From Macrostomum lignano (taxonomy: Eukaryota): a DNA stretch of 64,000 nucleotides. Where the stretch lies: contig NIVC01000719.1 of the NCBI GenBank assembly GCA_002269645.1, positions 300,020 through 364,019 on the forward strand, in the 5' to 3' direction. The notes beneath the pieces were generated by a model that had not been told where the DNA came from, did no database searches, and saw only the letters and a list, made by a program, of their open reading frames with translations. Position 1 is the first letter of the stretch, and each line of letters starts with the position of its first letter. The position numbers and the translations under genes were made by a program. Below are positions 1 through 64,000 of this stretch, one piece after another.

Positions 1-344
1 GTTGTGATTAGGGTTAGGGGGAATTGCTGAGGCTGACGAGAGATTTGTTGAGCTTTTAAGGCTTATGGGAGAATAGCTGAGATGTCAAGGCTTACAAGGG
101 GAATTGCTGAGGTCATGGCAAGGAGAAGCTACATCATGAAGTTTATTAAAAAATTTGTATTTAAATTTTTGTTGGCTCCCTAACGGGGGGGGCGCTGATT
201 GCTAGTGTTAGACTATTATCATATACCACAGATACTATATAACTGTTATATAGTATCTGTGTCATACCAAAGTATATTCTGTGATCGTATACAGTTAGTT
301 AATTACATGGCTTACAGAAAAGGTAGACGGTATTAGGAAAGGGG

Positions 345-890
345 CACATGGCATTAGGGAAAGGGAGACATGGCGTTAGGGAAAGGGACACATGGCGTTA
401 GGGAAAGGGACACATGGCATTAGGGAAAGGGACACATGGCATTAGGGAAAGGGCCACATGGCATTAGGGAAAGGGCAACATGGCATTAGGGAAAGGGCCA
501 CATGGCATTGGGGAAAGGGCCACATGGCATTAGGGAAAGGGCCACATGGCATTAGGGAATGTGTACATGGCATTAGGGAAGGACCACATGCCATTAGAGA
601 ATGTGTACATGGCATTAGGGAAGGACCACATGCCATTAGAGAATGTGTACATGGCATTAGGGAAGGACCACATGCCATTAGAGAATGTGTACATGGCATT
701 AGGGAAGAACCACATGCCATTAGAGAATGTGTACATGGCATTAGGGAAGGACCACATGCCATTAGAGAATGTGTACATGGCATTAGGGAAGGACCACATG
801 CCATTAGAGAATGTGTACATGGCATTAGGGAAGGACCACATGCCATTAGAGAATGTGTACATGGCATTAGGGAAGGACCACATGGCATTA
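345..890. repeat. Minisatellite: 22-bp monomer grading into a 42-bp dimeric unit, TTAGGG-containing
   Basis: cacatggcattagggaaagggc units to about 550, then tacatggcattagggaaggaccacatgccattagagaatgtg units; explains the 14-aa periodic ORFs. Confidence 0.95.
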
Positions 891-1115
891 AAGAAGGCAA
901 AATGAATCGCGGGTCAAGCGGGCAGGTGTTATGAATGAAAGAAGCACAATCTTGATCCAAAATATTCCATAAAAAATAAACTTTGGCTAGGATTAACTTA
1001 TCGATTATTAAATATCCAATATCCGATCGGATTACGGGTGCACAGCCCGCGCAGTGGAAAAAATTAATTTCCGCAAGAAACCAGAGATTCTTCTTAAGAT
1101 AAGACAGGAGCAGAT

Positions 1116-1263
1116 GAAAATGCCCAATGCAGTACGTGACTCGGAGAGCATTGAAAATGCCCAATGCAGTACGTGACTCGGAGAGCATTGAAAATGCCCA
1201 ATGCAGTACGTGACTCGGAGAGCATTGAAAATGCCCAATGCAGTACGTGACTCGGAGAGCATT
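1116..1263. repeat. 37-bp tandem repeat x4
   Basis: gaaaatgcccaatgcagtacgtgactcggagagcatt at 1116, 1153, 1190, 1227. Confidence 0.95.
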
Positions 1264-1526
1264 GAAAGTTTGCAAAAAATTATGAAAACCTGGTCCAGAT
1301 TTCGGTCGCTGGTCGATCAGAAAAAATGTTTAAGAAAAAAACTCATTTTTTGTTATTGGTTGTGTGGGGAAAGCATTATAGAGAAATATTTTTGTCAAAC
1401 TATTCAACAGCACTCGGGACTTTTTAACAAATATTTTGCTACAGCTTTGGCGCTTATTTGTAAAATTATATGACCAACAGAATTAGAGGACTAATTGTAC
1501 TCACCTGTTTCATCAGCGATCTGATT

Positions 1527-2030
1527 TCCCACACCCAGCCCCATCAGCGATCCAATATCCCACACCCAGCCCCATCAGCGATCCCATATCCCACACAGCC
1601 AGCCCATCAGTGATCCCATATCCCACACCCAGCCCTATTAGTAATCCCATATCCCACACCCAGCCCCATCAGTAATCCCAGATGCCACACCCAGCCCCAT
1701 CAGTGATCCCATATCCCACACCCAGCCCTATTAGTAATCCCATATCCCACACCCAGCCCCATCAGTAATCCCAGATGCCACACCCAGCCCCATCAGTGAT
1801 CCCATATCCCACACCCAGCCCTATTAGTAATCCCATATCCCACACCCAGCCCCATCAGTAATCCCAGATGCCACACCCAGCCCCATCAGTGATCCCATAT
1901 CCCACACCCAGCCCTATTAGTAATCCCATATCCCACACCCAGCCCCATCAGTAATCCCAGATGCCACACCCAGCCCCATCAGTAATCCCAGATGCCACAC
2001 CCAGCCCCATCAGTAATCCCAGATGCCACA
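1527..2030. repeat. 31-bp minisatellite with 93-bp higher-order period, in the convertase intron
   Basis: ccacacccagccccatcagtaatcccagatg variants; the gatgccacac variant recurs at 1681, 1774, 1867. Confidence 0.9.
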
Positions 2031-2094
2031 ACATAGCCCAAAAGCCCAAAAGAGCAACAGAACATGGGATATGGGATAAAAAACATTAGCTCAC

Positions 2095-2660
2095 CTATTC
2101 TCATTATTAAACGTGGCCCTGGGCATAGGGTCAGAATCGGCCCCATTAATATCGGTGCTGGCCAGCGGATCATAGTTATCCTTCAGATCCGGGTGCGTGT
2201 GCTCAATGCCATCGTCCAGTATGGAGACAACGCTGCCACGGCCAGTGAGTCCCTGACTCCAGACGGCCGCCACGCTCAGATCGTGGCCCCCAGTGGCACC
2301 AGACTTGAGGTACCACTGCTGCGGATAGTGAGGATCATTGAAGCTCGGCGGCACAGCGGATCGCTTCACTCGAACTTTGGCCACCTGCTGTTCGGCCCAC
2401 AGCACGCTGGCATGCCGACGAATTCGATGAGTTTTCTTAGGATTGTCGAAACTCTGAGAGCCGCAGCGCAGCAGAGCATAGTGAGCATTCATCAGGCGCA
2501 TCTGGCTGAGCAGCTGACAGCCATGGCTGGCTGCCACATGCCTGGCATGCGATGGCTGTATAAGCTCAACTGCCCAAGTGTTCTGATGGCCTACAGTTGC
2601 CAGTAGCAATGATGGCAATAGGAACAGGAGCAGCAGGTCAATATACAGGTGCAAATGCAT
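2095..2660 (-). CDS. Furin-like proprotein convertase (S8B subtilase), first coding exon; remaining exons not found in window
   Basis: Signal peptide (LLLLFLLPSLLLA), prodomain ending RVKR, then FNDPHYPQQWYL, GRGSVVSILDDGIEHTHPDLKDNYD (catalytic Asp) and DPMP..NENR; phase-2 donor AG|GTGAGC at 2095/2094. The HGTRCAG exon is not visible in 1-2090. Confidence 0.93.
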
Positions 2661-2808
2661 TGCTGCACCTTATGCTCAATGCTTTGTCATGATATTACAA
2701 GTATAGGATTAAGAAATATATTATCCACACTTTGGTTCTTATTGAACAATTAATAAAGTCATATTGTACCTTATCTTTAAATGAACTTGAATAATAATAT
2801 TATTATTT

Positions 2809-2968
2809 AACCAATGGCTCAGTCATAGCTCTTGCATAGCACATCTAAAGGCTGCATAGGGCTGTTTAGTCCAAGGAATAGGGGGTCACCACATGCTCTC
2901 AATTACCCTAGCTAATGCTAATACCTATTTTATAGCTGAATGAACTAAAACAATAAAAAGTTAAGTGT
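2809..2968 (-). mobile_element. Heavily mutated 3' and CORE fragment of the SINE family seen at 54740-55017
   Basis: Manual alignment to 54758-54918, e.g. gctgtttagtccaagg vs gctgttcagtccaagg and gctaatgctaatacctattttatagctg vs gctaatgctggcacccattttacagctg. Confidence 0.85.
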
Positions 2969-3149
2969 TAAATATACTTTATTATATTTAAACTTTATCA
3001 AATATGATTTAATTAAATATAATCAAATAATAATAACTATAAATGTCTATTTGAAAATTTAATAAAAAAGCTTCTTTAAAATAAGAAATCTAAGCATTTA
3101 ATAACTAAAAATAGGAACATTTTTCAAAATTAAATAACTCTACAAAATC

Positions 3150-3700
3150 ACTTATGTTGGATTCCATAAAAAACTATTAGATATATTATTAGTAATATTC
3201 CATTTTTGAATCATACATTAGGCCTATACACTAGAAATTTCTAACATAGTGGCACCATTATAGCTATTCCATATTGCACAATTATATACAAATTTACCAT
3301 GGTATAACTATCATGGTAATTAAATATTATATGTTAGGCATATTTTAAGTTCTCTATAAGCTGGAATTTTCTTGTATAGGCTCATATAAGAATTATTGAT
3401 TTAGGTAAGAGTAGGGAGTAGGCCTAACATTGATTTAATATATTAATTTAATATAGTATATTAATTAGGGTATAATAACTTTTATTTTAATTGCAATATT
3501 TCCATTAGTTAAGTTGAAGTCCTAATTAGAAAATCTTTTACAATATTCTAATTCTAATCTATTTAGGTATCATAAATCTTTATCTTCAAATGATAGTCTA
3601 ATATAATAATAATAATAATAAAAATTAGCCATACAAAAATTATTTTCAAATACCATAGAATTTGGCCTATTAGAAAATATATTTAAATATTATTTCTTGA
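3150..3700 (-). pseudogene. Possible highly decayed non-LTR retrotransposon RT remnant
   Basis: Stop-riddled minus-strand translations LGLQLN*WK and GKFVYNCAIWNSYNGATMLEISSV* loosely resemble LINE RT C-terminal motifs; weak. Confidence 0.3.
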
Positions 3701-3946
3701 TATAAACAATTAACCTTCAAAAGGCTAGGCCATAATAATAGAAAATTCTATAAAAATATATGAAAAAAATCTATTGGAATAGGATAGACAGGCCTAGGCC
3801 TACTAAAATTTTGTTTGAGGGTTAAACAATATAAGCCTATAAAATTAAAGCAAGTTCTTTAAAATATACATATAATTAGTTCACAAGGAATTTATCATTT
3901 ATTAAAAAAAACTTTGTTATATACAATAAGCATAATTTTATAATGC

Positions 3947-4124
3947 AGTAATAAAGGAAAGTAATGATTGTGCTAATAATATTTTCCTCCTTGCCTACTA
4001 AAATAATCTTTTTTTAAGTTAGATAAAATAAGCTTATATAAATTAAATTATAACTTTAAAAAGATTATTTTAGTAGGCAAGGAGGAAAATATTATTAGCA
4101 CAACTATTACTTTCCTTTATTACT
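3947..4124. repeat. Inverted repeat or fold-back (about 75-bp arms, 29-bp loop)
   Basis: 3947-4021 agtaataaaggaaagtaatgattgtgctaataatattttcctccttgcctactaaaataatc... is the reverse complement of 4051-4124 with few mismatches. Confidence 0.92.
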
Positions 4125-6097
4125 TTCTTGCTTAGCATTAAGTTCTACTAATTTCCTAATAGCACAATAATAGCTAATGGATACCATGCTAGCAGGATAC
4201 CTTATAATAGCGCTGTCTTTTATTGTAAGTCTAAACTCTATAGCCTACAACTATATAAATGAATTTGTGATCCAGCATTCCAGCTGCATAGCTGGCCCTA
4301 GCTTTTTGCTTTGGAGATCAATTTTTCCACTTTAAGCTTGTTAGCTGAGTTTAAAGCCTCAAATGAATATTCTTTCCGACGAGGAACTATAAAAAATATG
4401 ATATGATATGATATTAATTATTGTAATTGTAATTTGTAACTTCATTGAGTCAAAGCTAGGAATACATATTAAAATTATGGATTTAAAAGTATGAGAATGT
4501 CACTGAATTAACTTTTAAAAAACGAGTGGTATCCTTTATTCAAATAATTCAAACACAAAGCTACATCAGCAGTTTTAGTTTTGACCTGCTGACGCACGCA
4601 TCGCATGCAATTATGAATTACAGTCGAAAATATACATTTGAAAAAAGTTAAACTGATGCAAAAAATACAGACAATATTTATTACCACTAAAACAAAGTAG
4701 TAATTTTTTAGCATGCATTACATTAGTAAATCAATGCTAAATTAGAGTATACTTGAACACTGTAAAATTTAAATTCCACTGGACTCATCCTAAACCGCTT
4801 TTACTCGTACATGTAAATTTAGAGTAAATAATTATTTTTTTGGTTATTATAGTTATACTGTACAAGTTGGAATGCTGGGTGCTGTCAAATTTTGTTTGCG
4901 ATCTGCAACTGATCGGAAATTATATTTACGTGTAAATAGCTCTTTTATCTTCTAAAAATAGCTCGTAATTACTGATTTGCACATACAGAAGTTGTACATG
5001 TAGATGCTGTACTCATGTAGCTCGTAACATGTATTCATGTTGTTGCAATATAGCAGTCGGAATCAGTAAATAAACAGTTGAAATTGCCACTGAAACTGGT
5101 ATCGATATATCATAATAACATTGATTTATTCTCACAGAAATACAGACTATATATGAATTATATAAAGCCGCAATGCCGCATCTATCAACAAATATTCGCG
5201 GGTAGACCTCTGTGAAACGCTAGCTGTACAACTTCAAATGAATTGTCGCTACTGAAATGCCAGCTGGCACACACAGACACGGGGAAATCTGGCTAGAATC
5301 TCAGCGTTCAAACGTTCGACCGAAATCCGGCCGGTTTTCGGACGGACTGTTAGTGCACTTCATCTCGATCTCTCTCTGCAGACGCCCCGAACCCCCCCCC
5401 CCCCAATGCCAGATGGATTTCCCGATATGGATAGCTAGCTCGATCACGTTGGCTGGCACGTTTTTAGCGCTCCTACATGACTTCCTTTCCCACGCGTACA
5501 TGTGTCTGGGGAACATGCAAAATGGCGGTGACAGCTGTGATGACATACTTTGTTGCAGTTAAAAACGTGGCGCAAAAAGCTGCAGTGATTTTCGGCAAAA
5601 GTATGTAAATAGTAACAGTTAATTTACTTTGACTATGCCATTGCCCATTGTATTTCGATACAAGGACCTTATAGATATTCTAATCTTGACCTACATATGG
5701 AACAAAGGAATGTTATGTACGTGATATATAATTGCGTTAGTTCACGGACCACGGTAGAAAACTGTCGAAGTTGAAGTTTTCCTATGAAAATTGAATGCAC
5801 TAAGTCATGGACAACTGAAGTACATCATGAAGTACGATACACTTGAGTTTCTTAGAAATAGCCAGTAAGGACGTATAGTTGCGATATCGCCAGTACATTT
5901 ATTCTGCTCTAGAGGAATTGACTGTTTCGGGACAGGTTCGTCTATGGCCAAACCCTATTTAGCGCTATGCGTACTCTATCGCATGTTAAAATGCACTATA
6001 GCGACTAGCGATACAGTACGACAAATACATGTAATACTCGTACATGTACGCGTTCCTTACCGGCATCCAGTTGATTTGTTAGAAATTCTAATGTAAC

Positions 6098-6801
6098 CAG
6101 GGGCGTCCGCCGGCGGGGGGACAGGGGACAGGGGGACATGTCCCCACCAGTAAAAGCCAATGCTTTGTCCCCCCCCCACCCCTGCACCTTAATTGTGACC
6201 CGTTATGGAAATCAATAATTTTGCTTCAGGGCGCCAAAACATAGCGCCTGTGGCGCTAAAATGAGTGCTTGCAACACCAAAATGAGCGCCTGTGGCGCTA
6301 AAATTACTGCTTAATTGCGGCGCTAAGATGAATGCCTGCGGTGCTAAAATGAGTGCCTGCGGCGCTAAAATGAGTGCCTGCGGCGCTAAAATGAGTGCCT
6401 GCGGTGCTAAAATGAGTGCCTGCGGTGCTAAAATGAGTGCCTGCGGTGCTAAAATGAGTGCCTGCGGTGCTAAAATGAGTGCCTGCAGCGCTAAAATGAG
6501 TGCCTGCGGTGCTAAAATGAGTGCCTGCAGCGCTAAAATGAGTGCCTGCAGCGCTAAAATGAGTGCCTGCAGCGCTAAAATGAGTGCCTGCAGCGCCAAA
6601 ACGAGTACCTGCGGCGCTAAAATGAGTGCCTGTGGCGCTAAAATGAATGCCTGCGGCACTAAAATGAGTGCCTGCGGCGCCAAAACTTAGCGCTGACAAC
6701 ACCGATTCTGAAAATAATGTACATGTAGGAATTTAGTCATGTACATGTAGAATACTTTAATTGGCTTTGCCCCCCACCATAAATTTCAAGGCGACGCCCT
6801 G
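6098..6801. mobile_element. Putative non-autonomous DNA element (MITE-like) carrying a 21-bp minisatellite
   Basis: Ends caggggcgtc (6098) and gacgccctg (to 6801) are imperfect inverted repeats; no target-site duplication found. Confidence 0.45.
6233..6690. repeat. 21-bp minisatellite
   Basis: (c/t)ggcgctaaaatgagtgcctg units; source of the 7-aa periodic ORFs. Confidence 0.95.
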
Positions 6802-7769
6802 GTACCGTCCTTCTGCTGCAGTTGTCCATGTTGTCGCAGTTGTCGCATCCGTAAGCATAATTTACGAGCTAAAAGCATGCCACATAAGTATGCGTAGAGA
6901 ACTTCGTAACGTCAACATGGAGGGTCAGATTGTTGTTGCACAGATAAAAAGCCTGCTCGCTTAAATACTATATTAGTCCATTCTCGTGTTGTTAACTATG
7001 GAATTAAAGAAAATTATAGAGAATTCTAAGAATTCTAAAGGTTGGCCTAAGCTTGGAGGCTGACACACCCCGCGGGGCTATAAAACAACCACACGAGCTT
7101 GAGGCATGGAAAATACTCTAGCTAAAAGCTTATATGCTTTTACTCTGAAATTGAAACTTAAATGCCCCATTCGTCTTCGTGGGTTGCTATTTGTCCAGCT
7201 AACACATATTATACACTTGCAAAGCACCGTTTTGTATTCTATGTTTGTGAGATGAAGCTGGACGCAGTTGAGCTGAGACCCCGAAGCAGGCTCTGAATCC
7301 AGTCCACTACTCAGCGCACAGACAATGTTCTGTTTACAACCAGTCGTCACGAGGCCGAAGACAACTAAAGAGAGATAAGAGAAAAGGAAAAAACAAAAGC
7401 TTTTTCCGCCGCATATAGAGAATCTAAGCTTTTGAGTTATGGAAAAGCAAAAGCAAAAGCACTCAACCTCACAGCGAGCAGTATGAATGGTTGGTCAAGA
7501 TATGAAACTTCTAAACCCGAGTGTGACTAAATATTTATGTGTGGGCAGTGGAAGTATCATTAAATTGAAGGCATTTTATTCATACAAAACAAAACAGGAG
7601 ACAAATTTTATGGCACAGAAAACAGCATATTTCTGGGCGGGCCAGTGCGTACTGACTGTATCTGCATTCGCAGGTAGGGTGCCCCTGCTGCGTTCGCATG
7701 CCGCTTATATAAACCAGCCTTCACGGTGCCATACTTGTCAGAACATGTACATGTCGATCATGGAGTGCC

Positions 7770-8063
7770 GCGTTTGGCGACTCTCGCTCGTTGCCGATGT
7801 TGAGAAGCGTTTGGCGACTCTCGCTCGTTGCCGATGTTGAGAAGCGTTTGGCGACTCTCGCTCGTTGCCGATGTTGAGAAGCGTTTGGCGACTCTCGCTC
7901 GTTGCCGATGTTGAGGGGCGTTTGGCGACTCTCGCTCGTTGCCGATGTTGAGGGGCGTTTGGTGACTCTCGCTCGTCGCCGATGTTGAGGGGCGTTTGGT
8001 GACTCTCGCTCGTCGCCGATGTTGAGGGGCGTTTGGTGACTCTCGCTCGTCGCCGATGTTGAG
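7770..8063. repeat. 37-bp tandem repeat, about 8 copies
   Basis: gcgtttggcgactctcgctcgttgccgatgttgag(aa/gg). Confidence 0.95.
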
Positions 8064-8796
8064 TGCACTGTAATACACAACAGGTACGAGAGAGCTCGTC
8101 AGAGTACACAGGTCTGCATGTAGGTTTCTGTAGACAATTTTAGAATTCAAGGACACGGCTATAGACGCAGATACAGAATTTTTCTTTCAAAAGTCGTGTC
8201 TTAAATGAACAAATTTCGTCAGAAATCTTCCTGCTGTTTTTATCATCGATCAACTTCAATTTTGGTTTTGAGTACTCGTAAATCTGTTTGAATCTGTTTC
8301 TTCTGTCTCTCTTCTCTCCTCTCTATCCCCTCTCGTCTCTCCCCTCCTCTGTCCGGCAGTCATGCGCAAGGTTTTCTATCTGGTCCTTGAGATAGAAAAG
8401 TTTGTGAACCACTGGACTCAGTGGTGCAGTTTGAGCTGCACAACAGTTGAAATCGCTTTGAGCACAGACTCAGCGGTGGTGTCCGTTAAAACCCGTGAAG
8501 AGGGAACATAATAATCCCGGGAAAATCCTGAGAGAATTAGATAGAATTACTGAAAATGATCTATCCTTTTCACTCATCCGGATTTTGCGCCTCCTGCACG
8601 GCAGTCTCGGCGCCCCAGAGATGGCAATGGCGCCCACAAAAATGACGCGTCCTCCTCACAACACAACAGAAATTCATGGCTATGATGCACATTTTTTCCA
8701 ACGAATTCGCGATTGCAATCATGTGCTGTACTTGTACCCATGGTCACATCCAGAGGCGAATTTGGAAATATAAAATGAGGTGGGCGGAGTTTAACC

Positions 8797-9650
8797 ATAC
8801 TATAGACGAGAGGGGCGCCATAATGTAGACGAGAGGGGCGCCATACTATAGACGAGAGGGGCGCCATAATGTAGACGAGAGGGGCGCCATACTATAGACG
8901 AGAGGGGCGCCATAATGTAGACGAGAGGGGCGCCATAATGTAGACGAGAGGGGCGCCATACTATAGACGAGAGGGGCGCCATAATGTAGACGAGAGGGGC
9001 GCCATACTATAGACGAGAGGGGCGCCATAATGTAGACGAGAGGGGCGCCATAATGTAGACGAGAGGGGCGCCATACTATAGACGAGAGGGGCGCCATACT
9101 ATAGACGAGAGGGGCGCCATAATGTAGACGAGAGGGGCGCCATACTATAGACGAGAGGGGCGCCATACTATAGACGAGAGGGGCGCCATAATATAGACGA
9201 GAGGGGCGCCATAATGTAGACGAGAGGGGCGCCATAATATAGACGAGAGGGGCGCCATAATGTAGACGAGAGGGGCGCCATAATATAGACGAGAGGGGCG
9301 CCATACTATAGATGAGAGGGGCGCCGTAATATAGACGAGAGGGGCGCCAGACTATAGACGAGAGGGGCGCCAGACTATAGACGAGAGGGGCGCCATAATA
9401 TAGATGAGAGGGGCGCCGTAATATAGACGAGAGGGGCGCCAGACTATAGACGAGAGGGGCGCCAGACTATAGACGAGAGGGGCGCCATAATATAGACGAG
9501 AGGGGCGCCAGACTATAGACGAGAGGGGCGCCAGACTATAGACGAGAGGGGCGCCAGACTATAGACGAGAGGGGCGCCAGACTATAGACGAGAGGGGCGC
9601 CAGACTATAGACGAGAGGGGCGCCAGACTATAGACGAGAGGGGCGCCATA
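8797..9650. repeat. 23-bp minisatellite
   Basis: tagacgagaggggcgcca(taatg/tacta/gacta) units. Confidence 0.95.
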
Positions 9651-10776
9651 CTGAGCAAACTGAGGGCGGTAAGGACCTATTTTTAGTCCGAAGACCGCCC
9701 CCCCCCTTTAAATCCGCTCCCGGTCACATCAGGGATTTAAACGCGTTCGCGTGACAGAAAACTACAGATGGCACAGGCACACTCCACTCCCTTGGATGCA
9801 TTGTTTCATTGACGCCATTACAATAGCTATGACTAGAGGCTGCAGCTCCCAGTAAATCAATGAGTTATGTAGAATGAATGCAGCTTGTTAGTGCAGGTCC
9901 AATTCTAGAACTATAAAAGTGCATCTGTTGGAAAGGTAGGCTAGCTACAATTAAGAATTTCCATTACGTGCACCCTTCACACCCCCTCAATAGATGTACA
10001 CTGACAGCAATTCGCCAATGTACATTAGCATATAACCTTGAGCGGCGTGGAAAATCTTCGAGCCAAAAAATGTCGAGTTTTAGCCAGTTCAGTTCAACCG
10101 AAAAAGACAATTACAACTGCTGACTTGAACTCAACTGGGTCACATTTCTGTTTCTCTCTGTGCACCGAGTTCGTATTTTTTGTACGAGCATCGACGTAAA
10201 CAGGGCTATATTATTTTGCTTGTAATACAGATTCAGCCTTAGTCCAGTTTACAATAAAGCTACGCGTACGGCCTTGGTGGAAAATCTCGTCACGCATAGT
10301 GGAAAACCCCGCCATGTGGGGGTGTGCAGGTTGTGTACAGGCAAACTGAAGTGTGGGCTCAGAGTGGAAAATTTCAGTGCGCGGAGGCCAGAGCTAGACT
10401 AATGTCTAGGAGCTCTGGAAAATTCCCAGACCAGTCATAACCCAAACAGTGCACGGGGCAGTACAGCCAACCCAGGGGCAGCGGAGGTTGGGGCAGCTAC
10501 ATTTTGCGTCCTGCTCTCATAGCCACCTTTTCTCTCTCCCTTCTCCTTCGTTTCTCGTCTCTCTCCCTGCTTTGGCGTGAAGTACTAAAAGAAGGGAGAG
10601 CGGCCTTGGCCAAGGCATTTTCCATCATCCATCAATGCTCTGCTCCAGGCTAAAAAACCAGTTCTGCGCCGCAGCAACCCCACTCCCACCGCCGACTCTA
10701 AAAACCCTCGGCTGCCTCATAGCTTAAGTTGCCCAGCTTCCCACCAGCTGACTGACCGCTCCTAACCAGAATCACC

Positions 10777-13048
10777 ATGGGCCAGTCTCTATCCGAGCCT
10801 GTCACCGCCAAAGAGACGTCGTTGAAACAGACCGCCAACCTGCTGATTGGCTCGTCCGCAATGCAGGGCTGGCGGCCGCGGATGGAGGACGCGCACGCCG
10901 TCCACACGCGGCTGTCGTCGCCGGCGCCGCCAGCGGTTCCCCGGCCAGCCGCAGCCCAGCCGGCCGTCACCTACGCCGGCGTCTTCGACGGCCACGGCGG
11001 TGCGAAGGTGGCCAGGTACGCTGCTGAGCATCTTCACCGCCGACTGGCTGCCGCCGGCGCCGCCGCGCCGCTGTCAGAGTCATCGTCCCCGGACGCCGTC
11101 GAACCAATCCGGGCCGCCTTTCTGGAAGTCGACCGCGATCTACGGCTTCGACGGGCTGACGGCGGCGCTGGATCCACCGCGCTGGTCCTCCTTGTTGACG
11201 ATTCGACCATCCGGTGCGCCAGTGTTGGTGACAGTCGCGCCGTACTGAGCGTGGCCGGCCGGCCGGTGCAACTCAGCCGCGACCACCATCCGGGTGCTTC
11301 CGCCGAGAGGGCCCGCATCTTGGCCGCCGGTGGTCGCGTTGTCGGCGGCCGAGTGAACGGCCGATTGGCTATCAGCCGAGCTTTGGGTGACTTCTCGTTC
11401 AAACGCAGCGGTAAACGGCCGCCCTCTGAACAGATGGTCACAGGTGAGCGAAACTGATCAAATTAGTTATAGCTAGCTATGCTACGGCTTCCTCGTCCTG
11501 TATATTTGAATTTGAACACAAAATTCGCATTTTTTTAGTTGGCAATTAAAAAAGCTAAGTTGCCTACTATCAGTAGTGTAAGTATGTTTTTTCTATACTG
11601 TATAATTGCAGTGAAGCTTCAGACTAAAACTATTTTTTTCATCTAACAAATGCCATTGCAGCCGATCCAAGTGTTTGTGTTCAAACCATCACGGATTCGA
11701 TGGAGTTCGTCGTGATGGCCAGCGACGGAGTCTGGGAAGTCATGTCCAATCAGGAAGTGGTGAGCTTTGTGCGCTCTCGTCTGGCTCGCGGAATGAATCC
11801 GGATGCGGTAAGCTCCAACTGCAATGCTAACCATAGACATCAGACCATAGACAATAAACTATTGACACTAGATCATAGACATCAGACCATAGACTATAAA
11901 CTATTGACACTAGATCATAGACATCAGACCATAGACAATAAACTATTGACACTAGATCATAGACATCAGACCATAGACAATAAACTATTGACACTAGATC
12001 ATAGACATCAGACCATAGACAATAAACTATTGACACTAGATCATAGACATCAGACCATAGACAATAAACTATTGACACTAGATCATAGACATCAGACCAT
12101 AGACAATAAACTATTGACACTAGATCATAGACATCAGACCATAGACAATAAACTATTGACACTAGATCATAGACATCAGACCATAGACAATAAACTATTG
12201 ACACTAGATCATAGACATCAGACCATAGACAATAAACTATTGACACTAGATCATAGACATCAGACCATAGACAATAAACTATTGACACTAGATCATAGAC
12301 ATCAGACCATAGACAATAAACTATTGACACTAGGTCATAGACATCAGACCATAGACAATAAACTATTGACACTAGATCATAGACATCAGACCATAGACTA
12401 TAAACTATTGACACTAGATCATAGACATCAGACCATAGACAAACTATTGACATTATATCATAGACATCAGACCATAGACAATAAACTATTGACACTAGAT
12501 CATAGACATCAGACCATAGACAATAAACTATTGACACTATATCATAGACATCGGATCATAGACAAACTATTGACACCATAGATAGATAATAGACATCAGA
12601 CCATAGACACTAGACCACAGACTCCAGACCATAGACTACCGACCACCCTAAGAGTGAATAGGGTGACATTTATAGTTAAGATGCATTCTAATTACATTTT
12701 GCCCATTGCAACAAAAATCGTCAGGTGTGCGAGGCTCTCCTAGACCACTGCCTAGCGCCCGATCGTCACAACGGCCGCACAGGCAAGGACAACATAACGG
12801 CCATCATTGTTGGCTTGCTGCACGGCCGCGGCAGCAGCGGCCTGTTTGAGGCCTGCGCCAAGCCCGTCGCCGCAGTCGCTGACGCTGCCGTTGCAGCCAT
12901 CGCCGCTGCTGCCACCGCCGCTGCTGCGGCCGGAGCCGTTGCCACCACTGCAGCCGTTACCACTGTTGGCACGGCTGCTGCTGCCACTGCAGCATCGGGC
13001 GGAGCTGCACCAAAATCAGCTCCTACTTCCAACAAGGTCAAAGCCTAA
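10777..13048 (+). CDS. Protein phosphatase 2C (PPM family, Ptc2/Ppm1-like) with Ala/Thr-rich tail; 3 exons
   Basis: Exons 10777-11443, 11662-11807, 12725-13048 with GT-AG borders and consistent phases. Motifs MGQSLSEPVT, SAMQGWRPRMEDAH, GVFDGHGG, VGDSRAVL, RVNGRLAISRALGD, ASDGVWE, DNITAIIV. Confidence 0.96.
11831..12600. repeat. 42-bp minisatellite in PP2C intron 2
   Basis: catagacatcagaccatagacaataaactattgacactagat units. Confidence 0.95.
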
Positions 13049-14238
13049 CCGTGGCTAACATGGCTGTGTATGCGTAAGCGCCTGTGTTTCGCTAAGTGGA
13101 ATCATCTAGCCATTCCGAACTCGGGCAGTTCCGAATGACGACGCGCATGTTAAATAAGATCATTAGCACATCATTCTGTATGTATCTATTGGCAACATCC
13201 TTGCGATAGTTTCTCTTGTGTGTGAAATAATATTTCAAACGACAGCTTCTTTTTATTTAAAAAGTAACCAACAGTGCTATACGCGATACCCAGACTATTG
13301 CGCATCATTCTTGGAAATAAGCTTCTTTTTTGAGTGTGTGGCTTGCAGCTACTACTAGGAGTAGTGCTCCTTCTAATACCTGTTATTTGTAATGCGAAAT
13401 GCGCTGGTAATGCCTCTTGTTTTTAGTTTGCATTTTTTGTCTGTGTCTGAATTTTTTAGGTTTTATCGAACTCATGCCTTCTTGCCCTTGGCAATGGCGC
13501 ACAAAAGTTGCAATCTTTTCACTTAAAAATTACATTTTTCTAACAATATCTAACAATAAACAACAGTAGCGCCGCCACAGGGCAAGAAGTCTGGTCTAAT
13601 TCAAATAAAAAATTGTTATAAAAATATCTTTTCTCAAACTTGCGCTTTTACTTTACAAAAGAAGCGAATGTTTAAACAAAATCTATAGCCTTCGCCGCTG
13701 CTAACAAACTACTTATTTTATTTACAAACAATTGGGCTCTTGCGATGAAAGTTTTTGCCGCATTTTCGGCGCATATTTTTTTGTACCTGAAAAAAACAGA
13801 ATTCTCACGCGCTCGCAAGTCCTGTCAATGAACTCTGCTACCTGTAATCTCCGAGCTGCTTCTTCACGTTCTTTCCGTCTGTTCCTTGTTGTTCTGTGTT
13901 GAAAATCTGAGGCGTGACAGCCGCCAATGTGTACTGTGTTTTTTAATTTCTATCATTTATTAATGCTATTAATTATTTTCTTAGTTATAAATACTATTAT
14001 TACTGGGCTGTGTAATTATCAGCTTAAGTTTGCGTCGCCGGTTCAGTAAATTCTAACGCAATATTTCTAGTTATAAAAATTATCAAAAACTGCATTTTGT
14101 TGGCTTTCTTCATTTGCTATATAATTCGGCTATTTATGTGGAAACACAAATAGCAGAACCTTTCGGAAGTCAAAACTTAGGGTATACAACTCAGCCCTGA
14201 CTTTCTAATCGCCAGGCACGCACCCTCCGTGCTGGCAT

Positions 14239-14517
14239 CCCTGGTGCTAAAGTCCCTGGTGCTAAAGCCCCTGGAGCTAAAGCCCCTGGTGCTTAAGTCC
14301 CTGGTGCTAAAGTCCCTGGAGCTAAAGCCCCTGGTGCTAAAGTCCCTGGTGCTAAAGTCCCTGGTGCTAAAGCTCCTGGAGCTAAAGCCCCTGGTGCTAA
14401 AGCCCCTGGTGCTAAAGCCCCTGGTGCTAAAGTCCCTGGTGCTAAAGTCCCTGGTGCTAAAGCCCCTGGAGCTAAAGCCCCTGCTGCTAAAGCCCCTGCT
14501 GCTGAAGCCCCTGGTGT
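14239..14517. repeat. 15-bp minisatellite (same family as 47682-48139)
   Basis: ccctggtgctaaag(t/c) units. Confidence 0.95.
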
Positions 14518-14852
14518 CCCAATTTGAGTGCCGACCAAAACTAATTTATCGTACATGTCAATATTGAAGTCAATATGAAGATTGAGTATTACGAAGTATG
14601 ATACTCAATCACACTTTAAGCTGTTTCAACACAAGCGTTCCAATCTGTGTGCTCCAGAGACTTCTCGAGTCGAAACGAACACTATAGTTTGAATCTCGAA
14701 ATTCTTCAATTGCTGGTTTATGGCCAGACTGCAATTGTTGAGTTCTGCAACCGCTTTTAGCAGTAGAAGAAATCTATTTAAGTAGAAAACAGCTTCGAAA
14801 AATTTTAATTAGCTCATCTAATAATAAAAAACTGGGCAAAAAATTTTGTGAG

Positions 14853-14925
14853 CGACCACGCCAGGACTCGAACCTGGAATCTTCTGATCCGTAGTCAGAC
14901 GCGTTATCCATTGCGACACGCGGCC
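14853..14925 (-). tRNA. tRNA-Arg-ACG: tRNA-Arg(ACG) copy 1, G10U variant
   Basis: Minus strand GGCCGCGTGTCGCAATGGATAACGCGTCTGACTACGGATCAGAAGATTCCAGGTTCGAGTCCTGGCGTGGTCG; cloverleaf, anticodon ACG, T6 terminator; G10->U breaks a D-stem pair. Confidence 0.88.
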
Positions 14926-15108
14926 CTCGAAGTTTGGTAGTCCTTGAGCATTTCTTAATCATTTATGTGTTTGATCAGACGCCAATCTCTTAATGGGTAC
15001 GATTTCAGTAGTAATGATAGAGTATGTTAAATCTTTTTAGGAAAAACAAAATTTAGGAGAAATTTAAAAGAGGAAATTCGAGAAGGTCATTCAAATCTGA
15101 ATGCACCA

Positions 15109-15759
15109 CTGACACCTATTCCATGCCTCACTGACACCTATTCCAATGCCTCACTGGAGTCTATTCCAATGCCTCACTGGAGTCTATTCCAATGCCTCAC
15201 TGAAGTCTATTCCAATACTTCATTGAAGCCTATTCCAATGCCTCACTGATACCTATTCCAATGCCTCACTGACACCTATTCCAATGCCTCGCTGACACCT
15301 ATTCCAATGCCTCACTGACACCTATTCCAATGCCTCACTGACACCTATTCCAATGCAGCACTGACACCTATTCCAATGCCTCACTGACACCTATTCCAAT
15401 GCCTCACTGACACCTATTCCAATGCAGCATTGACACCTATTCCAATGCCTCACTGACACCTATTCCAATGCCTCACTGACACCTATTCCAATGCAGCACT
15501 GACACCTATTCCAATGCCTCACCGACACCTATTCCAATGCCTCACTGACACCTATTCCAATGCCTCACTGACACCTATTCCGATGCAGCATTGACACCTA
15601 TTCCAATGCCTCACTGACACCTATTCCAATGCCTCACTGACACCTATTCCAATGCAGCACTGACACCTATTCCAATGCCTCACTGACACCTATTCCAATG
15701 CCTCACTGACACCTATTCCAATGCCTCACTGACACCCATTCCAATGCAGCACTGACACC
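15109..15759. repeat. Satellite A block 1 (23-bp)
   Basis: ctgacacctattccaatgc(ctc/agc)a units between tRNA copies 1 and 2. Confidence 0.95.
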
Positions 15760-15844
15760 CACAGGATTTCTTGACAAATGACTATTCTGATATTTTTGTG
15801 GCCATATAAAAATACAAGTAAAATCGAAAAAATATATTTCAGAG

Positions 15845-15917
15845 CGACCACGCCAGGACTCGAACCTGGAATCTTCTGATCCGTAGTCAGACGCGTTATC
15901 CATTGCGCCACGCGGCC
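15845..15917 (-). tRNA. tRNA-Arg-ACG: tRNA-Arg(ACG) copy 2
   Basis: Canonical 73-nt GGCCGCGTGGCGCAATGG...CTACGGA...GGTTCGAGTCC...GGTCG with downstream T-run. Confidence 0.97.
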
Positions 15918-16157
15918 CTCGGCAGCAGGACTGCCTCAGTCTGTCAAATAAAATTGAAAATTACTAAATCTGATTCCCAGATTTATTTGACCTGCTGTCG
16001 TCAGCCAGAGCCGTCACAAAGTGGTTATGTGCGGCAGGTTTTCTGTATTCAGATATCTTCGTATACCTGCTGAACCTGTAGCATTGTCGCTTGCCTTAAT
16101 AACCTTTTCCATTCTCTCCATTGCAATACTAAATAGCTGACTGTGAGCATGATATGG

Positions 16158-16819
16158 GCCAGTCACACCTGATAATGATCAAGCCAGGGACACCTAATAA
16201 TGATCAGGCCAGTCACACCTGATAATGATCAAGCCAGTCACACCTGATAATGATCAAGCCAGTCACACCTGATAATGATCAGGCCAGTCACACCTGATAA
16301 TGATCAAGCCAGTCACACCTGATAATGATCAAGCCAGTCACACCTGATAATGATCAAGCCAGTCACACCTGATAATGATCAGGCCAGTCACACCTGATAA
16401 TGATCAAGCCAGTCACACCTGATAATGATCAAGCCAGTCACACCTGATAATGATCAAGCCAGTCACACCTGATAATGATCAAGCCAGTCACACCTGATAA
16501 TGATCAAGCCAGTCACACCTGATAATGATCAAGCCAGTCACACCTGATAATGATCAAGCCAGTCACACCTGATAATGATCAAGCCAGTCACACCTGATAA
16601 TGATCAAGCCAGTCACACCTGATAATGCTCAAGCCAGTCACACCTGACAATGATCAAGCCAGTCACACCTGATAACGATCAAGTCAGTCACACCTGATAA
16701 TGATCAAGCCAGTCACACCTGATAATGATCAAGCCAGTCACACCTGATAATGATCAAGCCAGTCACACCTGATAATGATCAAGCCAGTCACACCTGACAA
16801 TGATCAAGCCAGTCACACC
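16158..16819. repeat. Satellite B block 1 (25-bp)
   Basis: gccagtcacacctgataatgatcaa units, about 26 copies. Confidence 0.95.
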
Positions 16820-17269
16820 CACAGATACTAGAATAACTAGATAGGCCACTCGGCACATTTGCGTGCCAGCTACTTTCAGTTCAGTAGTAAGTTAAACAGA
16901 AGCATTTTAATGTATTCTTAAAGCCAGAGCTTATTTATTGGCTCTTACCCCCCCCCCAAGCTAATAAACCCTCAAACTCCTCATAGAACCTCTACCCCCG
17001 GCCCGCGACCTAATTTTATTACCTTCTTCGGTTGTTCCAGCCTAAATCTGCCTTGTACATTTCAGTGGCTTATGTATATTATGGCTGAACCAATTGGCAA
17101 GCTGTTTACGCCTGCAAGCTTGGGCTTCTAAACTTATCAAAGTCATTTCAGCTGCCTTATTCTTATAAAATAGCTTATGTATTCTTCTTTGCTACTGAAC
17201 TGAAAGTAGAAAGCTGTTTTGCCAAGTATAAATGCCAGAATGGCCCATCTAGTTATTCTAGTATCTGTG
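16820..17269. mobile_element. hAT-type MITE copy 1 (450 bp)
   Basis: TIR cacagatactagaataactagat(a/g)ggcca (28 of 29 match), 8-bp TSD gtcacacc on both sides, subterminal IR ctactttcagttcagtag. Confidence 0.92.
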
Positions 17270-17544
17270 GTCACACCTGATATTGATTGAGACAGTCAAC
17301 AAGTAAGCCATTTTAACAATTGAAAATTAATTGTATGAAATATTTTAGTAGTATTACATGCAATTTTTTCAATATATTTTATGAGTTCAACGTGAATTAA
17401 AAATCTTTTTTCTATCATTAGTTAATCGTACCTTTGAGCCTATAATTAAATAAATATATAATACACAGATACAACCAGTTTTTGCAGCTTATATCACAGC
17501 TTGTCAAAAGATGTTCACTCTTGATTACTCATTAAAGTAGTATC

Positions 17545-18495
17545 CTAGTTGCAGTTGTCAGCTGAGCACACTGAGCAGTCTCCATAGTTAGGCAAGGCGG
17601 TGAGGCTTGAGCAGCCGTCCTTGTCCAGGTAGCAGGCCCTGTAGTACTGAAAATGATTTTGGCCAATCATTTTATATTACTGCCACAAGTAGTAAGAGGT
17701 CGCAACAGGTCATGTGTTTAAACGGATTTAGACAAAACTGCAATTCGACACTGGTAGAATTCCCGTCATACCGATTTCCTGCCGCCGATGGCAACTGAGA
17801 ACCTGATGCAGTAGTCATAACCTGCCACACAGTTTACACTGGCTGCTCTGCCATCTGGCGATGCAGCGTTGGATGCTGAGTGACATCGAAGTCCAGCTGC
17901 GGGGTCTGGGCGAATCGGGGTATGTTGTGAGCTGTGACTGGGTGCTGACACTACCGTTCTGACTGTGACTGAGTGCTGTGGCTGTGACTGTGGCTGTGAC
18001 AGTGACAGTGACTGTGAATGTGACTGTGACACCGTGACTGTGACTGTGACACCGTGACTGTGACTGTGACACCGTGACTGTGACTGTGACACCGTGACTG
18101 TGACTGTGACACCGTGACTGTGACAATGCGCCTGTAAATGTTACTGTGACAGTGACAGTGACTGCGATTGTGACTATGATACTGACTGTGACTGTGACAC
18201 TGTGACTGTGACACCGTGACTGTGACAATGCGCCTGTAAATGTTACTGTGACAGTGACAGTGACTGCGACTGTGACTATGATACTGTGACTGTGACTGTG
18301 ACTGTGACTGTGACAGTGACTATGGCTGTGACAGCAGTCTCCCATGATGCAAACAATGTAAGTGACTCTTTTCATTTCACACTAACCTACAAGTATCTCT
18401 CAGAACTCAAATCATAACGCCAGATTACAAAACTCACCGATTGCATTGAAAGCTAGCATTAGCAGAATAGCAGAGCAGGCAGTTTGTCTCAGCAT
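17545..18495 (-). CDS. Secreted three-finger/Ly6(LU)-like 8-Cys protein, copy 1 (94 aa, 3 exons)
   Basis: Exons 18495-18438, 17896-17772, 17646-17545, GT-AG, phases 1 and 0. Translation MLRQTACSAILLMLAFNAI AGLRCHSASNAASPDGRAASVNCVAGYDYCIRFSVAIGGRKS YYRACYLDKDGCSSLTALPNYGDCSVCSADNCN*; same exon layout as the paralog at 40800-42055. Confidence 0.88.
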
Positions 18496-18570
18496 TCTGT
18501 GGCTCTTCTGTCTAAACTTTTCTGTCCGCGGAGAATAGCGAATAAAGAATGCCAGTTTCGCTGTCAGAAC

Positions 18571-18578
18571 CTTAAATA
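18571..18578 (-). promoter_or_regulatory. Putative TATA-like element of the three-finger gene (present in every unit)
   Basis: Minus strand TATTTAAG 76 nt upstream of the ATG; motif only, no transcript evidence. Confidence 0.4.
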
Positions 18579-18736
18579 GCTGGGGCGCTCAGCTTGAACC
18601 AACCAGTACGCCAGTACTGCATTGTGCGTGCGTGCGGCATATAGACAGAACTTCCACATCTGATGTACAACTGCAGTCAGAGGTGCAATATTGAACTCTA
18701 AAATTACTATTTACTAAAAATATTAATAGCTCAGAG

Positions 18737-18809
18737 CGACCACGCCAGGACTCGAACCTGGAAGCTTCTGATCCGTAGTCAGACGCGTTATCCATTGCGC
18801 CACGCGGCC
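18737..18809 (-). tRNA. tRNA-Arg-ACG: tRNA-Arg(ACG) copy 3, A46C variant
   Basis: Variable loop reads AGCTT instead of AGATT; otherwise canonical; T5 terminator. Confidence 0.93.
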
Positions 18810-18992
18810 CTCGAAATTTGGTAGTCCTTGAGCATTCCTTAACGATTTATGTGTTTGATCAGACGCCAATCTCTTAATGGGTACGATTTCAGTAGTAATG
18901 ATAGAGTATGTTAAATCTTTTTAGGAAAAACTAAATTTAAGAGACATTTGAAAGAGGAAATTCGAAAAGGTCATCCAAATCTGAATGCACCA

Positions 18993-19708
18993 CTGACACC
19001 TATTCCATGCCTCACTGACACCTATTCCAATGCCTCACTGACACATATTCCAATGCCTCACTGACACCTATTCCATGCCTCACTGATACCTATTCCATGC
19101 CTCACTGACACCTATTCCAATGCCTCACTGACACATATTCCAATGCCTCACTGACACCTATTCCATGCCTCACTGACACCTATTCCAATGCCTCACTGAC
19201 ACCTATTCCAATGCAGCACTGACACCTATTCCAATGCCTCACTGATACCTATTCCAATGCCTCACTGACACATATTCCAATGCCTCACTGACACCTATTC
19301 CATGCCTCACTGGCACCTATTCCAATGCCTCACTGACACCTATTCCAATGCAGCACTGACACCTATTCCAATGCCTCACTGATACCTATTCCAATGCCTC
19401 ACTGACACCTATTCCAATGCAGCACTGACACCTATTCCAATGCAGCACTGACATCTATTCCAATGCAGCACTGACATCTATTCCAATGCCTCACTGACAC
19501 CTATTCCAATGCCTCACTGACACCTATTCCAATGCCTCGCTGACACCTATTCCAATGCCTCACTGACACCTATTCCAATGCCTCACTGACACCTATTCCA
19601 ATGCAGCACTGACACCTATTCCAATGCCTTACTGACATCTATTCCAATGCAGCACTGACATCTATTCCAATGCAGCACTGACACCCATTTCAATGCAGCA
19701 CTGACACC
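18993..19708. repeat. Satellite A block 2
   Basis: 22/23-bp ctgacacctattcca(a)tgcctca units. Confidence 0.95.
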
Positions 19709-19793
19709 CACAGAATTTCTTGACAAATGACTATTCTGATATTTTTGTGGCCATATAAAAATACAAGTAAAATCGAAAAAATATATTTCAGAG

Positions 19794-19866
19794 CGACCAC
19801 GCCAGGACTCGAACCTGGAATCTTCTGATCCGTAGTCAGACGCGTTATCCATTGCGCCACGCGGCC
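19794..19866 (-). tRNA. tRNA-Arg-ACG: tRNA-Arg(ACG) copy 4
   Basis: Canonical sequence with terminator. Confidence 0.97.
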
Positions 19867-20106
19867 CTCGGCAGCAGGACTGCCTCAGTCTGTCAAATAA
19901 AATTGAAAATTACTAAATCTGATTCCCAGATTTATTTGACCTGCTGTCGTCAGCCAGAGCCGTCACAAAGTGGTTATGTGCGGCAGGTTTTCTGTATTCA
20001 GATATCTTCGTATACCTGCTGAACCTGTAGCATTGTCGCTTGCCTTAATAACCTTTTCCATTCTCTCCATTGCAATACTAAATAGCTGACTGTGAGCATG
20101 ATATGG

Positions 20107-20468
20107 GCCAGTCACACCTGATAATGATCAAGCCAGTCACACCTGATAATGATCAAGCCAGTCACACCTGATAATGATCAGGCCAGTCACACCTGATAAT
20201 GATCAAGCCAGTCACACCTGATAATGATCAAGCCAGTCACACCTGATAATGATCAGGCCAGTCGCACCTGATAATGATCAAGCCAGTCACACCTGATAAT
20301 GATCAAGCCAGTCACACCTGATAATGATCAAGCCAGTCACACCTGATAATGATCAAGCCAGTCACACCTGATAATGATCAAGCCAGTCACACCTGATAAT
20401 GATCAAGCCAGTCACACCTGATAATGCTCAAGCCAGTCACACCTGAATATGATCAAGCCAGTCACACC
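20107..20468. repeat. Satellite B block 2
   Basis: 25-bp units, about 14 copies. Confidence 0.95.
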
Positions 20469-20919
20469 CACAGATACTAGAATAACTAGATAGGCCACTC
20501 GGCACATTTGAGTGCCAGCTACTTTCAGTTCAGTAGTAAGTTAAACAGAAGCATTTTAATGTATTCTTAAAGCCAGAGCTTATTTATTGGCTCTTACCCC
20601 CCCCCCCAAGCTAATAAACCCTCAAACTCCTCATAGAACCTCTACCCCCGGCCCGCGACCTAATTTTATTACCTTCTTCGGTTGTTCCAGCCTAAATCTG
20701 CCTTGTACATTTCAGTGGCTTATGTATATTATGGCTGAACCAATTGGCAAGCTGTTTACGCCTGCAAGCTTGGGCTTCTAAACTTATCAAAGTCATTTCA
20801 GCTGCCTTATTCTTATAAAATAGCTTATGTATTCTTCTTTGCTACTGAACTGAAAGTAGAAAGCTGTTTTGCCAAGTATAAATGCCAGAATGGCCCATCT
20901 AGTTATTCTAGTATCTGTG
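20469..20919. mobile_element. hAT-type MITE copy 2
   Basis: Same TIRs and gtcacacc TSD as copy 1. Confidence 0.92.
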
Positions 20920-21194
20920 GTCACACCTGATATTGATTGAGACAGTCAACAAGTAAGCCATTTTAACAATTGAAAATTAATTGTATGAAATATTTTAGTA
21001 GTATTACATGCAATTTTTTCAATATATTTTATGAGTTCAACGTGAATTAAAAATCTTTTTTCTATCATTAGTTAATCGTACCTTTGAGCCTATAATTAAA
21101 TAAATATATAATACACAGATACAACCAGTTTTTGCAGCTTATATCACAGCTTGTCAAAAGATGTTCACTCTTGATTACTCATTAAAGTAGTATC

Positions 21195-22145
21195 CTAGTT
21201 GCAGTTGTCAGCTGAGCACACTGAGCAGTCTCCATAGTTAGGCAAGGCGGTGAGGCTTGAGCAGCCGTCCTTGTCCAGGTAGCAGGCCCTGTAGTACTGA
21301 AAATGATTTTGGCCAATCATTTTATATTACTGCCACAAGTAGTAAGAGGTCGCAACAGGTCATGTGTTTAAACGGATTTAGACAAAACTGCAATTCGACA
21401 CTGGTAGAATTCCCGTCATACCGATTTCCTGCCGCCGATGGCAACTGAGAACCTGATGCAGTAGTCATAACCTGCCACACAGTTTACACTGGCTGCTCTG
21501 CCATCTGGCGATGCAGCGTTGGATGCTGAGTGACATCGAAGTCCAGCTGCGGGGTCTGGGCGAATCGGGGTATGTTGTGAGCTGTGACTGGGTGCTGACA
21601 CTACCGTTCTGACTGTGACTGAGTGCTGTGGCTGTGACTGTGGCTGTGACAGTGACAGTGACTGTGAATGTGACTGTGACACCGTGACTGTGACTGTGAC
21701 ACCGTGACTGTGACTGTGACACCGTGACTGTGACTGTGACACCGTGACTGTGACTGTGACACCGTGACTGTGACAATGCGCCTGTAAATGTTACTGTGAC
21801 AGTGACAGTGACTGCGATTGTGACTATGATACTGACTGTGACTGTGACACTGTGACTGTGACACCGTGACTGTGACAATGCGCCTGTAAATGTTACTGTG
21901 ACAGTGACAGTGACTGCGACTGTGACTATGATACTGTGACTGTGACTGTGACTGTGACTGTGACAGTGACTATGGCTGTGACAGCAGTCTCCCATGATGC
22001 AAACAATGTAAGTGACTCTTTTCATTTCACACTAACCTACAAGTATCTCTCAGAACTCAAATCATAACGCCAGATTACAAAACTCACCGATTGCATTGAA
22101 AGCTAGCATTAGCAGAATAGCAGAGCAGGCAGTTTGTCTCAGCAT
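21195..22145 (-). CDS. Secreted three-finger-like protein, copy 2
   Basis: Exact 3650-bp offset of copy 1; exons 22145-22088, 21546-21422, 21296-21195. Confidence 0.88.
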
Positions 22146-22386
22146 TCTGTGGCTCTTCTGTCTAAACTTTTCTGTCCGCGGAGAATAGCGAATAAAGAAT
22201 GCCAGTTTCGCTGTCAGAACCTTAAATAGCTGGGGCGCTCAGCTTGAACCAACCAGTACGCCAGTACTGCATTGTGCGTGCGTGCGGCATATAGACAGAA
22301 CTTCCACATCTGATGTACAACTGCAGTCAGAGGTGCAATATTGAACTCTAAAATTACTATTTACTAAAAATATTAATAGCTCAGAG

Positions 22387-22459
22387 CGACCACGCCAGGA
22401 CTCGAACCTGGAAGCTTCTGATCCGTAGTCAGACGCGTTATCCATTGCGCCACGCGGCC
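22387..22459 (-). tRNA. tRNA-Arg-ACG: tRNA-Arg(ACG) copy 5, A46C variant
   Basis: As copy 3. Confidence 0.93.
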
Positions 22460-22642
22460 CTCGAAATTTGGTAGTCCTTGAGCATTCCTTAACGATTTAT
22501 GTGTTTGATCAGACGCCAATCTCTTAATGGGTACGATTTCAGTAGTAATGATAGAGTATGTTAAATCTTTTTAGGAAAAACTAAATTTAAGAGACATTTG
22601 AAAGAGGAAATTCGAAAAGGTCATCCAAATCTGAATGCACCA

Positions 22643-23358
22643 CTGACACCTATTCCATGCCTCACTGACACCTATTCCAATGCCTCACTGACACATATTC
22701 CAATGCCTCACTGACACCTATTCCATGCCTCACTGATACCTATTCCATGCCTCACTGACACCTATTCCAATGCCTCACTGACACATATTCCAATGCCTCA
22801 CTGACACCTATTCCATGCCTCACTGACACCTATTCCAATGCCTCACTGACACCTATTCCAATGCAGCACTGACACCTATTCCAATGCCTCACTGATACCT
22901 ATTCCAATGCCTCACTGACACATATTCCAATGCCTCACTGACACCTATTCCATGCCTCACTGGCACCTATTCCAATGCCTCACTGACACCTATTCCAATG
23001 CAGCACTGACACCTATTCCAATGCCTCACTGATACCTATTCCAATGCCTCACTGACACCTATTCCAATGCAGCACTGACACCTATTCCAATGCAGCACTG
23101 ACATCTATTCCAATGCAGCACTGACATCTATTCCAATGCCTCACTGACACCTATTCCAATGCCTCACTGACACCTATTCCAATGCCTCGCTGACACCTAT
23201 TCCAATGCCTCACTGACACCTATTCCAATGCCTCACTGACACCTATTCCAATGCAGCACTGACACCTATTCCAATGCCTTACTGACATCTATTCCAATGC
23301 AGCACTGACATCTATTCCAATGCAGCACTGACACCCATTTCAATGCAGCACTGACACC
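22643..23358. repeat. Satellite A block 3
   Basis: Same variant order as block 2 (3650-bp offset). Confidence 0.95.
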
Positions 23359-23443
23359 CACAGAATTTCTTGACAAATGACTATTCTGATATTTTTGTGG
23401 CCATATAAAAATACAAGTAAAATCGAAAAAATATATTTCAGAG

Positions 23444-23516
23444 CGACCACGCCAGGACTCGAACCTGGAATCTTCTGATCCGTAGTCAGACGCGTTATCC
23501 ATTGCGCCACGCGGCC
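23444..23516 (-). tRNA. tRNA-Arg-ACG: tRNA-Arg(ACG) copy 6
   Basis: Canonical sequence with terminator. Confidence 0.97.
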
Positions 23517-23756
23517 CTCGGCAGCAGGACTGCCTCAGTCTGTCAAATAAAATTGAAAATTACTAAATCTGATTCCCAGATTTATTTGACCTGCTGTCGT
23601 CAGCCAGAGCCGTCACAAAGTGGTTATGTGCGGCAGGTTTTCTGTATTCAGATATCTTCGTATACCTGCTGAACCTGTAGCATTGTCGCTTGCCTTAATA
23701 ACCTTTTCCATTCTCTCCATTGCAATACTAAATAGCTGACTGTGAGCATGATATGG

Positions 23757-24118
23757 GCCAGTCACACCTGATAATGATCAAGCCAGTCACACCTGATAAT
23801 GATCAAGCCAGTCACACCTGATAATGATCAGGCCAGTCACACCTGATAATGATCAAGCCAGTCACACCTGATAATGATCAAGCCAGTCACACCTGATAAT
23901 GATCAGGCCAGTCGCACCTGATAATGATCAAGCCAGTCACACCTGATAATGATCAAGCCAGTCACACCTGATAATGATCAAGCCAGTCACACCTGATAAT
24001 GATCAAGCCAGTCACACCTGATAATGATCAAGCCAGTCACACCTGATAATGATCAAGCCAGTCACACCTGATAATGCTCAAGCCAGTCACACCTGAATAT
24101 GATCAAGCCAGTCACACC
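23757..24118. repeat. Satellite B block 3
   Basis: 25-bp units. Confidence 0.95.
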
Positions 24119-24567
24119 CACAGATACTAGAATAACTAGATAGGCCACTCGGCACATTTGAGTGCCAGCTACTTTCAGTTCAGTAGTAAGTTAAACAGAA
24201 GCATTTTAATGTATTCTTAAAGCCAGAGCTTATTTATTGGCTCTTACCCCCCCCCAAGCTAATAAACCCTCAAACTCCTCATAGAACCTCTACCCCCGGC
24301 CCGCGACCTAATTTTATTACCTTCTTCGGTTGTTCCAGCCTAAATCTGCCTTGTACATTTCAGTGGCTTATGTATATTATGGCTGAACCAATTGGCAAGC
24401 TGTTTACGCCTGCAAGCTTGGGCTTCTAAACTTATCAAAGTCATTTCAGCTGCCTTATTCTTATAAAATAGCTTATGTATTCTTCTTTGCTACTGAACTG
24501 AAAGTAGAAAGCTGTTTTGCCAAGTATAAATGCCAGAATGGCCCATCTAGTTATTCTAGTATCTGTG
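24119..24567. mobile_element. hAT-type MITE copy 3
   Basis: Same TIRs; right junction has an extra gtcactg before gtcacacc. Confidence 0.9.
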
Positions 24568-24850
24568 GTCACTGGTCACACCTGATATTGATTGAGACAG
24601 TCAACAAGTAAGCCATTTTAACAATTGAAAATTAATTGTATGAAATATTTTAGTAGTATTACATGCAATTTTTTCAATATATTTTATGAGTTCAACGTGA
24701 ATTAAAAATCTTTTTTTCTATCATTAGTTAATCGTACCTTTGAGCCTATAATTAAATAAATATATAATACACAGATACAACCAGTTTTTGCAGCTTATAT
24801 CACAGCTTGTCAAAAGATGTTCACTCTTGATTACTCATTAAAGTAGTATC

Positions 24851-25963
24851 CTAGTTGCAGTTGTCAGCTGAGCACACTGAGCAGTCTCCATAGTTAGGCA
24901 AGGCGGTGAGGCTTGAGCAGCCGTCCTTGTCCAGGTAGCAGGCCCTGTAGTACTGAAAATGATTTTGGCCAATCATTTTATATTACTGCCACAAGTAGTA
25001 AGAGGTCGCAACAGGTCATGTGTTTAAACGGATTTAGACAAAACTGCAATTCGACACTGGTAGAATTCCCGTCATACCGATTTCCTGCCGCCGATGGCAA
25101 CTGAGAACCTGATGCAGTAGTCATAACCTGCCACACAGTTTACACTGGCTGCTCTGCCATCTGGCGATGCAGCGTTGGATGCTGAGTGACATCGAAGTCC
25201 AGCTGCGGGGTCTGGGCGAATCGGGGTATGTTGTGAGCTGTGACTGGGTGCTGACACTACCGTTCTGACTGTGACTGAGTGCTGTGGCTGTGACTGTGGC
25301 TGTGACAGTGACAGTGACTGTGAATGTGACTGTGACACCGTGACTGTGACTGTGACACCGTGACTGTGACTGTGACACCGTGACTGTGACTGTGACACCG
25401 TGACTGTGACTGTGACACCGTGACTGTGACTGTGACACCGTGACTGTGACTGTGACACCGTGACTGTGACTGTGACACCGTGACTGTGACAATGCGCCTG
25501 TAAATGTTACTGTGACAGTGACAGTGACTGCGATTGTGACTATGATACTGACTGTGACTGTGACACTGTGACTGTGACACCGTGACTGTGACAATGCGCC
25601 TGTAAATGTTACTGTGACAGTGACAGTGACTGCGATTGTGACTATGATACTGACTGTGACTGTGACACTGTGACTGTGACACCGTGACTGTGACAATGCG
25701 CCTGTAAATGTTACTGTGACAGTGACAGTGACTGCGACTGTGACTATGATACTGTGACTGTGACTGTGACTGTGACTGTGACAGTGACTATGGCTGTGAC
25801 AGCAGTCTCCCATGATGCAAACAATGTAAGTGACTCTTTTCATTTCACACTAACCTACAAGTATCTCTCAGAACTCAAATCATAACGCCAGATTACAAAA
25901 CTCACCGATTGCATTGAAAGCTAGCATTAGCAGAATAGCAGAGCAGGCAGTTTGTCTCAGCAT
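24851..25963 (-). CDS. Secreted three-finger-like protein, copy 3
   Basis: Exons 25963-25906, 25202-25078, 24952-24851; same protein as copy 1, longer intron-1 repeat. Confidence 0.88.
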
Positions 25964-26204
25964 TCTGTGGCTCTTCTGTCTAAACTTTTCTGTCCGCGGA
26001 GAATAGCGAATAAAGAATGCCAGTTTCGCTGTCAGAACCTTAAATAGCTGGGGCGCTCAGCTTGAACCAACCAGTACGCCAGTACTGCATTGTGCGTGCG
26101 TGCGGCATATAGACAGAACTTCCACATCTGATGTACAACTGCAGTCAGAGGTGCAATATTGAACTCTAAAATTACTATTTACTAAAAATATTAATAGCTC
26201 AGAG

Positions 26205-26277
26205 CGACCACGCCAGGACTCGAACCTGGAAGCTTCTGATCCGTAGTCAGACGCGTTATCCATTGCGCCACGCGGCC
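26205..26277 (-). tRNA. tRNA-Arg-ACG: tRNA-Arg(ACG) copy 7, A46C variant
   Basis: As copy 3. Confidence 0.93.
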
Positions 26278-26460
26278 CTCGAAATTTGGTAGTCCTTGAG
26301 CATTCCTTAACGATTTATGTGTTTGATCAGACGCCAATCTCTTAATGGGTACGATTTCAGTAGTAATGATAGAGTATGTTAAATCTTTTTAGGAAAAACT
26401 AAATTTAAGAGACATTTGAAAGAGGAAATTCGAAAAGGTCATCCAAATCTGAATGCACCA

Positions 26461-27788
26461 CTGACACCTATTCCATGCCTCACTGACACCTATTCCAATG
26501 CCTCACTGACACATATTCCAATGCCTCATTGACACCTATTCCATGCCTCACTGATACCTATTCCATGCCTCACTGACACCTATTCCAATGCCTCACTGAC
26601 ACATATTCCAATGCCTCACTGACACCTATTCCATGCCTCACTGACACCTATTCCAATGCCTCACTGACACCTATTCCAATGCAGCACTGACACCTATTCC
26701 AATGCCTCACTGATACCTATTCCAATGCCTCACTGACACCTATTCCATGCCTCACTGACACCTATTCCAATGCCTCACTGACACCTATTCCAATGCCTCA
26801 CTGACACCTATTCCATGCCTCACTGATACCTATTCCATGCCTCACTGACACCTATTCCAATGCAGCACTGACACCTATTCCAATGCCTCACTGATACCTA
26901 TTCCATGCCTCACTGACACCTATTCCAATGCCTCACTGACACCTATTCCAATGCCTCACTGACACCTATTCCATGCCTCACTGATACCTATTCCATGCCT
27001 CACTGACACCTATTCCAATGCAGCACTGACACCTATTCCAATGCCTCACTGACACCTATTCCATGCCTCACTGACACCTATTCCAATGCCTCACTGACAC
27101 CTATTCCAATGCCTCACTGACACATATTCCAATGCCTCACTGACACCTATTCCATGCCTCACTGATACCTATTCCATGCCTCACTGACACCTATTCCAAT
27201 GCCTCACTGACACATATTCCAATGCCTCACTGACACCTATTCCATGCCTCACTGACACCTATTCCAATGCCTCACTGACACCTATTCCAATGCAGCACTG
27301 ACACCTATTCCAATGCCTCACTGATACCTATTCCAATGCCTCACTGACACCTATTCCAATGCAGCACTGACACCTATTCCAATGCAGCACTGACACCTAT
27401 TCCAATGCCTCACTGACACCTATTCCAATGCAGCACTGACACCTATTCCAATGCCTCACTGATACCTATTCCAATGCCTCACTGAAACCTATTCCAATGC
27501 AGCACTGACACCTATTCCAATGCAGCACTGACATCTATTCCAATGCAGCACTGACATCTATTCCAATGCCTCACTGACACCTATTCCAATGCCTCACTGA
27601 CACCTATTCCAATGCCTCGCTGACACCTATTCCAATGCCTCACTGACACCTATTCCAATGCCTCACTGACACCTATTCCAATGCAGCACTGACACCTATT
27701 CCAATGCCTTACTGACATCTATTCCAATGCAGCACTGACATCTATTCCAATGCAGCACTGACACCCATTCCAATGCAGCACTGACACC
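26461..27788. repeat. Satellite A block 4 (expanded)
   Basis: About 1.3 kb of 22/23-bp units. Confidence 0.95.
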
Positions 27789-27873
27789 CACAGAATTTCT
27801 TGACAAATGACTATTCTGATATTTTTGTGGCCATATAAAAATACAAGTAAAATCGAAAAAATATATTTCAGAG

Positions 27874-27946
27874 CGACCACGCCAGGACTCGAACCTGGAA
27901 TCTTCTGATCCGTAGTCAGACGCGTTATCCATTGCGCCACGCGGCC
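27874..27946 (-). tRNA. tRNA-Arg-ACG: tRNA-Arg(ACG) copy 8
   Basis: Canonical sequence with terminator. Confidence 0.97.
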
Positions 27947-28186
27947 CTCGGCAGCAGGACTGCCTCAGTCTGTCAAATAAAATTGAAAATTACTAAATCT
28001 GATTCCCAGATTTATTTGACCTGCTGTCGTCAGCCAGAGCCGTCACAAAGTGGTTATGTGCGGCAGGTTTTCTGTATTCAGATATCTTCGTATACCTGCT
28101 GAACCTGTAGCATTGTCGCTTGCCTTAATAACCTTTTCCATTCTCTCCATTGCAATACTAAATAGCTGACTGTGAGCATGATATGG

Positions 28187-28548
28187 GCCAGTCACACCTG
28201 ATAATGATCAAGCCAGTCACACCTGATAATGATCAAGCCAGTCACACCTGATAATGATCAGGCCAGTCACACCTGATAATGATCAAGCCAGTCACACCTG
28301 ATAATGATCAAGCCAGTCACACCTGATAATGATCAGGCCAGTCGCACCTGATAATGATCAAGCCAGTCACACCTGATAATGATCAAGCCAGTCACACCTG
28401 ATAATGATCAAGCCAGTCACACCTGATAATGATCAAGCCAGTCACACCTGATAATGATCAAGCCAGTCACACCTGATAATGATCAAGCCAGTCACACCTG
28501 ATAATGCTCAAGCCAGTCACACCTGACAATGATCAAGCCAGTCACACC
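28187..28548. repeat. Satellite B block 4
   Basis: 25-bp units. Confidence 0.95.
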
Positions 28549-28997
28549 CACAGATACTAGAATAACTAGATAGGCCACTCGGCACATTTGAGTGCCAGCT
28601 ACTTTCAGTTCAGTAGTAAGTTAAACAGAAGCATTTTAATGTATTCTTAAAGCCAGAGCTTATTTATTGGCTCTTACCCCCCCCCAAGCTAATAAACCCT
28701 CAAACTCCTCATAGAACCTCTACCCCCGGCCCGCGACCTAATTTTATTACCTTCTTCGGTTGTTCCAGCCTAAATCTGCCTTGTACATTTCAGTGGCTTA
28801 TGTATATTATGGCTGAACCAATTGGCAAGCTGTTTACGCCTGCAAGCTTGGGCTTCTAAACTTATCAAAGTCATTTCAGCTGCCTTATTCTTATAAAATA
28901 GCTTATGTATTCTTCTTTGCTACTGAACTGAAAGTAGAAAGCTGTTTTGCCAAGTATAAATGCCAGAATGGCCCATCTAGTTATTCTAGTATCTGTG
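28549..28997. mobile_element. hAT-type MITE copy 4
   Basis: Same TIRs and gtcacacc TSD. Confidence 0.92.
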
Positions 28998-29273
28998 GTC
29001 ACACCTGATATTGATTGAGACAGTCAACAAGTAAGCCATTTTAACAATTGAAAATTAATTGTATGAAATATTTTAGTAGTATTACATGCAATTTTTTCAA
29101 TATATTTTATGAGTTCAACGTGAATTAAAAATCTTTTTTTCTATCATTAGTTAATCGTACCTTTGAGCCTATAATTAAATAAATATATAATACACAGATA
29201 CAACCAGTTTTTGCAGCTTATATCACAGCTTGTCAAAAGATGTTCACTCTTGATTACTCATTAAAGTAGTATC

Positions 29274-30332
29274 CTAGTTGCAGTTGTCAGCTGAGCACAC
29301 TGAGCAGTCTCCATAGTTAGGCAAGGCGGTGAGGCTTGAGCAGCCGTCCTTGTCCAGGTAGCAGGCCCTGTAGTACTGAAAATGATTTTGGCCAATCATT
29401 TTATATTACTGCCACAAGTAGTAAGAGGTCGCAACAGGTCATGTGTTTAAACGGATTTAGACAAAACTGCAATTCGACACTGGTAGAATTCCCGTCATAC
29501 CGATTTCCTGCCGCCGATGGCAACTGAGAACCTGATGCAGTAGTCATAACCTGCCACACAGTTTACACTGGCTGCTCTGCCATCTGGCGATGCAGCGTTG
29601 GATGCTGAGTGACATCGAAGTCCAGCTGCGGGGTCTGGGCGAATCGGGGTATGTTGTGAGCTGTGACTGGGTGCTGACACTACCGTTCTGACTGTGACTG
29701 AGTGCTGTGGCTGTGACTGTGGCTGTGACAGTGACAGTGACTGTGAATGTGACTGTGACACCGTGACTGTGACTGTGACACCGTGACTGTGACTGTGACA
29801 CCGTGACTGTGACTGTGACACCGTGACTGTGACTGTGACACCGTGACTGTGACTGTGACACCGTGACTGTGACAATGCGCCTGTAAATGTTACTGTGACA
29901 GTGACAGTGACTGCGATTGTGACTATGATACTGACTGTGACTGTGACACTGTGACTGTGACACCGTGACTGTGACAATGCGCCTGTAAATGTTACTGTGA
30001 CAGTGACAGTGACTGCGATTGTGAACATGATACTGACTGTGACTGTGACACCGTGACTGTGACAATGCGCCTGTAAATGTTACTGTGACAGTGACAGTGA
30101 CTGCGACTGTGACTATGATACTGTGACTGTGACTGTGACTGTGACTGTGACAGTGACTATGGCTGTGACAGCAGTCTCCCATGATGCAAACAATGTAAGT
30201 GACTCTTTTCATTTCACACTAACCTACAAGTATCTCTCAGAACTCAAATCATAACGCCAGATTACAAAACTCACCGATTGCATTGAAAGCTAGCATTAGC
30301 AGAATAGCAGAGCAGGCAGTTTGTCTCAGCAT
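29274..30332 (-). CDS. Secreted three-finger-like protein, copy 4
   Basis: Exons 30332-30275, 29625-29501, 29375-29274; same protein as copy 1. Confidence 0.88.
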
Positions 30333-30573
30333 TCTGTGGCTCTTCTGTCTAAACTTTTCTGTCCGCGGAGAATAGCGAATAAAGAATGCCAGTTTCGCTG
30401 TCAGAACCTTAAATAGCTGGGGCGCTCAGCTTGAACCAACCAGTACGCCAGTACTGCATTGTGCGTGCGTGCGGCATATAGACAGAACTTCCACATCTGA
30501 TGTACAACTGCAGTCAGAGGTGCAATATTGAACTCTAAAATTACTATTTACTAAAAATATTAATAGCTCAGAG

Positions 30574-30646
30574 CGACCACGCCAGGACTCGAACCTGGAA
30601 GCTTCTGATCCGTAGTCAGACGCGTTATCCATTGCGCCACGCGGCC
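30574..30646 (-). tRNA. tRNA-Arg-ACG: tRNA-Arg(ACG) copy 9, A46C variant
   Basis: As copy 3. Confidence 0.93.
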
Positions 30647-30829
30647 CTCGAAATTTGGTAGTCCTTGAGCATTCCTTAACGATTTATGTGTTTGATCAGA
30701 CGCCAATCTCTTAATGGGTACGATTTCAGTAGTAATGATAGAGTATGTTAAATCTTTTTAGGAAAAACAAAATTTAAGAGACATTTGAAAGAGGAAATTC
30801 GAAAAGGTCATCCAAATCTGAATGCACCA

Positions 30830-31546
30830 CTGACACCTATTCCATGCCTCACTGACACCTATTCCAATGCCTCACTGACACCTATTCCAATGCCTCACTG
30901 ACACCTATTCCATGCCTCACTGATACCTATTCCAATGCCTCACTGACACCTATTCCAATGCAGCACTGACACCTATTCCAATGCCTCACTGATACCTATT
31001 CCAATGCCTCACTGACACCTATTCCAATGCCTCACTGACACCTATTCCAATGCCTCACTGACACATATTCCAATGCCTCACTGACACCTATTCCATGCCT
31101 CACTGACACCTATTCCAATGCCTCACTGACACCTATTCCAATGCAGCACTGACACCTATTCCAATGCCTCACTGATACCTATTCCAATGCCTCACTGACA
31201 CATATTCCAATGCCTCACTGACACCTATTCCATGCCTCACTGACACCTATTCCAATGCAGCACTGACACCTATTCCAATGCCTCACTGACACCTATTCCA
31301 ATGCCTCACTGACACCTATTCCAATGCAGCACTGACACCTATTCCAATGCAGCACTGACACCTATTCCAATGCAGCACTGACATCTATTCCAATGCCTCA
31401 CTGACACCTATTCCAATGCCTCACTGACACCTATTCCAATGCCTCACTGACACCTATTCCAATGCAGCACTGACACCTATTCCAATGCAGCACTGACACC
31501 TATTCCAATGCAGCACTGACACCCATTTCAATGCAGCACTGACACC
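30830..31546. repeat. Satellite A block 5
   Basis: 22/23-bp units. Confidence 0.95.
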
Positions 31547-31631
31547 CACAGAATTTCTTGACAAATGACTATTCTGATATTTTTGTGGCCATATAAAAAT
31601 ACAAGTAAAATCGAAAAAATATATTTCAGAG

Positions 31632-31704
31632 CGACCACGCCAGGACTCGAACCTGGAATCTTCTGATCCGTAGTCAGACGCGTTATCCATTGCGCCACGC
31701 GGCC
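31632..31704 (-). tRNA. tRNA-Arg-ACG: tRNA-Arg(ACG) copy 10
   Basis: Canonical; 5' flank type shared only with copy 13. Confidence 0.97.
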
Positions 31705-31916
31705 CTCGGCATTTGGCAGTCCTTGAGCACGGATTTCTAATTTTCTTTTCAAAATCACAGCTGCTGCTAAGCATGTTTGATCACGCGGCCTGCATGTGAA
31801 TTTGCGAGGCTTGGCTGGGAATGTTGAAATCGGAAACGACTTTAAGAGTCTCTTGGTAAGCAGCCATTTTTAAAGGCAACAACGGCATTTCACTTTTGTC
31901 CATTGATACTTGCTCT

Positions 31917-32980
31917 AATGTCCACCGACACCAACTTTAATGTCCACCGACTCAAACTTTAATGTCCACCGACACCAACTTTAATGTCCACCGACTCCAA
32001 CTTTAATGTCCACCGATACCTAGTTAAATGTCCACCGGCCGACACCAACTTTAATGTCCACCGACACCTACTTTAATGTCCACCGACACCTACTTTAATG
32101 TCCACCGACTCCAACTTTAATGTCCACCGACACCTACTTTAGTGTCCACCGACACCTACTTTAATGTCCACCGACTCCAACTTTAATGTCCACCGACTCC
32201 AACTTTAATGTCCACCGACACCAACCTTAATGTCCACCGACACCAACTTTAATGTCCACCGACACCTACTTTAATGTCCACCGACACCTACTTTAATGTC
32301 CACCGACACCTACTTTGATGTCCACCGACACCAACTTTAATGTCCACCGACACCTACTTTAATGTCCACCGACACCTACTTTAATGTCCACCGACACCTA
32401 CTTTAATGTCCACCGACACCTACTTTAATGTCCACCGACACCAACTTTAATGTCCACCGACACCAACTTTAATGTCCACCGACACCTACTTTAATGTCCA
32501 CCGACACCAACTTTAATGTCCACCGACTCCAACTTTAATGTCCACCGACACCAACTTTAATGTCCACCGACTCCAACTTTAATGTCCACCGACACCAACT
32601 TTAATGTCCACCGACTCCAACTTTAATGTCCACCGACACCAACTTTAATGTCCACCGACACCAACTTTAATGTCCACCGACACCTACTTTAATGTCCACC
32701 GACACCTACTTTAATGTCCACCGATACCTACTTTAATGTCCACCGACACCAACTTTAATGTCCACCGACACCTACTTTAATGTCCACCGACACCTACTTT
32801 AATGTCCACCGACACCTACTTTAATGTCCACCGACACCTACTTTAATGTCCACCGACACCTACTTTAATGTCCACCGACACCAACTTTAATGTCCACCGA
32901 CACCAACTTTTATGTCCACCGACACCTACTTTAATGTCCACCGACACCTACTTTGATGTCCACCGACACCTACTTTAATA
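31917..32980. repeat. Satellite C (22-bp), about 48 copies
   Basis: aatgtccaccgacacc(a/t)acttt units. Confidence 0.95.
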
Positions 32981-33116
32981 TCTAGTAACACCCACTTTAA
33001 AGTCCCACTGGCGAGAAAGGTCTTTGGCCTAACCCGCCCTATACTCAAACTATGACGCTTTTGACTTTCCTACAGCGAGAGCTCGAGTTCCTGCTAAGCG
33101 GCTGACTTCTAAAATT

Positions 33117-33400
33117 CAATTTCTTTGCTTGGTGTTGGCCAGCCTTCGAGCCTGCGTGTTGCTTTTACTGATGCCAATAAATATGCTTCGACACAACCTG
33201 CGCCTTGGACACAATGCATGCACACAAAATCTGTGATGACAGTCCGGGATGCAAGAGATCGTGTTCTTAGATTTTGAGCAAACTGGAATTCAAGCAAACA
33301 ATTTTGTACGATTGCAGTTTAGCGTATGGATATCTGGTGCCACGGCCATTTCATTTGCCTATGGGGCAATATTCTTGCTTCTGGCTATCTATGAATTTCT
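33117..33400 (-). pseudogene. Possible decayed RING-finger coding remnant
   Basis: Minus-strand fragments EYCPIG and IPVC..ISCIPDCHHRFCVH..CP..LCRS with stops and frameshifts; weak C3HC4-like spacing. Confidence 0.3.
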
Positions 33401-34283
33401 TAATTTTACTTGCGCCAATTCTAGTACAGCATCCTGATAATCCAGCAGAATACTTTCGCTAAATGCGTGCCTTCTTTTCATGGTTTGCTGACTTTCTCTC
33501 TTCCTAACACTATTCACCAAAATCAGCTGTCAATAGAGACGGGTAAAGGAGTCAGTCGAAATGACGATAAAGCTGAGTCGAAAGAAAACTGTTTTCAACC
33601 GAATAAAAAGCAGAAAAACAAACACACAAAAAGCGACTGCTTCAAAGGGAGATTTTTGAAGTCTCGCTATGCAGTGTCGCTTTGCGTCGATTCAGTGAGT
33701 GAGGAGCCAGTGGAACAGAACGGAGTATTTGAACAGAAAACAATAAATCTTTGTCGTGAGTGGAGCCATTCAATGGTGAGTCTGTATTCTGGATTCTGAA
33801 GCAGAAGCCATCTTAACTACAGAGCTGAAAGCAGAAGCAATTCAGCAACCATTTCAATGACTGATTGTGCCGCGCAATGCAGCTCAATGCAGCGCAGCTC
33901 AGTCTGGAAGCGCCTCACGGATCAACAGTTTACCTCACGCAGCAAAACAATTCAAAGACTCGCTTTCTTCTGCGCGGCATCTGTCAAGCCATTGTCAAGC
34001 GTGCTGAAGCGGCAAGACAGCCAAATGCAGACGCAACCAATGAAGCAGATTAACACAGCACAGAAATTGTCAAAGGTGTCACACCTCATTCAACAGAAAT
34101 CTGCAGGCATTCACGCAAAATTGAAAGGCTGAAAAATTCTGCATAAAAACGAGTCACTTCAGACACAAAATCTGCAGCGTTCGAAAAATCCTGGCCCTTC
34201 CGAGAGAAAAACTGCAATCGCTTCTTTGCAACATCAAAGCATTTGCCACAACCTAAAAGCAAAGTCTCCAATTGCCCCGAGAA

Positions 34284-35406
34284 ATGACTGCGGCCCTTCA
34301 ACTGTTGCTGCTGGCCGTCACCTGCGTTTACCGTCTCCGCTGCCCGTCTCTGCCGCGTCATCTTGGAGCTGGAAGCCGGTTTGAGGCGACCTCGCCGAGT
34401 ACAGGGTGCTATCAACGTTCAAGGCTAAGAGCAAGTTCGTCTGTCTTAGCAAATCTCAGGCGGCGAAGGCTCATGTGGCGTCTTTCGACACTGCATCGGG
34501 CGACTGCGCCCTGCTGGAGTGCGACCGTGGCAGCAGGGACCACTGCAGGAAGTGCCGGCACGAAGGAGATCCGAGCTTACCGATACTCTGGGTGAGTGAG
34601 GCGTTTCTGTCAGTTTCCTTGTAGATCTGGGTGAGTGAGGCGTTTCTGTCAGTTTCTTGTAGTTCTGGGTGAGTGAGGCGTTTCTGTCAGTTTCCTTGTA
34701 GTTCTGGGTGAGTGAGGCGTTTCTGTCAGTTTCCTTGTAGTTCTGGGTGAGTGAGGCGTTTCTGTCAGTTTCCTTGTAGTTCTGGGTGAGTGATGCGTTT
34801 GTGTCAGTTTCCTTGTAGTTCTGGGTGAGTGAGGCGTTTGTGTCAGTTTCCTTGTAGATCTGGGTGAGTGAGGCGTTTCTGTCAGTTTCCTTGTAGTTCT
34901 GGGTGAGTGAGGCGTTTCTGTCAGTTTCCTTGTAGCTCTGGGTGAGTGAGGCGTTTGTGTCAGTTTCCTTGTAGTTCTGGGTGAGTGAGGCGTTTCTGTC
35001 AGTTGCCTACTTCGTCAGTGGCCTGCTGGAAGCACTCGAAAGCTTCAATCGATTCCGAACCCTCAAATCGCAGGTCAAGGTGCCGGACAGCTGCTGGAAG
35101 ACTTTCCTTTTTCTTTTCCTTTTCCTCGATGACTCTGTCAGCTTCGACCGGAACTGGTTGGAGTACGCGAGCAGGCTCGGTCAGGGCGAGAGTCGCAACT
35201 ACTGGTTGCGTCTGGAGCAGCTCCACCAGCTCACTAAGGCTTGAGTGTGGAGAGTCCGCTGGGAGTTCAGCGACTGGAATGACAGCTGGTGCTGGGATGA
35301 GAATGCTCCGTTCTCTGTAGGCTCAGCGGCCGACAAGTACAGGTGCTCGATGGGACCGCTGAGCGTGAGCAGGTCGAATGTCGGACAAAGCACCGGAGGA
35401 TATTAG
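34284..35406 (+). pseudogene. PAN/apple-like plus fibrinogen-related domain (FReD) gene, disrupted and truncated
   Basis: Signal-like MTAALQLLLLAVTCV, frameshift near 34385, YRVLSTFKAKSKFVC...SFDTASGDCALLEC (PAN-like), then DDSVSFDRNWLEYASRLGQGESRNYWLRLEQLHQLT and WRVRWEFSDWND..FSVGSAADKYRCSMG (FReD motifs). In-frame TGA at 35242; C-terminal half of the domain absent. Confidence 0.75.
34592..35002. repeat. 39-bp minisatellite containing splice donor and acceptor, 10.5 copies
   Basis: gtgagtgaggcgtttctgtcagtttccttgtag(t/a)tctgg units. Confidence 0.95.
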
Positions 35407-35474
35407 TATCATGTAATGAACAACATGCAGTTCAGCACTAGCGACTCTGATAACGATAATTGGTTCTATGGAAA

Positions 35475-36061
35475 CTCACTGACACCTATTCCAATGCCTC
35501 ACCGACACCTATTTCAATGCCTCACTGACGCCTATTTCAATGCCTCACTGACACCTATTTCAATGCCTCACTGACGCCTATTTCAATGCCTCACTGACGC
35601 CTATTTCAATGCCTCACTGACACCTATTTCAATGCCTCACTGACGCCTATTTCAATGCCTCACTGACACCTATTTCAATGCCTCACTGACACCTATTCCA
35701 ATGCCTCACTGACGCCTATTTCAATGCCTCACTGACGCCTATTTCAATGCCTCACTGACACCTATTCCAATGCCTCACTGACACCTATTCCAATGCCTCA
35801 CTGACACCTATTCCAATGCCTCACTGACACCTATTCCAATGCCTCACTGACACCTATTCCAATGCCTCACTGACACCTATTCCAATGCCTCACTGACACC
35901 TATTCCAATACCTCACTGACACCTATTCCAATGCCTCACTGACACCAATTCCAATGCCTCACTGACACCTATTCCAATGCCTCACTGACACCTATTCCAA
36001 TACCTCACTGACACCTATTCCAATGCCTCACTGACACCTATTCCAATGCATTACTGACACC
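35475..36061. repeat. Satellite A block 6
   Basis: 23-bp units with their own variants (gacgcc, atttcaat). Confidence 0.95.
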
Positions 36062-36136
36062 CACTAGATGTCTTGTCGAACCAATATTCAGATAATTTTC
36101 GCGGCTATATTGAAGAATCGAAAAAAAATTGCAGAG

Positions 36137-36209
36137 CGACCACGCCAGGACTCGAACCTGGAATCTTCTGATCCGTAGTCAGACGCGTTATCCATTGCGC
36201 CACGCGGCC
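36137..36209 (-). tRNA. tRNA-Arg-ACG: tRNA-Arg(ACG) copy 11
   Basis: Canonical; diverged 3' flank. Confidence 0.97.
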
Positions 36210-36447
36210 CTCGGCAGCAGGACTGCCTCAGTCTGTCAAATAAAATTGAAAATACTGAATCTGATTTCCAGATTTATTTGACCTGCTGTCGTCAGCCAGA
36301 GCCGTCACAAAGTGGTTATGTGCGGTAGGTTTTCTATATTCAGATATCTTGTATACCTGCTGAACCTGTCGCATAGTCGCTTGCCTTAACAACCTTTTCC
36401 ATTCTCTCCATTGTAATACTAAATAGCTGACTGTGAGCATGATATGG

Positions 36448-36838
36448 GCCAGTCACACCTGATAATGATCAAGCCAGGGACACCTAATAATGATCAGGCC
36501 AGTCACACCTGATAATGCTCAAGCCAGTCACACCTGATAATGCTCAAGCCAGTCACACCTGATAATGATCAAGCCAGTCACACCCGATAATGATCAAGCC
36601 AGTCACACCCGATAATGATCAAGCCAGTCACACCTGATAATGATTAAGCCAGTCACACCTGATAATGATCAAGCCAGTCACACCTGATAATGATCAAGCC
36701 AGGGACACCTGATAATGATCAAGCCAGGGACACCTGATAATGATCAAGCCAGGGACACCTGATAATGATCAAGCCAGTCACACCTGATAATGATCAAGCC
36801 GGTCACACCTGATAATGATCAAGCCAGTCACACCTGAT
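36448..36838. repeat. Satellite B block 5 (MITE-free)
   Basis: 25-bp units ending in a single gtcacacc at 36827-36834 followed by tgatattgattgagac. Confidence 0.95.
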
Positions 36839-37097
36839 ATTGATTGAGACAGTCAACAAGTAAGCCATTTTAACAATTGAAAATTAATTGTATGAAATAT
36901 TTTAGTAGTACATGCAATTTTTTCAATATATTCTTTGAGTTCAACGTGAATTAAAAATCTTTTTTCTATCATTAGTTAATCGTACCTTAAAGCCTACAAT
37001 AAATAAATATATAATACACAGATACAACCAGTTTTTGCAGCTTATATCAAAGCTTGTCAAAAGATGTTCACTCTTGATTACTCATTAAAGTAGTATC

Positions 37098-38110
37098 CTA
37101 GTTGCAGTTGTCAGCTGAGCACACTGAGCAGTCTCCATAGTTAGGCAAGGCGGTGAGGCTTAAGCAGCCGTCCTTGTCCAGGTAGCAGGCCCTGTAGTAC
37201 TGAAAATGTTTTTGGCCAATCAATTTTCTATTTAATTTTATAATATAAACTTCAGTTTCACTACTGCCACAAGTAGTAAGAGGTCGCGACATGTGTTTAA
37301 ACGGATTTAGACAAAACTGCAATTCGACACTGGTAGAATTCACGTCATACCGATTTCCTGCCGCCGATGGCAACTGAGAACCTGATGCAGTAGTCATAAC
37401 CTGCCACACAGTTTACACTGGCTGCTCTGCCGTCTGGCGATGGAGCGTTGGATGCTGAGTGACATCGAAGTCCAGCTGCGGGGTCTGGGCGAATCGGGGT
37501 ATGTTGTGAGCTGTGACTGGGTGCTGAAACTACCGTTCTGACTGTGACTGAGTGCTGTGGCTGTGACTGTGGCTGTGACAGTGACAGTGACTGTGAATGT
37601 GACTGTGACACCGTGACTGTGACTGTGACACCGTGACTGTGACTGTGACACCGTGACTGTGACTGTGACACCGTGACTGTGACTGTGACACCGTGACTGT
37701 GACTGTGACACCGTGACTGTGACAATGCGCCTGTAAATGTTACTGTGACAGTGACAGTGACTGCGATTGTGACTATGATACTGACTGTGACTGTGACACT
37801 GTGACTGTGACACCGTGACTGTGACACCGTGACTGTGACACCGTGACTGTGACTGTGACACCGTGACTGTGACAATGCGCCTGTAATTGTTAATGTGACA
37901 GTGACAGTGACTGCAATTGTGACTATGATACTGACTGTGACTGTGACAGCAGTCTCCCATGATGCAAACAATGTAAGTGACTCTTTTCATTTCACACTAA
38001 CCTACAAGTATCTCTCAGAACTCAAATCATAACGCCAGATTACAAAACTCACCGATTGCATTGAAAGCTAGCATTAGCAGAATAGCAGAGCAGGCAGTTT
38101 GTCTCAGCAT
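37098..38110 (-). CDS. Secreted three-finger-like protein, copy 5 (diverged)
   Basis: Exons 38110-38053, 37475-37351, 37199-37098; two amino-acid differences from copies 1-4 (NAPSP, GCLSL). Confidence 0.88.
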
Positions 38111-38350
38111 TCTGTGGCTCTTCTGTCTAAACTTTTCTGTCCGCGGAGAATAGCGAATAAAGAATGCCAGTTTCGCTGTCAGAACCTTAAATAGCTGGGG
38201 CGCTCAGCTTGAACCAACCAGTACGCCAGTACTGCATTGTGCGTGCGTACGGCATATAGACAGAACTTCCACATCTGATGTACAACTGCAGTCAGAGGTG
38301 CAATATTGAACTCTGAGATTACTATTTACAAAAATATTAATAGCTCAGAG

Positions 38351-38423
38351 CGACCACGCCAGGACTCGAACCTGGAATCTTCTGATCCGTAGTCAGACGC
38401 GTTATCCATTGCGCCACGCGGCC
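38351..38423 (-). tRNA. tRNA-Arg-ACG: tRNA-Arg(ACG) copy 12
   Basis: Canonical A46 although positionally equivalent to the A46C copies. Confidence 0.97.
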
Positions 38424-38604
38424 CTCGAAATTTGGTAGTCCTTGAGCATTCCTTAACGATTTATGTGTTTGATCAGACACCAATCCTTTAGTGGATAAGA
38501 TTTCAGTAGTATTGATGGAGCATGTTAAATCATTTTGAGGAAAAACTGAATTCCGGCGAAATTCGAAAGAGGAAATTCGAGGTCATACAAATCTGAATGC
38601 CACT

Positions 38605-39401
38605 TATTCCAATGCCTCACTGACATTCCAATACCTCACTGACACCTATTCCAATGCCTCACCGACACCTATTCCAATGCCTCACTGACACCTATTCCAA
38701 TGCCTCACTGACACCTATTCCATTGCCTCACTGACACCTATTCCAATGCCTCACTGACACCTATTCCAATGCCTCACTGACACCTATTCCAATGCCTCAC
38801 TGACACCTATTCCAATGCCTCACTGACACCAATTCCAATGCCTCACTGACACCTATTCCAATGCCTCACTGACACCTATTCCAATGCCTCACTGACATCC
38901 CAATACCTCACTGACACCTATTCCAATGCCTTGTCGACACTTATTCCAATGCCTCACTGACACCTATTCCATTGCCTCACTGACACCTATTCCAATGCCT
39001 CGCTGACACCTATTCCAATGCAGCACTGACACCGATTCCAATGCCTCACTGACACCTATTCCAATGCCTCACTGACACCAATTCCAATGCCTCACTGACA
39101 CCTATTCCAATGCCTCACTGACACCAATTCCAATGCCTCACTGACACCTATTCCAATGCCTCACTGACACCTATTCCAATGCCTCACTGACACCTATTCC
39201 AATGCCTCACTGACACCTATTCCAATGCCTCACTGACACCTATTCCAATGCCTCACTGACACCCTTTCCAATTCCTCACTGACACCTATTCCAATGCCTC
39301 ACTGACACCCTTTCCAATTCCTCACTGACACCTATTCTAATGTCTCACTGAAACCTATTCCAATGCCTCACTGACACCTATTCCAATGCAGCACTGACAC
39401 C
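38605..39401. repeat. Satellite A block 7
   Basis: 23-bp units. Confidence 0.95.
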
Positions 39402-39487
39402 CACAGGATTTCTTGACAAATGACTATTCTGATATTTTTGTGGCCATATAAAAATACAAGTAAAATCGAAAAAAATATATCTCAGAG

Positions 39488-39560
39488 CGACCACGCCAGG
39501 ACTCGAACCTGGAATCTTCTGATCCGTAGTCAGACGCGTTATCCATTGCGCCACGCGGCC
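39488..39560 (-). tRNA. tRNA-Arg-ACG: tRNA-Arg(ACG) copy 13
   Basis: Canonical sequence with terminator. Confidence 0.97.
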
Positions 39561-39943
39561 CTCGGCATTTGGCAGTCCTTGAGCACGGATTTCTAATTTT
39601 CTTTTCAAAATCACAGCTGCTGCCAATCATGTTTGAACACGAGGCCTGCATGTGAATTTGCGAGGCTTGGCTGGGAATGTTGAAATCGGAAACGATTTCA
39701 AGAGGCTCTTAGAGAACACTCGTTTTTAAAGGCAACAACAGCATTTCACTTTTGTCTAATGTCTCTAATGTCCACCGATAACTACTTTAATTTCCACCGA
39801 CACCTACTTTATTGTCCTCTGACACCAACTATAATGTCCACTTTAGTGTCACATCTTTTACACTTGACGAGACATTAATGGTAGTTCTATTTTGTCTTAA
39901 AATGTAAAAAACATTTAAAAAATGTAAGGAAAAAAATTTTAAA

Positions 39944-40016
39944 CGACCACGCCAGGACTCGAACCTGGAATCTTCTGATCCGTAGTCAGACGCGTTATCC
40001 ATTGCGCCACGCGGCC
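39944..40016 (-). tRNA. tRNA-Arg-ACG: tRNA-Arg(ACG) copy 14
   Basis: Canonical; unique flanks; T7 terminator. Confidence 0.97.
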
Positions 40017-40799
40017 CTCGGAACTACACGAATTTTTACCTGGTACATAAATATCAAGAAACCCATTGTTTAACCTGCTGTCTGCTTTCTGTTAGGGAGG
40101 CAAATATTTATTGTTTTACTACTGCTAAGTCAGTAGCGTGTGGAAGTTCGTGGTTTCTATTTTGAAACGCATAATAAAACGCATCTCAAGCATAATAATG
40201 TCATTGGAAAGGGTCGATGTGTAATATTTTAATTAAGGGGTTATTTATATAGTATTTATAATGTTTCAACTCGCTGTTCAAACGGCAAACGCTAACATAA
40301 AATACGCAGCACTTATTAACTTTTAAAGCCATAAAACTGTACGAGCGTAAGGTTTATAATTATGTGATAAGGTAAGAAAAAAGTTAATGGAACAACAGAC
40401 CAGGTGAGATACGAACCCAGGTTGGATGAGAAATCAAATAAGATAATTAATTAGGTAAGATACATTGTAAGAACCCAGGTAAGATGGGAATTCAGATAAG
40501 ATAAGATAAGATAAGATAAGATAAGATAAGATAATCAGATAAGACAAACTAATCAGGTAAGTTAGGAACCCAGGTAAAAAGAGAAATAAGATAAATAATT
40601 AGGCGAGATAAGAAATCACGTAGCATAATTAGCAGGATGAGATAAGAAGCAATATACGATGGGCAATCAACCATAAAGCACTCTATTTAAAAGTTCCCCT
40701 CCGCAAATAACCAGCGCCAGCGACTAAAAATGTTTGTTAATTCCTCACAATTTCAAAGAGTCACGCCCAAGTTCTACTACCAATTATAGACGTCCTTGT

Positions 40800-42055
<1,256 letters not shown>

Positions 42056-42527
42056 TGTCCAATTATCTCTATTTAAGAGTGGAATTGAATCTGCAAGACA
42101 GCGACCGCTAGTTCAAGGCCTCAAGTACGGGGCTTACGATGTAAACTATTTTCGACCTGCTCATCGCTTTTTATAGCTCATTTTTTGTGTGCTCATGAAC
42201 CTCGTCTACTGCAACAATTGTTTTTCAAAGTATGCTACTCAAGCGTACTTGGAGATTTTTAGAAACGGCGCACTATAAATTTAGAATTACAATATGTAGT
42301 TCTGAAAGAAACAGAAGTTCCACTTTGTTGCTTTAAGTTATGCTTACACAGGGCCGCTGTGTGTGTCTGATGTGTAAACTACTACCTGCTACTTCGTAAA
42401 GTAATAATTAAAAAAATATTCACTACGATCAGTCTAAACTAGATGGGAACCATCTGTTGCTGGACTATCTAAAACACTTCTGACATTAAGTCTGACACAA
42501 TTTAACATTTGAGCTGGGATAATCTAC

Positions 42528-42800
42528 CACCCGTCTGACATGATCTAACCCCCGTCTGACATGATCTAACCCCCATCTGACATGATCTAGCCCCCATCTG
42601 ACATGATCTAGCCCCCATCTGACATGATCTAACCCCGTCTGACATGATCTAACCCCCGTCTGACATGATCTAACCCCCGTCTGACATGATCTTACCCCCC
42701 GTCTGACATGATCTAGCCCCCATCTGACATGATCTAACCCCCATCTAACATGATCCAACCCCCATCTGACATGATCTAACCCCATCTGACATGATCTAAA
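42528..42800. repeat. 21-bp minisatellite
   Basis: ccccc(a/g)tctgacatgatcta(a/g) units. Confidence 0.93.
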
Positions 42801-43462
42801 ACCCACTGAATTGATTTACCACCCGTCTGACATGATTTTACGCACATCGGACACACGTCTGACCCCTAAATGTATTTATTTGACACCGGTCACAAACAAG
42901 TACACAGATAACAGAAAGCAACTCTTTTTAACACCCACTCCATCTGACATCCCAATTGACACATCTGTCACGCATGACACAGTATGGAAGCTTCTATCTA
43001 CCTTAGATTTTTTAAACTTTAAAATAAAATCTGGCTTTAGAATTTCCGATAGTCTACTTTAAGTAGCATGATTTACGTTTTAGAATAAAAAATACAGTTG
43101 AACAAACTGGATTCAGCTGGATTTTACTCAAGCTACCAGTGGAGTAAAGATTGTATTTATAAACTAAGTTGGGAGTAGGGAAGCTTTTGCTGCCTGCGCT
43201 AACCCAAGCCAGTGCGACTAAAGTTTTTTTGCTCACAACGGCAGATGTTTGAGCTATAAAATTCAAGTTACCAAGTCGGCAAAGCCCGCAACAGCTTGCT
43301 TTTAGGGGCAACATTTCCCAAAACTAAAAAGCGCTCTGTCTTTAGTACAAAAGCAGAATGGAACAGAAACTTTTGTTACTCAAGGTGACAAATTTAGTAT
43401 TGTGCAAATTTCGAAACTTCAAACTAGTTTCAATATCTGCCAGTTTCTGCCAAAACTAAGCT

Positions 43463-43747
43463 ATGACGACCAGACTCTGCAACACGCTGCTTCTTGTAGC
43501 AGTGATAGCGTTGGCAATGTGTGCATTGCAGGCCGAGTCAGCGGCGGTCCTGAGAACCATGAATTGCTACGGCGCCGACAGGGCCAACTGCATTCGCTTC
43601 GCCATCGACCACATGAAAGACCCATTCGGCATGTGCAAGACCTGCAAGCCGGAGTTTGACAGGCAGTCCAACCTGATCCATGGCCTACAGTTGTACGTCA
43701 ACTGCTGCACTCGAATGATCAGCCTGATCTCGTCCGCTGTGTTTTAA
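43463..43747 (+). CDS. Small secreted Cys-rich protein of unknown family (94 aa, single exon)
   Basis: Hydrophobic signal NTLLLVAVIALAMCALQAES followed by six Cys (C-x7-C-x14-CxxC-x19-CC); GC-rich ORF in AT-rich surroundings. Confidence 0.72.
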   Translation: MTTRLCNTLLLVAVIALAMCALQAESAAVLRTMNCYGADRANCIRFAIDHMKDPFGMCKTCKPEFDRQSNLIHGLQLYVNCCTRMISLISSAVF

Positions 43748-44679
43748 TAATGCTGGCAACAGGGTGTAAAACTGAAGAATTCAACTTTAATTGACGAAGT
43801 CTTGCCTCTTAATTACATTTTTAATCAACCGCATTCATTCATTCATTCAATTTGTTTCAGAGCTTGCCATGCAGAACAGTGAGAATTAAATATGATCCAA
43901 GAGTACTGAGCTAACACCGATAGCTAAAATAGCTGAGCTAAGGCTGAAGCCAAAGTCCCAAATTTTGTCTATGGTCGAAAAGTAGATGTAAAGTAAAGTA
44001 ATCTACAGTATGATTGCTTGGTACTTTTTGGTTCTGATTTAGCTAGCTGAGAAATATTCATAAATTTTTTCAGTGATTCATTTCGTATATTTGATATCTT
44101 TTCTTGCACCATGCTATTGCACTAAATTAATGGTATTTTAACCACAGACATAGTAAGTGTTGGAAAGTTAAAACTTCTATGGCTGAAATGCGATAAATAA
44201 GTTAATCAATGTCCAATAAAATTTTATCTTTTAAAACAAATAATGTAGTCTTAATACTTTGGTTTAAAGAAGCAATATAATTTTATAATGCTTTTTAGCA
44301 CTTTTGCACGGGGTAACTGTGAATAATTTGATACTTTTAAAAACAATTTTTAACAATCTGGTTTCAGCTGCACACAGTTAATTGTTTTAATGTACTTCTA
44401 ATATTTTATCAAGTGGAAATTGTGAAATTGTTAAATATATATAAAAGGATTGAAAACTCAATTGGTTTATTTTAATCAGTCGTAGAAATCTATTTAGTTT
44501 ATTACAGAAATTTATATTTTGCAAACTGTAGCGCCATCGACAAAGGAGTTGATTTTTTGTTTTATTAAAATCCCGACGTAATAAAATTCAGCTGAAAGCG
44601 AGCTGTAAGCTAGGGCATATTTTTAACAAGTGGGGCTTGTCATCGACTCTTTATGAAAGTTTAAAGTTAACCAGACAGT

Positions 44680-45402
44680 TCAGACCACCCGAATAACCAT
44701 GCGGCCGCACGACTGAACCCTCGATGAGCCGTCTTTCAGACTGAACTGGATCATGTAGGTCGTCTGTGGGAAAATGCAAAACAGTGAAATTGTAACTTTT
44801 ATTAAGTAAAAAGTATTTAAATGAGATAAAAGGACAGCAGCTAGGACTCACGGGTGGGAAGAACTGCTCAATCAGCAGCGGCATTCGGTAATTGTACACT
44901 TGGTTGCGCACGATCGGGCACTCACTGCCGTCAACCAAGTTGTTGCAGGCGTTGCTCTCGAAGCTGTTACTGGCCAGCGGCATGGGGCTGCTCATGCCGC
45001 GAGACTTGCCAAAAACAGCGGCAGTCAGGGTGGAGCTGTCGCTAGCTGCAAAACAATGTTTTGATTATCAATTGATTATAGACTAACAGAAGCGCCATAA
45101 AAAGCTACTCATAGTAGGCTAGTGAGCGAGAACTCACTGGCTCGGAATCGCATGGACAAAGAGCGAGTCTCGCCGCGTCGCACCGTGCAGAGCCGCTGTC
45201 CTGCGCAGCCTTCGACATCGAAGTCCAGCGTCTTGGAGCCTGTAAAATCGAATTATAGCAAACTTCAATCAGCAAATTGTTAAAGAATTATTAACAGCTA
45301 CATGTAGCTGTACCCACCGCCTGGGCAAGGCCTCCAGAAGGTGCCGGACACGCAGGTGAAGCTGGCCAGGGCCAGGCAAGCGATGAGAACACACTTCATC
45401 AT
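44680..45402 (-). CDS. npc2: NPC2-like ML-domain lipid-binding protein; 4 exons
   Basis: Exons 45402-45318, 45239-45138, 45045-44852, 44763-44680, phases consistent. Signal peptide, FWRPC, DVEGC..C.VRRGE, TLTAAVFG, NAC..SECPI..NQVYNY.MPL.I..FFP, IQFSL..QSCG match the NPC2 pattern. Confidence 0.9.
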
Positions 45403-46449
45403 GGTTGCTTTCTTAGCTGTACTTGTTGCTATACTCGAGCGTAGTGTTACAGAACTTCGTCTGGCAGTCCAGAATTGTGGGCTCGGGGCCCTGGTCGGGT
45501 TTTTATGGACCATCACCTCTGAGTTCTTATCGCACCTGCGACCGGGGGCCAACCCCAGCCGACTCGGTTCAAGGTCAAGTGCAGATAAATCTAGTTAAAT
45601 GCAGATCAAAAGCTAAAAATCTGAGTGCAAGGGGTGAACTTGAAACTTGGGGGGAGGGGGTAGAGGCTAGCTCTGCCACCAGTGCTTTTCCGTTGGAAAT
45701 GCGCCAAAAACCAGCTTTCACAACAGGAGTCACATGCAAGTTCGAGTTCGTTGCTTATTTCAGCACCCAAGTTTGCTGGTTCTGTCGAACTCTCTCAGGC
45801 TGCAGAGGTGCGGGTTGGGTTTAATCTGGTCGTTATCTGATTGAATTGAACTTTGCTTTGAACTGGCTGGCTTCTGGGGCAGCTTCAACTTGCTTTTTAA
45901 CTTGATAGTGTCAATAAGTCAACAGGAAATCCAATGTTAATTTGCAAACTCTTTTTCGCTAGGACGTGACGCATGAAAGCATCATGTCGCTCTGCTATTT
46001 GGTGGGGCCTAGATCAGAATTTTGAACTCCCACTAACTGGAACCTGTCAATTATATTGTAGTTTCAGCGAGCTTAACAGATTTTCCATTGAAATTCGATG
46101 AAAAATACTCTTTAAATCAAAAGAAATCCAACGAACTCTCAAGTACGCGGGAACTCAGACATTATTTGTGCTCCTATGTGAATTTCTTTTATCTCATTTA
46201 AGTCGTCCTCTGTGCTCGCTTAAAGTAAATGACAAACAATATATCTGCGTGCATGCTACTTAGCGCACACAGAGGAAATCTTTTAAATTAATCTAGGCAT
46301 TATGCTACACACTTTTAGTCTATGGCCAAAAGCATCACTCGAAGAACTGATAGACACTATATGCTAGGCCTAGTTAGTCTATGGCCAAAAGAAGCCTTAA
46401 TAGAAGAACTGAGAGACACTACGGTACATGCTAAACTTATATATCTGGC

Positions 46450-47085
46450 TAAACTCTATGGCCAGAAGCCTCACTTGACTAACTGCTAGAAACTTTGTGC
46501 TAGATCTAGTTAGTCTATGGCCAGAAGCCTCACTTAAAGAACTGCTAGAAACCTTGTGCTAGATCTAGTTAGTCTATGGCCAGAAGCCTCACTTGAAGAA
46601 CTGCTAGAAATTTTGTGCTAGATCTAGTTAGTCTATGGCCAGAAGCCTCACTTGACTAACTGCTAGAAACTTTGTGATAGATCTAGTTAGTCTATGGCCA
46701 GAAGCCTCACTTGAAGAACTGCTAGAAATTTTGTGCTAGATCTAGTTAGTCTATGGCCAGAAGCCTCACTTAAAGAACTGCTAGAAACTTTGTGCTAGAT
46801 CTAGTTAGTCTATGGCCAGAAGCCTCACTTGAAGAACTGATAGACACTTTTTGCTAGATCTAGTTAGTCTATGGCCAGAAGCCTCACTTGAAGAACTGAT
46901 AGACACTTTGTGCTAGATCTAGTTAGTCTATGGCCAGAAGCCTCACTTGAAGAACTGATAGACACTTTGTGCTAGATCTAGTTAGTCTATGGCCAGAAGC
47001 CTCACTTGAAGAACTGATAGACACTTTTTGCTAGATCTAGTTAGTCTATGGCCAGAAGCCTCACTTGAAGAACTGCTAGACACTT
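46450..47085. repeat. 59-bp tandem repeat, about 10 copies
   Basis: gctagatctagttagtctatggccagaagcctcacttgaagaactg(c/a)taga(a/c)actttgt units. Confidence 0.95.
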
Positions 47086-47681
47086 ATATGTCAAAATAGA
47101 TCTATCCTAGCAGCATGAAATGTGAATATATTCATCAGCTGTGTAACGTATTTTCAGAAGTTATATTTACAAGTTAGTTGACTCTACGACCTTCAATTTA
47201 CGTCATCGTGTGAACCAAGAAATTTTTGTATAGTTTTCAAAAAAGTTTCTTCTAGCATTCTTTAAATTCTGTTTAATCTAGATAAATTAACTGCACCTCA
47301 CGAGGCAAACGCGTGCTGCACCACAAGATATAATACCCTATACAAGTGTACAGCCCCCGTTCTGCCAAAGAGCATTGGAATAACACACTTCGAACTTGAT
47401 ATTTAAGTCAACATTTCAATGCTTTAATAATCATTTGTTTTAACGTGTAGCAAAAAAAATCAGGATTAAAACTGTACATCCGGCTGCCAGTGCGTTGTTG
47501 ATGAACGGTAGAGATTTCTTAGAAACTTCCTAGAAATAGCAGAATATTTGTAACTAGCTCGTGTAATATATAAAAATTTTATAACATTCAGGTGGGTTGC
47601 GGAAGCGAGACGGAACTTTTTTGATTAGTTTTAGCAGCAAAGTTATTTTTGCAGAATCTTCAATTCACTTCAGTGCTGGCG

Positions 47682-48139
47682 TCCCTGGTGCTAAAGTCCC
47701 TGGTGCTAAAGTCCCTGGTGCTAAAGTCCCTGGTGCTAAATTCTCTGGTGCTAAACTCCCTGGTGCTAAAGTCCCTGGTGCTAAAGCCCATGGTGCTAAA
47801 GCCCATGGTGCTAAAGTCCCTGGTGCTAAAGCCCATGGTGCTAAAGTCCCTGGTGCTAAAGTCCATGGTGCTAAAGTCCCTGGTGCTAAAGTCCCTGGTG
47901 CTAAAGTCCCTGGTGCTAAAGTCCCTGGTGCTAAAGTCCCTGGTGCTAAAGTCCCTGGTGCTAAAGTCCCTGGTGCTGAAGTCCATGGTGCTGAAGTCCA
48001 TGGTGCTAAAGTCCATGGTGCTAAAGCCCCTGGTGCTAAAGTCCCTGGTGCTAAAGTCCCTGGTGCTAAAGCACATGGTGCAAAAGTCCCTGGTGCTAAA
48101 GTCCCTGGTGCTAAAGTCCCTGGTGCTAAAGTCCCTGGT
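47682..48139. repeat. 15-bp minisatellite (same family as 14239-14517)
   Basis: ccctggtgctaaagt units. Confidence 0.95.
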
Positions 48140-48599
48140 GTTTTTTATTTAGCAAATCGAGTGTAGCGCTTTGCTACTTCAGCTGTCCATGGTGCAGACC
48201 ACGTGAAACTCTACAGCACGACTGCAGTTCCTATCCAATTCTTTTTATATTAAACGACAACTTGCCTGCGGTAAAATCCCCGATTGACAGAATGCATTCT
48301 GGGAAACATACACGAATCCTGAGCTCGCTGATGCATCCGGCTGTTCCTTGAAAGCATGTGATATTTCTTTTCGGACACGACAGAAGCAGAAACTACGAGT
48401 AGAGCAAAATAATAAGATGAGCATTTGCTCGGACTCGGTCAGATTCACTAAAAATAAGACTTGCTGTAAAAGTCAATGCTTTTTTTACAATATCGTTCAT
48501 AATTTGAAACTTCACAAGCCCGTCACTTCACATCATCAAAATCGTTCAAATTTTGAACTAGCAAAAGTGACTAGCAAGAATTTTCGATGATGTTAAGCG

Positions 48600-48936
48600 T
48601 AACCCTAATTTCTAACCCTAATCCTAATCCTAATCCCAACTCTAATCCTAATCCTAATCCCAAACCTAATCCTAATCCCAACCCTAATCCTAATCCCAAC
48701 CCTAATCCTAATACCAACCCTAATCCTAATCCCAACCCTAATCCTAATCCCAACCCTAATCCTAATCCCAACCCTAATCCTAATCCCAACCCTAATCCTA
48801 ATACCAACCCTAATCCTAATCCCAACCCTAATCCTTATCCCAACTCTAATCCTAATCCTAATCCCAACCGTAATCCTAGTCTCAATCCTAATCCTTATCC
48901 GAATCCTAATCATAATCCCAATCCTAATCCTAATCC
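48600..48936. repeat. Telomere-like degenerate repeat (18-bp unit)
   Basis: aaccctaatcctaatccc units containing CCCTAA. Confidence 0.92.
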
Positions 48937-49119
48937 TACGCCCCCTGACATTAAGCTTGTCCGTGTCTGACCTCTGCGACTTCAGCTGCTACTTAAAACT
49001 TACTTGGACATACACAGAGCCTGAGCAAATCCCTTTCCAAATCTGAGCTCATGCTCAAACTAAGCAACGAATTTTTAACACCAGTTCGAGCGCAGTCATG
49101 CTATGATTATCAAGTATCG

Positions 49120-52100
49120 CTAGGCCTCGGAAGCATCAGATCGAGTCAGGAAGCTGCGCTTCTTCATTATAGAGATTGGCTGAGCTGTGGCTGCGGCAGA
49201 ATCTGCCGATGGAGGCGGCGGCTGATGACGTTGCTGCCGCGGCGGCGGGGGCGGCGGGTTGACCAGAAGAGTTGGAATGGTAGACTTCTGAGCAGGAGGG
49301 ACTTGGGAGACTGCGGTCTGCTGCTGCTGTTCTTCCTGTTGCTCCTCTTGCTGCTGCTTCTGCTGCTGGCGGATCTCCTCAAACCGGCTGAGAATGCCGC
49401 GCAGCCTCGGCGGAACTCCAGGCGGCGGCTGGCCGACGCCGACACCGACAACGCCGGCACCGTCCTTTCCGTCGCTGCCGCCGCCGCCGCCGCTGCCACC
49501 ATTCGTCTGACACAGATAGTAGTGACCATGGGCGTCTGCAGGTGCAAGGAAAGTCATATTGTTAGGGTGAGCAACAAGGGTACCCCACAGGATATCCGCA
49601 ACCCTCTCGTTGGTCTCAGTCTACCGCGAGCCTTGGCTGTCGCCAGAAACTTGAGACTTTACTTCGTAGAATTTAGCAAATGTGTTTTACTTTTATGCTA
49701 GAAATTTACTAACTCTCCCCTGAGACTGCCCGTGAGATGCCCCCCCCACTAAGATTTTCCCTCCCCCATGAGATTTGCCCTCTTACCATGAGATTTGCCC
49801 TCTTCCTATGAAATTTGCCATCACCCCTGAGATTTGCCCTCCTTCCATGAGATTTGCCCTCCCGCCTCAGATTTGCCCTCCCCCCTCAGATTTGCCCTCC
49901 CACCTCAGATTTGCCCTCCCCCCCGAGATTTGCCCTCCAACCTGGGATTTGAATCCCCCCCTGAGATTTGCCCTCCCCCTTGAGATTTGCCCCCCCCCTG
50001 ATATTTGCCCTCCTCCCCGAGATTTGCCCTCCCCCTGAGATTTGCCCCCCCCTGATATTTGCCCTCCTCCCCGAGATTTGCCCTCCCCCTGAGATTTGCC
50101 CTCCCCCTGAGATTTGCCCTCCCCTGAGATTTGCCCTCCCCCTGAGATCTGCCCTCCCCTGAGATTTGCCCTCCCCCTGATATTTGCCCTCCTCCCCGAG
50201 ATTTGCCCTCCCCCTGAGATTTGCCCTCCCCCTGAGATTTGCCCTCCTCCCCGAGATTTGCCCTCCCCCTGAGATTTGACCTCCCTCCATGAGATTTGCC
50301 CTCCCCCATGAGATTTGCCCTCCCCCTTGAGATTTCCCCCCCCTGATATTTGCCCTCCACCCTGAGATTTGAACTCTCCCCTGAGATTTGACCTCTTTGA
50401 CATTATCCCCTATGCTGTCACAGACAGACGGCTACCTGTCACAGTCTGGAGCAGTGTGCGCCGTGGCAGAAGCTGCCGGGTTCCGTGCTTCAATGCCGCT
50501 GCCGGCACTGCAGGGCTGGCCGGAGTGGGAGAGACGCTGTAGCCAGAGGCTCTGGCTGCAGGCGTAACTATCGCAGGACCAGAAGAGGAGGCGGCGGTGG
50601 CGCAGGCGGTTTTGCCAGTCTCAGTTGTGGCGGCTGACCCGGTCAAGGCGGAAGCAGCGGCCAGCTGACGGTAGGCCTGCAACTCGGCACTGCCCACTAG
50701 AGAGTCGAACCGGCCAATCTCGGATGATCCGGCCAGGATTCGAGTCCGGATCTCCTGCAGCAGCAGGACTCGGTCGGGCCGTTCAGCGATGCTATCGAGC
50801 AGCAGACTGGCCAGACGGTCGATGCCGCTTTGGCCTTGGCGGCTGCCGGCTCCCGAATTGCACTGCGGAACAAATGTGAGCAGTTCCTTTTGTGAAGCAC
50901 CTGGGCCCAGAAACACAACAAAAGAAAACACACAAACTCAGAGTTCATGGCCTCATAAACACACTCAGCTGAGGAGCTCATGAAGTCGTTCAGGTACAAC
51001 TGCAGTAGGATGTCGCTGCATCATTCTTATTTGATTCTATTTTAATCATAGATCATGGGTTAGGGCCACAGACACCAGCTGCTGCTGCTAGTGTTTGAGA
51101 GCAGCAGAAGCTACAGTCTATGGTCTGAACCCCTGGATTAGGGCTACGACACAAGCTGCTACTGCTAGTGCTTGAGAGCAGTAGAAGCTACAGTCTATGG
51201 TCTGAACCCCTGGGTTAGGGCCACAGACACCAGCTGCTACTGCTAGTGCTTGAGAGCAGTAGAAGCTACAGTCTATGGTCTGAACCCCTGGGTTAGGGCC
51301 ACAGACACCAGCTGCTGCTGCTAGTGCTTGAGAGCAGTAGAAGCTACAGTCTATGGTCTGAACCCCTGGGTTAGGGCCACAGACACCAGCTGCTGCTGCT
51401 AGTGCTTGAGAGCAGTAGAAGCTACAGTCTATGGTCTGAACCCCTGGGTTAGGGCCACAGACACCAGCTGCTGCTGCTAGTGCTTGAGAGCAGTAGAAGC
51501 TACAGTCGATGGTCTGAACCCCTGGGTTAGGGCCACAGACACCAGCTGCTGCTGCTAGTGCTTGAGAGCAGTAGAAGCTACAGTCTATGGTCTGAACCCC
51601 TGGGTTAGGGCCACAGACACCAGCTGCTGCTGCTAGTGCTTGAGAGCAGTAGAAGCTACAGTCTATGGTCTGAACCCCTGGCTTAGGGCCACAGACACCA
51701 GCTGCTGCTGCTAGTGCTTGAGAGCAGTAGAAGCTACAGTCGATGGTCTGAACCCCTGGGTTAGGGCCACAGACACCAGCTGCTGCTGCTAGTGCTTGAG
51801 AGCAGTAGAAGCTACAGTCGATGGTCTTAACGACAGGGTTTTCGCGCTGCGGCCAGGCGGCAAGAACTACTAAAACACCTTTTTAGTAGTCCTTGCCAGG
51901 CGGCTGGAGTGGCCCCTCTACCTCGTAGGGGTACATAGAATCTGAGGTGCATTCAGTATGCTCTCTTCAGAAATCGAATTTTCTCGAGCGCTATGCGTTC
52001 TCTTGAGAGCACACTAAATGCACTGACGGCCCTCCAGCTGATGTCTAAGAAATTCGAGTGCTGGGACCTACTCCAGCTGTCCATGAATTCATAATAAACT

Positions 52101-55100
52101 CATAAAAACATAAAAAATATATAATAACCACAGTAAAGTTTTTTCGCAAGGTTCCGCAGATTCGCACTCCGGATTCGCATCTTTCTACTAATGAATTTTA
52201 CAATTGTCAGTAGTAAGTAGTGCATCTATCTGATTATTTTGCTGTACATGCTAAAGAAAAAAGTTAAAAGTACTCTTGAAAAGAGTTGATTTTATTATGT
52301 GAGAATCCTGGTGGCTATCAAGACCTAAGGCAGGCAGGCTTAATGCATAATAAATCAAGGAGCCTGAAGCTTCAGTGCCTTTCCCATCGGGCGCTCATGC
52401 CATCTGCGCTGCTAGCCAAACCCTAGCACAAAAAAGTAGTAAAACCTCATTTTATTGCTTGATTTAATAAAAATTTCCATCAAATCAGTTTCAACAAAAA
52501 CTTAACCCTTGCCTCTTGCACTGCCGCCCGAATTCGTGACCGGACATCCGGAGGAAACAGTCTGAGGGCTCCGCTGTCGGACAGAGACGGCATCGACGGA
52601 GGCCGTCCGACTGCCTCAGAGCCAACCGGTTGTTGTTTCGGTGCTGGATAAAAACAATCGCAAATCGGATTTAGAAGAATCTATCGGTAGGTTTTTAGAT
52701 AGGTGAATCACCTGTCTATTCCTAACATTGGCCTCATCCGTGATGGAGGGGCGTTGACCGCCTTCCGTCGCTCTCCTTAGCTAGCTTGATTAATTATTAA
52801 TTAAGAGGCGATGGTGGCTGAGTAGATGCTGGGATGGCAGGGATACGGGGACTTCCTAGTATTGATGAGGCAGGCATAGGCAGCTGGGCATGGCTCACCT
52901 GAGCAGCGCGGAGCGGTAGGCGGCGGCTGCGGCTGAGGCTGCGGCTTCACCAGCTTGCCAAGGTTCTCATACAACTGCCCCTGGTCTTCTGACTGACTAC
53001 TAACATGATTACTATTACTAATAGTATTATTGCTACTAATATCATTGCGTGGCCTGGCTGGCTGTTCATGGGGAGACGCTGCAGCAGCGGCCGTCAGCTG
53101 AAATCCGTTGCTACCCGCGCTGCCAGCGGCCGGCACGGGCGGCGAGTCGCTGTAGGACAGAAACGACGCCTCCCCGAAGGTGACATTCAGGCCCTTGTCG
53201 TTGGGACTTCGCCGCTGCTGGTCCGACATCGGCAAACTCAGCTGATCGCCGCTGCCGCCACCGCCGCTACGTCGACTTGCCGAGCGTCGGATCCGCAGCG
53301 AGCTGACCTGCCGGTTGGCGAGTCGCTTCGACGCAGCTGCGGCAGCCACTGCGGAGGTTGCGTCAGCTGCGGAGCCGGGTTCGGCAGCAGCTGGTGGTGG
53401 TGGTGGAGGAGGAGGAATCCTCGATTGAACTGACTTTCGGTGCTCAGCAGGTTGGTTGAAGTCGTCGCCATCTCCGCCATCGTCAGAGATGTCCAGGATG
53501 GCGTCGATGTCGGTGACGGGGTCCGGCGGCTGCTGCTGCTGCTGCAAAGCTGCGAGCTGGCAGTCGATGTCGGTGACTGGCTGCTCAAGGACTCCGTCTG
53601 TCACGTTCTGGTAGATGTCCTCGGCTTCTGGTTCGTCCATGAACTGCCTGAAAGGCGGGGACATCTTAACAGCTGTGCTTTCAAAATATTCCCAGAAAAC
53701 TCACTATGAGCAGCTGGTACACGTACTCAAAATTATCCATAGAGGAGTGGCAGGAGCGGTGCTGGCAGACCGAGCCCTCAGTTTCGGTGTCTGAGCAGTC
53801 CTCAGATTGAATAGCTGGATGCTGCTGCTGCTTGCCTGATGGAAGCTGCTTGTACAGCGGAACGAATCCCACCTCCTGTGCAATAGTTGTAGGGGCTGAT
53901 TAATTAATTATTCATATGAGCGTATTTATATAATTATACTTGCGTTCTAATCTAAGTGCATCTTATGAGAAAATTCCTAGCTCTTATCTGCCTGTTGCAA
54001 GCGTGTCTGGAGTAGCTGCGGCCTAGGGTGTCAGATGTGTTTGAGGTGTCAGGATGTTTAAGGTGCCAAGACCATCCTGGGGTGTCAGATATGCTTGAGG
54101 TGTCAGGATGTTTAAGGTGCCAAGACCATCCTGGGGTGTCAGATATGCTTGAGGTGTCAGGATGTTTAAGGTGCCAAGACCATCCTGGGGTGTCAGATAT
54201 GCTTGAGGTGTCAGGATGTTTAAGGTGCCAAGAGCATTCTAGAGTGTCAGGAGAGCTCAATTCGGGTGTCAGGAAGAGTCCAATTCGGGTGTCAGGAAGA
54301 GTCCAATTCGGGTGTCAGGAAGAGTCCAATTCGGGTGTCAGGAAGAGTCCAATTCGGGTGTCAGGAAGAGTCCAATTCGGGTGTCAGGAGAGTCCAATTC
54401 GGGTGTCAGGAGAGTCCAATTCGGGTGTCAGGAGAGTCCAATTCGGGTGTCAGGAAGAGTCCAATTCGGGTGTCAGGAGAGTCCAATTCGGGTGTCAGGA
54501 GAGTCCAATTCGGGTGTCAGGAGAGTCCAATTCGGGTGTCAGGAAGAGTCCAATTCGGGTGTCAGGAAGAGTCCAATTCGGGTGTCAGGAGAGTCCAATT
54601 CGGGTGTCAGGAGAGTCCAATTCGGGTGTCAGGAGAGTCCAATTCGGGTGTCAGGAGAGTCCAAACATGATCAGCAGTCAGAGCTCCAAGGTGTATCTCT
54701 CTTCAATAATAAATATAACTGATAATTGATTGCACCTCCCCTAATGGGCAGATGTGCAACCGACAGCTCAGCCGCAGCTATTGCGCGGCGCATCTGAAGG
54801 CTGCGTACGGCTGTTCAGTCCAAGGACTGGGGGGTCGCCACACACACCCTCAATTCCCCAGCTAATGCTGGCACCCATTTTACAGCTGGGTGAACTGAAG
54901 CAATGCAGAGTTAGTTGTCTTGCTCAAGGACAAAAATTGTTCCGAGTGGGTCCAGAATCGAACCCCCGACCTTTCGGTCGTGAGTCCGAGGCTCTGACCA
55001 CTAGGCTACAACCCCCTCCCTCTCTTCAAACAAGATTTATTCTAAGCACAGTAGAAAAACAAATTGCCCAAATGAGGAGATCGCTAAAATTATTCAAGCG

Positions 55101-56152
55101 GCCTTCAAATATGTAAATTTTATAATATACTTGTAATGTTTTTTAAATTACCTTAACAGTGATCTTAAGATCCGACTGATGCTGCTTGATGAACATCGCG
55201 GCCTGCCAGTGCGACAGGTCGTCAAACTCCATGCCGTTGATCTGCACAATCAGCTGACCCGCTCGCAGTCCGCCGCTGTCCGCCGCGCTCTGCGGCACTG
55301 TGCTGTCAGTTGGTGGCGATGTGGGTTGAGATTTTTTGGTTTGTCAGAGAAAATACTCGTGACGTAATGCACAACTAACTCAGTGTTTAGAAAGCAAGAA
55401 TACCTAATGCCTAATGTTAGCCACCTAATGTCAGTGGCTTAGATTGGGGGTGTCAGTGGCTTAGATTGGGGTGTCAGGGGCTTAGATTGGGGGTGTCAGT
55501 GGCTTAGATTGGGGGTGTCAGTGGCTTGGATTGGGGGTGTCAGTGGCTTGGATTGGGAGTGTCAGTGGCTTAGATTGGGGGTGTCAGTGGCTTAGATTGG
55601 GGGTGTCAGTGGCTTGGATTGGGGGTGTCAGTGGCTTAGATTGGGGGTGTCAGTGGCTTGGATTGGGGGTGTCAGTGGCTTGGATTGGGGGTGTCAGTGG
55701 CTTAGATTGGGGGGTGTCAGTGGCTTAGATTGGGGGTGTCAGTGGCTTGGATTGGGGGTGTCAGTGGCTTAGATTGGGGGGTGTCAGTGGCTTAGATTGG
55801 GGGTGTCAGTGGCTTAGATTGGGGGTGTCAGTGGCTTGGATTGGGGAGTGTCAGTAGCTTAGATTGGGGGGTGTCAGTGGCTTGGATTGGGGGTGTCAGT
55901 GACCCAGATTTGTGGGTGTCAGTGACCCAGATTTGTGGGTGTCAGCGGCCCATTTTGGGTGTCAAAGCGGCTCACCCGGACACGAAGATGCCGGTGCCGA
56001 AGTCCCGCCCGCCCCTGATTGAGAAGCCAATCTGGCCGCCCGGCGGTATCCGCAGGCGAATCTGTTTGACCGGAGCCGGCAAGGTCGCCGCCCGATTCAC
56101 GGGTGGGCCGGCGGTGGCTTCCACTATTTGGCGGCGACGGGTGGCGTCGTAC
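49120..56152 (-). CDS. Whirlin/harmonin/PDZD7-like scaffold: PDZ plus harmonin-homology domain and low-complexity regions; start exon not resolved
   Basis: Exons 56152-55976, 55302-55152, 53875-53705, 53643-52899, 52643-52513 (or 52507), 50862-50436, 49535-49120 join in frame. PDZ IGFSIRGGRDFGTGIFVS..LRAGQLIVQINGMEFDDLSH..LKITVKEVG; HHD-like IDRLASLLLDS..LLLQEIRTRI..RFDSLV. Confidence 0.82.
49715..50400. repeat. Intronic 18-21-bp C-rich minisatellite
   Basis: gagatttgccctccccct variants. Confidence 0.93.
51057..51828. repeat. 78-bp intronic tandem repeat x10
   Basis: gggttagggccacagacaccagctgctgctgctagtgcttgagagcagtagaagctacagtctatggtctgaacccct units. Confidence 0.95.
54025..54664. repeat. 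Adjacent intronic repeats: 54-bp x4, then a 22/23-bp minisatellite
   Basis: ggggtgtcagatatgcttgaggtgtcaggatg... then ccaattcgggtgtcagga(a)gagt. Confidence 0.93.
54740..55017 (-). mobile_element. tRNA-derived CORE-type SINE
   Basis: Minus strand: head with A box TAGCCTAGTGG and B box GGTTCGATTC, then tgtccttgagcaagacaactaac...cagctgtaaaatggg resembling the MIR/CORE domain. Confidence 0.8.
55428..55945. repeat. 23-bp intronic minisatellite
   Basis: gtgtcagtggctt(a/g)gattggggg units. Confidence 0.95.
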
Positions 56153-56260
56153 CTACAGATGCGGTTTGTAAAGTGCAGAGTGTACTTCTGAGATCAATGA
56201 CAACGGCCTGCCTATATTGCTAATGAGTAAGAGTTTCTGACCGAAGGCTGATGGTTGATT

Positions 56261-57305
56261 CGAATGTATCTATGGCTGGTGGGAATGTGTCTATGGCTGA
56301 CGGGAATGTGTCTATGGCTGGTGGGAATGTGTCTATGGCTGACGGGAATGTGTCTATGGCTGGTGGGAATGTGTCCATGGCTGACGGAAATGTGTCTATG
56401 GCTGACGGGAATGTGTCTATGGCTGGTGGGAATGTGTCTATGGCTGACGGAAATGTGTCTATGGCTGACGGGAATGTGTCAATGGCTGGTGGGAATATGT
56501 CTATGGCTGACGGAAATGTGTCTATGGCTGGTGGGAATGTGTCTATGGCTGACGGAAATGTGTCTATGGCTGACGGGAATGTGTCTATGGCTGGTGGGAA
56601 TGTGTCTATGGCTGACGGAAATGTGTCTATGGCTGACGGGAATGTGTCTATGGCTGACGGGAATGTGTCTATGGCTGGTGGGAATGTGTCTATGGCTGAC
56701 GGAAATGTGTCTATGGCTGACGGGAATGTGTCTATGGCTGGTGGGAATGTGTCTATGGCTGACGGAAATGTGTCTCTATGGCTGACGGGAATGGGTCTAT
56801 GGAATGTGTCTATGGCTGGTGGGAATGTGTCTATGGCTGACGGTAATGTGCCTATGGCTGACGGGAATGTGTCTATGGCTGACGGGAATGTGTCTATGGC
56901 TGACGGGAATGTGTCTATGGCTGGTGGGAATGTGTCTATGGCTGACGGAAATGTGTCTATGGCTGACGGGAATGTGTCTATGGCTGGTGGGAATGTGTCT
57001 ATGGCTGACGGAAATGTGTCTCTATGGCTGACGGGAATGGGTCTATGGAATGTGTCTATGGCTGGTGGGAATGTGTCTATGGCTGGTGGGAATGTGTCTA
57101 TGGCTGACGGTAATGTGCCTATGGCTGACGGGAATGTGTCTATGGAATGTGTCTATGGCTGGTGGGAATGTGTCTATGGCTGGTGGGAATGTGTCTATGG
57201 CTGACGGTAATGTGCCTATGGCTGACGGAAATGTGTCTATGGCTGACGGAAATGTGTCTCTATGGCTGACGGGAATGGGTCTATGGAATGTGTCAATGGC
57301 TGGTG
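56261..57305. repeat. 21-bp minisatellite
   Basis: aatgtgtctatggctg(ac/gt)ggg units. Confidence 0.95.
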
Positions 57306-59426
57306 GGAGTGTGCGGTGGTTGATTTTTTACTTTTTTGGCTCATTGTTAATGAAATAAACCTGTGGAATTGTGTTTATTGATCTATAAGTGAATGGCTGT
57401 TCAAACGTATTCTAGTGAAAGGTGGTCTCTATGGACATAGTGATTGCTTCCTAATATAATACTACTATATTGTATCCAATTAAGCAAATATTATATGACT
57501 GCTTTGCCTTTACTTACCAAACAGTGACATCTTTGTTTTTACCACCATTCATAATGCTAGAGTTATTGTTTTCACATTTCAACAATAGTTTTCAGTTCTC
57601 TGAAATTTTAATGAAAGTGTCTGCCTATGTAAATCAATAGTGTAGCATTACAATGTTCAAATATTAAAAGTACTTTGCAATTAAAAAAATCTTTAATCTT
57701 TAACAGTGGTCAGTAGCCCATATACAGTGTAAAAAACGTTAAAACTATTTAACTGTTCTCGACTTTTTGTTATATTAATTGCATATTGAAAGTAAATAAA
57801 AAAGAACAATAGGAAATACAAAAGCTGAATTAGAAAAAAATCCTTTTTGATATTATTAAAAAAATAATAAAACAGGAAGTAAGGTTTAAGTCATCTAAAT
57901 ATGATTTAATTCCAGAGCTTTAAAACTTACCCATTCATTTATGGTTTAAATACAATATACGCTCGTACAAGTGTATGATGGTATTTTAACTATGATATAA
58001 ATTTTTACTTTTTACTATTACAATACTATACTTTAGTATAAATGAAATACTACAGTATTATAATACGAATACAGTACAACACTGTACTTTACTATTGTTC
58101 TTTGAAAATATAGCACAATATTATTCACAAGGTTCCGTGTAAATAAGTAAAGCTTAACTTTTATACTTACCTCAGCAGCGATTGCGCAAAAGCCGGCTCT
58201 GTCGTCCTTTCTCGTTTATGTGCCAATGTACTAATCTCTCGGTTAAAAGGTATCAATTTTCGTATGTAAGTTTATTTGTTTGCCACGATCTGCGATCTGA
58301 TTGTTGAAGAAGTTGATGAAATTTGGAAAAACTAATTTAGTTGAATCGCAAATAATAATAAGAAAATAGATTAAGATGCTTTACCACCTCTGTGATGCTT
58401 AATCTGCGTTCGCTTCTTCGATTTGCTGATGTGATTTCTGACTGGTGATTTTTATTTTAACTGTCCAACAAAAAATTAAATTTTCGTTTTAGTAATATCG
58501 TGCTTTGGTTTTGAAAATTTAAACAAAAGATTTGAAGTATGCGTGACGTAACATAATGGTATCATAAGAATCTGCAAAAATACCAAGACATCATAGTTAC
58601 TTTCTTTTATTTTTAAATCTAACAGTTTAAACTTTTTAGTCTATCCGGTTGCTCGTAAATAGTACAGTGCATTATAGTCGCATATTCTTAAGTCGCAGTC
58701 TATTTTTTTAGCTGTCAATTGATAAATACGACAGGAGTTAGTTAAAAAAGATAGAAGCTAGTGGTGACCAACAGCCGAATCACGTCGCGATGAATCTGAA
58801 CGAAGTTTATATATATTTACAGTACATGTACATGTATATGCACGGACAACCCTATATGTGCTATGTAGATAAAGACTAATTGAAGACTAAGACTAATCTA
58901 ATTTGTATTCCCTTCTGTTTCAGTGGTCTGTATGCCAAGCTAAGAGTAGTTTACATGTACATGTTGACTGACTAAAAAAGCTTCAATTGCGTGTAGAATT
59001 CGCATAGCCAAATTTTACTGGCACTATGGGTCGTAACGAAATGCACAAAAACAGAAGGCAAATCAGCCTAAACTCGCATAAATTAAGAATTTACCAACAG
59101 TTTTTCAACTATTGCTGTTTTATCTCAGTATGGCTCATGTACGCCTGACTCTCACCTGGACCCAGCTACATGTATATCAAATTGCGTGCCTACATACTGA
59201 TAAGCGTATACCTGTAAGCTAATAAAACAGAAAGTTTCAACCTATACATACTTCTTTCCTAAGGTTTCAAAACTTCACGCTCGACTCTTTTCAATCAGTT
59301 TTAGCAAGATTATGGCCTAAGCCTTAAGGTGAAAGTTGCAGTTTGCTGCAGATTTCGCTAACGAGCTGGCAACGGTTTTTTAGTGAGGCCTTTCACTTCA
59401 ACTCATAGATACTGCGATTCCGGACA

Positions 59427-62400
59427 ATGTCTGCTAACGCAAACGGCGGTCAGGAGGACGCCAGCACCGAGCCAAAGACGGTCATCCACGTGGACGATTT
59501 CGGCTTTCGAGAGGCCCTGGAAACTAACAATCGGGAGGACACCTGGTGCAGGTTAGACTGACAAGGTCTCTCCAAGCATTCGAGACATTTCCAATCAATA
59601 TAGAGACATTTCCAATCAATATAGAGACATTTCCAATCAATATAGAGACATTTCCAATCAATATAGAGACATTTCCAATCAATATAGAGACATTTCCGAT
59701 CAATATGGAGGCATTTCCAATCAATTTGTAGAGACATTTCCGATCAATACAGACATTTTAAATCAATATAGAGACATTTCCAATCAGTATAGAGGCATTT
59801 CCAATCAATTTGTAGAGAAATTTCCAATCAGTATGGAGACATTTCCAATCAATATGGAGGCATTTCCAATCAATATGGAGACATTTCCAATCAATATGGA
59901 GACATTTCCAATCAATATGGAGACATTTCCAATCAATATGGAGACATTTCCAATCAATATGAAGACATTTCCAATCAATTTGTAGAGACATTTCCAATCA
60001 ATACAGACATTTTAAATCAACACAGAGACATTTCCAATCAATACAGACATTTTAAATCAACACAGAGACATTTCCAATCAACACAGAGACATTTTCAATC
60101 AATAGAGACATTCCAAAAGCAATATCTATGCTACCACTTTCAAACTTAGGGAGCCGCGAAAGAAGACTCTTCGAATCATTGAAAGCTTAGCATTTCGCCT
60201 AGCAACCATGGCGCTGATACTGCTGGACCTCGTGCTGGTCATTGTTGACCTCGCCGACCCGAAACCAGCATACGACTACGTAGGCCTGGTCATTGTTATT
60301 CTGTTTGTTATCGAGGTTGGCGTGAGGATTTTTGCTCTAGGGTAAGTTTTTTGGGACCATAGCGCCTAAGTACATGGGTTCGATTCCTTGCACCAGGAGC
60401 CAGGGGAATGAGCATGAATGCTTGCCTCCCGCTCAACTCCAACGAGGACCAACCCCAATGAGGACCAACTCCAATGAGGACCAACCCCAATGAGGACCAA
60501 CCCCAATGAGGACCAACTCCAATGAGGACCAACCCCAACGAGGACCAAACTCAATGAGGACCAAACCCAATGAGGACCAACCCCAACGAGGACCAACCCC
60601 AATGAGGACAAACAGCCAGAATGAGAACCAACAGCCCCAATGAGAACCAACCCCAACGAGGACCAACAACTCCAATGGGGACCAACAACCCCAATGAGGA
60701 CCAACAACCCCAATGAGAACCAACCCCAATGAGGACCAACAGCCCCAATGAGGACCAACAGCCCCAATGAGGACCAACAGCCCCAATGAGGACCAACAGC
60801 CCCAATGAGGTCCAACAACCCCAATGAGAACCAACCCCAATGAGGACCAACAGCCCCAATGAGGACCAACAGCCCCAATGAGGACCAACAGCCCCAATGA
60901 GGACCAACAGCCCCAATGAGGACCAACAACCCCAATGAGAACCAACCCCAATGAGGACCAACAACTCCAATGGGGACCAACAGCCCCAATGAGGACCAAC
61001 AACCCCAATGAGAACCAACCCCAATGAGGACCAACAGCCCCAATGAGGACCAACAGCCCCAATGAGGACCAACAGCCCCAATGAGGACCAACAGCCCCAA
61101 TGAGGTCCAACAACCCCAATGAGAACCAACCCCAATGAGGACCAACAGCCCCAATGAGGACCAACAGCCCCAATGAGGACCAACAGCCCCAATGAGGACC
61201 AACAGCCCCAATGAGGACCAACAACCCCAATGAGAACCAACCCCAATGAGGACCAACAGCCCCAATGAGGACCAACAGCCCCAATGAGGACCAACAGCCC
61301 TAATGAGGACCAACAACCCCAATGGGGACCAACAACCCCAATGGGGACCAACAACCCCAATGAGGACCAACAACCCCAGTGAGAACCAACCACAACGAGG
61401 ACCAACAACCCCAACGAGGACCAAAAACCCCAACGAGGACCAACAACCCCAACGAAGACCAACAACCCCAATGAGGACCAACCCCAATGAGGACCAACCC
61501 CAATGAGGACCAACCCCAATGAGGACCAACCGCAATGAGGACCAACCCCAATGAGGACCAACCCCAATGAGGACCAACAGCCCCAATGAGAACCAACAGT
61601 TCCAACGAGGACCAACCCCAAAGAGGACCATCCCCAAAAGGACCAACCCCAAAAGGACCAACCCCAACGAGGACCAACAACCCCAATGAGGACCAACAAC
61701 CCCAATGAGAACCAACCACAATGAGGACCAACCAAGATTTTTAAATAGTTTCATGACGTCCATGCAGTTCCAAGTTGTGAATTCTAAACACCAATTTCAG
61801 ACCGGAGAAATTTTTTAGCAACTGGATCATGGTGCTGGACTTTGCTGTTGTCCTTTTAACCTTTATTGTTAGCGTGGTGTTTATGTCGGTACCCGACTTG
61901 AGCGACACCGCCAAGCTGGGGAAGTGAGTGCTAAATTTAGGGGTAGAATCATTCATCCATTCTGACCATTGGCATTAATCTATCCACATCTATCCATTGA
62001 TCTATCCACATCTATCCATTGATCTATCCACATCTATCCATTGATCTATCCACATCTATCCATTGATCTATCCACATCTATCCATTGATCTATCCACATC
62101 TATCCATTGATCTACTCACATCTATCCATTGATCTATCCACATCTATCCATTGATCTATCCACATCTATCCATTGATCTATCCACATCTATCCATTGATC
62201 TATCCACATCTATCCATTGATCTATCCACATCTATCCATTGATCTATCCACATCTATCCATTGATCTATCCACATCTATCCATTGATCTATCCACATCTA
62301 TCCATTGATCTATCCACATCTATCCATTGATCTATCCACATCTATCCATTGATCTATCCACATCTATCCATTGATCTACTCACATCTATCCATTGATCTA

Positions 62401-63817
62401 TCCACATCTATCCATTGATCTATCCAAATCTATCCATTGATCTATCCACATCTATCCATTGATCTATCCACATCTATCCATTGATCTATCCACATCTATC
62501 CATTGATCTACTCACATCTATCCATTGATCTATCCACATCTATCCATTGATCTATCCACATCTATCCATTGATCTATCCACATCTATCCATTGATCTATC
62601 CACATCTATCCATTGATCTATCCACATCTATCCATTGATCTATCCACATCTATCCATTGATCTATCCACATTTATCCATTGATCTATCCACATCTATCCA
62701 TTGATCTATCCACATCTATCCATTGATCTATCCACATCTATCCATTGATCTATCATATCTGATCTATATGTGGATAGATCCATCTATCCAATAATCTACC
62801 CAATCTATCCATTGATCTATCCACATCTATCCATTGATCTATCCACATCTATCCATTGATCTACTCACATCTATCCATTGATCTATCCACATCTATCCAT
62901 TGATCTATCCACATCTATCCATTGATCTATCATATCTGATCTATATGTGGATAGATCCATCTATCCAATAATCTACCCAATCTATCCATTGATCTATCCA
63001 CATCTATCCATTGATCTATCCACATCTATCCATTGATCTACTCACATCTATCCATTGATCTATCCAAATCTATCCATTGATCTATCCACATCTATCCATT
63101 GATCTATCCACATCTATCCATTGATCTATCCACATCTATCCATTGATCTATCCACATCTATCCATTGATCTATCCACATCTATCCATTGATCTATCCACA
63201 TCTATCCATTGATCTATCCACATCTATCCATTGATCTATCCACATCTATCAATTGATTTATCCACATCTATCCATTGATCTATCCACATTTATCCATTGA
63301 TCTATCCACATCTATCCATTGATCTATCCACATCTATCCATTGATCTATCCACATCTATCCATTGATCTATCATATCTGATCTATATGTGGATAGATCCA
63401 TCTATCCAATAATCTACCCAATCTATCCATTGATCTATCACCATATATCCAATGAGCTACCCCCCTCTATATATTGATCTACTCACATATATCCATTGAT
63501 CTATTCATATCTGATCTGTACATCTGTGATCGTACATATCTATTCATTGATCTATTCACTGATTCATGGCTTCATTCTATCCATGAATAAGCTGAACTGC
63601 TCATGCAGATGTACAGACAAACTCAGTCAGCTCACCCTCCCACCCTCAAGGCTGGTGGTGCTCGCCCGTCTCATTCGCCTACCCCGCCTCGTCGCCCTGG
63701 TCCGCGTGTTTCTCACCGAGAGGAAAAACCTCACCAAGGCAACGCGTCACGTGGTGTCGCAGAACAAGAAGCGATACGAGGACGACGGCTTCGATTTGGA
63801 TCTGTGCTACATCACCG
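59427..63817 (+). CDS. VSP: Voltage-sensing phosphatase (VSP/TPTE family), 5' exons; gene continues beyond window
   Basis: Exons 59427-59551, 60150-60341, 61801-61923, 63651-63817 in frame. S1 ILLDLVLVIVD, S2 LFVIEVGVRIFALG, S3 WIMVLDFAVV, S4 LVVLARLIRLPRL, then PTEN-like VSQNKKRYEDDGFDLDLCYIT. Confidence 0.94.
59582..60112. repeat. 21-bp minisatellite, VSP intron 1
   Basis: gagacatttccaatcaatat(a/g) units. Confidence 0.95.
60445..61735. repeat. 17/20-bp compound minisatellite, VSP intron 2
   Basis: ccccaatgaggaccaa(cag/caa) units. Confidence 0.95.
61977..63545. repeat. 22-bp minisatellite, VSP intron 3
   Basis: atctatccattgatctatccac units. Confidence 0.95.
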
Positions 63818-63886
63818 GTGGGAGGCTGGGGATAGGATTCGAGTTTGGCGACTTCTGCCCGGTTTCCATCCTCCCTCACCGTGCTT

Positions 63887-64000
63887 AGTTCCGCCCCTTC
63901 TCTTGCCCAGTTCCGCCCCTTCTTTTGCCCAGTTCCGCCCCTTCTTTTGCCCAGTTCCGCCCCTTCTCTTGCCCAGTTCCGCCACCTCCCGTGTCCAGTT
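63887..64000. repeat. 22-bp minisatellite, VSP intron 4 (runs off window)
   Basis: gttccgccccttct(c/t)ttgccca units. Confidence 0.9.

Follow-up and report, generated by a model that had tools for sequence, protein, structure and literature searches.

A probable lineage-specific tandem segmental duplication within a cluster of tRNA-Arg(ACG) genes and minisatellites in Macrostomum lignano

How did a protein-coding gene come to be repeated inside a cluster of tRNA genes, and should its multiplication be read as a benefit? The question is raised by a 64,000-nt stretch of the Macrostomum lignano assembly Mlig_3_7 (GCA_002269645.1, contig NIVC01000719.1), the whole of which is called the window here. 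A stretch of this contig, reached by way of the neighbouring PP2C protein, matches the window with 100% identity at offset 776. Positions 14853 to 40016 of the window contain 14 tRNA-Arg(ACG) genes, each identified by both ARAGORN and Rfam RF00005 (49 to 59 bits). We conclude, with a probability of about 0.75, that the locus is a lineage-specific tandem segmental duplication within a cluster of tRNA-Arg(ACG) genes and minisatellites. The tRNA genes, with the classes of their flanks, are as follows.

14853..14925, minus strand, t1, terminal copy, Rfam 49.1 bits
15845..15917, minus strand, t2, canonical, beta-p flanks (chimeric)
18737..18809, minus strand, t3, A46C, alpha-q flanks, Rfam 55.4 bits
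19794..19866, minus strand, t4, canonical, beta-p flanks
22387..22459, minus strand, t5, A46C, alpha-q flanks
23444..23516, minus strand, t6, canonical, beta-p flanks
26205..26277, minus strand, t7, A46C, alpha-q flanks
27874..27946, minus strand, t8, canonical, beta-p flanks
30574..30646, minus strand, t9, A46C, alpha-q flanks (parental type)
31632..31704, minus strand, t10, canonical, gamma-p flanks (parental type), upstream limit of the young array
36137..36209, minus strand, t11, canonical, beta-p' flanks, old module
38351..38423, minus strand, t12, canonical (A46), alpha-q flanks
39488..39560, minus strand, t13, canonical, gamma-p flanks
39944..40016, minus strand, t14, canonical, unique delta-s flanks

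An earlier note on this DNA had listed 14 co-oriented tRNA-Arg(ACG) genes, and this count stands, but only 9 of the 14 have the canonical sequence. Four have the substitution A46C, which is confined to the young alpha-q tRNAs and is absent from t12 and from the equivalent tRNAs at two sister loci (see below). One, t1, has G10U, which breaks the D-stem, and its flanks are a chimeric pairing of alpha (5') and r (3'). The p' flank of t11 is about 76% identical to p.

Four young modules, which start at 14852, 18736, 22386, and 26204 and are 3884, 3650, 3818, and 4369 bp long (modules 1 to 4), share the order tRNA, satA (a 23-mer), tRNA, satB (a 25-mer), hAT-like MITE, and three-exon gene. A fifth, old module (tRNAs at 36137, 38351, and 39488) is ~1.9% diverged and has no MITE. 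When the three VNTRs are taken out, 2163 to 2170 bp remain in every young module, which places the length variation of the four modules in the VNTRs. The offset between modules 2 and 3 is exactly 3650 bp, and the two share an unbroken identity of 3658 bp. The earlier description of this part of the locus is thus borne out in its module order, its four repeats of 3.65 to 4.4 kb, its older diverged module at 36.1 to 39.6 kb, its assignment of the length differences to VNTRs, and its 3650-bp offset. The repeats and mobile elements are as follows.

15100..15759, satA 23-mer minisatellite (AATGCCTCACTGACACCTATTCC), 28.7 copies, module 1
16158..16819, satB 25-mer minisatellite (GCCAGTCACACCTGATAATGATCAA), 26.5 copies, module 1
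16820..17269, hAT-like MITE copy 1
18984..19708, satA, 31.7 copies, module 2, identical to the array in module 3
20107..20468, satB, 14.5 copies, module 2
20469..20919, hAT-like MITE copy 2, 451 bp, TIR CACAGATACTAGAATAACTAGAT, 8-bp target-site duplication GTCACACC at 20461-20468 and 20920-20927
22634..23358, satA, 31.7 copies, module 3
23757..24118, satB, 14.5 copies, module 3
24119..24567, hAT-like MITE copy 3
26452..27788, satA, 58.7 copies, module 4
28187..28548, satB, 14.5 copies, module 4
28549..28997, hAT-like MITE copy 4
30821..31546, satA, 31.7 copies, upstream boundary block B1
31916..33005, satC 22-mer (TAATGTCCACCGACACCAACTT), 49 copies, kin to satA
35475..36061, satA, 25.5 copies, old module, downstream of t11
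36448..36855, satB, 16.3 copies, old module, MITE site empty
38601..39401, satA, 35 copies, old module
39766..39841, satC remnant, 3.5 copies

The unique segments of the four young modules are 99.5 to 100% identical. Over the ~1.3 kb of such sequence that was compared they show no substitution, and what differences remain between units are homopolymer or VNTR lengths. Comparison of the young modules with the old module or with the sister loci, in contrast, gives 24 to 26 substitutions in ~1.3 kb. Each of the four modules has its own combination of VNTR lengths and the exact identities are staggered, modules 1 and 2 sharing the intron VNTR and modules 2 and 3 sharing satA and satB. In all 4 young units the MITE is present, its TIRs perfect and its insertion marked by an 8-bp target-site duplication.

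The genes within the modules, and a related gene beside them, are as follows.

17545..18495, minus strand, Ly6-like gene copy 1, ATG to stop; exons 18495-18438, 17905 (or 17896)-17772, and 17646-17545; intron-1 TGACTG VNTR 17960-18333
21195..22145, minus strand, copy 2; exons 22145-22088, 21555 (alternative 21546)-21422, and 21296-21195; intron-1 VNTR 21610-21983; TATA-like TATTTAA 22228-22222
24851..25963, minus strand, copy 3; exons 25963-25906, 25211 (or 25202)-25078, and 24952-24851; intron-1 VNTR 25266-25801
29274..30332, minus strand, copy 4; exons 30332-30275, 29634 (or 29625)-29501, and 29375-29274; intron-1 VNTR 29689-30171
37098..38110, minus strand, copy 5, old module, intact; exons 38110-38053, 37484 (or 37475)-37351, and 37199-37098
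40800..42055, minus strand, sixth, diverged paralogue, 145 aa; exons 42055-42004, 41388-41258, and 41054-40800

The exons and GT-AG splice sites are exact in the four young copies and intact in copy 5, which differs from the young copies at three nucleotides (A31P, S74L, and one synonymous change). The gene copies at both sister loci are intact as well. The CDS divergence of copy 5 and the sister-locus copies is 0.35 to 1.05%, versus about 1.7 to 1.9% overall. Each young gene has its own TATA promoter ~160 bp downstream of a tRNA gene on the same strand (t3 in the case of copy 1), and this spacing recurs throughout the array, in the old module, and at both sister loci. The TGACTG hexamer VNTR lies in intron 1 and is noncoding. 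The five modules lie within the range first described for the array, but the sixth paralogue is just outside it; this paralogue shares the three-exon plan of the array copies, has an (AACT)n microsatellite in its first intron, and ends in a hydrophobic C-terminal tail resembling a GPI-anchor signal. The part of the array for which annotation was fetched (window positions 777 to 23048) contains no annotated gene models. At one sister locus, GenBank model Mlig009825g1, derived from a genome-guided RNA-seq assembly, has the three-exon splicing that was predicted, with an exon 2 acceptor 9 nt upstream of the alternative acceptor; this makes 21555 the RNA-supported choice in copy 2. The prediction that the gene is transcribed and spliced is therefore upheld for a sister locus rather than for the array copies themselves.

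The array gene probably encodes an orphan, putatively secreted, Ly6/uPAR-like protein, as judged from sequence and structure predictions that are individually weak. Pfam QVR (Ly6/uPAR-like) matches a young copy at an E value of 6e-4 and paralogue 6 at 0.048, both below threshold (Pfam score, 21.2 bits; cut-off, 27.3), and in both proteins the match ends at the last profile position, aligned to the ...CN that closes the domain. The only three PDB profile matches are all snake three-finger toxins, and the top Foldseek matches are almost all three-finger proteins (best E value, 0.4). The AlphaFold2 pLDDT of the protein is 42 to 50. The three-exon plan is typical of LY6 genes (PMC10421932), and the adjoining paralogue ends in a tail of GPI type. 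A search of 1.84 billion representative proteins yielded no homologue from any species other than M. lignano. The earlier claim of one three-finger gene per unit thus holds for intact genes with GT-AG sites in five copies, but the assignment of the fold is below threshold throughout; we infer both the three-finger fold and secretion.

In order to place the array in time, we compared it with two loci of the same assembly, L001 (NIVC01000596.1) and L003 (NIVC01000595.1), which match the window collinearly between PP2C and a 39-mer array. Each has a single module with three tRNAs and no MITE; the MITE is absent from the old module and L001, both of which have the empty site, and from L003. The sister loci differ from the window by 1.7%, in agreement with the 1.9 to 2.4% SNP divergence reported for M. 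lignano subgenomes (PMC10733133), and from each other by 0.26%. The four-copy array is derived relative to the sister loci, and, of the three near-identical genome copies in this neopolyploid, only one has the amplification. Because L001 and L003 are sisters, they provide a single independent outgroup, so that a tRNA-bounded indel at the PP2C-side end can be read either way, as sequence gained by the window lineage or lost by the sister lineage. The novelty first ascribed to the array was overstated: what is present is a segmental duplication of four copies, and the neopolyploid genome around it is rich in repeats, with 15% tandem repeat and 180 Mb in duplicated blocks of 95% identity or more (PMC5730564).

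The flanks of the tRNA genes show where the units were joined. The pairings at the sister loci are gamma-p, alpha-q, and beta-r, while the window has the chimeric pairing beta-p four times, at internal tRNAs, and the chimeric pairing alpha-r once, at the terminal tRNA. Flank identity shifts between about 97 to 100% and about 9 to 60% right at the tRNA, and the switch of flank class falls inside ~82 bp shared around the tRNA, in the gene itself or at most about 80 bp downstream. Because the flank class switches exactly at tRNA genes, the array appears to have been made by recombination at tRNAs or at tRNA-satellite blocks, which supports the proposal that tRNA genes served as recombination handles. 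At one SNP the internal p-flank agrees with the upstream block, and t2 retains the other allele; this single site would place the young crossover in an interval of ~158 bp that includes the tRNA. The alpha 5' flank of t1 is 5.7% diverged and difficult to date, and beta-p may be older than assumed, given the beta-p'-satA end of the old module.

From these comparisons we infer an order of events and a mechanism. A small Ly6/uPAR-like family, with the GPI-tailed paralogue as its earliest member, would have given rise to a truncated secreted form whose last residues are the ...CN at the close of the three-finger domain. This form would have duplicated once, at about the time the genome copies diverged (about 1.9%). 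A hAT-like MITE would then have entered satB and the promoter-proximal tRNA gained A46C, followed very recently by an increase from one to four of the 3.65- to 4.4-kb unit [gene, MITE, satB, tRNA, satA, tRNA]. This increase may have occurred by homologous unequal exchange, or by replication template switching, between direct repeats flanking the gene, namely, the identical 73-bp tRNA genes and the 1.1- to 1.2-kb tRNA-satA-tRNA blocks that they bound. Once there were two units, whole-unit unequal crossing-over and VNTR slippage could have produced four units with differing VNTR lengths.

Copy number and perfect identity both come from Mlig_3_7, a 2017 PacBio assembly (Canu v1.4, Pilon polishing) in which REAPR rates only 63.95% of bases as error-free and 36% of the length lies in chimeric scaffolds. 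Polishing with multi-mapping short reads can wipe out true differences between copies. An assembly with these properties, and units that differ only in homopolymer or VNTR lengths, would fit a locus with truly one or two MITE-bearing units, over-expanded by Canu and made uniform by Pilon from noisy, pooled, hexaploid-like PacBio data. We consider this unlikely: the four VNTR-length combinations are distinct and the exact identities staggered, a unit of this size would fit inside a typical PacBio read, at 130x coverage, and the other two genome copies are separately assembled without the MITE and so are not the source of extra units. The succession of beta-p tRNA, satA, alpha-q tRNA, and gene requires a minimum of two real units. 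It is still less probable that an old array was homogenized by gene conversion and unequal exchange. Identical units with differing VNTRs are also seen in Entamoeba tRNA arrays (PMC2652664), but only one unit is present at each sister locus, and the old module, only 4 to 8 kb from the young units, has escaped homogenization. The MITE and A46C are common to the four units and occur nowhere else, which is explained most simply by one founder and recent copying. The MITE itself might be taken as the cause, through alternative transposition, since it is present with perfect TIRs and a target-site duplication in each young unit and absent from every single-copy relative, and hAT elements are reported to be able to produce tandem duplications (PMC3744419). 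However, it is internal and complete in all units, with the same target-site duplication each time; MITE count equals gene count; and the array ends and chimeric junctions are at tRNA/satA blocks, with none at MITE termini. We regard this origin as very improbable.

A different explanation concerns purpose rather than origin. The array might be a selected cassette that raises the dosage of a secreted three-finger "effector," with tRNAs that provide handles for recombination and also act as Pol III/TFIIIC chromatin boundaries insulating every unit. The boundary activity of tDNA is established in other organisms, e.g., in the human 1q23.3 tRNA VNTR (PMC4041453). Junctions at tRNA genes, ORFs, splice sites, and promoters that are intact in all copies, a CDS more conserved than its surroundings, and the constant spacing from tRNA to TATA would all fit. 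In yeast, however, tRNA genes near Pol II promoters repress rather than protect them, so any effect in the flatworm could have either sign. In addition, zero substitutions between copies make dN/dS inapplicable, the promoter-proximal tRNA of each young unit has the derived A46C and the terminal tRNA is damaged, and neutral duplications and tandem repeats abound genome-wide. We find this reading as a whole improbable.

A recent tandem segmental duplication has parallels in known systems. As in Ly6/uPAR clusters, a signal-peptide exon precedes two exons that encode the cysteine-rich domain, and there are eight cysteines, a C-terminal ...CN, and a local tandem family; as in snake three-finger toxins, which expanded once the GPI-anchor region had been lost (PMC10421932; PMC4839075), a GPI-tailed member stands beside truncated, putatively secreted members that multiplied. 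Unlike that family, the flatworm protein has C-x2-C where a CC doublet is usual before the last Cys, its Pfam match is sub-threshold, it has no detectable homologue in other species, and its amplified unit includes Pol III genes. Entamoeba arrays, which hold almost all of that organism's tRNA genes in >10% of the genome, likewise have head-to-tail units uniform within an isolate, with tRNAs parted by tandem repeats whose number is the main variation, but they contain Pol III genes only (tRNA and some 5S) (PMC2652664); the flatworm has 4 to 5 units, one tRNA species, and a Pol II protein gene per unit plus a MITE. The human 1q23.3 repeat (7.3-kb unit, 9 to 43 copies) is also a kilobase-scale tandem repeat with tRNA genes and varying copy number, but its unit has no reported protein-coding gene, and its proposed boundary role is based on CTCF binding (PMC4041453), while the flatworm array is known from sequence and is seen to vary in copy number only between genome copies of one line. 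Direct repeats flanking a tandemly amplified gene, with hybrid repeats at the junctions, resemble amplification by NAHR or template switching. In yeast, where tRNA genes act as replication-fork barriers, they flank the GAP1 locus, and such stalling is discussed as a stimulus of CNV (PMC11790251 and references therein); the recombining repeats there are Ty LTRs near tRNA genes, while the flatworm switch of flank class lies in the tRNA gene or within ~80 bp downstream.

We treat the amplification as neutral, or as unproven with respect to benefit. Its outcome is four identical, predicted-secreted Ly6-like genes and eight extra tRNA-Arg genes, with the derived A46C in half of the tRNA copies gained.

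Both ARAGORN and the Rfam model RF00005 find 14 tRNA-Arg(ACG) copies (t1 to t14 in coordinate order) between window positions 14853 and 40016, all of them on the minus strand. Each forms a cloverleaf with the anticodon ACG, and the RF00005 scores range from 49.1 to 58.8 bits, compared with a gathering score of 29. Nine of the 14 are canonical and identical (GGCCGCGTGGCGCAATGGATAACGCGTCTGACTACGGATCAGAAGATTCCAGGTTCGAGTCCTGGCGTGGTCG), four carry A46C and lie directly upstream of the young copies of the embedded protein-coding gene, and one, the terminal copy at 14853-14925, carries G10U. The A box and B box of the internal Pol III promoter, located by inspection, are TGGCGCAATGG and GGTTCGAGTCC, and a run of T5 to T7 is found at most ~20 nt downstream of the tRNA in every class of 3' flank that we distinguish (p, q, r, and s). 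Because the A and B boxes are present and a T run follows each copy, the window tRNAs are, as judged from their sequence, genes and not SINE heads. An origin as tRNA-derived SINEs is ruled out by full-length, canonical cloverleaves that have their own terminators. A literature search found no report on nuclear tRNA organisation in Macrostomum.

Features of the window (window positions)
777-2660, minus strand: annotated proprotein convertase gene of the furin-like subtilisin (S8) type, 3' part (positions 1-1884 of L002, the fetched part of this contig)
10777-13048, plus strand: PP2C phosphatase gene, GenBank Mlig015578g1, 378 aa
14852, 18736, 22386, and 26204: starts of the four young modules M1 to M4, with lengths of 3884, 3650, 3818, and 4369 bp
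36137, 38351, and 39488: tRNAs of the old (fifth) module, ~1.9% diverged and without the MITE; its gene is at 37098-38110
40800-42055, minus strand: paralogue 6, a sixth, unannotated gene of 145 aa beside the array, just outside the interval of the earlier note
15100-15759, 31916-33005, 11832-12609, 54022-54664, 55429-55949, and 34587-35008: examples of minisatellites with a (C)TGACAC(C) core, on one or the other strand

The earlier note had described a regular module of tRNAs, satellites, and a gene, and this structure is borne out by the tRNA calls, the satellite interleaving, and the presence of four near-identical units plus the old module. Tandem Repeats Finder and motif searches show that a 23-mer satellite (satA), a 25-mer satellite (satB), and a TGACTG-based VNTR are regularly interleaved. 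When these three VNTRs are subtracted from M1 to M4, 2163 to 2170 bp are left per module. The unique parts of the four modules are 99.5 to 100% identical, with 0 substitutions over the ~1.3 kb compared, and M2 and M3 are exactly identical over 3658 bp at an offset of 3650.

Several other repeats were noted in and around the cluster. Six or 7 of the 26 distinct minisatellite families in the window have the (C)TGACAC(C) core on either strand, compared with a chance expectation of ~0.3; shared ancestry of the families, or a motif conducive to array formation, may be the cause. The satellites satA and satC (a 22-mer) are clearly related. A 15-mer satellite, CCCTGGTGCTAAAGC, flanks the tRNA/Ly6 cluster at two sites, one to either side, with 33 kb between them (window 14239-14516 and 47681-48140), and window 48600-48938 contains interstitial, degenerate telomere-like hexamers (CCTAAT and CCCTAA variants) in an 18-bp higher-order unit. 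The convertase stretch is dense in 31-, 37-, and 42-mer minisatellites. The PP2C gene has a 42-mer VNTR of 18.5 copies in an apparent intron, though one frame is open throughout. A search for a gene in the unique spacer at 33.0 to 34.6 kb gave only short, unconvincing open reading frames, and no gene is called there at the sister loci.

L002, retrieved by way of the adjacent PP2C gene, is on NIVC01000719.1 of GCA_002269645.1 and matches the window with 100% identity at a fixed offset of 776 bases. Two other loci of the same assembly, L001 (NIVC01000596.1) and L003 (NIVC01000595.1), have the same neighborhood as the window: PP2C, the unique flank, the module, satC, the unique 1.6 kb, and a 39-mer array. 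Each has a single module with three tRNAs and no MITE. Divergence is 1.7% between these sister loci and the window and 0.26% between L001 and L003, which are therefore sister copies and serve as a single independent outgroup. The old module is as far from the young units as it is from the sister loci (~1.9% in both cases). Among the window and sister tRNAs compared, A46C is present only in the young units. In the coding sequence, the old module and the sister loci differ from the young units at only 1 to 3 of 285 nt, which is below the divergence of the surroundings and hints at constraint. Diagnostic differences are A31P and S74L in the gene of the old module and a synonymous change at position 105 in the sister loci. 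The 42-mer VNTR of PP2C is also found at the sister loci with different copy numbers, and L003 has a 30-mer variant of the CCCTGGTGCTAAAGC satellite at the site that matches window 14239-14516. The 39-mer satellite has ~11 copies in the window (34587-35008) versus >80 to 125 in the sister loci (L001 1334-6255; L003 8535-11727+). Because L001 1-1334, beyond this satellite, has no match anywhere in the window, the loci diverge structurally past that point.

The copy number and identity of the array could in part be a product of assembly or polishing. Mlig_3_7, which represents the DV1 line, is a Canu v1.4 assembly of PacBio reads (130x) polished with Pilon (PMC5730564), and where reads map to more than one copy, this polishing could have erased genuine differences. 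The genome itself is one in which tandem repeats make up 15% and duplicated, nonrepetitive blocks that are at least 95% identical amount to 180 Mb (PMC5730564), and DV1 carries three near-identical genome copies, S, L1, and L2, with SNP differences of 1.9 to 2.4% (PMC10733133). Against an artefact, the four units present four combinations of VNTR lengths, and their exact identities are staggered, M1 and M2 sharing the intron VNTR and M2 and M3 sharing satA and satB. In addition, the other genome copies were separately assembled and lack the MITE, and the unit is shorter than a typical PacBio read. L001 is not a collapsed version of the window locus; it is 1.7% diverged, lacks the MITE, and is present in the same assembly as NIVC01000719.1. 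These observations argue that the array is real, with the exact copy number and the perfect identity to be read as those of the assembly.

In the young units, the MITE is bounded by terminal inverted repeats that match perfectly over at least 23 bp, and its target site duplication is 8 bp long (GGTGTGAC/GTCACACC). It is a putative nonautonomous element of the hAT superfamily, a placement made by the length of the target site duplication only. Its empty site is present both in L001 and in the old module, and because of this the insertion is placed before the amplification. Duplication mediated by the MITE is ruled out, as its ends coincide with no unit boundary.

To classify the junctions, we compared the 120 nt to either side of each tRNA and distinguished four 5' and four 3' flank classes. 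Of the 5' classes, alpha follows satA, beta follows satB, gamma follows satC, and delta is the fourth; of the 3' classes, p leads into satA, q into the gene promoter, and r to the PP2C-side flank, with s as the fourth. In L001 and L003, the tRNA order is gamma-p, alpha-q, beta-r, which is the parental arrangement. In the window, the order is gamma-p (t10), alpha-q (t9), repeated beta-p/alpha-q, and then beta-p (t2) and alpha-r (t1), so that the beta-p and alpha-r combinations are chimeric. Sequence common to the flank classes extends no more than 6 nt upstream of the tRNA and 3 nt downstream, so that the points of exchange are within the tRNA gene or immediately adjacent to it. The internal p flanks have T at position 79, the allele of the upstream block, while t2 has C, like t13. 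Based on this one SNP, the young crossover would fall within a ~158-bp interval that contains the tRNA. At the PP2C-side end, comparison of the window with the sisters, which are one effective outgroup, shows an indel of p flank, satA, alpha flank, and tRNA that is bounded by tRNAs. The old module ends in beta-p' (p' being p-like), which suggests that the beta-p combination is possibly old.

The locus thus has head-to-tail units, single-copy relatives, and hybrid junction repeats, as in repeat-mediated (NAHR-type) tandem duplication. Recombination between direct tRNA repeats would be the simplest account of these junctions, whichever the polarity of the indel. Once two units were present, unequal exchange between whole units, together with VNTR slippage, would have generated the remaining units and their lengths. 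The proposal that the tRNA genes act as recombination handles therefore stands, since the flank class switches at tRNAs to give the chimeric beta-p and alpha-r contexts. The further suggestions of the earlier note, a dosage-amplification cassette, chromatin boundaries formed by the tRNA genes, and an effector-like product, stay hypothetical. At yeast GAP1, the mediating repeats are LTRs (PMC11790251), whereas in the flatworm array tRNA genes are found instead.

Each genome copy has its own damaging changes in the PP2C-side terminal tRNA, with G10U in the window, C66U in L001 (11582-11655), and A34G plus A58U in L003 (3526-3599), where the anticodon becomes GCG and the B box is hit. Between L001 and L003 this tRNA differs at 3 of 73 nt, versus 0.26% elsewhere, which suggests a decaying redundant copy, raised mutation at a transcribed tRNA gene, or both.

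The embedded gene, which is transcribed from the minus strand in our prediction, consists of three exons. The first encodes a hydrophobic leader resembling a signal peptide, and the TGACTG VNTR lies in the intron that follows it (intron 1). Exons 2 and 3 specify a cysteine-rich domain with the C terminus ...DNCN and a stop codon immediately after it, and the predicted mature protein has 74 residues. A TATTTAA box is located ~160 bp past the preceding tRNA gene and ~80 nt before the ATG, and the predicted transcription start is ~42 nt before the ATG. At a sister locus, the GenBank protein model Mlig009825g1 (P0001), which derives from genome-guided RNA-seq and transcriptome assembly, agrees with our prediction in the donor of exon 1 and in the junction between exons 2 and 3. 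It places the acceptor of exon 2 at a site 9 nt farther upstream than first chosen, adding the residues D-P-A. The splicing predicted earlier is thus upheld by a three-exon, RNA-seq-derived model at the sister locus, except for this acceptor, and the evidence that the window gene is transcribed and spliced as predicted is indirect. The TGACTG hexamer array, which is open in one frame, was also considered as coding sequence, but it is removed by splicing in the RNA-derived model, and there are stops in the domain frame. The part of the array within L002 (14853-23048 of window 777-23048) has no GenBank gene model, and an identical protein is annotated at the single-copy sister locus. None of the five or six Ly6-like genes of the window is represented in the protein collection that was searched, and a literature search for the identifier Mlig009825 gave no match. 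The missing models are probably the result of filtering; the assembly authors dropped transcripts that overlapped repeat annotations ahead of submission (PMC5730564).

The earlier note had called the product a three-finger protein. The product is probably a three-finger (Ly6/uPAR) protein, each line of evidence being weak alone. The young copy matches Pfam QVR (PF17064, Quiver Ly6/uPAR-like) with 21.2 bits (E = 6e-4), below the cutoff of 27.3, and the match extends to the final position of the profile. Other subthreshold matches are those of paralogue 6 (15.1 bits) and a Toxin_cobra-type match (13.3 bits). LU domain spacing calls for 8 to 10 cysteines ending in ...C-x(4)-CN; the protein has eight, all invariant between paralogues, with an N-terminal L-[RK]-C and a C-terminal CxxCxxDNCN, and it lacks the usual adjacent CC doublet. 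The exon plan, a signal peptide exon followed by two domain exons, and the intron phases are common to all six genes, and LY6 genes have the same three-exon arrangement (PMC10421932). AlphaFold2 gave low confidence, with a pLDDT of 41.9 from a single sequence (an unusable model) and 50.0 from a 3-sequence alignment. The 12 top Foldseek matches in the PDB are all three-finger toxins or Lynx2/PSCA, at a weak best E value of 0.4 and TM-scores of 0.4 to 0.6, and the rest of the top 50 are mostly three-finger-fold proteins, uPAR, SLURP-2, and TEX101 among them (E values of 0.4 or worse). Searching the PDB with the protein sequence gave no match, while a profile of the window paralogues gave only three, all snake three-finger toxins with weak E values of 0.7 to 8. 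Among 1.84 billion representative proteins, phmmer found the M. lignano protein and, apart from two spurious repeat proteins, nothing else, so that no homologue outside M. lignano was detected.

The strongest contextual clue to Ly6 identity is paralogue 6, which is 48% identical to the young copy and shares its exon plan and its invariant cysteines. Intron 1 of paralogue 6 contains an (AACT)n microsatellite. A word-indexed search of a 5.8-billion-protein collection found no matching protein. Paralogue 6 has a 52-residue C-terminal tail whose last ~25 residues are hydrophobic, the usual form of a GPI anchor signal, from which we infer GPI attachment. Because paralogue 6 has this tail and the young copies stop at CN, the amplified gene has the appearance of a membrane-anchored Ly6 gene that was truncated and whose product became secreted. 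SLURPs and snake toxins followed the same route, being secreted forms derived from anchored Ly6 proteins (PMC10421932).

Tandem tRNA arrays in Entamoeba (PMC2652664) and at human 1q23.3 (PMC4041453) contain no protein-coding gene. Since the tandem tRNA arrays known so far hold none, a unit that combines tRNAs with a Pol II gene is unusual. An array of that type is defined by a many-copy, head-to-tail unit of Pol III genes and spacer repeats only; the window has four young units and one old one, each with a Pol II gene and the young ones with the MITE. Given four copies, segmental duplication is the better term, two tRNA genes happening to be part of the unit. A far broader reading, which we consider improbable, is that tRNA-minisatellite-tRNA blocks are a general, recurrent engine of local amplification in Macrostomum, in which fork-stalling tRNAs recombine and multiply the enclosed Pol II gene, so that one subgenome would have a four-fold dose of a newly secreted Ly6 protein and the tRNA ~160 bp upstream would tune or insulate its promoter.

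The value of the locus lies in annotation, since GenBank lacks a model for five or six Ly6-like genes, and in a tidy case study that leaves current understanding unchanged. It is a well-resolved, recent, natural gene amplification whose preamplification state is preserved in sister genome copies, and its junction anatomy places exchange at 73-bp tRNA genes and the satellite blocks that they bound. Because transgenic M. lignano can be made, the conserved placement of a tRNA gene just upstream of a Pol II promoter offers a way to study tDNA position effects in an animal. For this flatworm, the locus appears to follow a familiar Ly6 route, in which the membrane anchor is lost and the secreted form is then multiplied, and it shows the onset of gene dose differences among the genome copies of a neopolyploid.

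Follow-up and report, generated by a model that had tools for sequence, protein, structure and literature searches.

Tandem clusters of tRNA genes are represented in plants and vertebrates by the Ser-Tyr-Tyr units of Arabidopsis and the 3.18-kb unit of Xenopus, and we know of no such array whose founding event has been resolved to a tRNA gene. Tandem tRNA clusters of plants are the subject of PMC13437025, and in Entamoeba tRNA genes are organised in arrays with short tandem repeats between the genes (PMC2652664). Unequal exchange (NAHR) between direct repeats is a source of tandem duplications, as in yeast amplifications bounded by LTRs (PMC11790251, PMC2518615), and yeast tRNA genes are themselves breakpoints of rearrangements and duplications as well as replication-fork barriers (PMC2675101, PMC2817429, PMC2518615; Pratt-Hyatt et al. 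2006, as represented in PMC2675101 and PMC2652664, which cite it).

We analysed 64,000 nt of Macrostomum lignano contig NIVC01000719.1 (the window), in which ARAGORN and Rfam agree on 14 tRNA-Arg(ACG) genes, all on the minus strand. A segment of 3.6–4.4 kb, carrying two of these arginine-tRNA genes and a gene for a small secreted protein, occurs four times head to tail (units 1 to 4, at 15844..19792, 19793..23442, 23443..27872 and 27873..31630), and all joints between the units sit in a tRNA gene. Each tRNA gene is designated here by its left and right flanks (L1, L11, L12 or L13 on the left; A, B or C on the right). The units start with copies 2 (15844..15917), 4 (19793-19866), 6 (23443-23516) and 8 (27873-27946) respectively, all of them chimeric (L13/B), and the near-identical array begins on its left with copy 2. 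In unit 1 the opening tRNA is followed by the B flank, a 25-mer satellite, a miniature transposon (MITE), a Ly6-like gene with a TGACTG microsatellite, the second tRNA gene, the A flank, a 23-mer satellite and the L13 flank. The second tRNA gene of the units (copy 3, 18736..18809, L12/A type, 55.4 bits) is identical in all four (copies 5, 7 and 9 at 22386-22459, 26204-26277 and 30573-30646). Copy 10 (31631..31704), an L13/C gene of parental type, closes the array at its distal end, and is followed at 31705..33005 by a C flank, homologous to 39561-39756, and a 22-mer satellite related to the 23-mer. Beyond this lies an un-amplified paralogous block (block 2), beginning with copy 11 (36136..36209, L11/B) and continuing with copies 12 (38350..38423, L12/A) and 13 (39487..39560, L13/C), while copy 14 (39944..40016) has flanks of its own and stands outside the amplification.

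Like the plant and vertebrate clusters, the array consists of kilobase units with tRNA genes, head to tail. It shares with the Entamoeba arrays tandem units with at least one tRNA gene, a mini- or microsatellite in every intergenic stretch and concerted evolution of the units; here too tandem units of tRNA genes are separated by short tandem repeats, which is a resemblance only. The Entamoeba arrays are ancient, genome-wide, composed of many isoacceptors and without a protein gene, whereas the M. lignano array is young and has four units; these contain a single isoacceptor together with a protein-coding gene and a MITE, and the founding joints are still legible.

A sequence-only reading of this DNA had described copies 2, 4, 6 and 8 as chimeras of the left flank of copies 10 and 13 and the right flank of copy 11, and the flank printout and MAFFT alignment bear this out base for base. 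Their left flank reads ...CACAG(G/A)ATTTCTTGACAAATGACTATTCTG..., as in copies 10 and 13, and their right flank CTCGGCAGCAGGACTGCC..., as in copy 11, while copies 10 and 13 run on differently, as CTCGGCATTTGGCAG, again in agreement with that reading. The left flank of copy 11 is distinct, as had been claimed, but it is nonetheless related to that of copy 13: with about 75% identity it is an old paralogue, and the same 23-mer satellite (35475-36061) stands before it. Across the L13 flank, copies 4, 6, 8 and 10 are identical (0/84), copies 2 and 13 differ from these at 1/84 and 2/84, and copy 11 by about 24%; across the B flank, copies 2, 4, 6 and 8 are identical (0/238) and copy 11 differs by 3.8%.

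The switch was said to be confined to the tRNA plus a few bases, and it lies in an 85-bp tract comprising the tRNA with 4 and 7 bases on its two sides. In the table of informative sites between copy 11 and copies 13 and 10, the nearest discriminating sites are -5 on the left and +8 on the right. To the left, 17 substitution sites and 12 indel columns fall within 84 bp and the four chimeras follow copies 10 and 13 at all of them; to the right, from +8, the four chimeras match copy 11 at more than 100 columns. The switch thus falls within -4 to +7, and the outcome that would have refuted the sequence-only reading, a switch well outside the tRNA, for instance in satellite A, is not what the alignment shows. 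The junction copies are intact, identical in sequence to the canonical gene and recognised by ARAGORN and Rfam (58.8 bits, against a gathering score of 29), and their trailers have a T-run terminator within about 20 nt (an A6-7 run in the plus-strand left flank). By their cloverleaf and model score, their A and B boxes and this terminator they are predicted to be functional eukaryotic tRNA genes.

Comparison with a related locus, which the sequence-only reading had proposed, could be made within the same assembly, where contigs NIVC01000596.1 (L001) and NIVC01000595.1 (L003) display the arrangement before amplification. Both are collinear with the window, have only three tRNAs with the flank pairs L1/B, L12/A and L13/C, and are either alleles or homeologues of the window locus. 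The parental junctions are therefore present in un-duplicated versions of the locus, including L1/B, which is missing from the window; this absence argues that L001 and L003 are not collapsed assemblies of the array. From these junctions, the amplified unit is the interval from the first tRNA gene (a) to the third (c). On its left the novel junction has the flank of the distal repeat (copies 10 and 13 and gene c of L001), on its right that of the proximal repeat (copy 11 and gene a of L001), and it lies within a tract identical in both parents (85 bp between copies 11 and 13, 83 bp between L1/B and L13/C) and with neither filler nor lost bases. The exchange interval accordingly spans 15842-15924 at copy 2 and 19791-19873 at copy 4, or 19789-19873 when copy 4 is compared with copy 11. 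Chance is not a realistic cause of the pattern, since a duplication without homology would need breaks at matching positions in two different 74-bp genes, and the pattern occurs twice at this locus.

The B region of the array differs from that of L001 at 9/661 positions, with no gaps, and from the block of copy 11 at 17/652 sites and 40 gap columns. This closer relationship to L001 indicates that the B-side parent was the L1/B gene and not copy 11 itself, namely a block-1 gene with the left flank of copy 1 that has been lost from the window and kept in L001 and L003. The claim that unequal crossover between equivalents of copies 11 and 13 generated the unit is thus upheld as regards the tRNA-confined switch and its parental junctions, but the equivalent of copy 11 is the lost L1/B gene, and crossover, template switch and circle are not separable by sequence.

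We consider it probable that a homology-dependent exchange between tRNA genes founded the array, which then grew by amplification of the unit. The ancestral block would have had three co-oriented tRNA-Arg(ACG) genes in the order L1-a-B-(Ly6-like gene)-L12-b-A-23mer-L13-c-C. Misaligned pairing of c with a, and exchange within 83 identical bases (the tRNA with 2 and 7 bases on its sides), would have duplicated the a-to-c interval in tandem, the founding joint L13/B being an intact tRNA gene with the 3' trailer and terminator side of c and the upstream side of a. As in NAHR generally, the joint unites the left of the distal repeat and the right of the proximal repeat in an identity tract, the repeat is regenerated intact and expansion can continue once the unit is doubled. 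Later amplification may use the entire unit as homology, so that only the founding joint needs a breakpoint in a tRNA. Unlike the yeast amplifications, this one involves 74-bp Pol III genes sharing only 80–85 identical bp in place of LTRs or kilobase-scale duplications, and the flatworm in which it occurs has a recently duplicated genome.

We favour unequal crossover between sister chromatids or homologues as the likely route of these exchanges. An identity of 80–85 bp is nevertheless short for efficient classical crossover, which favours annealing or template-switch routes, and it is possible, with appreciably less confidence, that a replication fork was arrested or broken at a tRNA gene occupied by Pol III and that its end annealed to an identical neighbouring tRNA on the sister chromatid and re-copied the interval; template switching, break-induced replication and single-strand annealing would all leave the same junctions. 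All 14 genes are co-oriented, so that a fork from one side would meet every one of them head-on, and in yeast, forks pause at tRNA genes, which also mark the endpoints of Pol32-dependent duplications (PMC2518615; PMC2652664; PMC11790251). Crossover would leave the same sequence pattern, however, and the junctions and the comparison of units revealed no microhomology-only joints, inversions or template-switch scars. The reciprocal product of the c-by-a exchange was not seen among the three or four versions of the locus retrieved.

Copy 1 (14852..14925) testifies to a further exchange. As the sequence-only reading had noticed, it joins a unique left flank to the CTCGAA(A/G)TTTGGTAG right flank of copies 3, 5, 7, 9 and 12. 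The L1 flank is 40/40 identical to that of gene a in L001, whose right side runs into B, and L1/B and L12/A share an 80-bp identity tract, corresponding to 14850-14929 in the window. L1/A is a deletion-type product, but of the a and b pair. A second exchange, between a and b within this tract, would have removed the first B segment and made copy 1, presumably after the founding step. Copy 1 also has a private G10U in the A-box and D-stem, scoring 49.1 bits against 58.8. To its right lie an older A flank, a 23-mer satellite (15100-15759) and an L13-type flank (together 14926..15843). This A flank is 5–5.6% different from those in the array, against 0–0.6% among units, which implies at least two stages. 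At least two, and perhaps three, tRNA-bounded exchanges can be counted at this locus, L13/B, L1/A and the older block-1/block-2 paralogy, whose left side also begins at a tRNA.

Descent of the units from a single progenitor is evident from two markers common to all four. One is a 451-bp MITE (20469..20919, with further copies at 16820-17269, 24119-24567 and 28549-28997), which has 23-bp perfect TIRs, an 8-bp target-site duplication (GTCACACC) and no coding capacity, and whose site is empty in four paralogous regions, block 2, L001, L003 and L004; we take it to be hAT-like, an assignment made solely from the length of the target-site duplication. The other is A46C, found in copies 3, 5, 7 and 9 and absent from copies 1 and 12 and the sister contigs. 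On the preferred account the MITE would have inserted, and A46C arisen in gene b, before the remaining unit became four near-identical copies. Across about 2.2 kb of unique sequence the units differ at three substitutions and a few indels, with satellites of differing length; unit 3 has a private 7-bp indel and 58.7 repeats of its 23-mer.

The MITE in every unit might suggest spread of the tRNA by a tRNA-carrying transposon, or by retroposition as a tRNA-derived SINE, but the likelihood is negligible, for the copies are strictly tandem with flanks collinear over kilobases, the MITE has an 8-bp duplication of its own, and it stops 0.6 kb short of the upstream-side tRNA (in unit 1, 0.9 kb) and about 1.5 kb short of the tRNA on its other side. 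Nor do the tRNAs show a SINE body, a tail or target-site duplications. Excision of a circle with L13/B by recombination between a and c, followed by rolling-circle copying and re-integration at gene c of a chromosome carrying the L1/A deletion, yields exactly the observed order of an older A flank and four near-identical units. This is nonetheless improbable, as it requires more steps, there is no evidence for circles, and the differences among units in three satellites and the 7-bp indel are unexpected immediately after such copying.

Polarity demands care, for the divergence of the window from L001 is very uneven (19% in the A flank, 1.4% in the unique part of B) and blocks 1 and 2 evolve in concert within a contig; timing and polarity consequently rest on parsimony and on the MITE and A46C markers. 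Were the amplified arrangement older, the three-tRNA form could have arisen by deletion between copy 1 and a gene of the copy 8 type, since one exchange of L1/A with L13/B recreates L1/B and a single unit with breakpoints again in tRNA genes. We regard this as very unlikely: the cleanly empty MITE site, where GTCACACC occurs just once, and the absence of A46C argue that the B segment and middle tRNA of L001 do not derive from present array units, simple retention costs fewer steps, and block 2 has the same three-gene order in the window (tRNA-B-tRNA-A-tRNA-C), with the same flank types in the part retrieved from the sister contigs, copies 12 to 14.

The account is based on one long-read assembly, and copy number could be mis-estimated. 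Mis-joining or over-expansion by the assembler may be suspected, as the unique sequence of the units agrees to about 99.9% and several of the differences are indels in homopolymers, an error typical of long reads. Such an origin is hardly credible, however, as a false L13/B or L1/A requires a mis-join over just 80–85 identical bases, the joint is found four times with unit-specific satellite lengths, and the other arrangement is found independently in both L001 and L003.

Each unit also contains a three-exon gene on the minus strand (21195..22145; exons 22145-22088, 21555-21422 and 21296-21195), with further copies at 17545-18495, 24851-25963 and 29274-30332 and, in block 2, at 37098-38110. 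The TGACTG microsatellite lies in its first intron and the 97-aa product, predicted to be secreted, is 100% identical over its full length to the annotated BOX15_Mlig009825g1. Proteins of the QVR subfamily of Ly6/uPAR (three-finger) proteins are recognised by a signal peptide, 8–10 cysteines, a C-terminal C..C....CN motif and a Pfam score above cut-off; here eight cysteines follow the predicted signal peptide, the C-terminal end is CSVCSADNCN, and QVR (PF17064) matches over 81/86 profile positions with E = 9.4e-4 and 20.6 bits, under the curated cut-off of 27.3. The array is young and specific to one copy of the locus, where tRNA-Arg(ACG) genes would have gone from three to ten and Ly6-like genes from one to four.

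Breakpoints of rearrangements and endpoints of segmental duplications are enriched in tRNA genes, which in yeast stall replication forks (PMC2675101, PMC2518615, PMC2817429), and Pol III-bound tRNA genes may likewise have started the exchange here by acting as fork barriers. As in yeast, tRNA genes lie at the endpoints and their near-identical copies are substrates for ectopic exchange; yet the yeast association is mostly statistical or through adjacent LTRs, whereas in M. lignano the interval of exchange is narrowed down to a tRNA gene and a sister locus still has both parental junctions. A wider proposal, that co-oriented, Pol III-occupied tRNA genes are recurrent initiators of recombination in this satellite-rich, recently duplicated genome and that tRNA-seeded arrays are a general route to new genes in Macrostomum, one that may have been selected, is speculative and we think it doubtful.

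In its mechanism the case is ordinary: recombination between repeated genes is well known, and nothing new in mechanism is involved. What makes it a clean example is that a sister copy of the locus retains the un-amplified state. The origin of a tRNA tandem array can thereby be read at single-base resolution with the ancestral arrangement preserved alongside: the array would have started with an exchange between adjacent 74-bp genes, for which about 80 identical bp were sufficient in an animal germ line, and would have grown by ordinary unequal exchange, carrying a protein-coding gene and a transposon along with the tRNA. M. lignano is a hidden polyploid, and copies of this locus differ several-fold in tRNA gene number. 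The case should be useful for annotation and assembly of the M. lignano genome and for work on the evolution of tRNA gene copy number.

The window contains 14 tRNA-Arg(ACG) genes (ARAGORN; Rfam), all 14 on the minus strand and surrounded by sequence crowded with minisatellites. Hence the 'left flank' of a copy, as described in the sequence-only reading, is its 3' trailer, which on the gene strand contains a T-run terminator, and the 'right flank' is its 5' upstream region. Left flanks are of type L1 (copy 1), L12 (copies 3, 5, 7, 9 and 12), L13 (copies 2, 4, 6, 8, 10 and 13) or L11 (copy 11). Right flank A starts CTCGAAATTTGGTAG and leads into a 23-mer satellite, B starts CTCGGCAGCAGGACTGCC and leads into a 25-mer satellite, and C starts CTCGGCATTTGGCAG and leads into a 22-mer satellite. 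We compared the copies through a flank printout, a MAFFT alignment of the 14 loci and a site-by-site table. Alignment and site table agree with the original description of copies 2, 4, 6 and 8 as chimeras that join the left flank of copies 10 and 13 to the right flank of copy 11 (L13|B, written left|right). Copies 10 and 13 do indeed continue into a different right flank (L13|C), copy 11 has a different left flank (L11|B), and in both printout and alignment copy 1 joins its unique left flank to A (L1|A). Copy 1 (14852-14925) also carries G10U, a change that disrupts both the G10-C25 pair and a conserved position of the A box; the copy scores 49.1 bits in Rfam against 58.8, and this recombinant first gene may be impaired.

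The switch between flanks had been placed within the tRNA plus a few bases, and there it remains: the last left-side site lies at -5, counting from the gene, and the chimeras are copy 11-like from +8. Uninterrupted identity between copies 11 and 13 extends over 85 bp, made up of the 74-bp gene with 4 bases to its left and 7 to its right. Across the 84 bp leftward, 17 substitution sites and 12 indel columns separate copy 11 from copies 10 and 13, and at all of these the chimeras side with copies 10 and 13; from +8 rightwards they have the copy 11-like state at over 100 columns. The switch does not fall in satellite A, a placement that would have refuted the sequence-only reading. The L13 flank is identical among copies 4, 6, 8 and 10 (84/84), as is the B flank among copies 2, 4, 6 and 8 (238/238), the latter being 3.8% different from copy 11. 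Since L11 and L13, both preceded by 23-mer satellite, are themselves about 75% identical, the switch passes from old paralogy to near identity and not from nothing to something.

Self-comparison with satellites masked defined four array units within the region of copies 1 to 10 (block 1), at 15844-19792, 19793-23442, 23443-27872 and 27873-31630, with copy 10 (L13|C) closing the array. The order within a unit is tRNA (L13|B), B flank, 25-mer satellite, a 451-bp insertion and ~660 bp of unique sequence, followed by a TGACTG microsatellite, 400 bp of unique sequence, tRNA (L12|A), A flank, 23-mer satellite and L13 flank. In ~2.2 kb of unique sequence, three substitutions and a few indels separate the units, and their satellites vary in length (25-mer, 26.5 versus 14.5 repeats; 23-mer, 31.7 versus 58.7). 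Copies 11 to 13 form a second, un-amplified block (block 2) in the same order, t-B-t-A-t-C, with 95-96% identity to the units over BLAST-aligned segments. The insertion is a MITE found once per array unit (16820-17269, 20469-20919, 24119-24567 and 28549-28997) and always in the last 25-mer repeat. Its terminal inverted repeat, CACAGATACTAGAATAACTAGAT, is perfect over 23 bp, and the target duplication, GTCACACC, is 8 bp long. Block 2 and three sister sequences (L001, L003 and L004) have the empty site, and the element can be read as a time marker in the history of the amplification.

Macrostomum lignano has undergone a recent whole-genome duplication and is a hidden polyploid; the Mlig_3_7 assembly keeps many duplicated contigs (PMC10468722). 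At least two other versions of the locus are present in the assembly of the window (GCA_002269645.1), on NIVC01000596.1 (L001) and NIVC01000595.1 (L003), and the collinearity of both with the window extends from the furin-like and PP2C genes through a 39-mer satellite; L001 aligns to the window at 92-98% identity. Where the window has copies 1 to 10, each sister version has three tRNA-Arg genes, with the flank pairs L1|B, L12|A and L13|C, the left flank of the first being identical to that of copy 1 (40/40) and yet running into B. In this un-amplified, three-tRNA state both parents of the L13|B joint are present. The window has L1|B nowhere, so the sister versions cannot be collapsed assemblies of its array. 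The sister sequences compared include L003 3400-6330 and L004, a locus carrying part of block 2; on sister contigs this part (t12, t13 and t14) is un-amplified, has the same flank types as in the window and is preceded by more than 3.8 kb of 25-mer satellite. The first tRNA of L003 (3526-3599) is probably decaying: its anticodon is GCG instead of ACG, its B box has A58U, and two 1-bp deletions lie immediately upstream; its L001 counterpart has only C66U. Syntenic in all versions are the genes for a furin-like subtilase (window 2091-2660, minus strand; S8 pro-domain and catalytic start), a PP2C phosphatase exon (10777-11457, plus strand; Pfam; 99% identical to a M. lignano protein) and an ML-domain gene (E1_DerP2_DerF2; about 44680-45513, minus strand), which are useful anchors for cross-species comparison; the sole close match to PP2C outside M. 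lignano is 80% identical and lies on contigs of ~1.3 kb. The locus of a cluster-mate of that M. lignano protein matches window 777-23048 at 100% identity, which places the window at about 300,020-364,019 of NIVC01000719.1.

The ancestral arrangement would have been L1-ta-B-L12-tb-A-L13-tc-C, where ta, tb and tc are the first, middle and last tRNA. Exchange between tc and ta, which share an identity tract of 83 bases (2, the 74-bp gene and 7), would create the L13|B joint and duplicate the ta-to-tc interval. A second exchange, between ta and tb (80 bases), would create L1|A and remove the first B segment, in either order relative to the first, and the remaining unit would then have grown to four copies. 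Several stages and a single progenitor unit are indicated by the A flank of copy 1, which is 5-5.6% different from the array A flanks when these differ by 0-0.6% among themselves, by the MITE in all four units, and by the substitution A46C, present in 4/4 middle array tRNAs and absent from copies 1 and 12 and the sister contigs. The proposed polarity draws on parsimony and on the MITE and A46C markers, within one assembly.

The sequence-only reading had derived the amplified unit from unequal crossover between equivalents of copies 11 and 13; exchange within the tRNA stands, but the B-side parent must be revised. The array B region has 9/661 mismatches and no gaps against B of L001, compared with 17/652 mismatches and 40 gap columns against block 2, and by these alignments it is orthologous to the former. 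The 'copy-11 equivalent' was thus the block 1 gene with the L1|B flanks, since lost, and copy 11 itself is ruled out as donor. Copies 4, 6 and 8 have the L13 flank of copy 10, and copy 2 deviates at -79 and in the last satellite repeats; if this difference stems from an older copy and not from later private mutation, the recent expansion began with a step confined to -78..+7 around a tRNA. We also considered an ancient, larger array ending at copy 11, as suggested by the 23-mer satellite and L13-like flank there, which is unsupported: local alignments of 35009-35480 to the A flank, C flank and tRNA scored within the shuffled range. Divergence between the window and L001 is 19% in the A flank and 1.4% in B-unique sequence, and this roughly tenfold spread among segments, with gene conversion between blocks, means that the events are not datable from divergence.

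For each of the two novel joints, L13|B and L1|A, the exchange has to fall within 80-85 bp of identity, little more than the tRNA gene itself, with zero bases gained or lost and an intact gene regenerated that scores 58.8 bits, as do the parental copies. A misassembly, considered for one assembly, is unlikely, as it would require two different false joins, each over only ~80 identical bases, and the same joint is repeated in units whose satellites differ. The copies stand in strict tandem with collinear flanks, which excludes retroposition as their source. The event is a non-allelic homologous exchange between direct repeats, the tRNA genes being the repeats, and its most likely route is unequal homologous exchange between sister chromatids or homologues; excision of a circle followed by reintegration is less economical. 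A replicative route would give the same product, and the short identity tract speaks for it; here the replication fork would be stalled by a gene bound by Pol III, and its free end would anneal to the adjacent identical gene. In yeast, tRNA genes are about threefold enriched at evolutionary breakpoints (PMC2675101), lie at the endpoints of spontaneous segmental duplications arising from Pol32-dependent replication (PMC2518615), and have been considered both as barriers to replication forks and as hot spots of recombination (PMC2652664, PMC2817429).

Over 400 bp left of the middle tRNA, block 1 (copies 3 to 9) and block 2 (38350) of the window are 0.8% different, and block 1 of L001 (15164-15563) and block 2 of L004 (4722-5121) 1.0%, against 3-4% between the window and the L001/L004 contigs. 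Blocks 1 and 2 therefore change together within a chromosome, pointing to gene conversion; the B flank has the opposite pattern, so that conversion would be mosaic. The satellites differ greatly in length between versions. The 39-mer has 10.8 repeats in the window (34587-35008), more than 71 in L001 (19110-21907) and more than 81 in L003 (8535-11727), extending past the locus end in both, and the block 2 25-mer has 16 repeats in the window (36448-36855) and more than 154 in L004 (1-3854). The 23-mer (AATGCCTCACTGACACCTATTCC; e.g. 15100-15759) and 22-mer (TAATGTCCACCGACACCAACTT; 31916-33005) satellites are related, and each sits between the upstream flank of one tRNA and the trailer of the next; the cluster as a whole has the look of an old array built of tRNA-plus-minisatellite units. 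Another repeat, resembling an interstitial telomere-like one, is a degenerate CTAATCCTAATCCCAACC / TAACCCTAATTCC array at 48600-48938.

Between the two tRNAs of the unit lies a three-exon Ly6/uPAR-like gene (21195-22145, minus strand), with further copies at 17545-18495, 24851-25963 and 29274-30332 and, in block 2, at 37098-38110. It has canonical splice sites, the TGACTG microsatellite in its first intron, and a predicted secreted, cysteine-rich product of 97 aa with 8 cysteines; the match to the Quiver/Ly6-uPAR family is weak (E = 9e-4, under the curated cut-off). The protein is 100% identical over its full length to BOX15_Mlig009825g1, annotated on a sister contig and the only annotated protein retrieved by database search; the gene is apparently without annotation on NIVC01000719.1. 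A related terminal exon occurs at 40800-41105 (minus strand), the product of this ORF having no database record. Amplification of the unit raises the block 1 dosage of the Ly6-like gene from 1 to 4 and of tRNA-Arg(ACG) from 3 to 10.

Among the closest analogues of this array are the tRNA-associated breakpoints of yeast and the tandem tRNA clusters that occur in plants and frogs. A further close analogue, the tRNA arrays of Entamoeba, likewise combines intergenic short tandem repeats with concerted evolution (PMC2652664). Specific to the M. lignano array are the resolution of the founding exchange to the tRNA gene itself, the survival of the parental state in the same genome, the protein gene and MITE carried along, and the setting of a polyploid flatworm.
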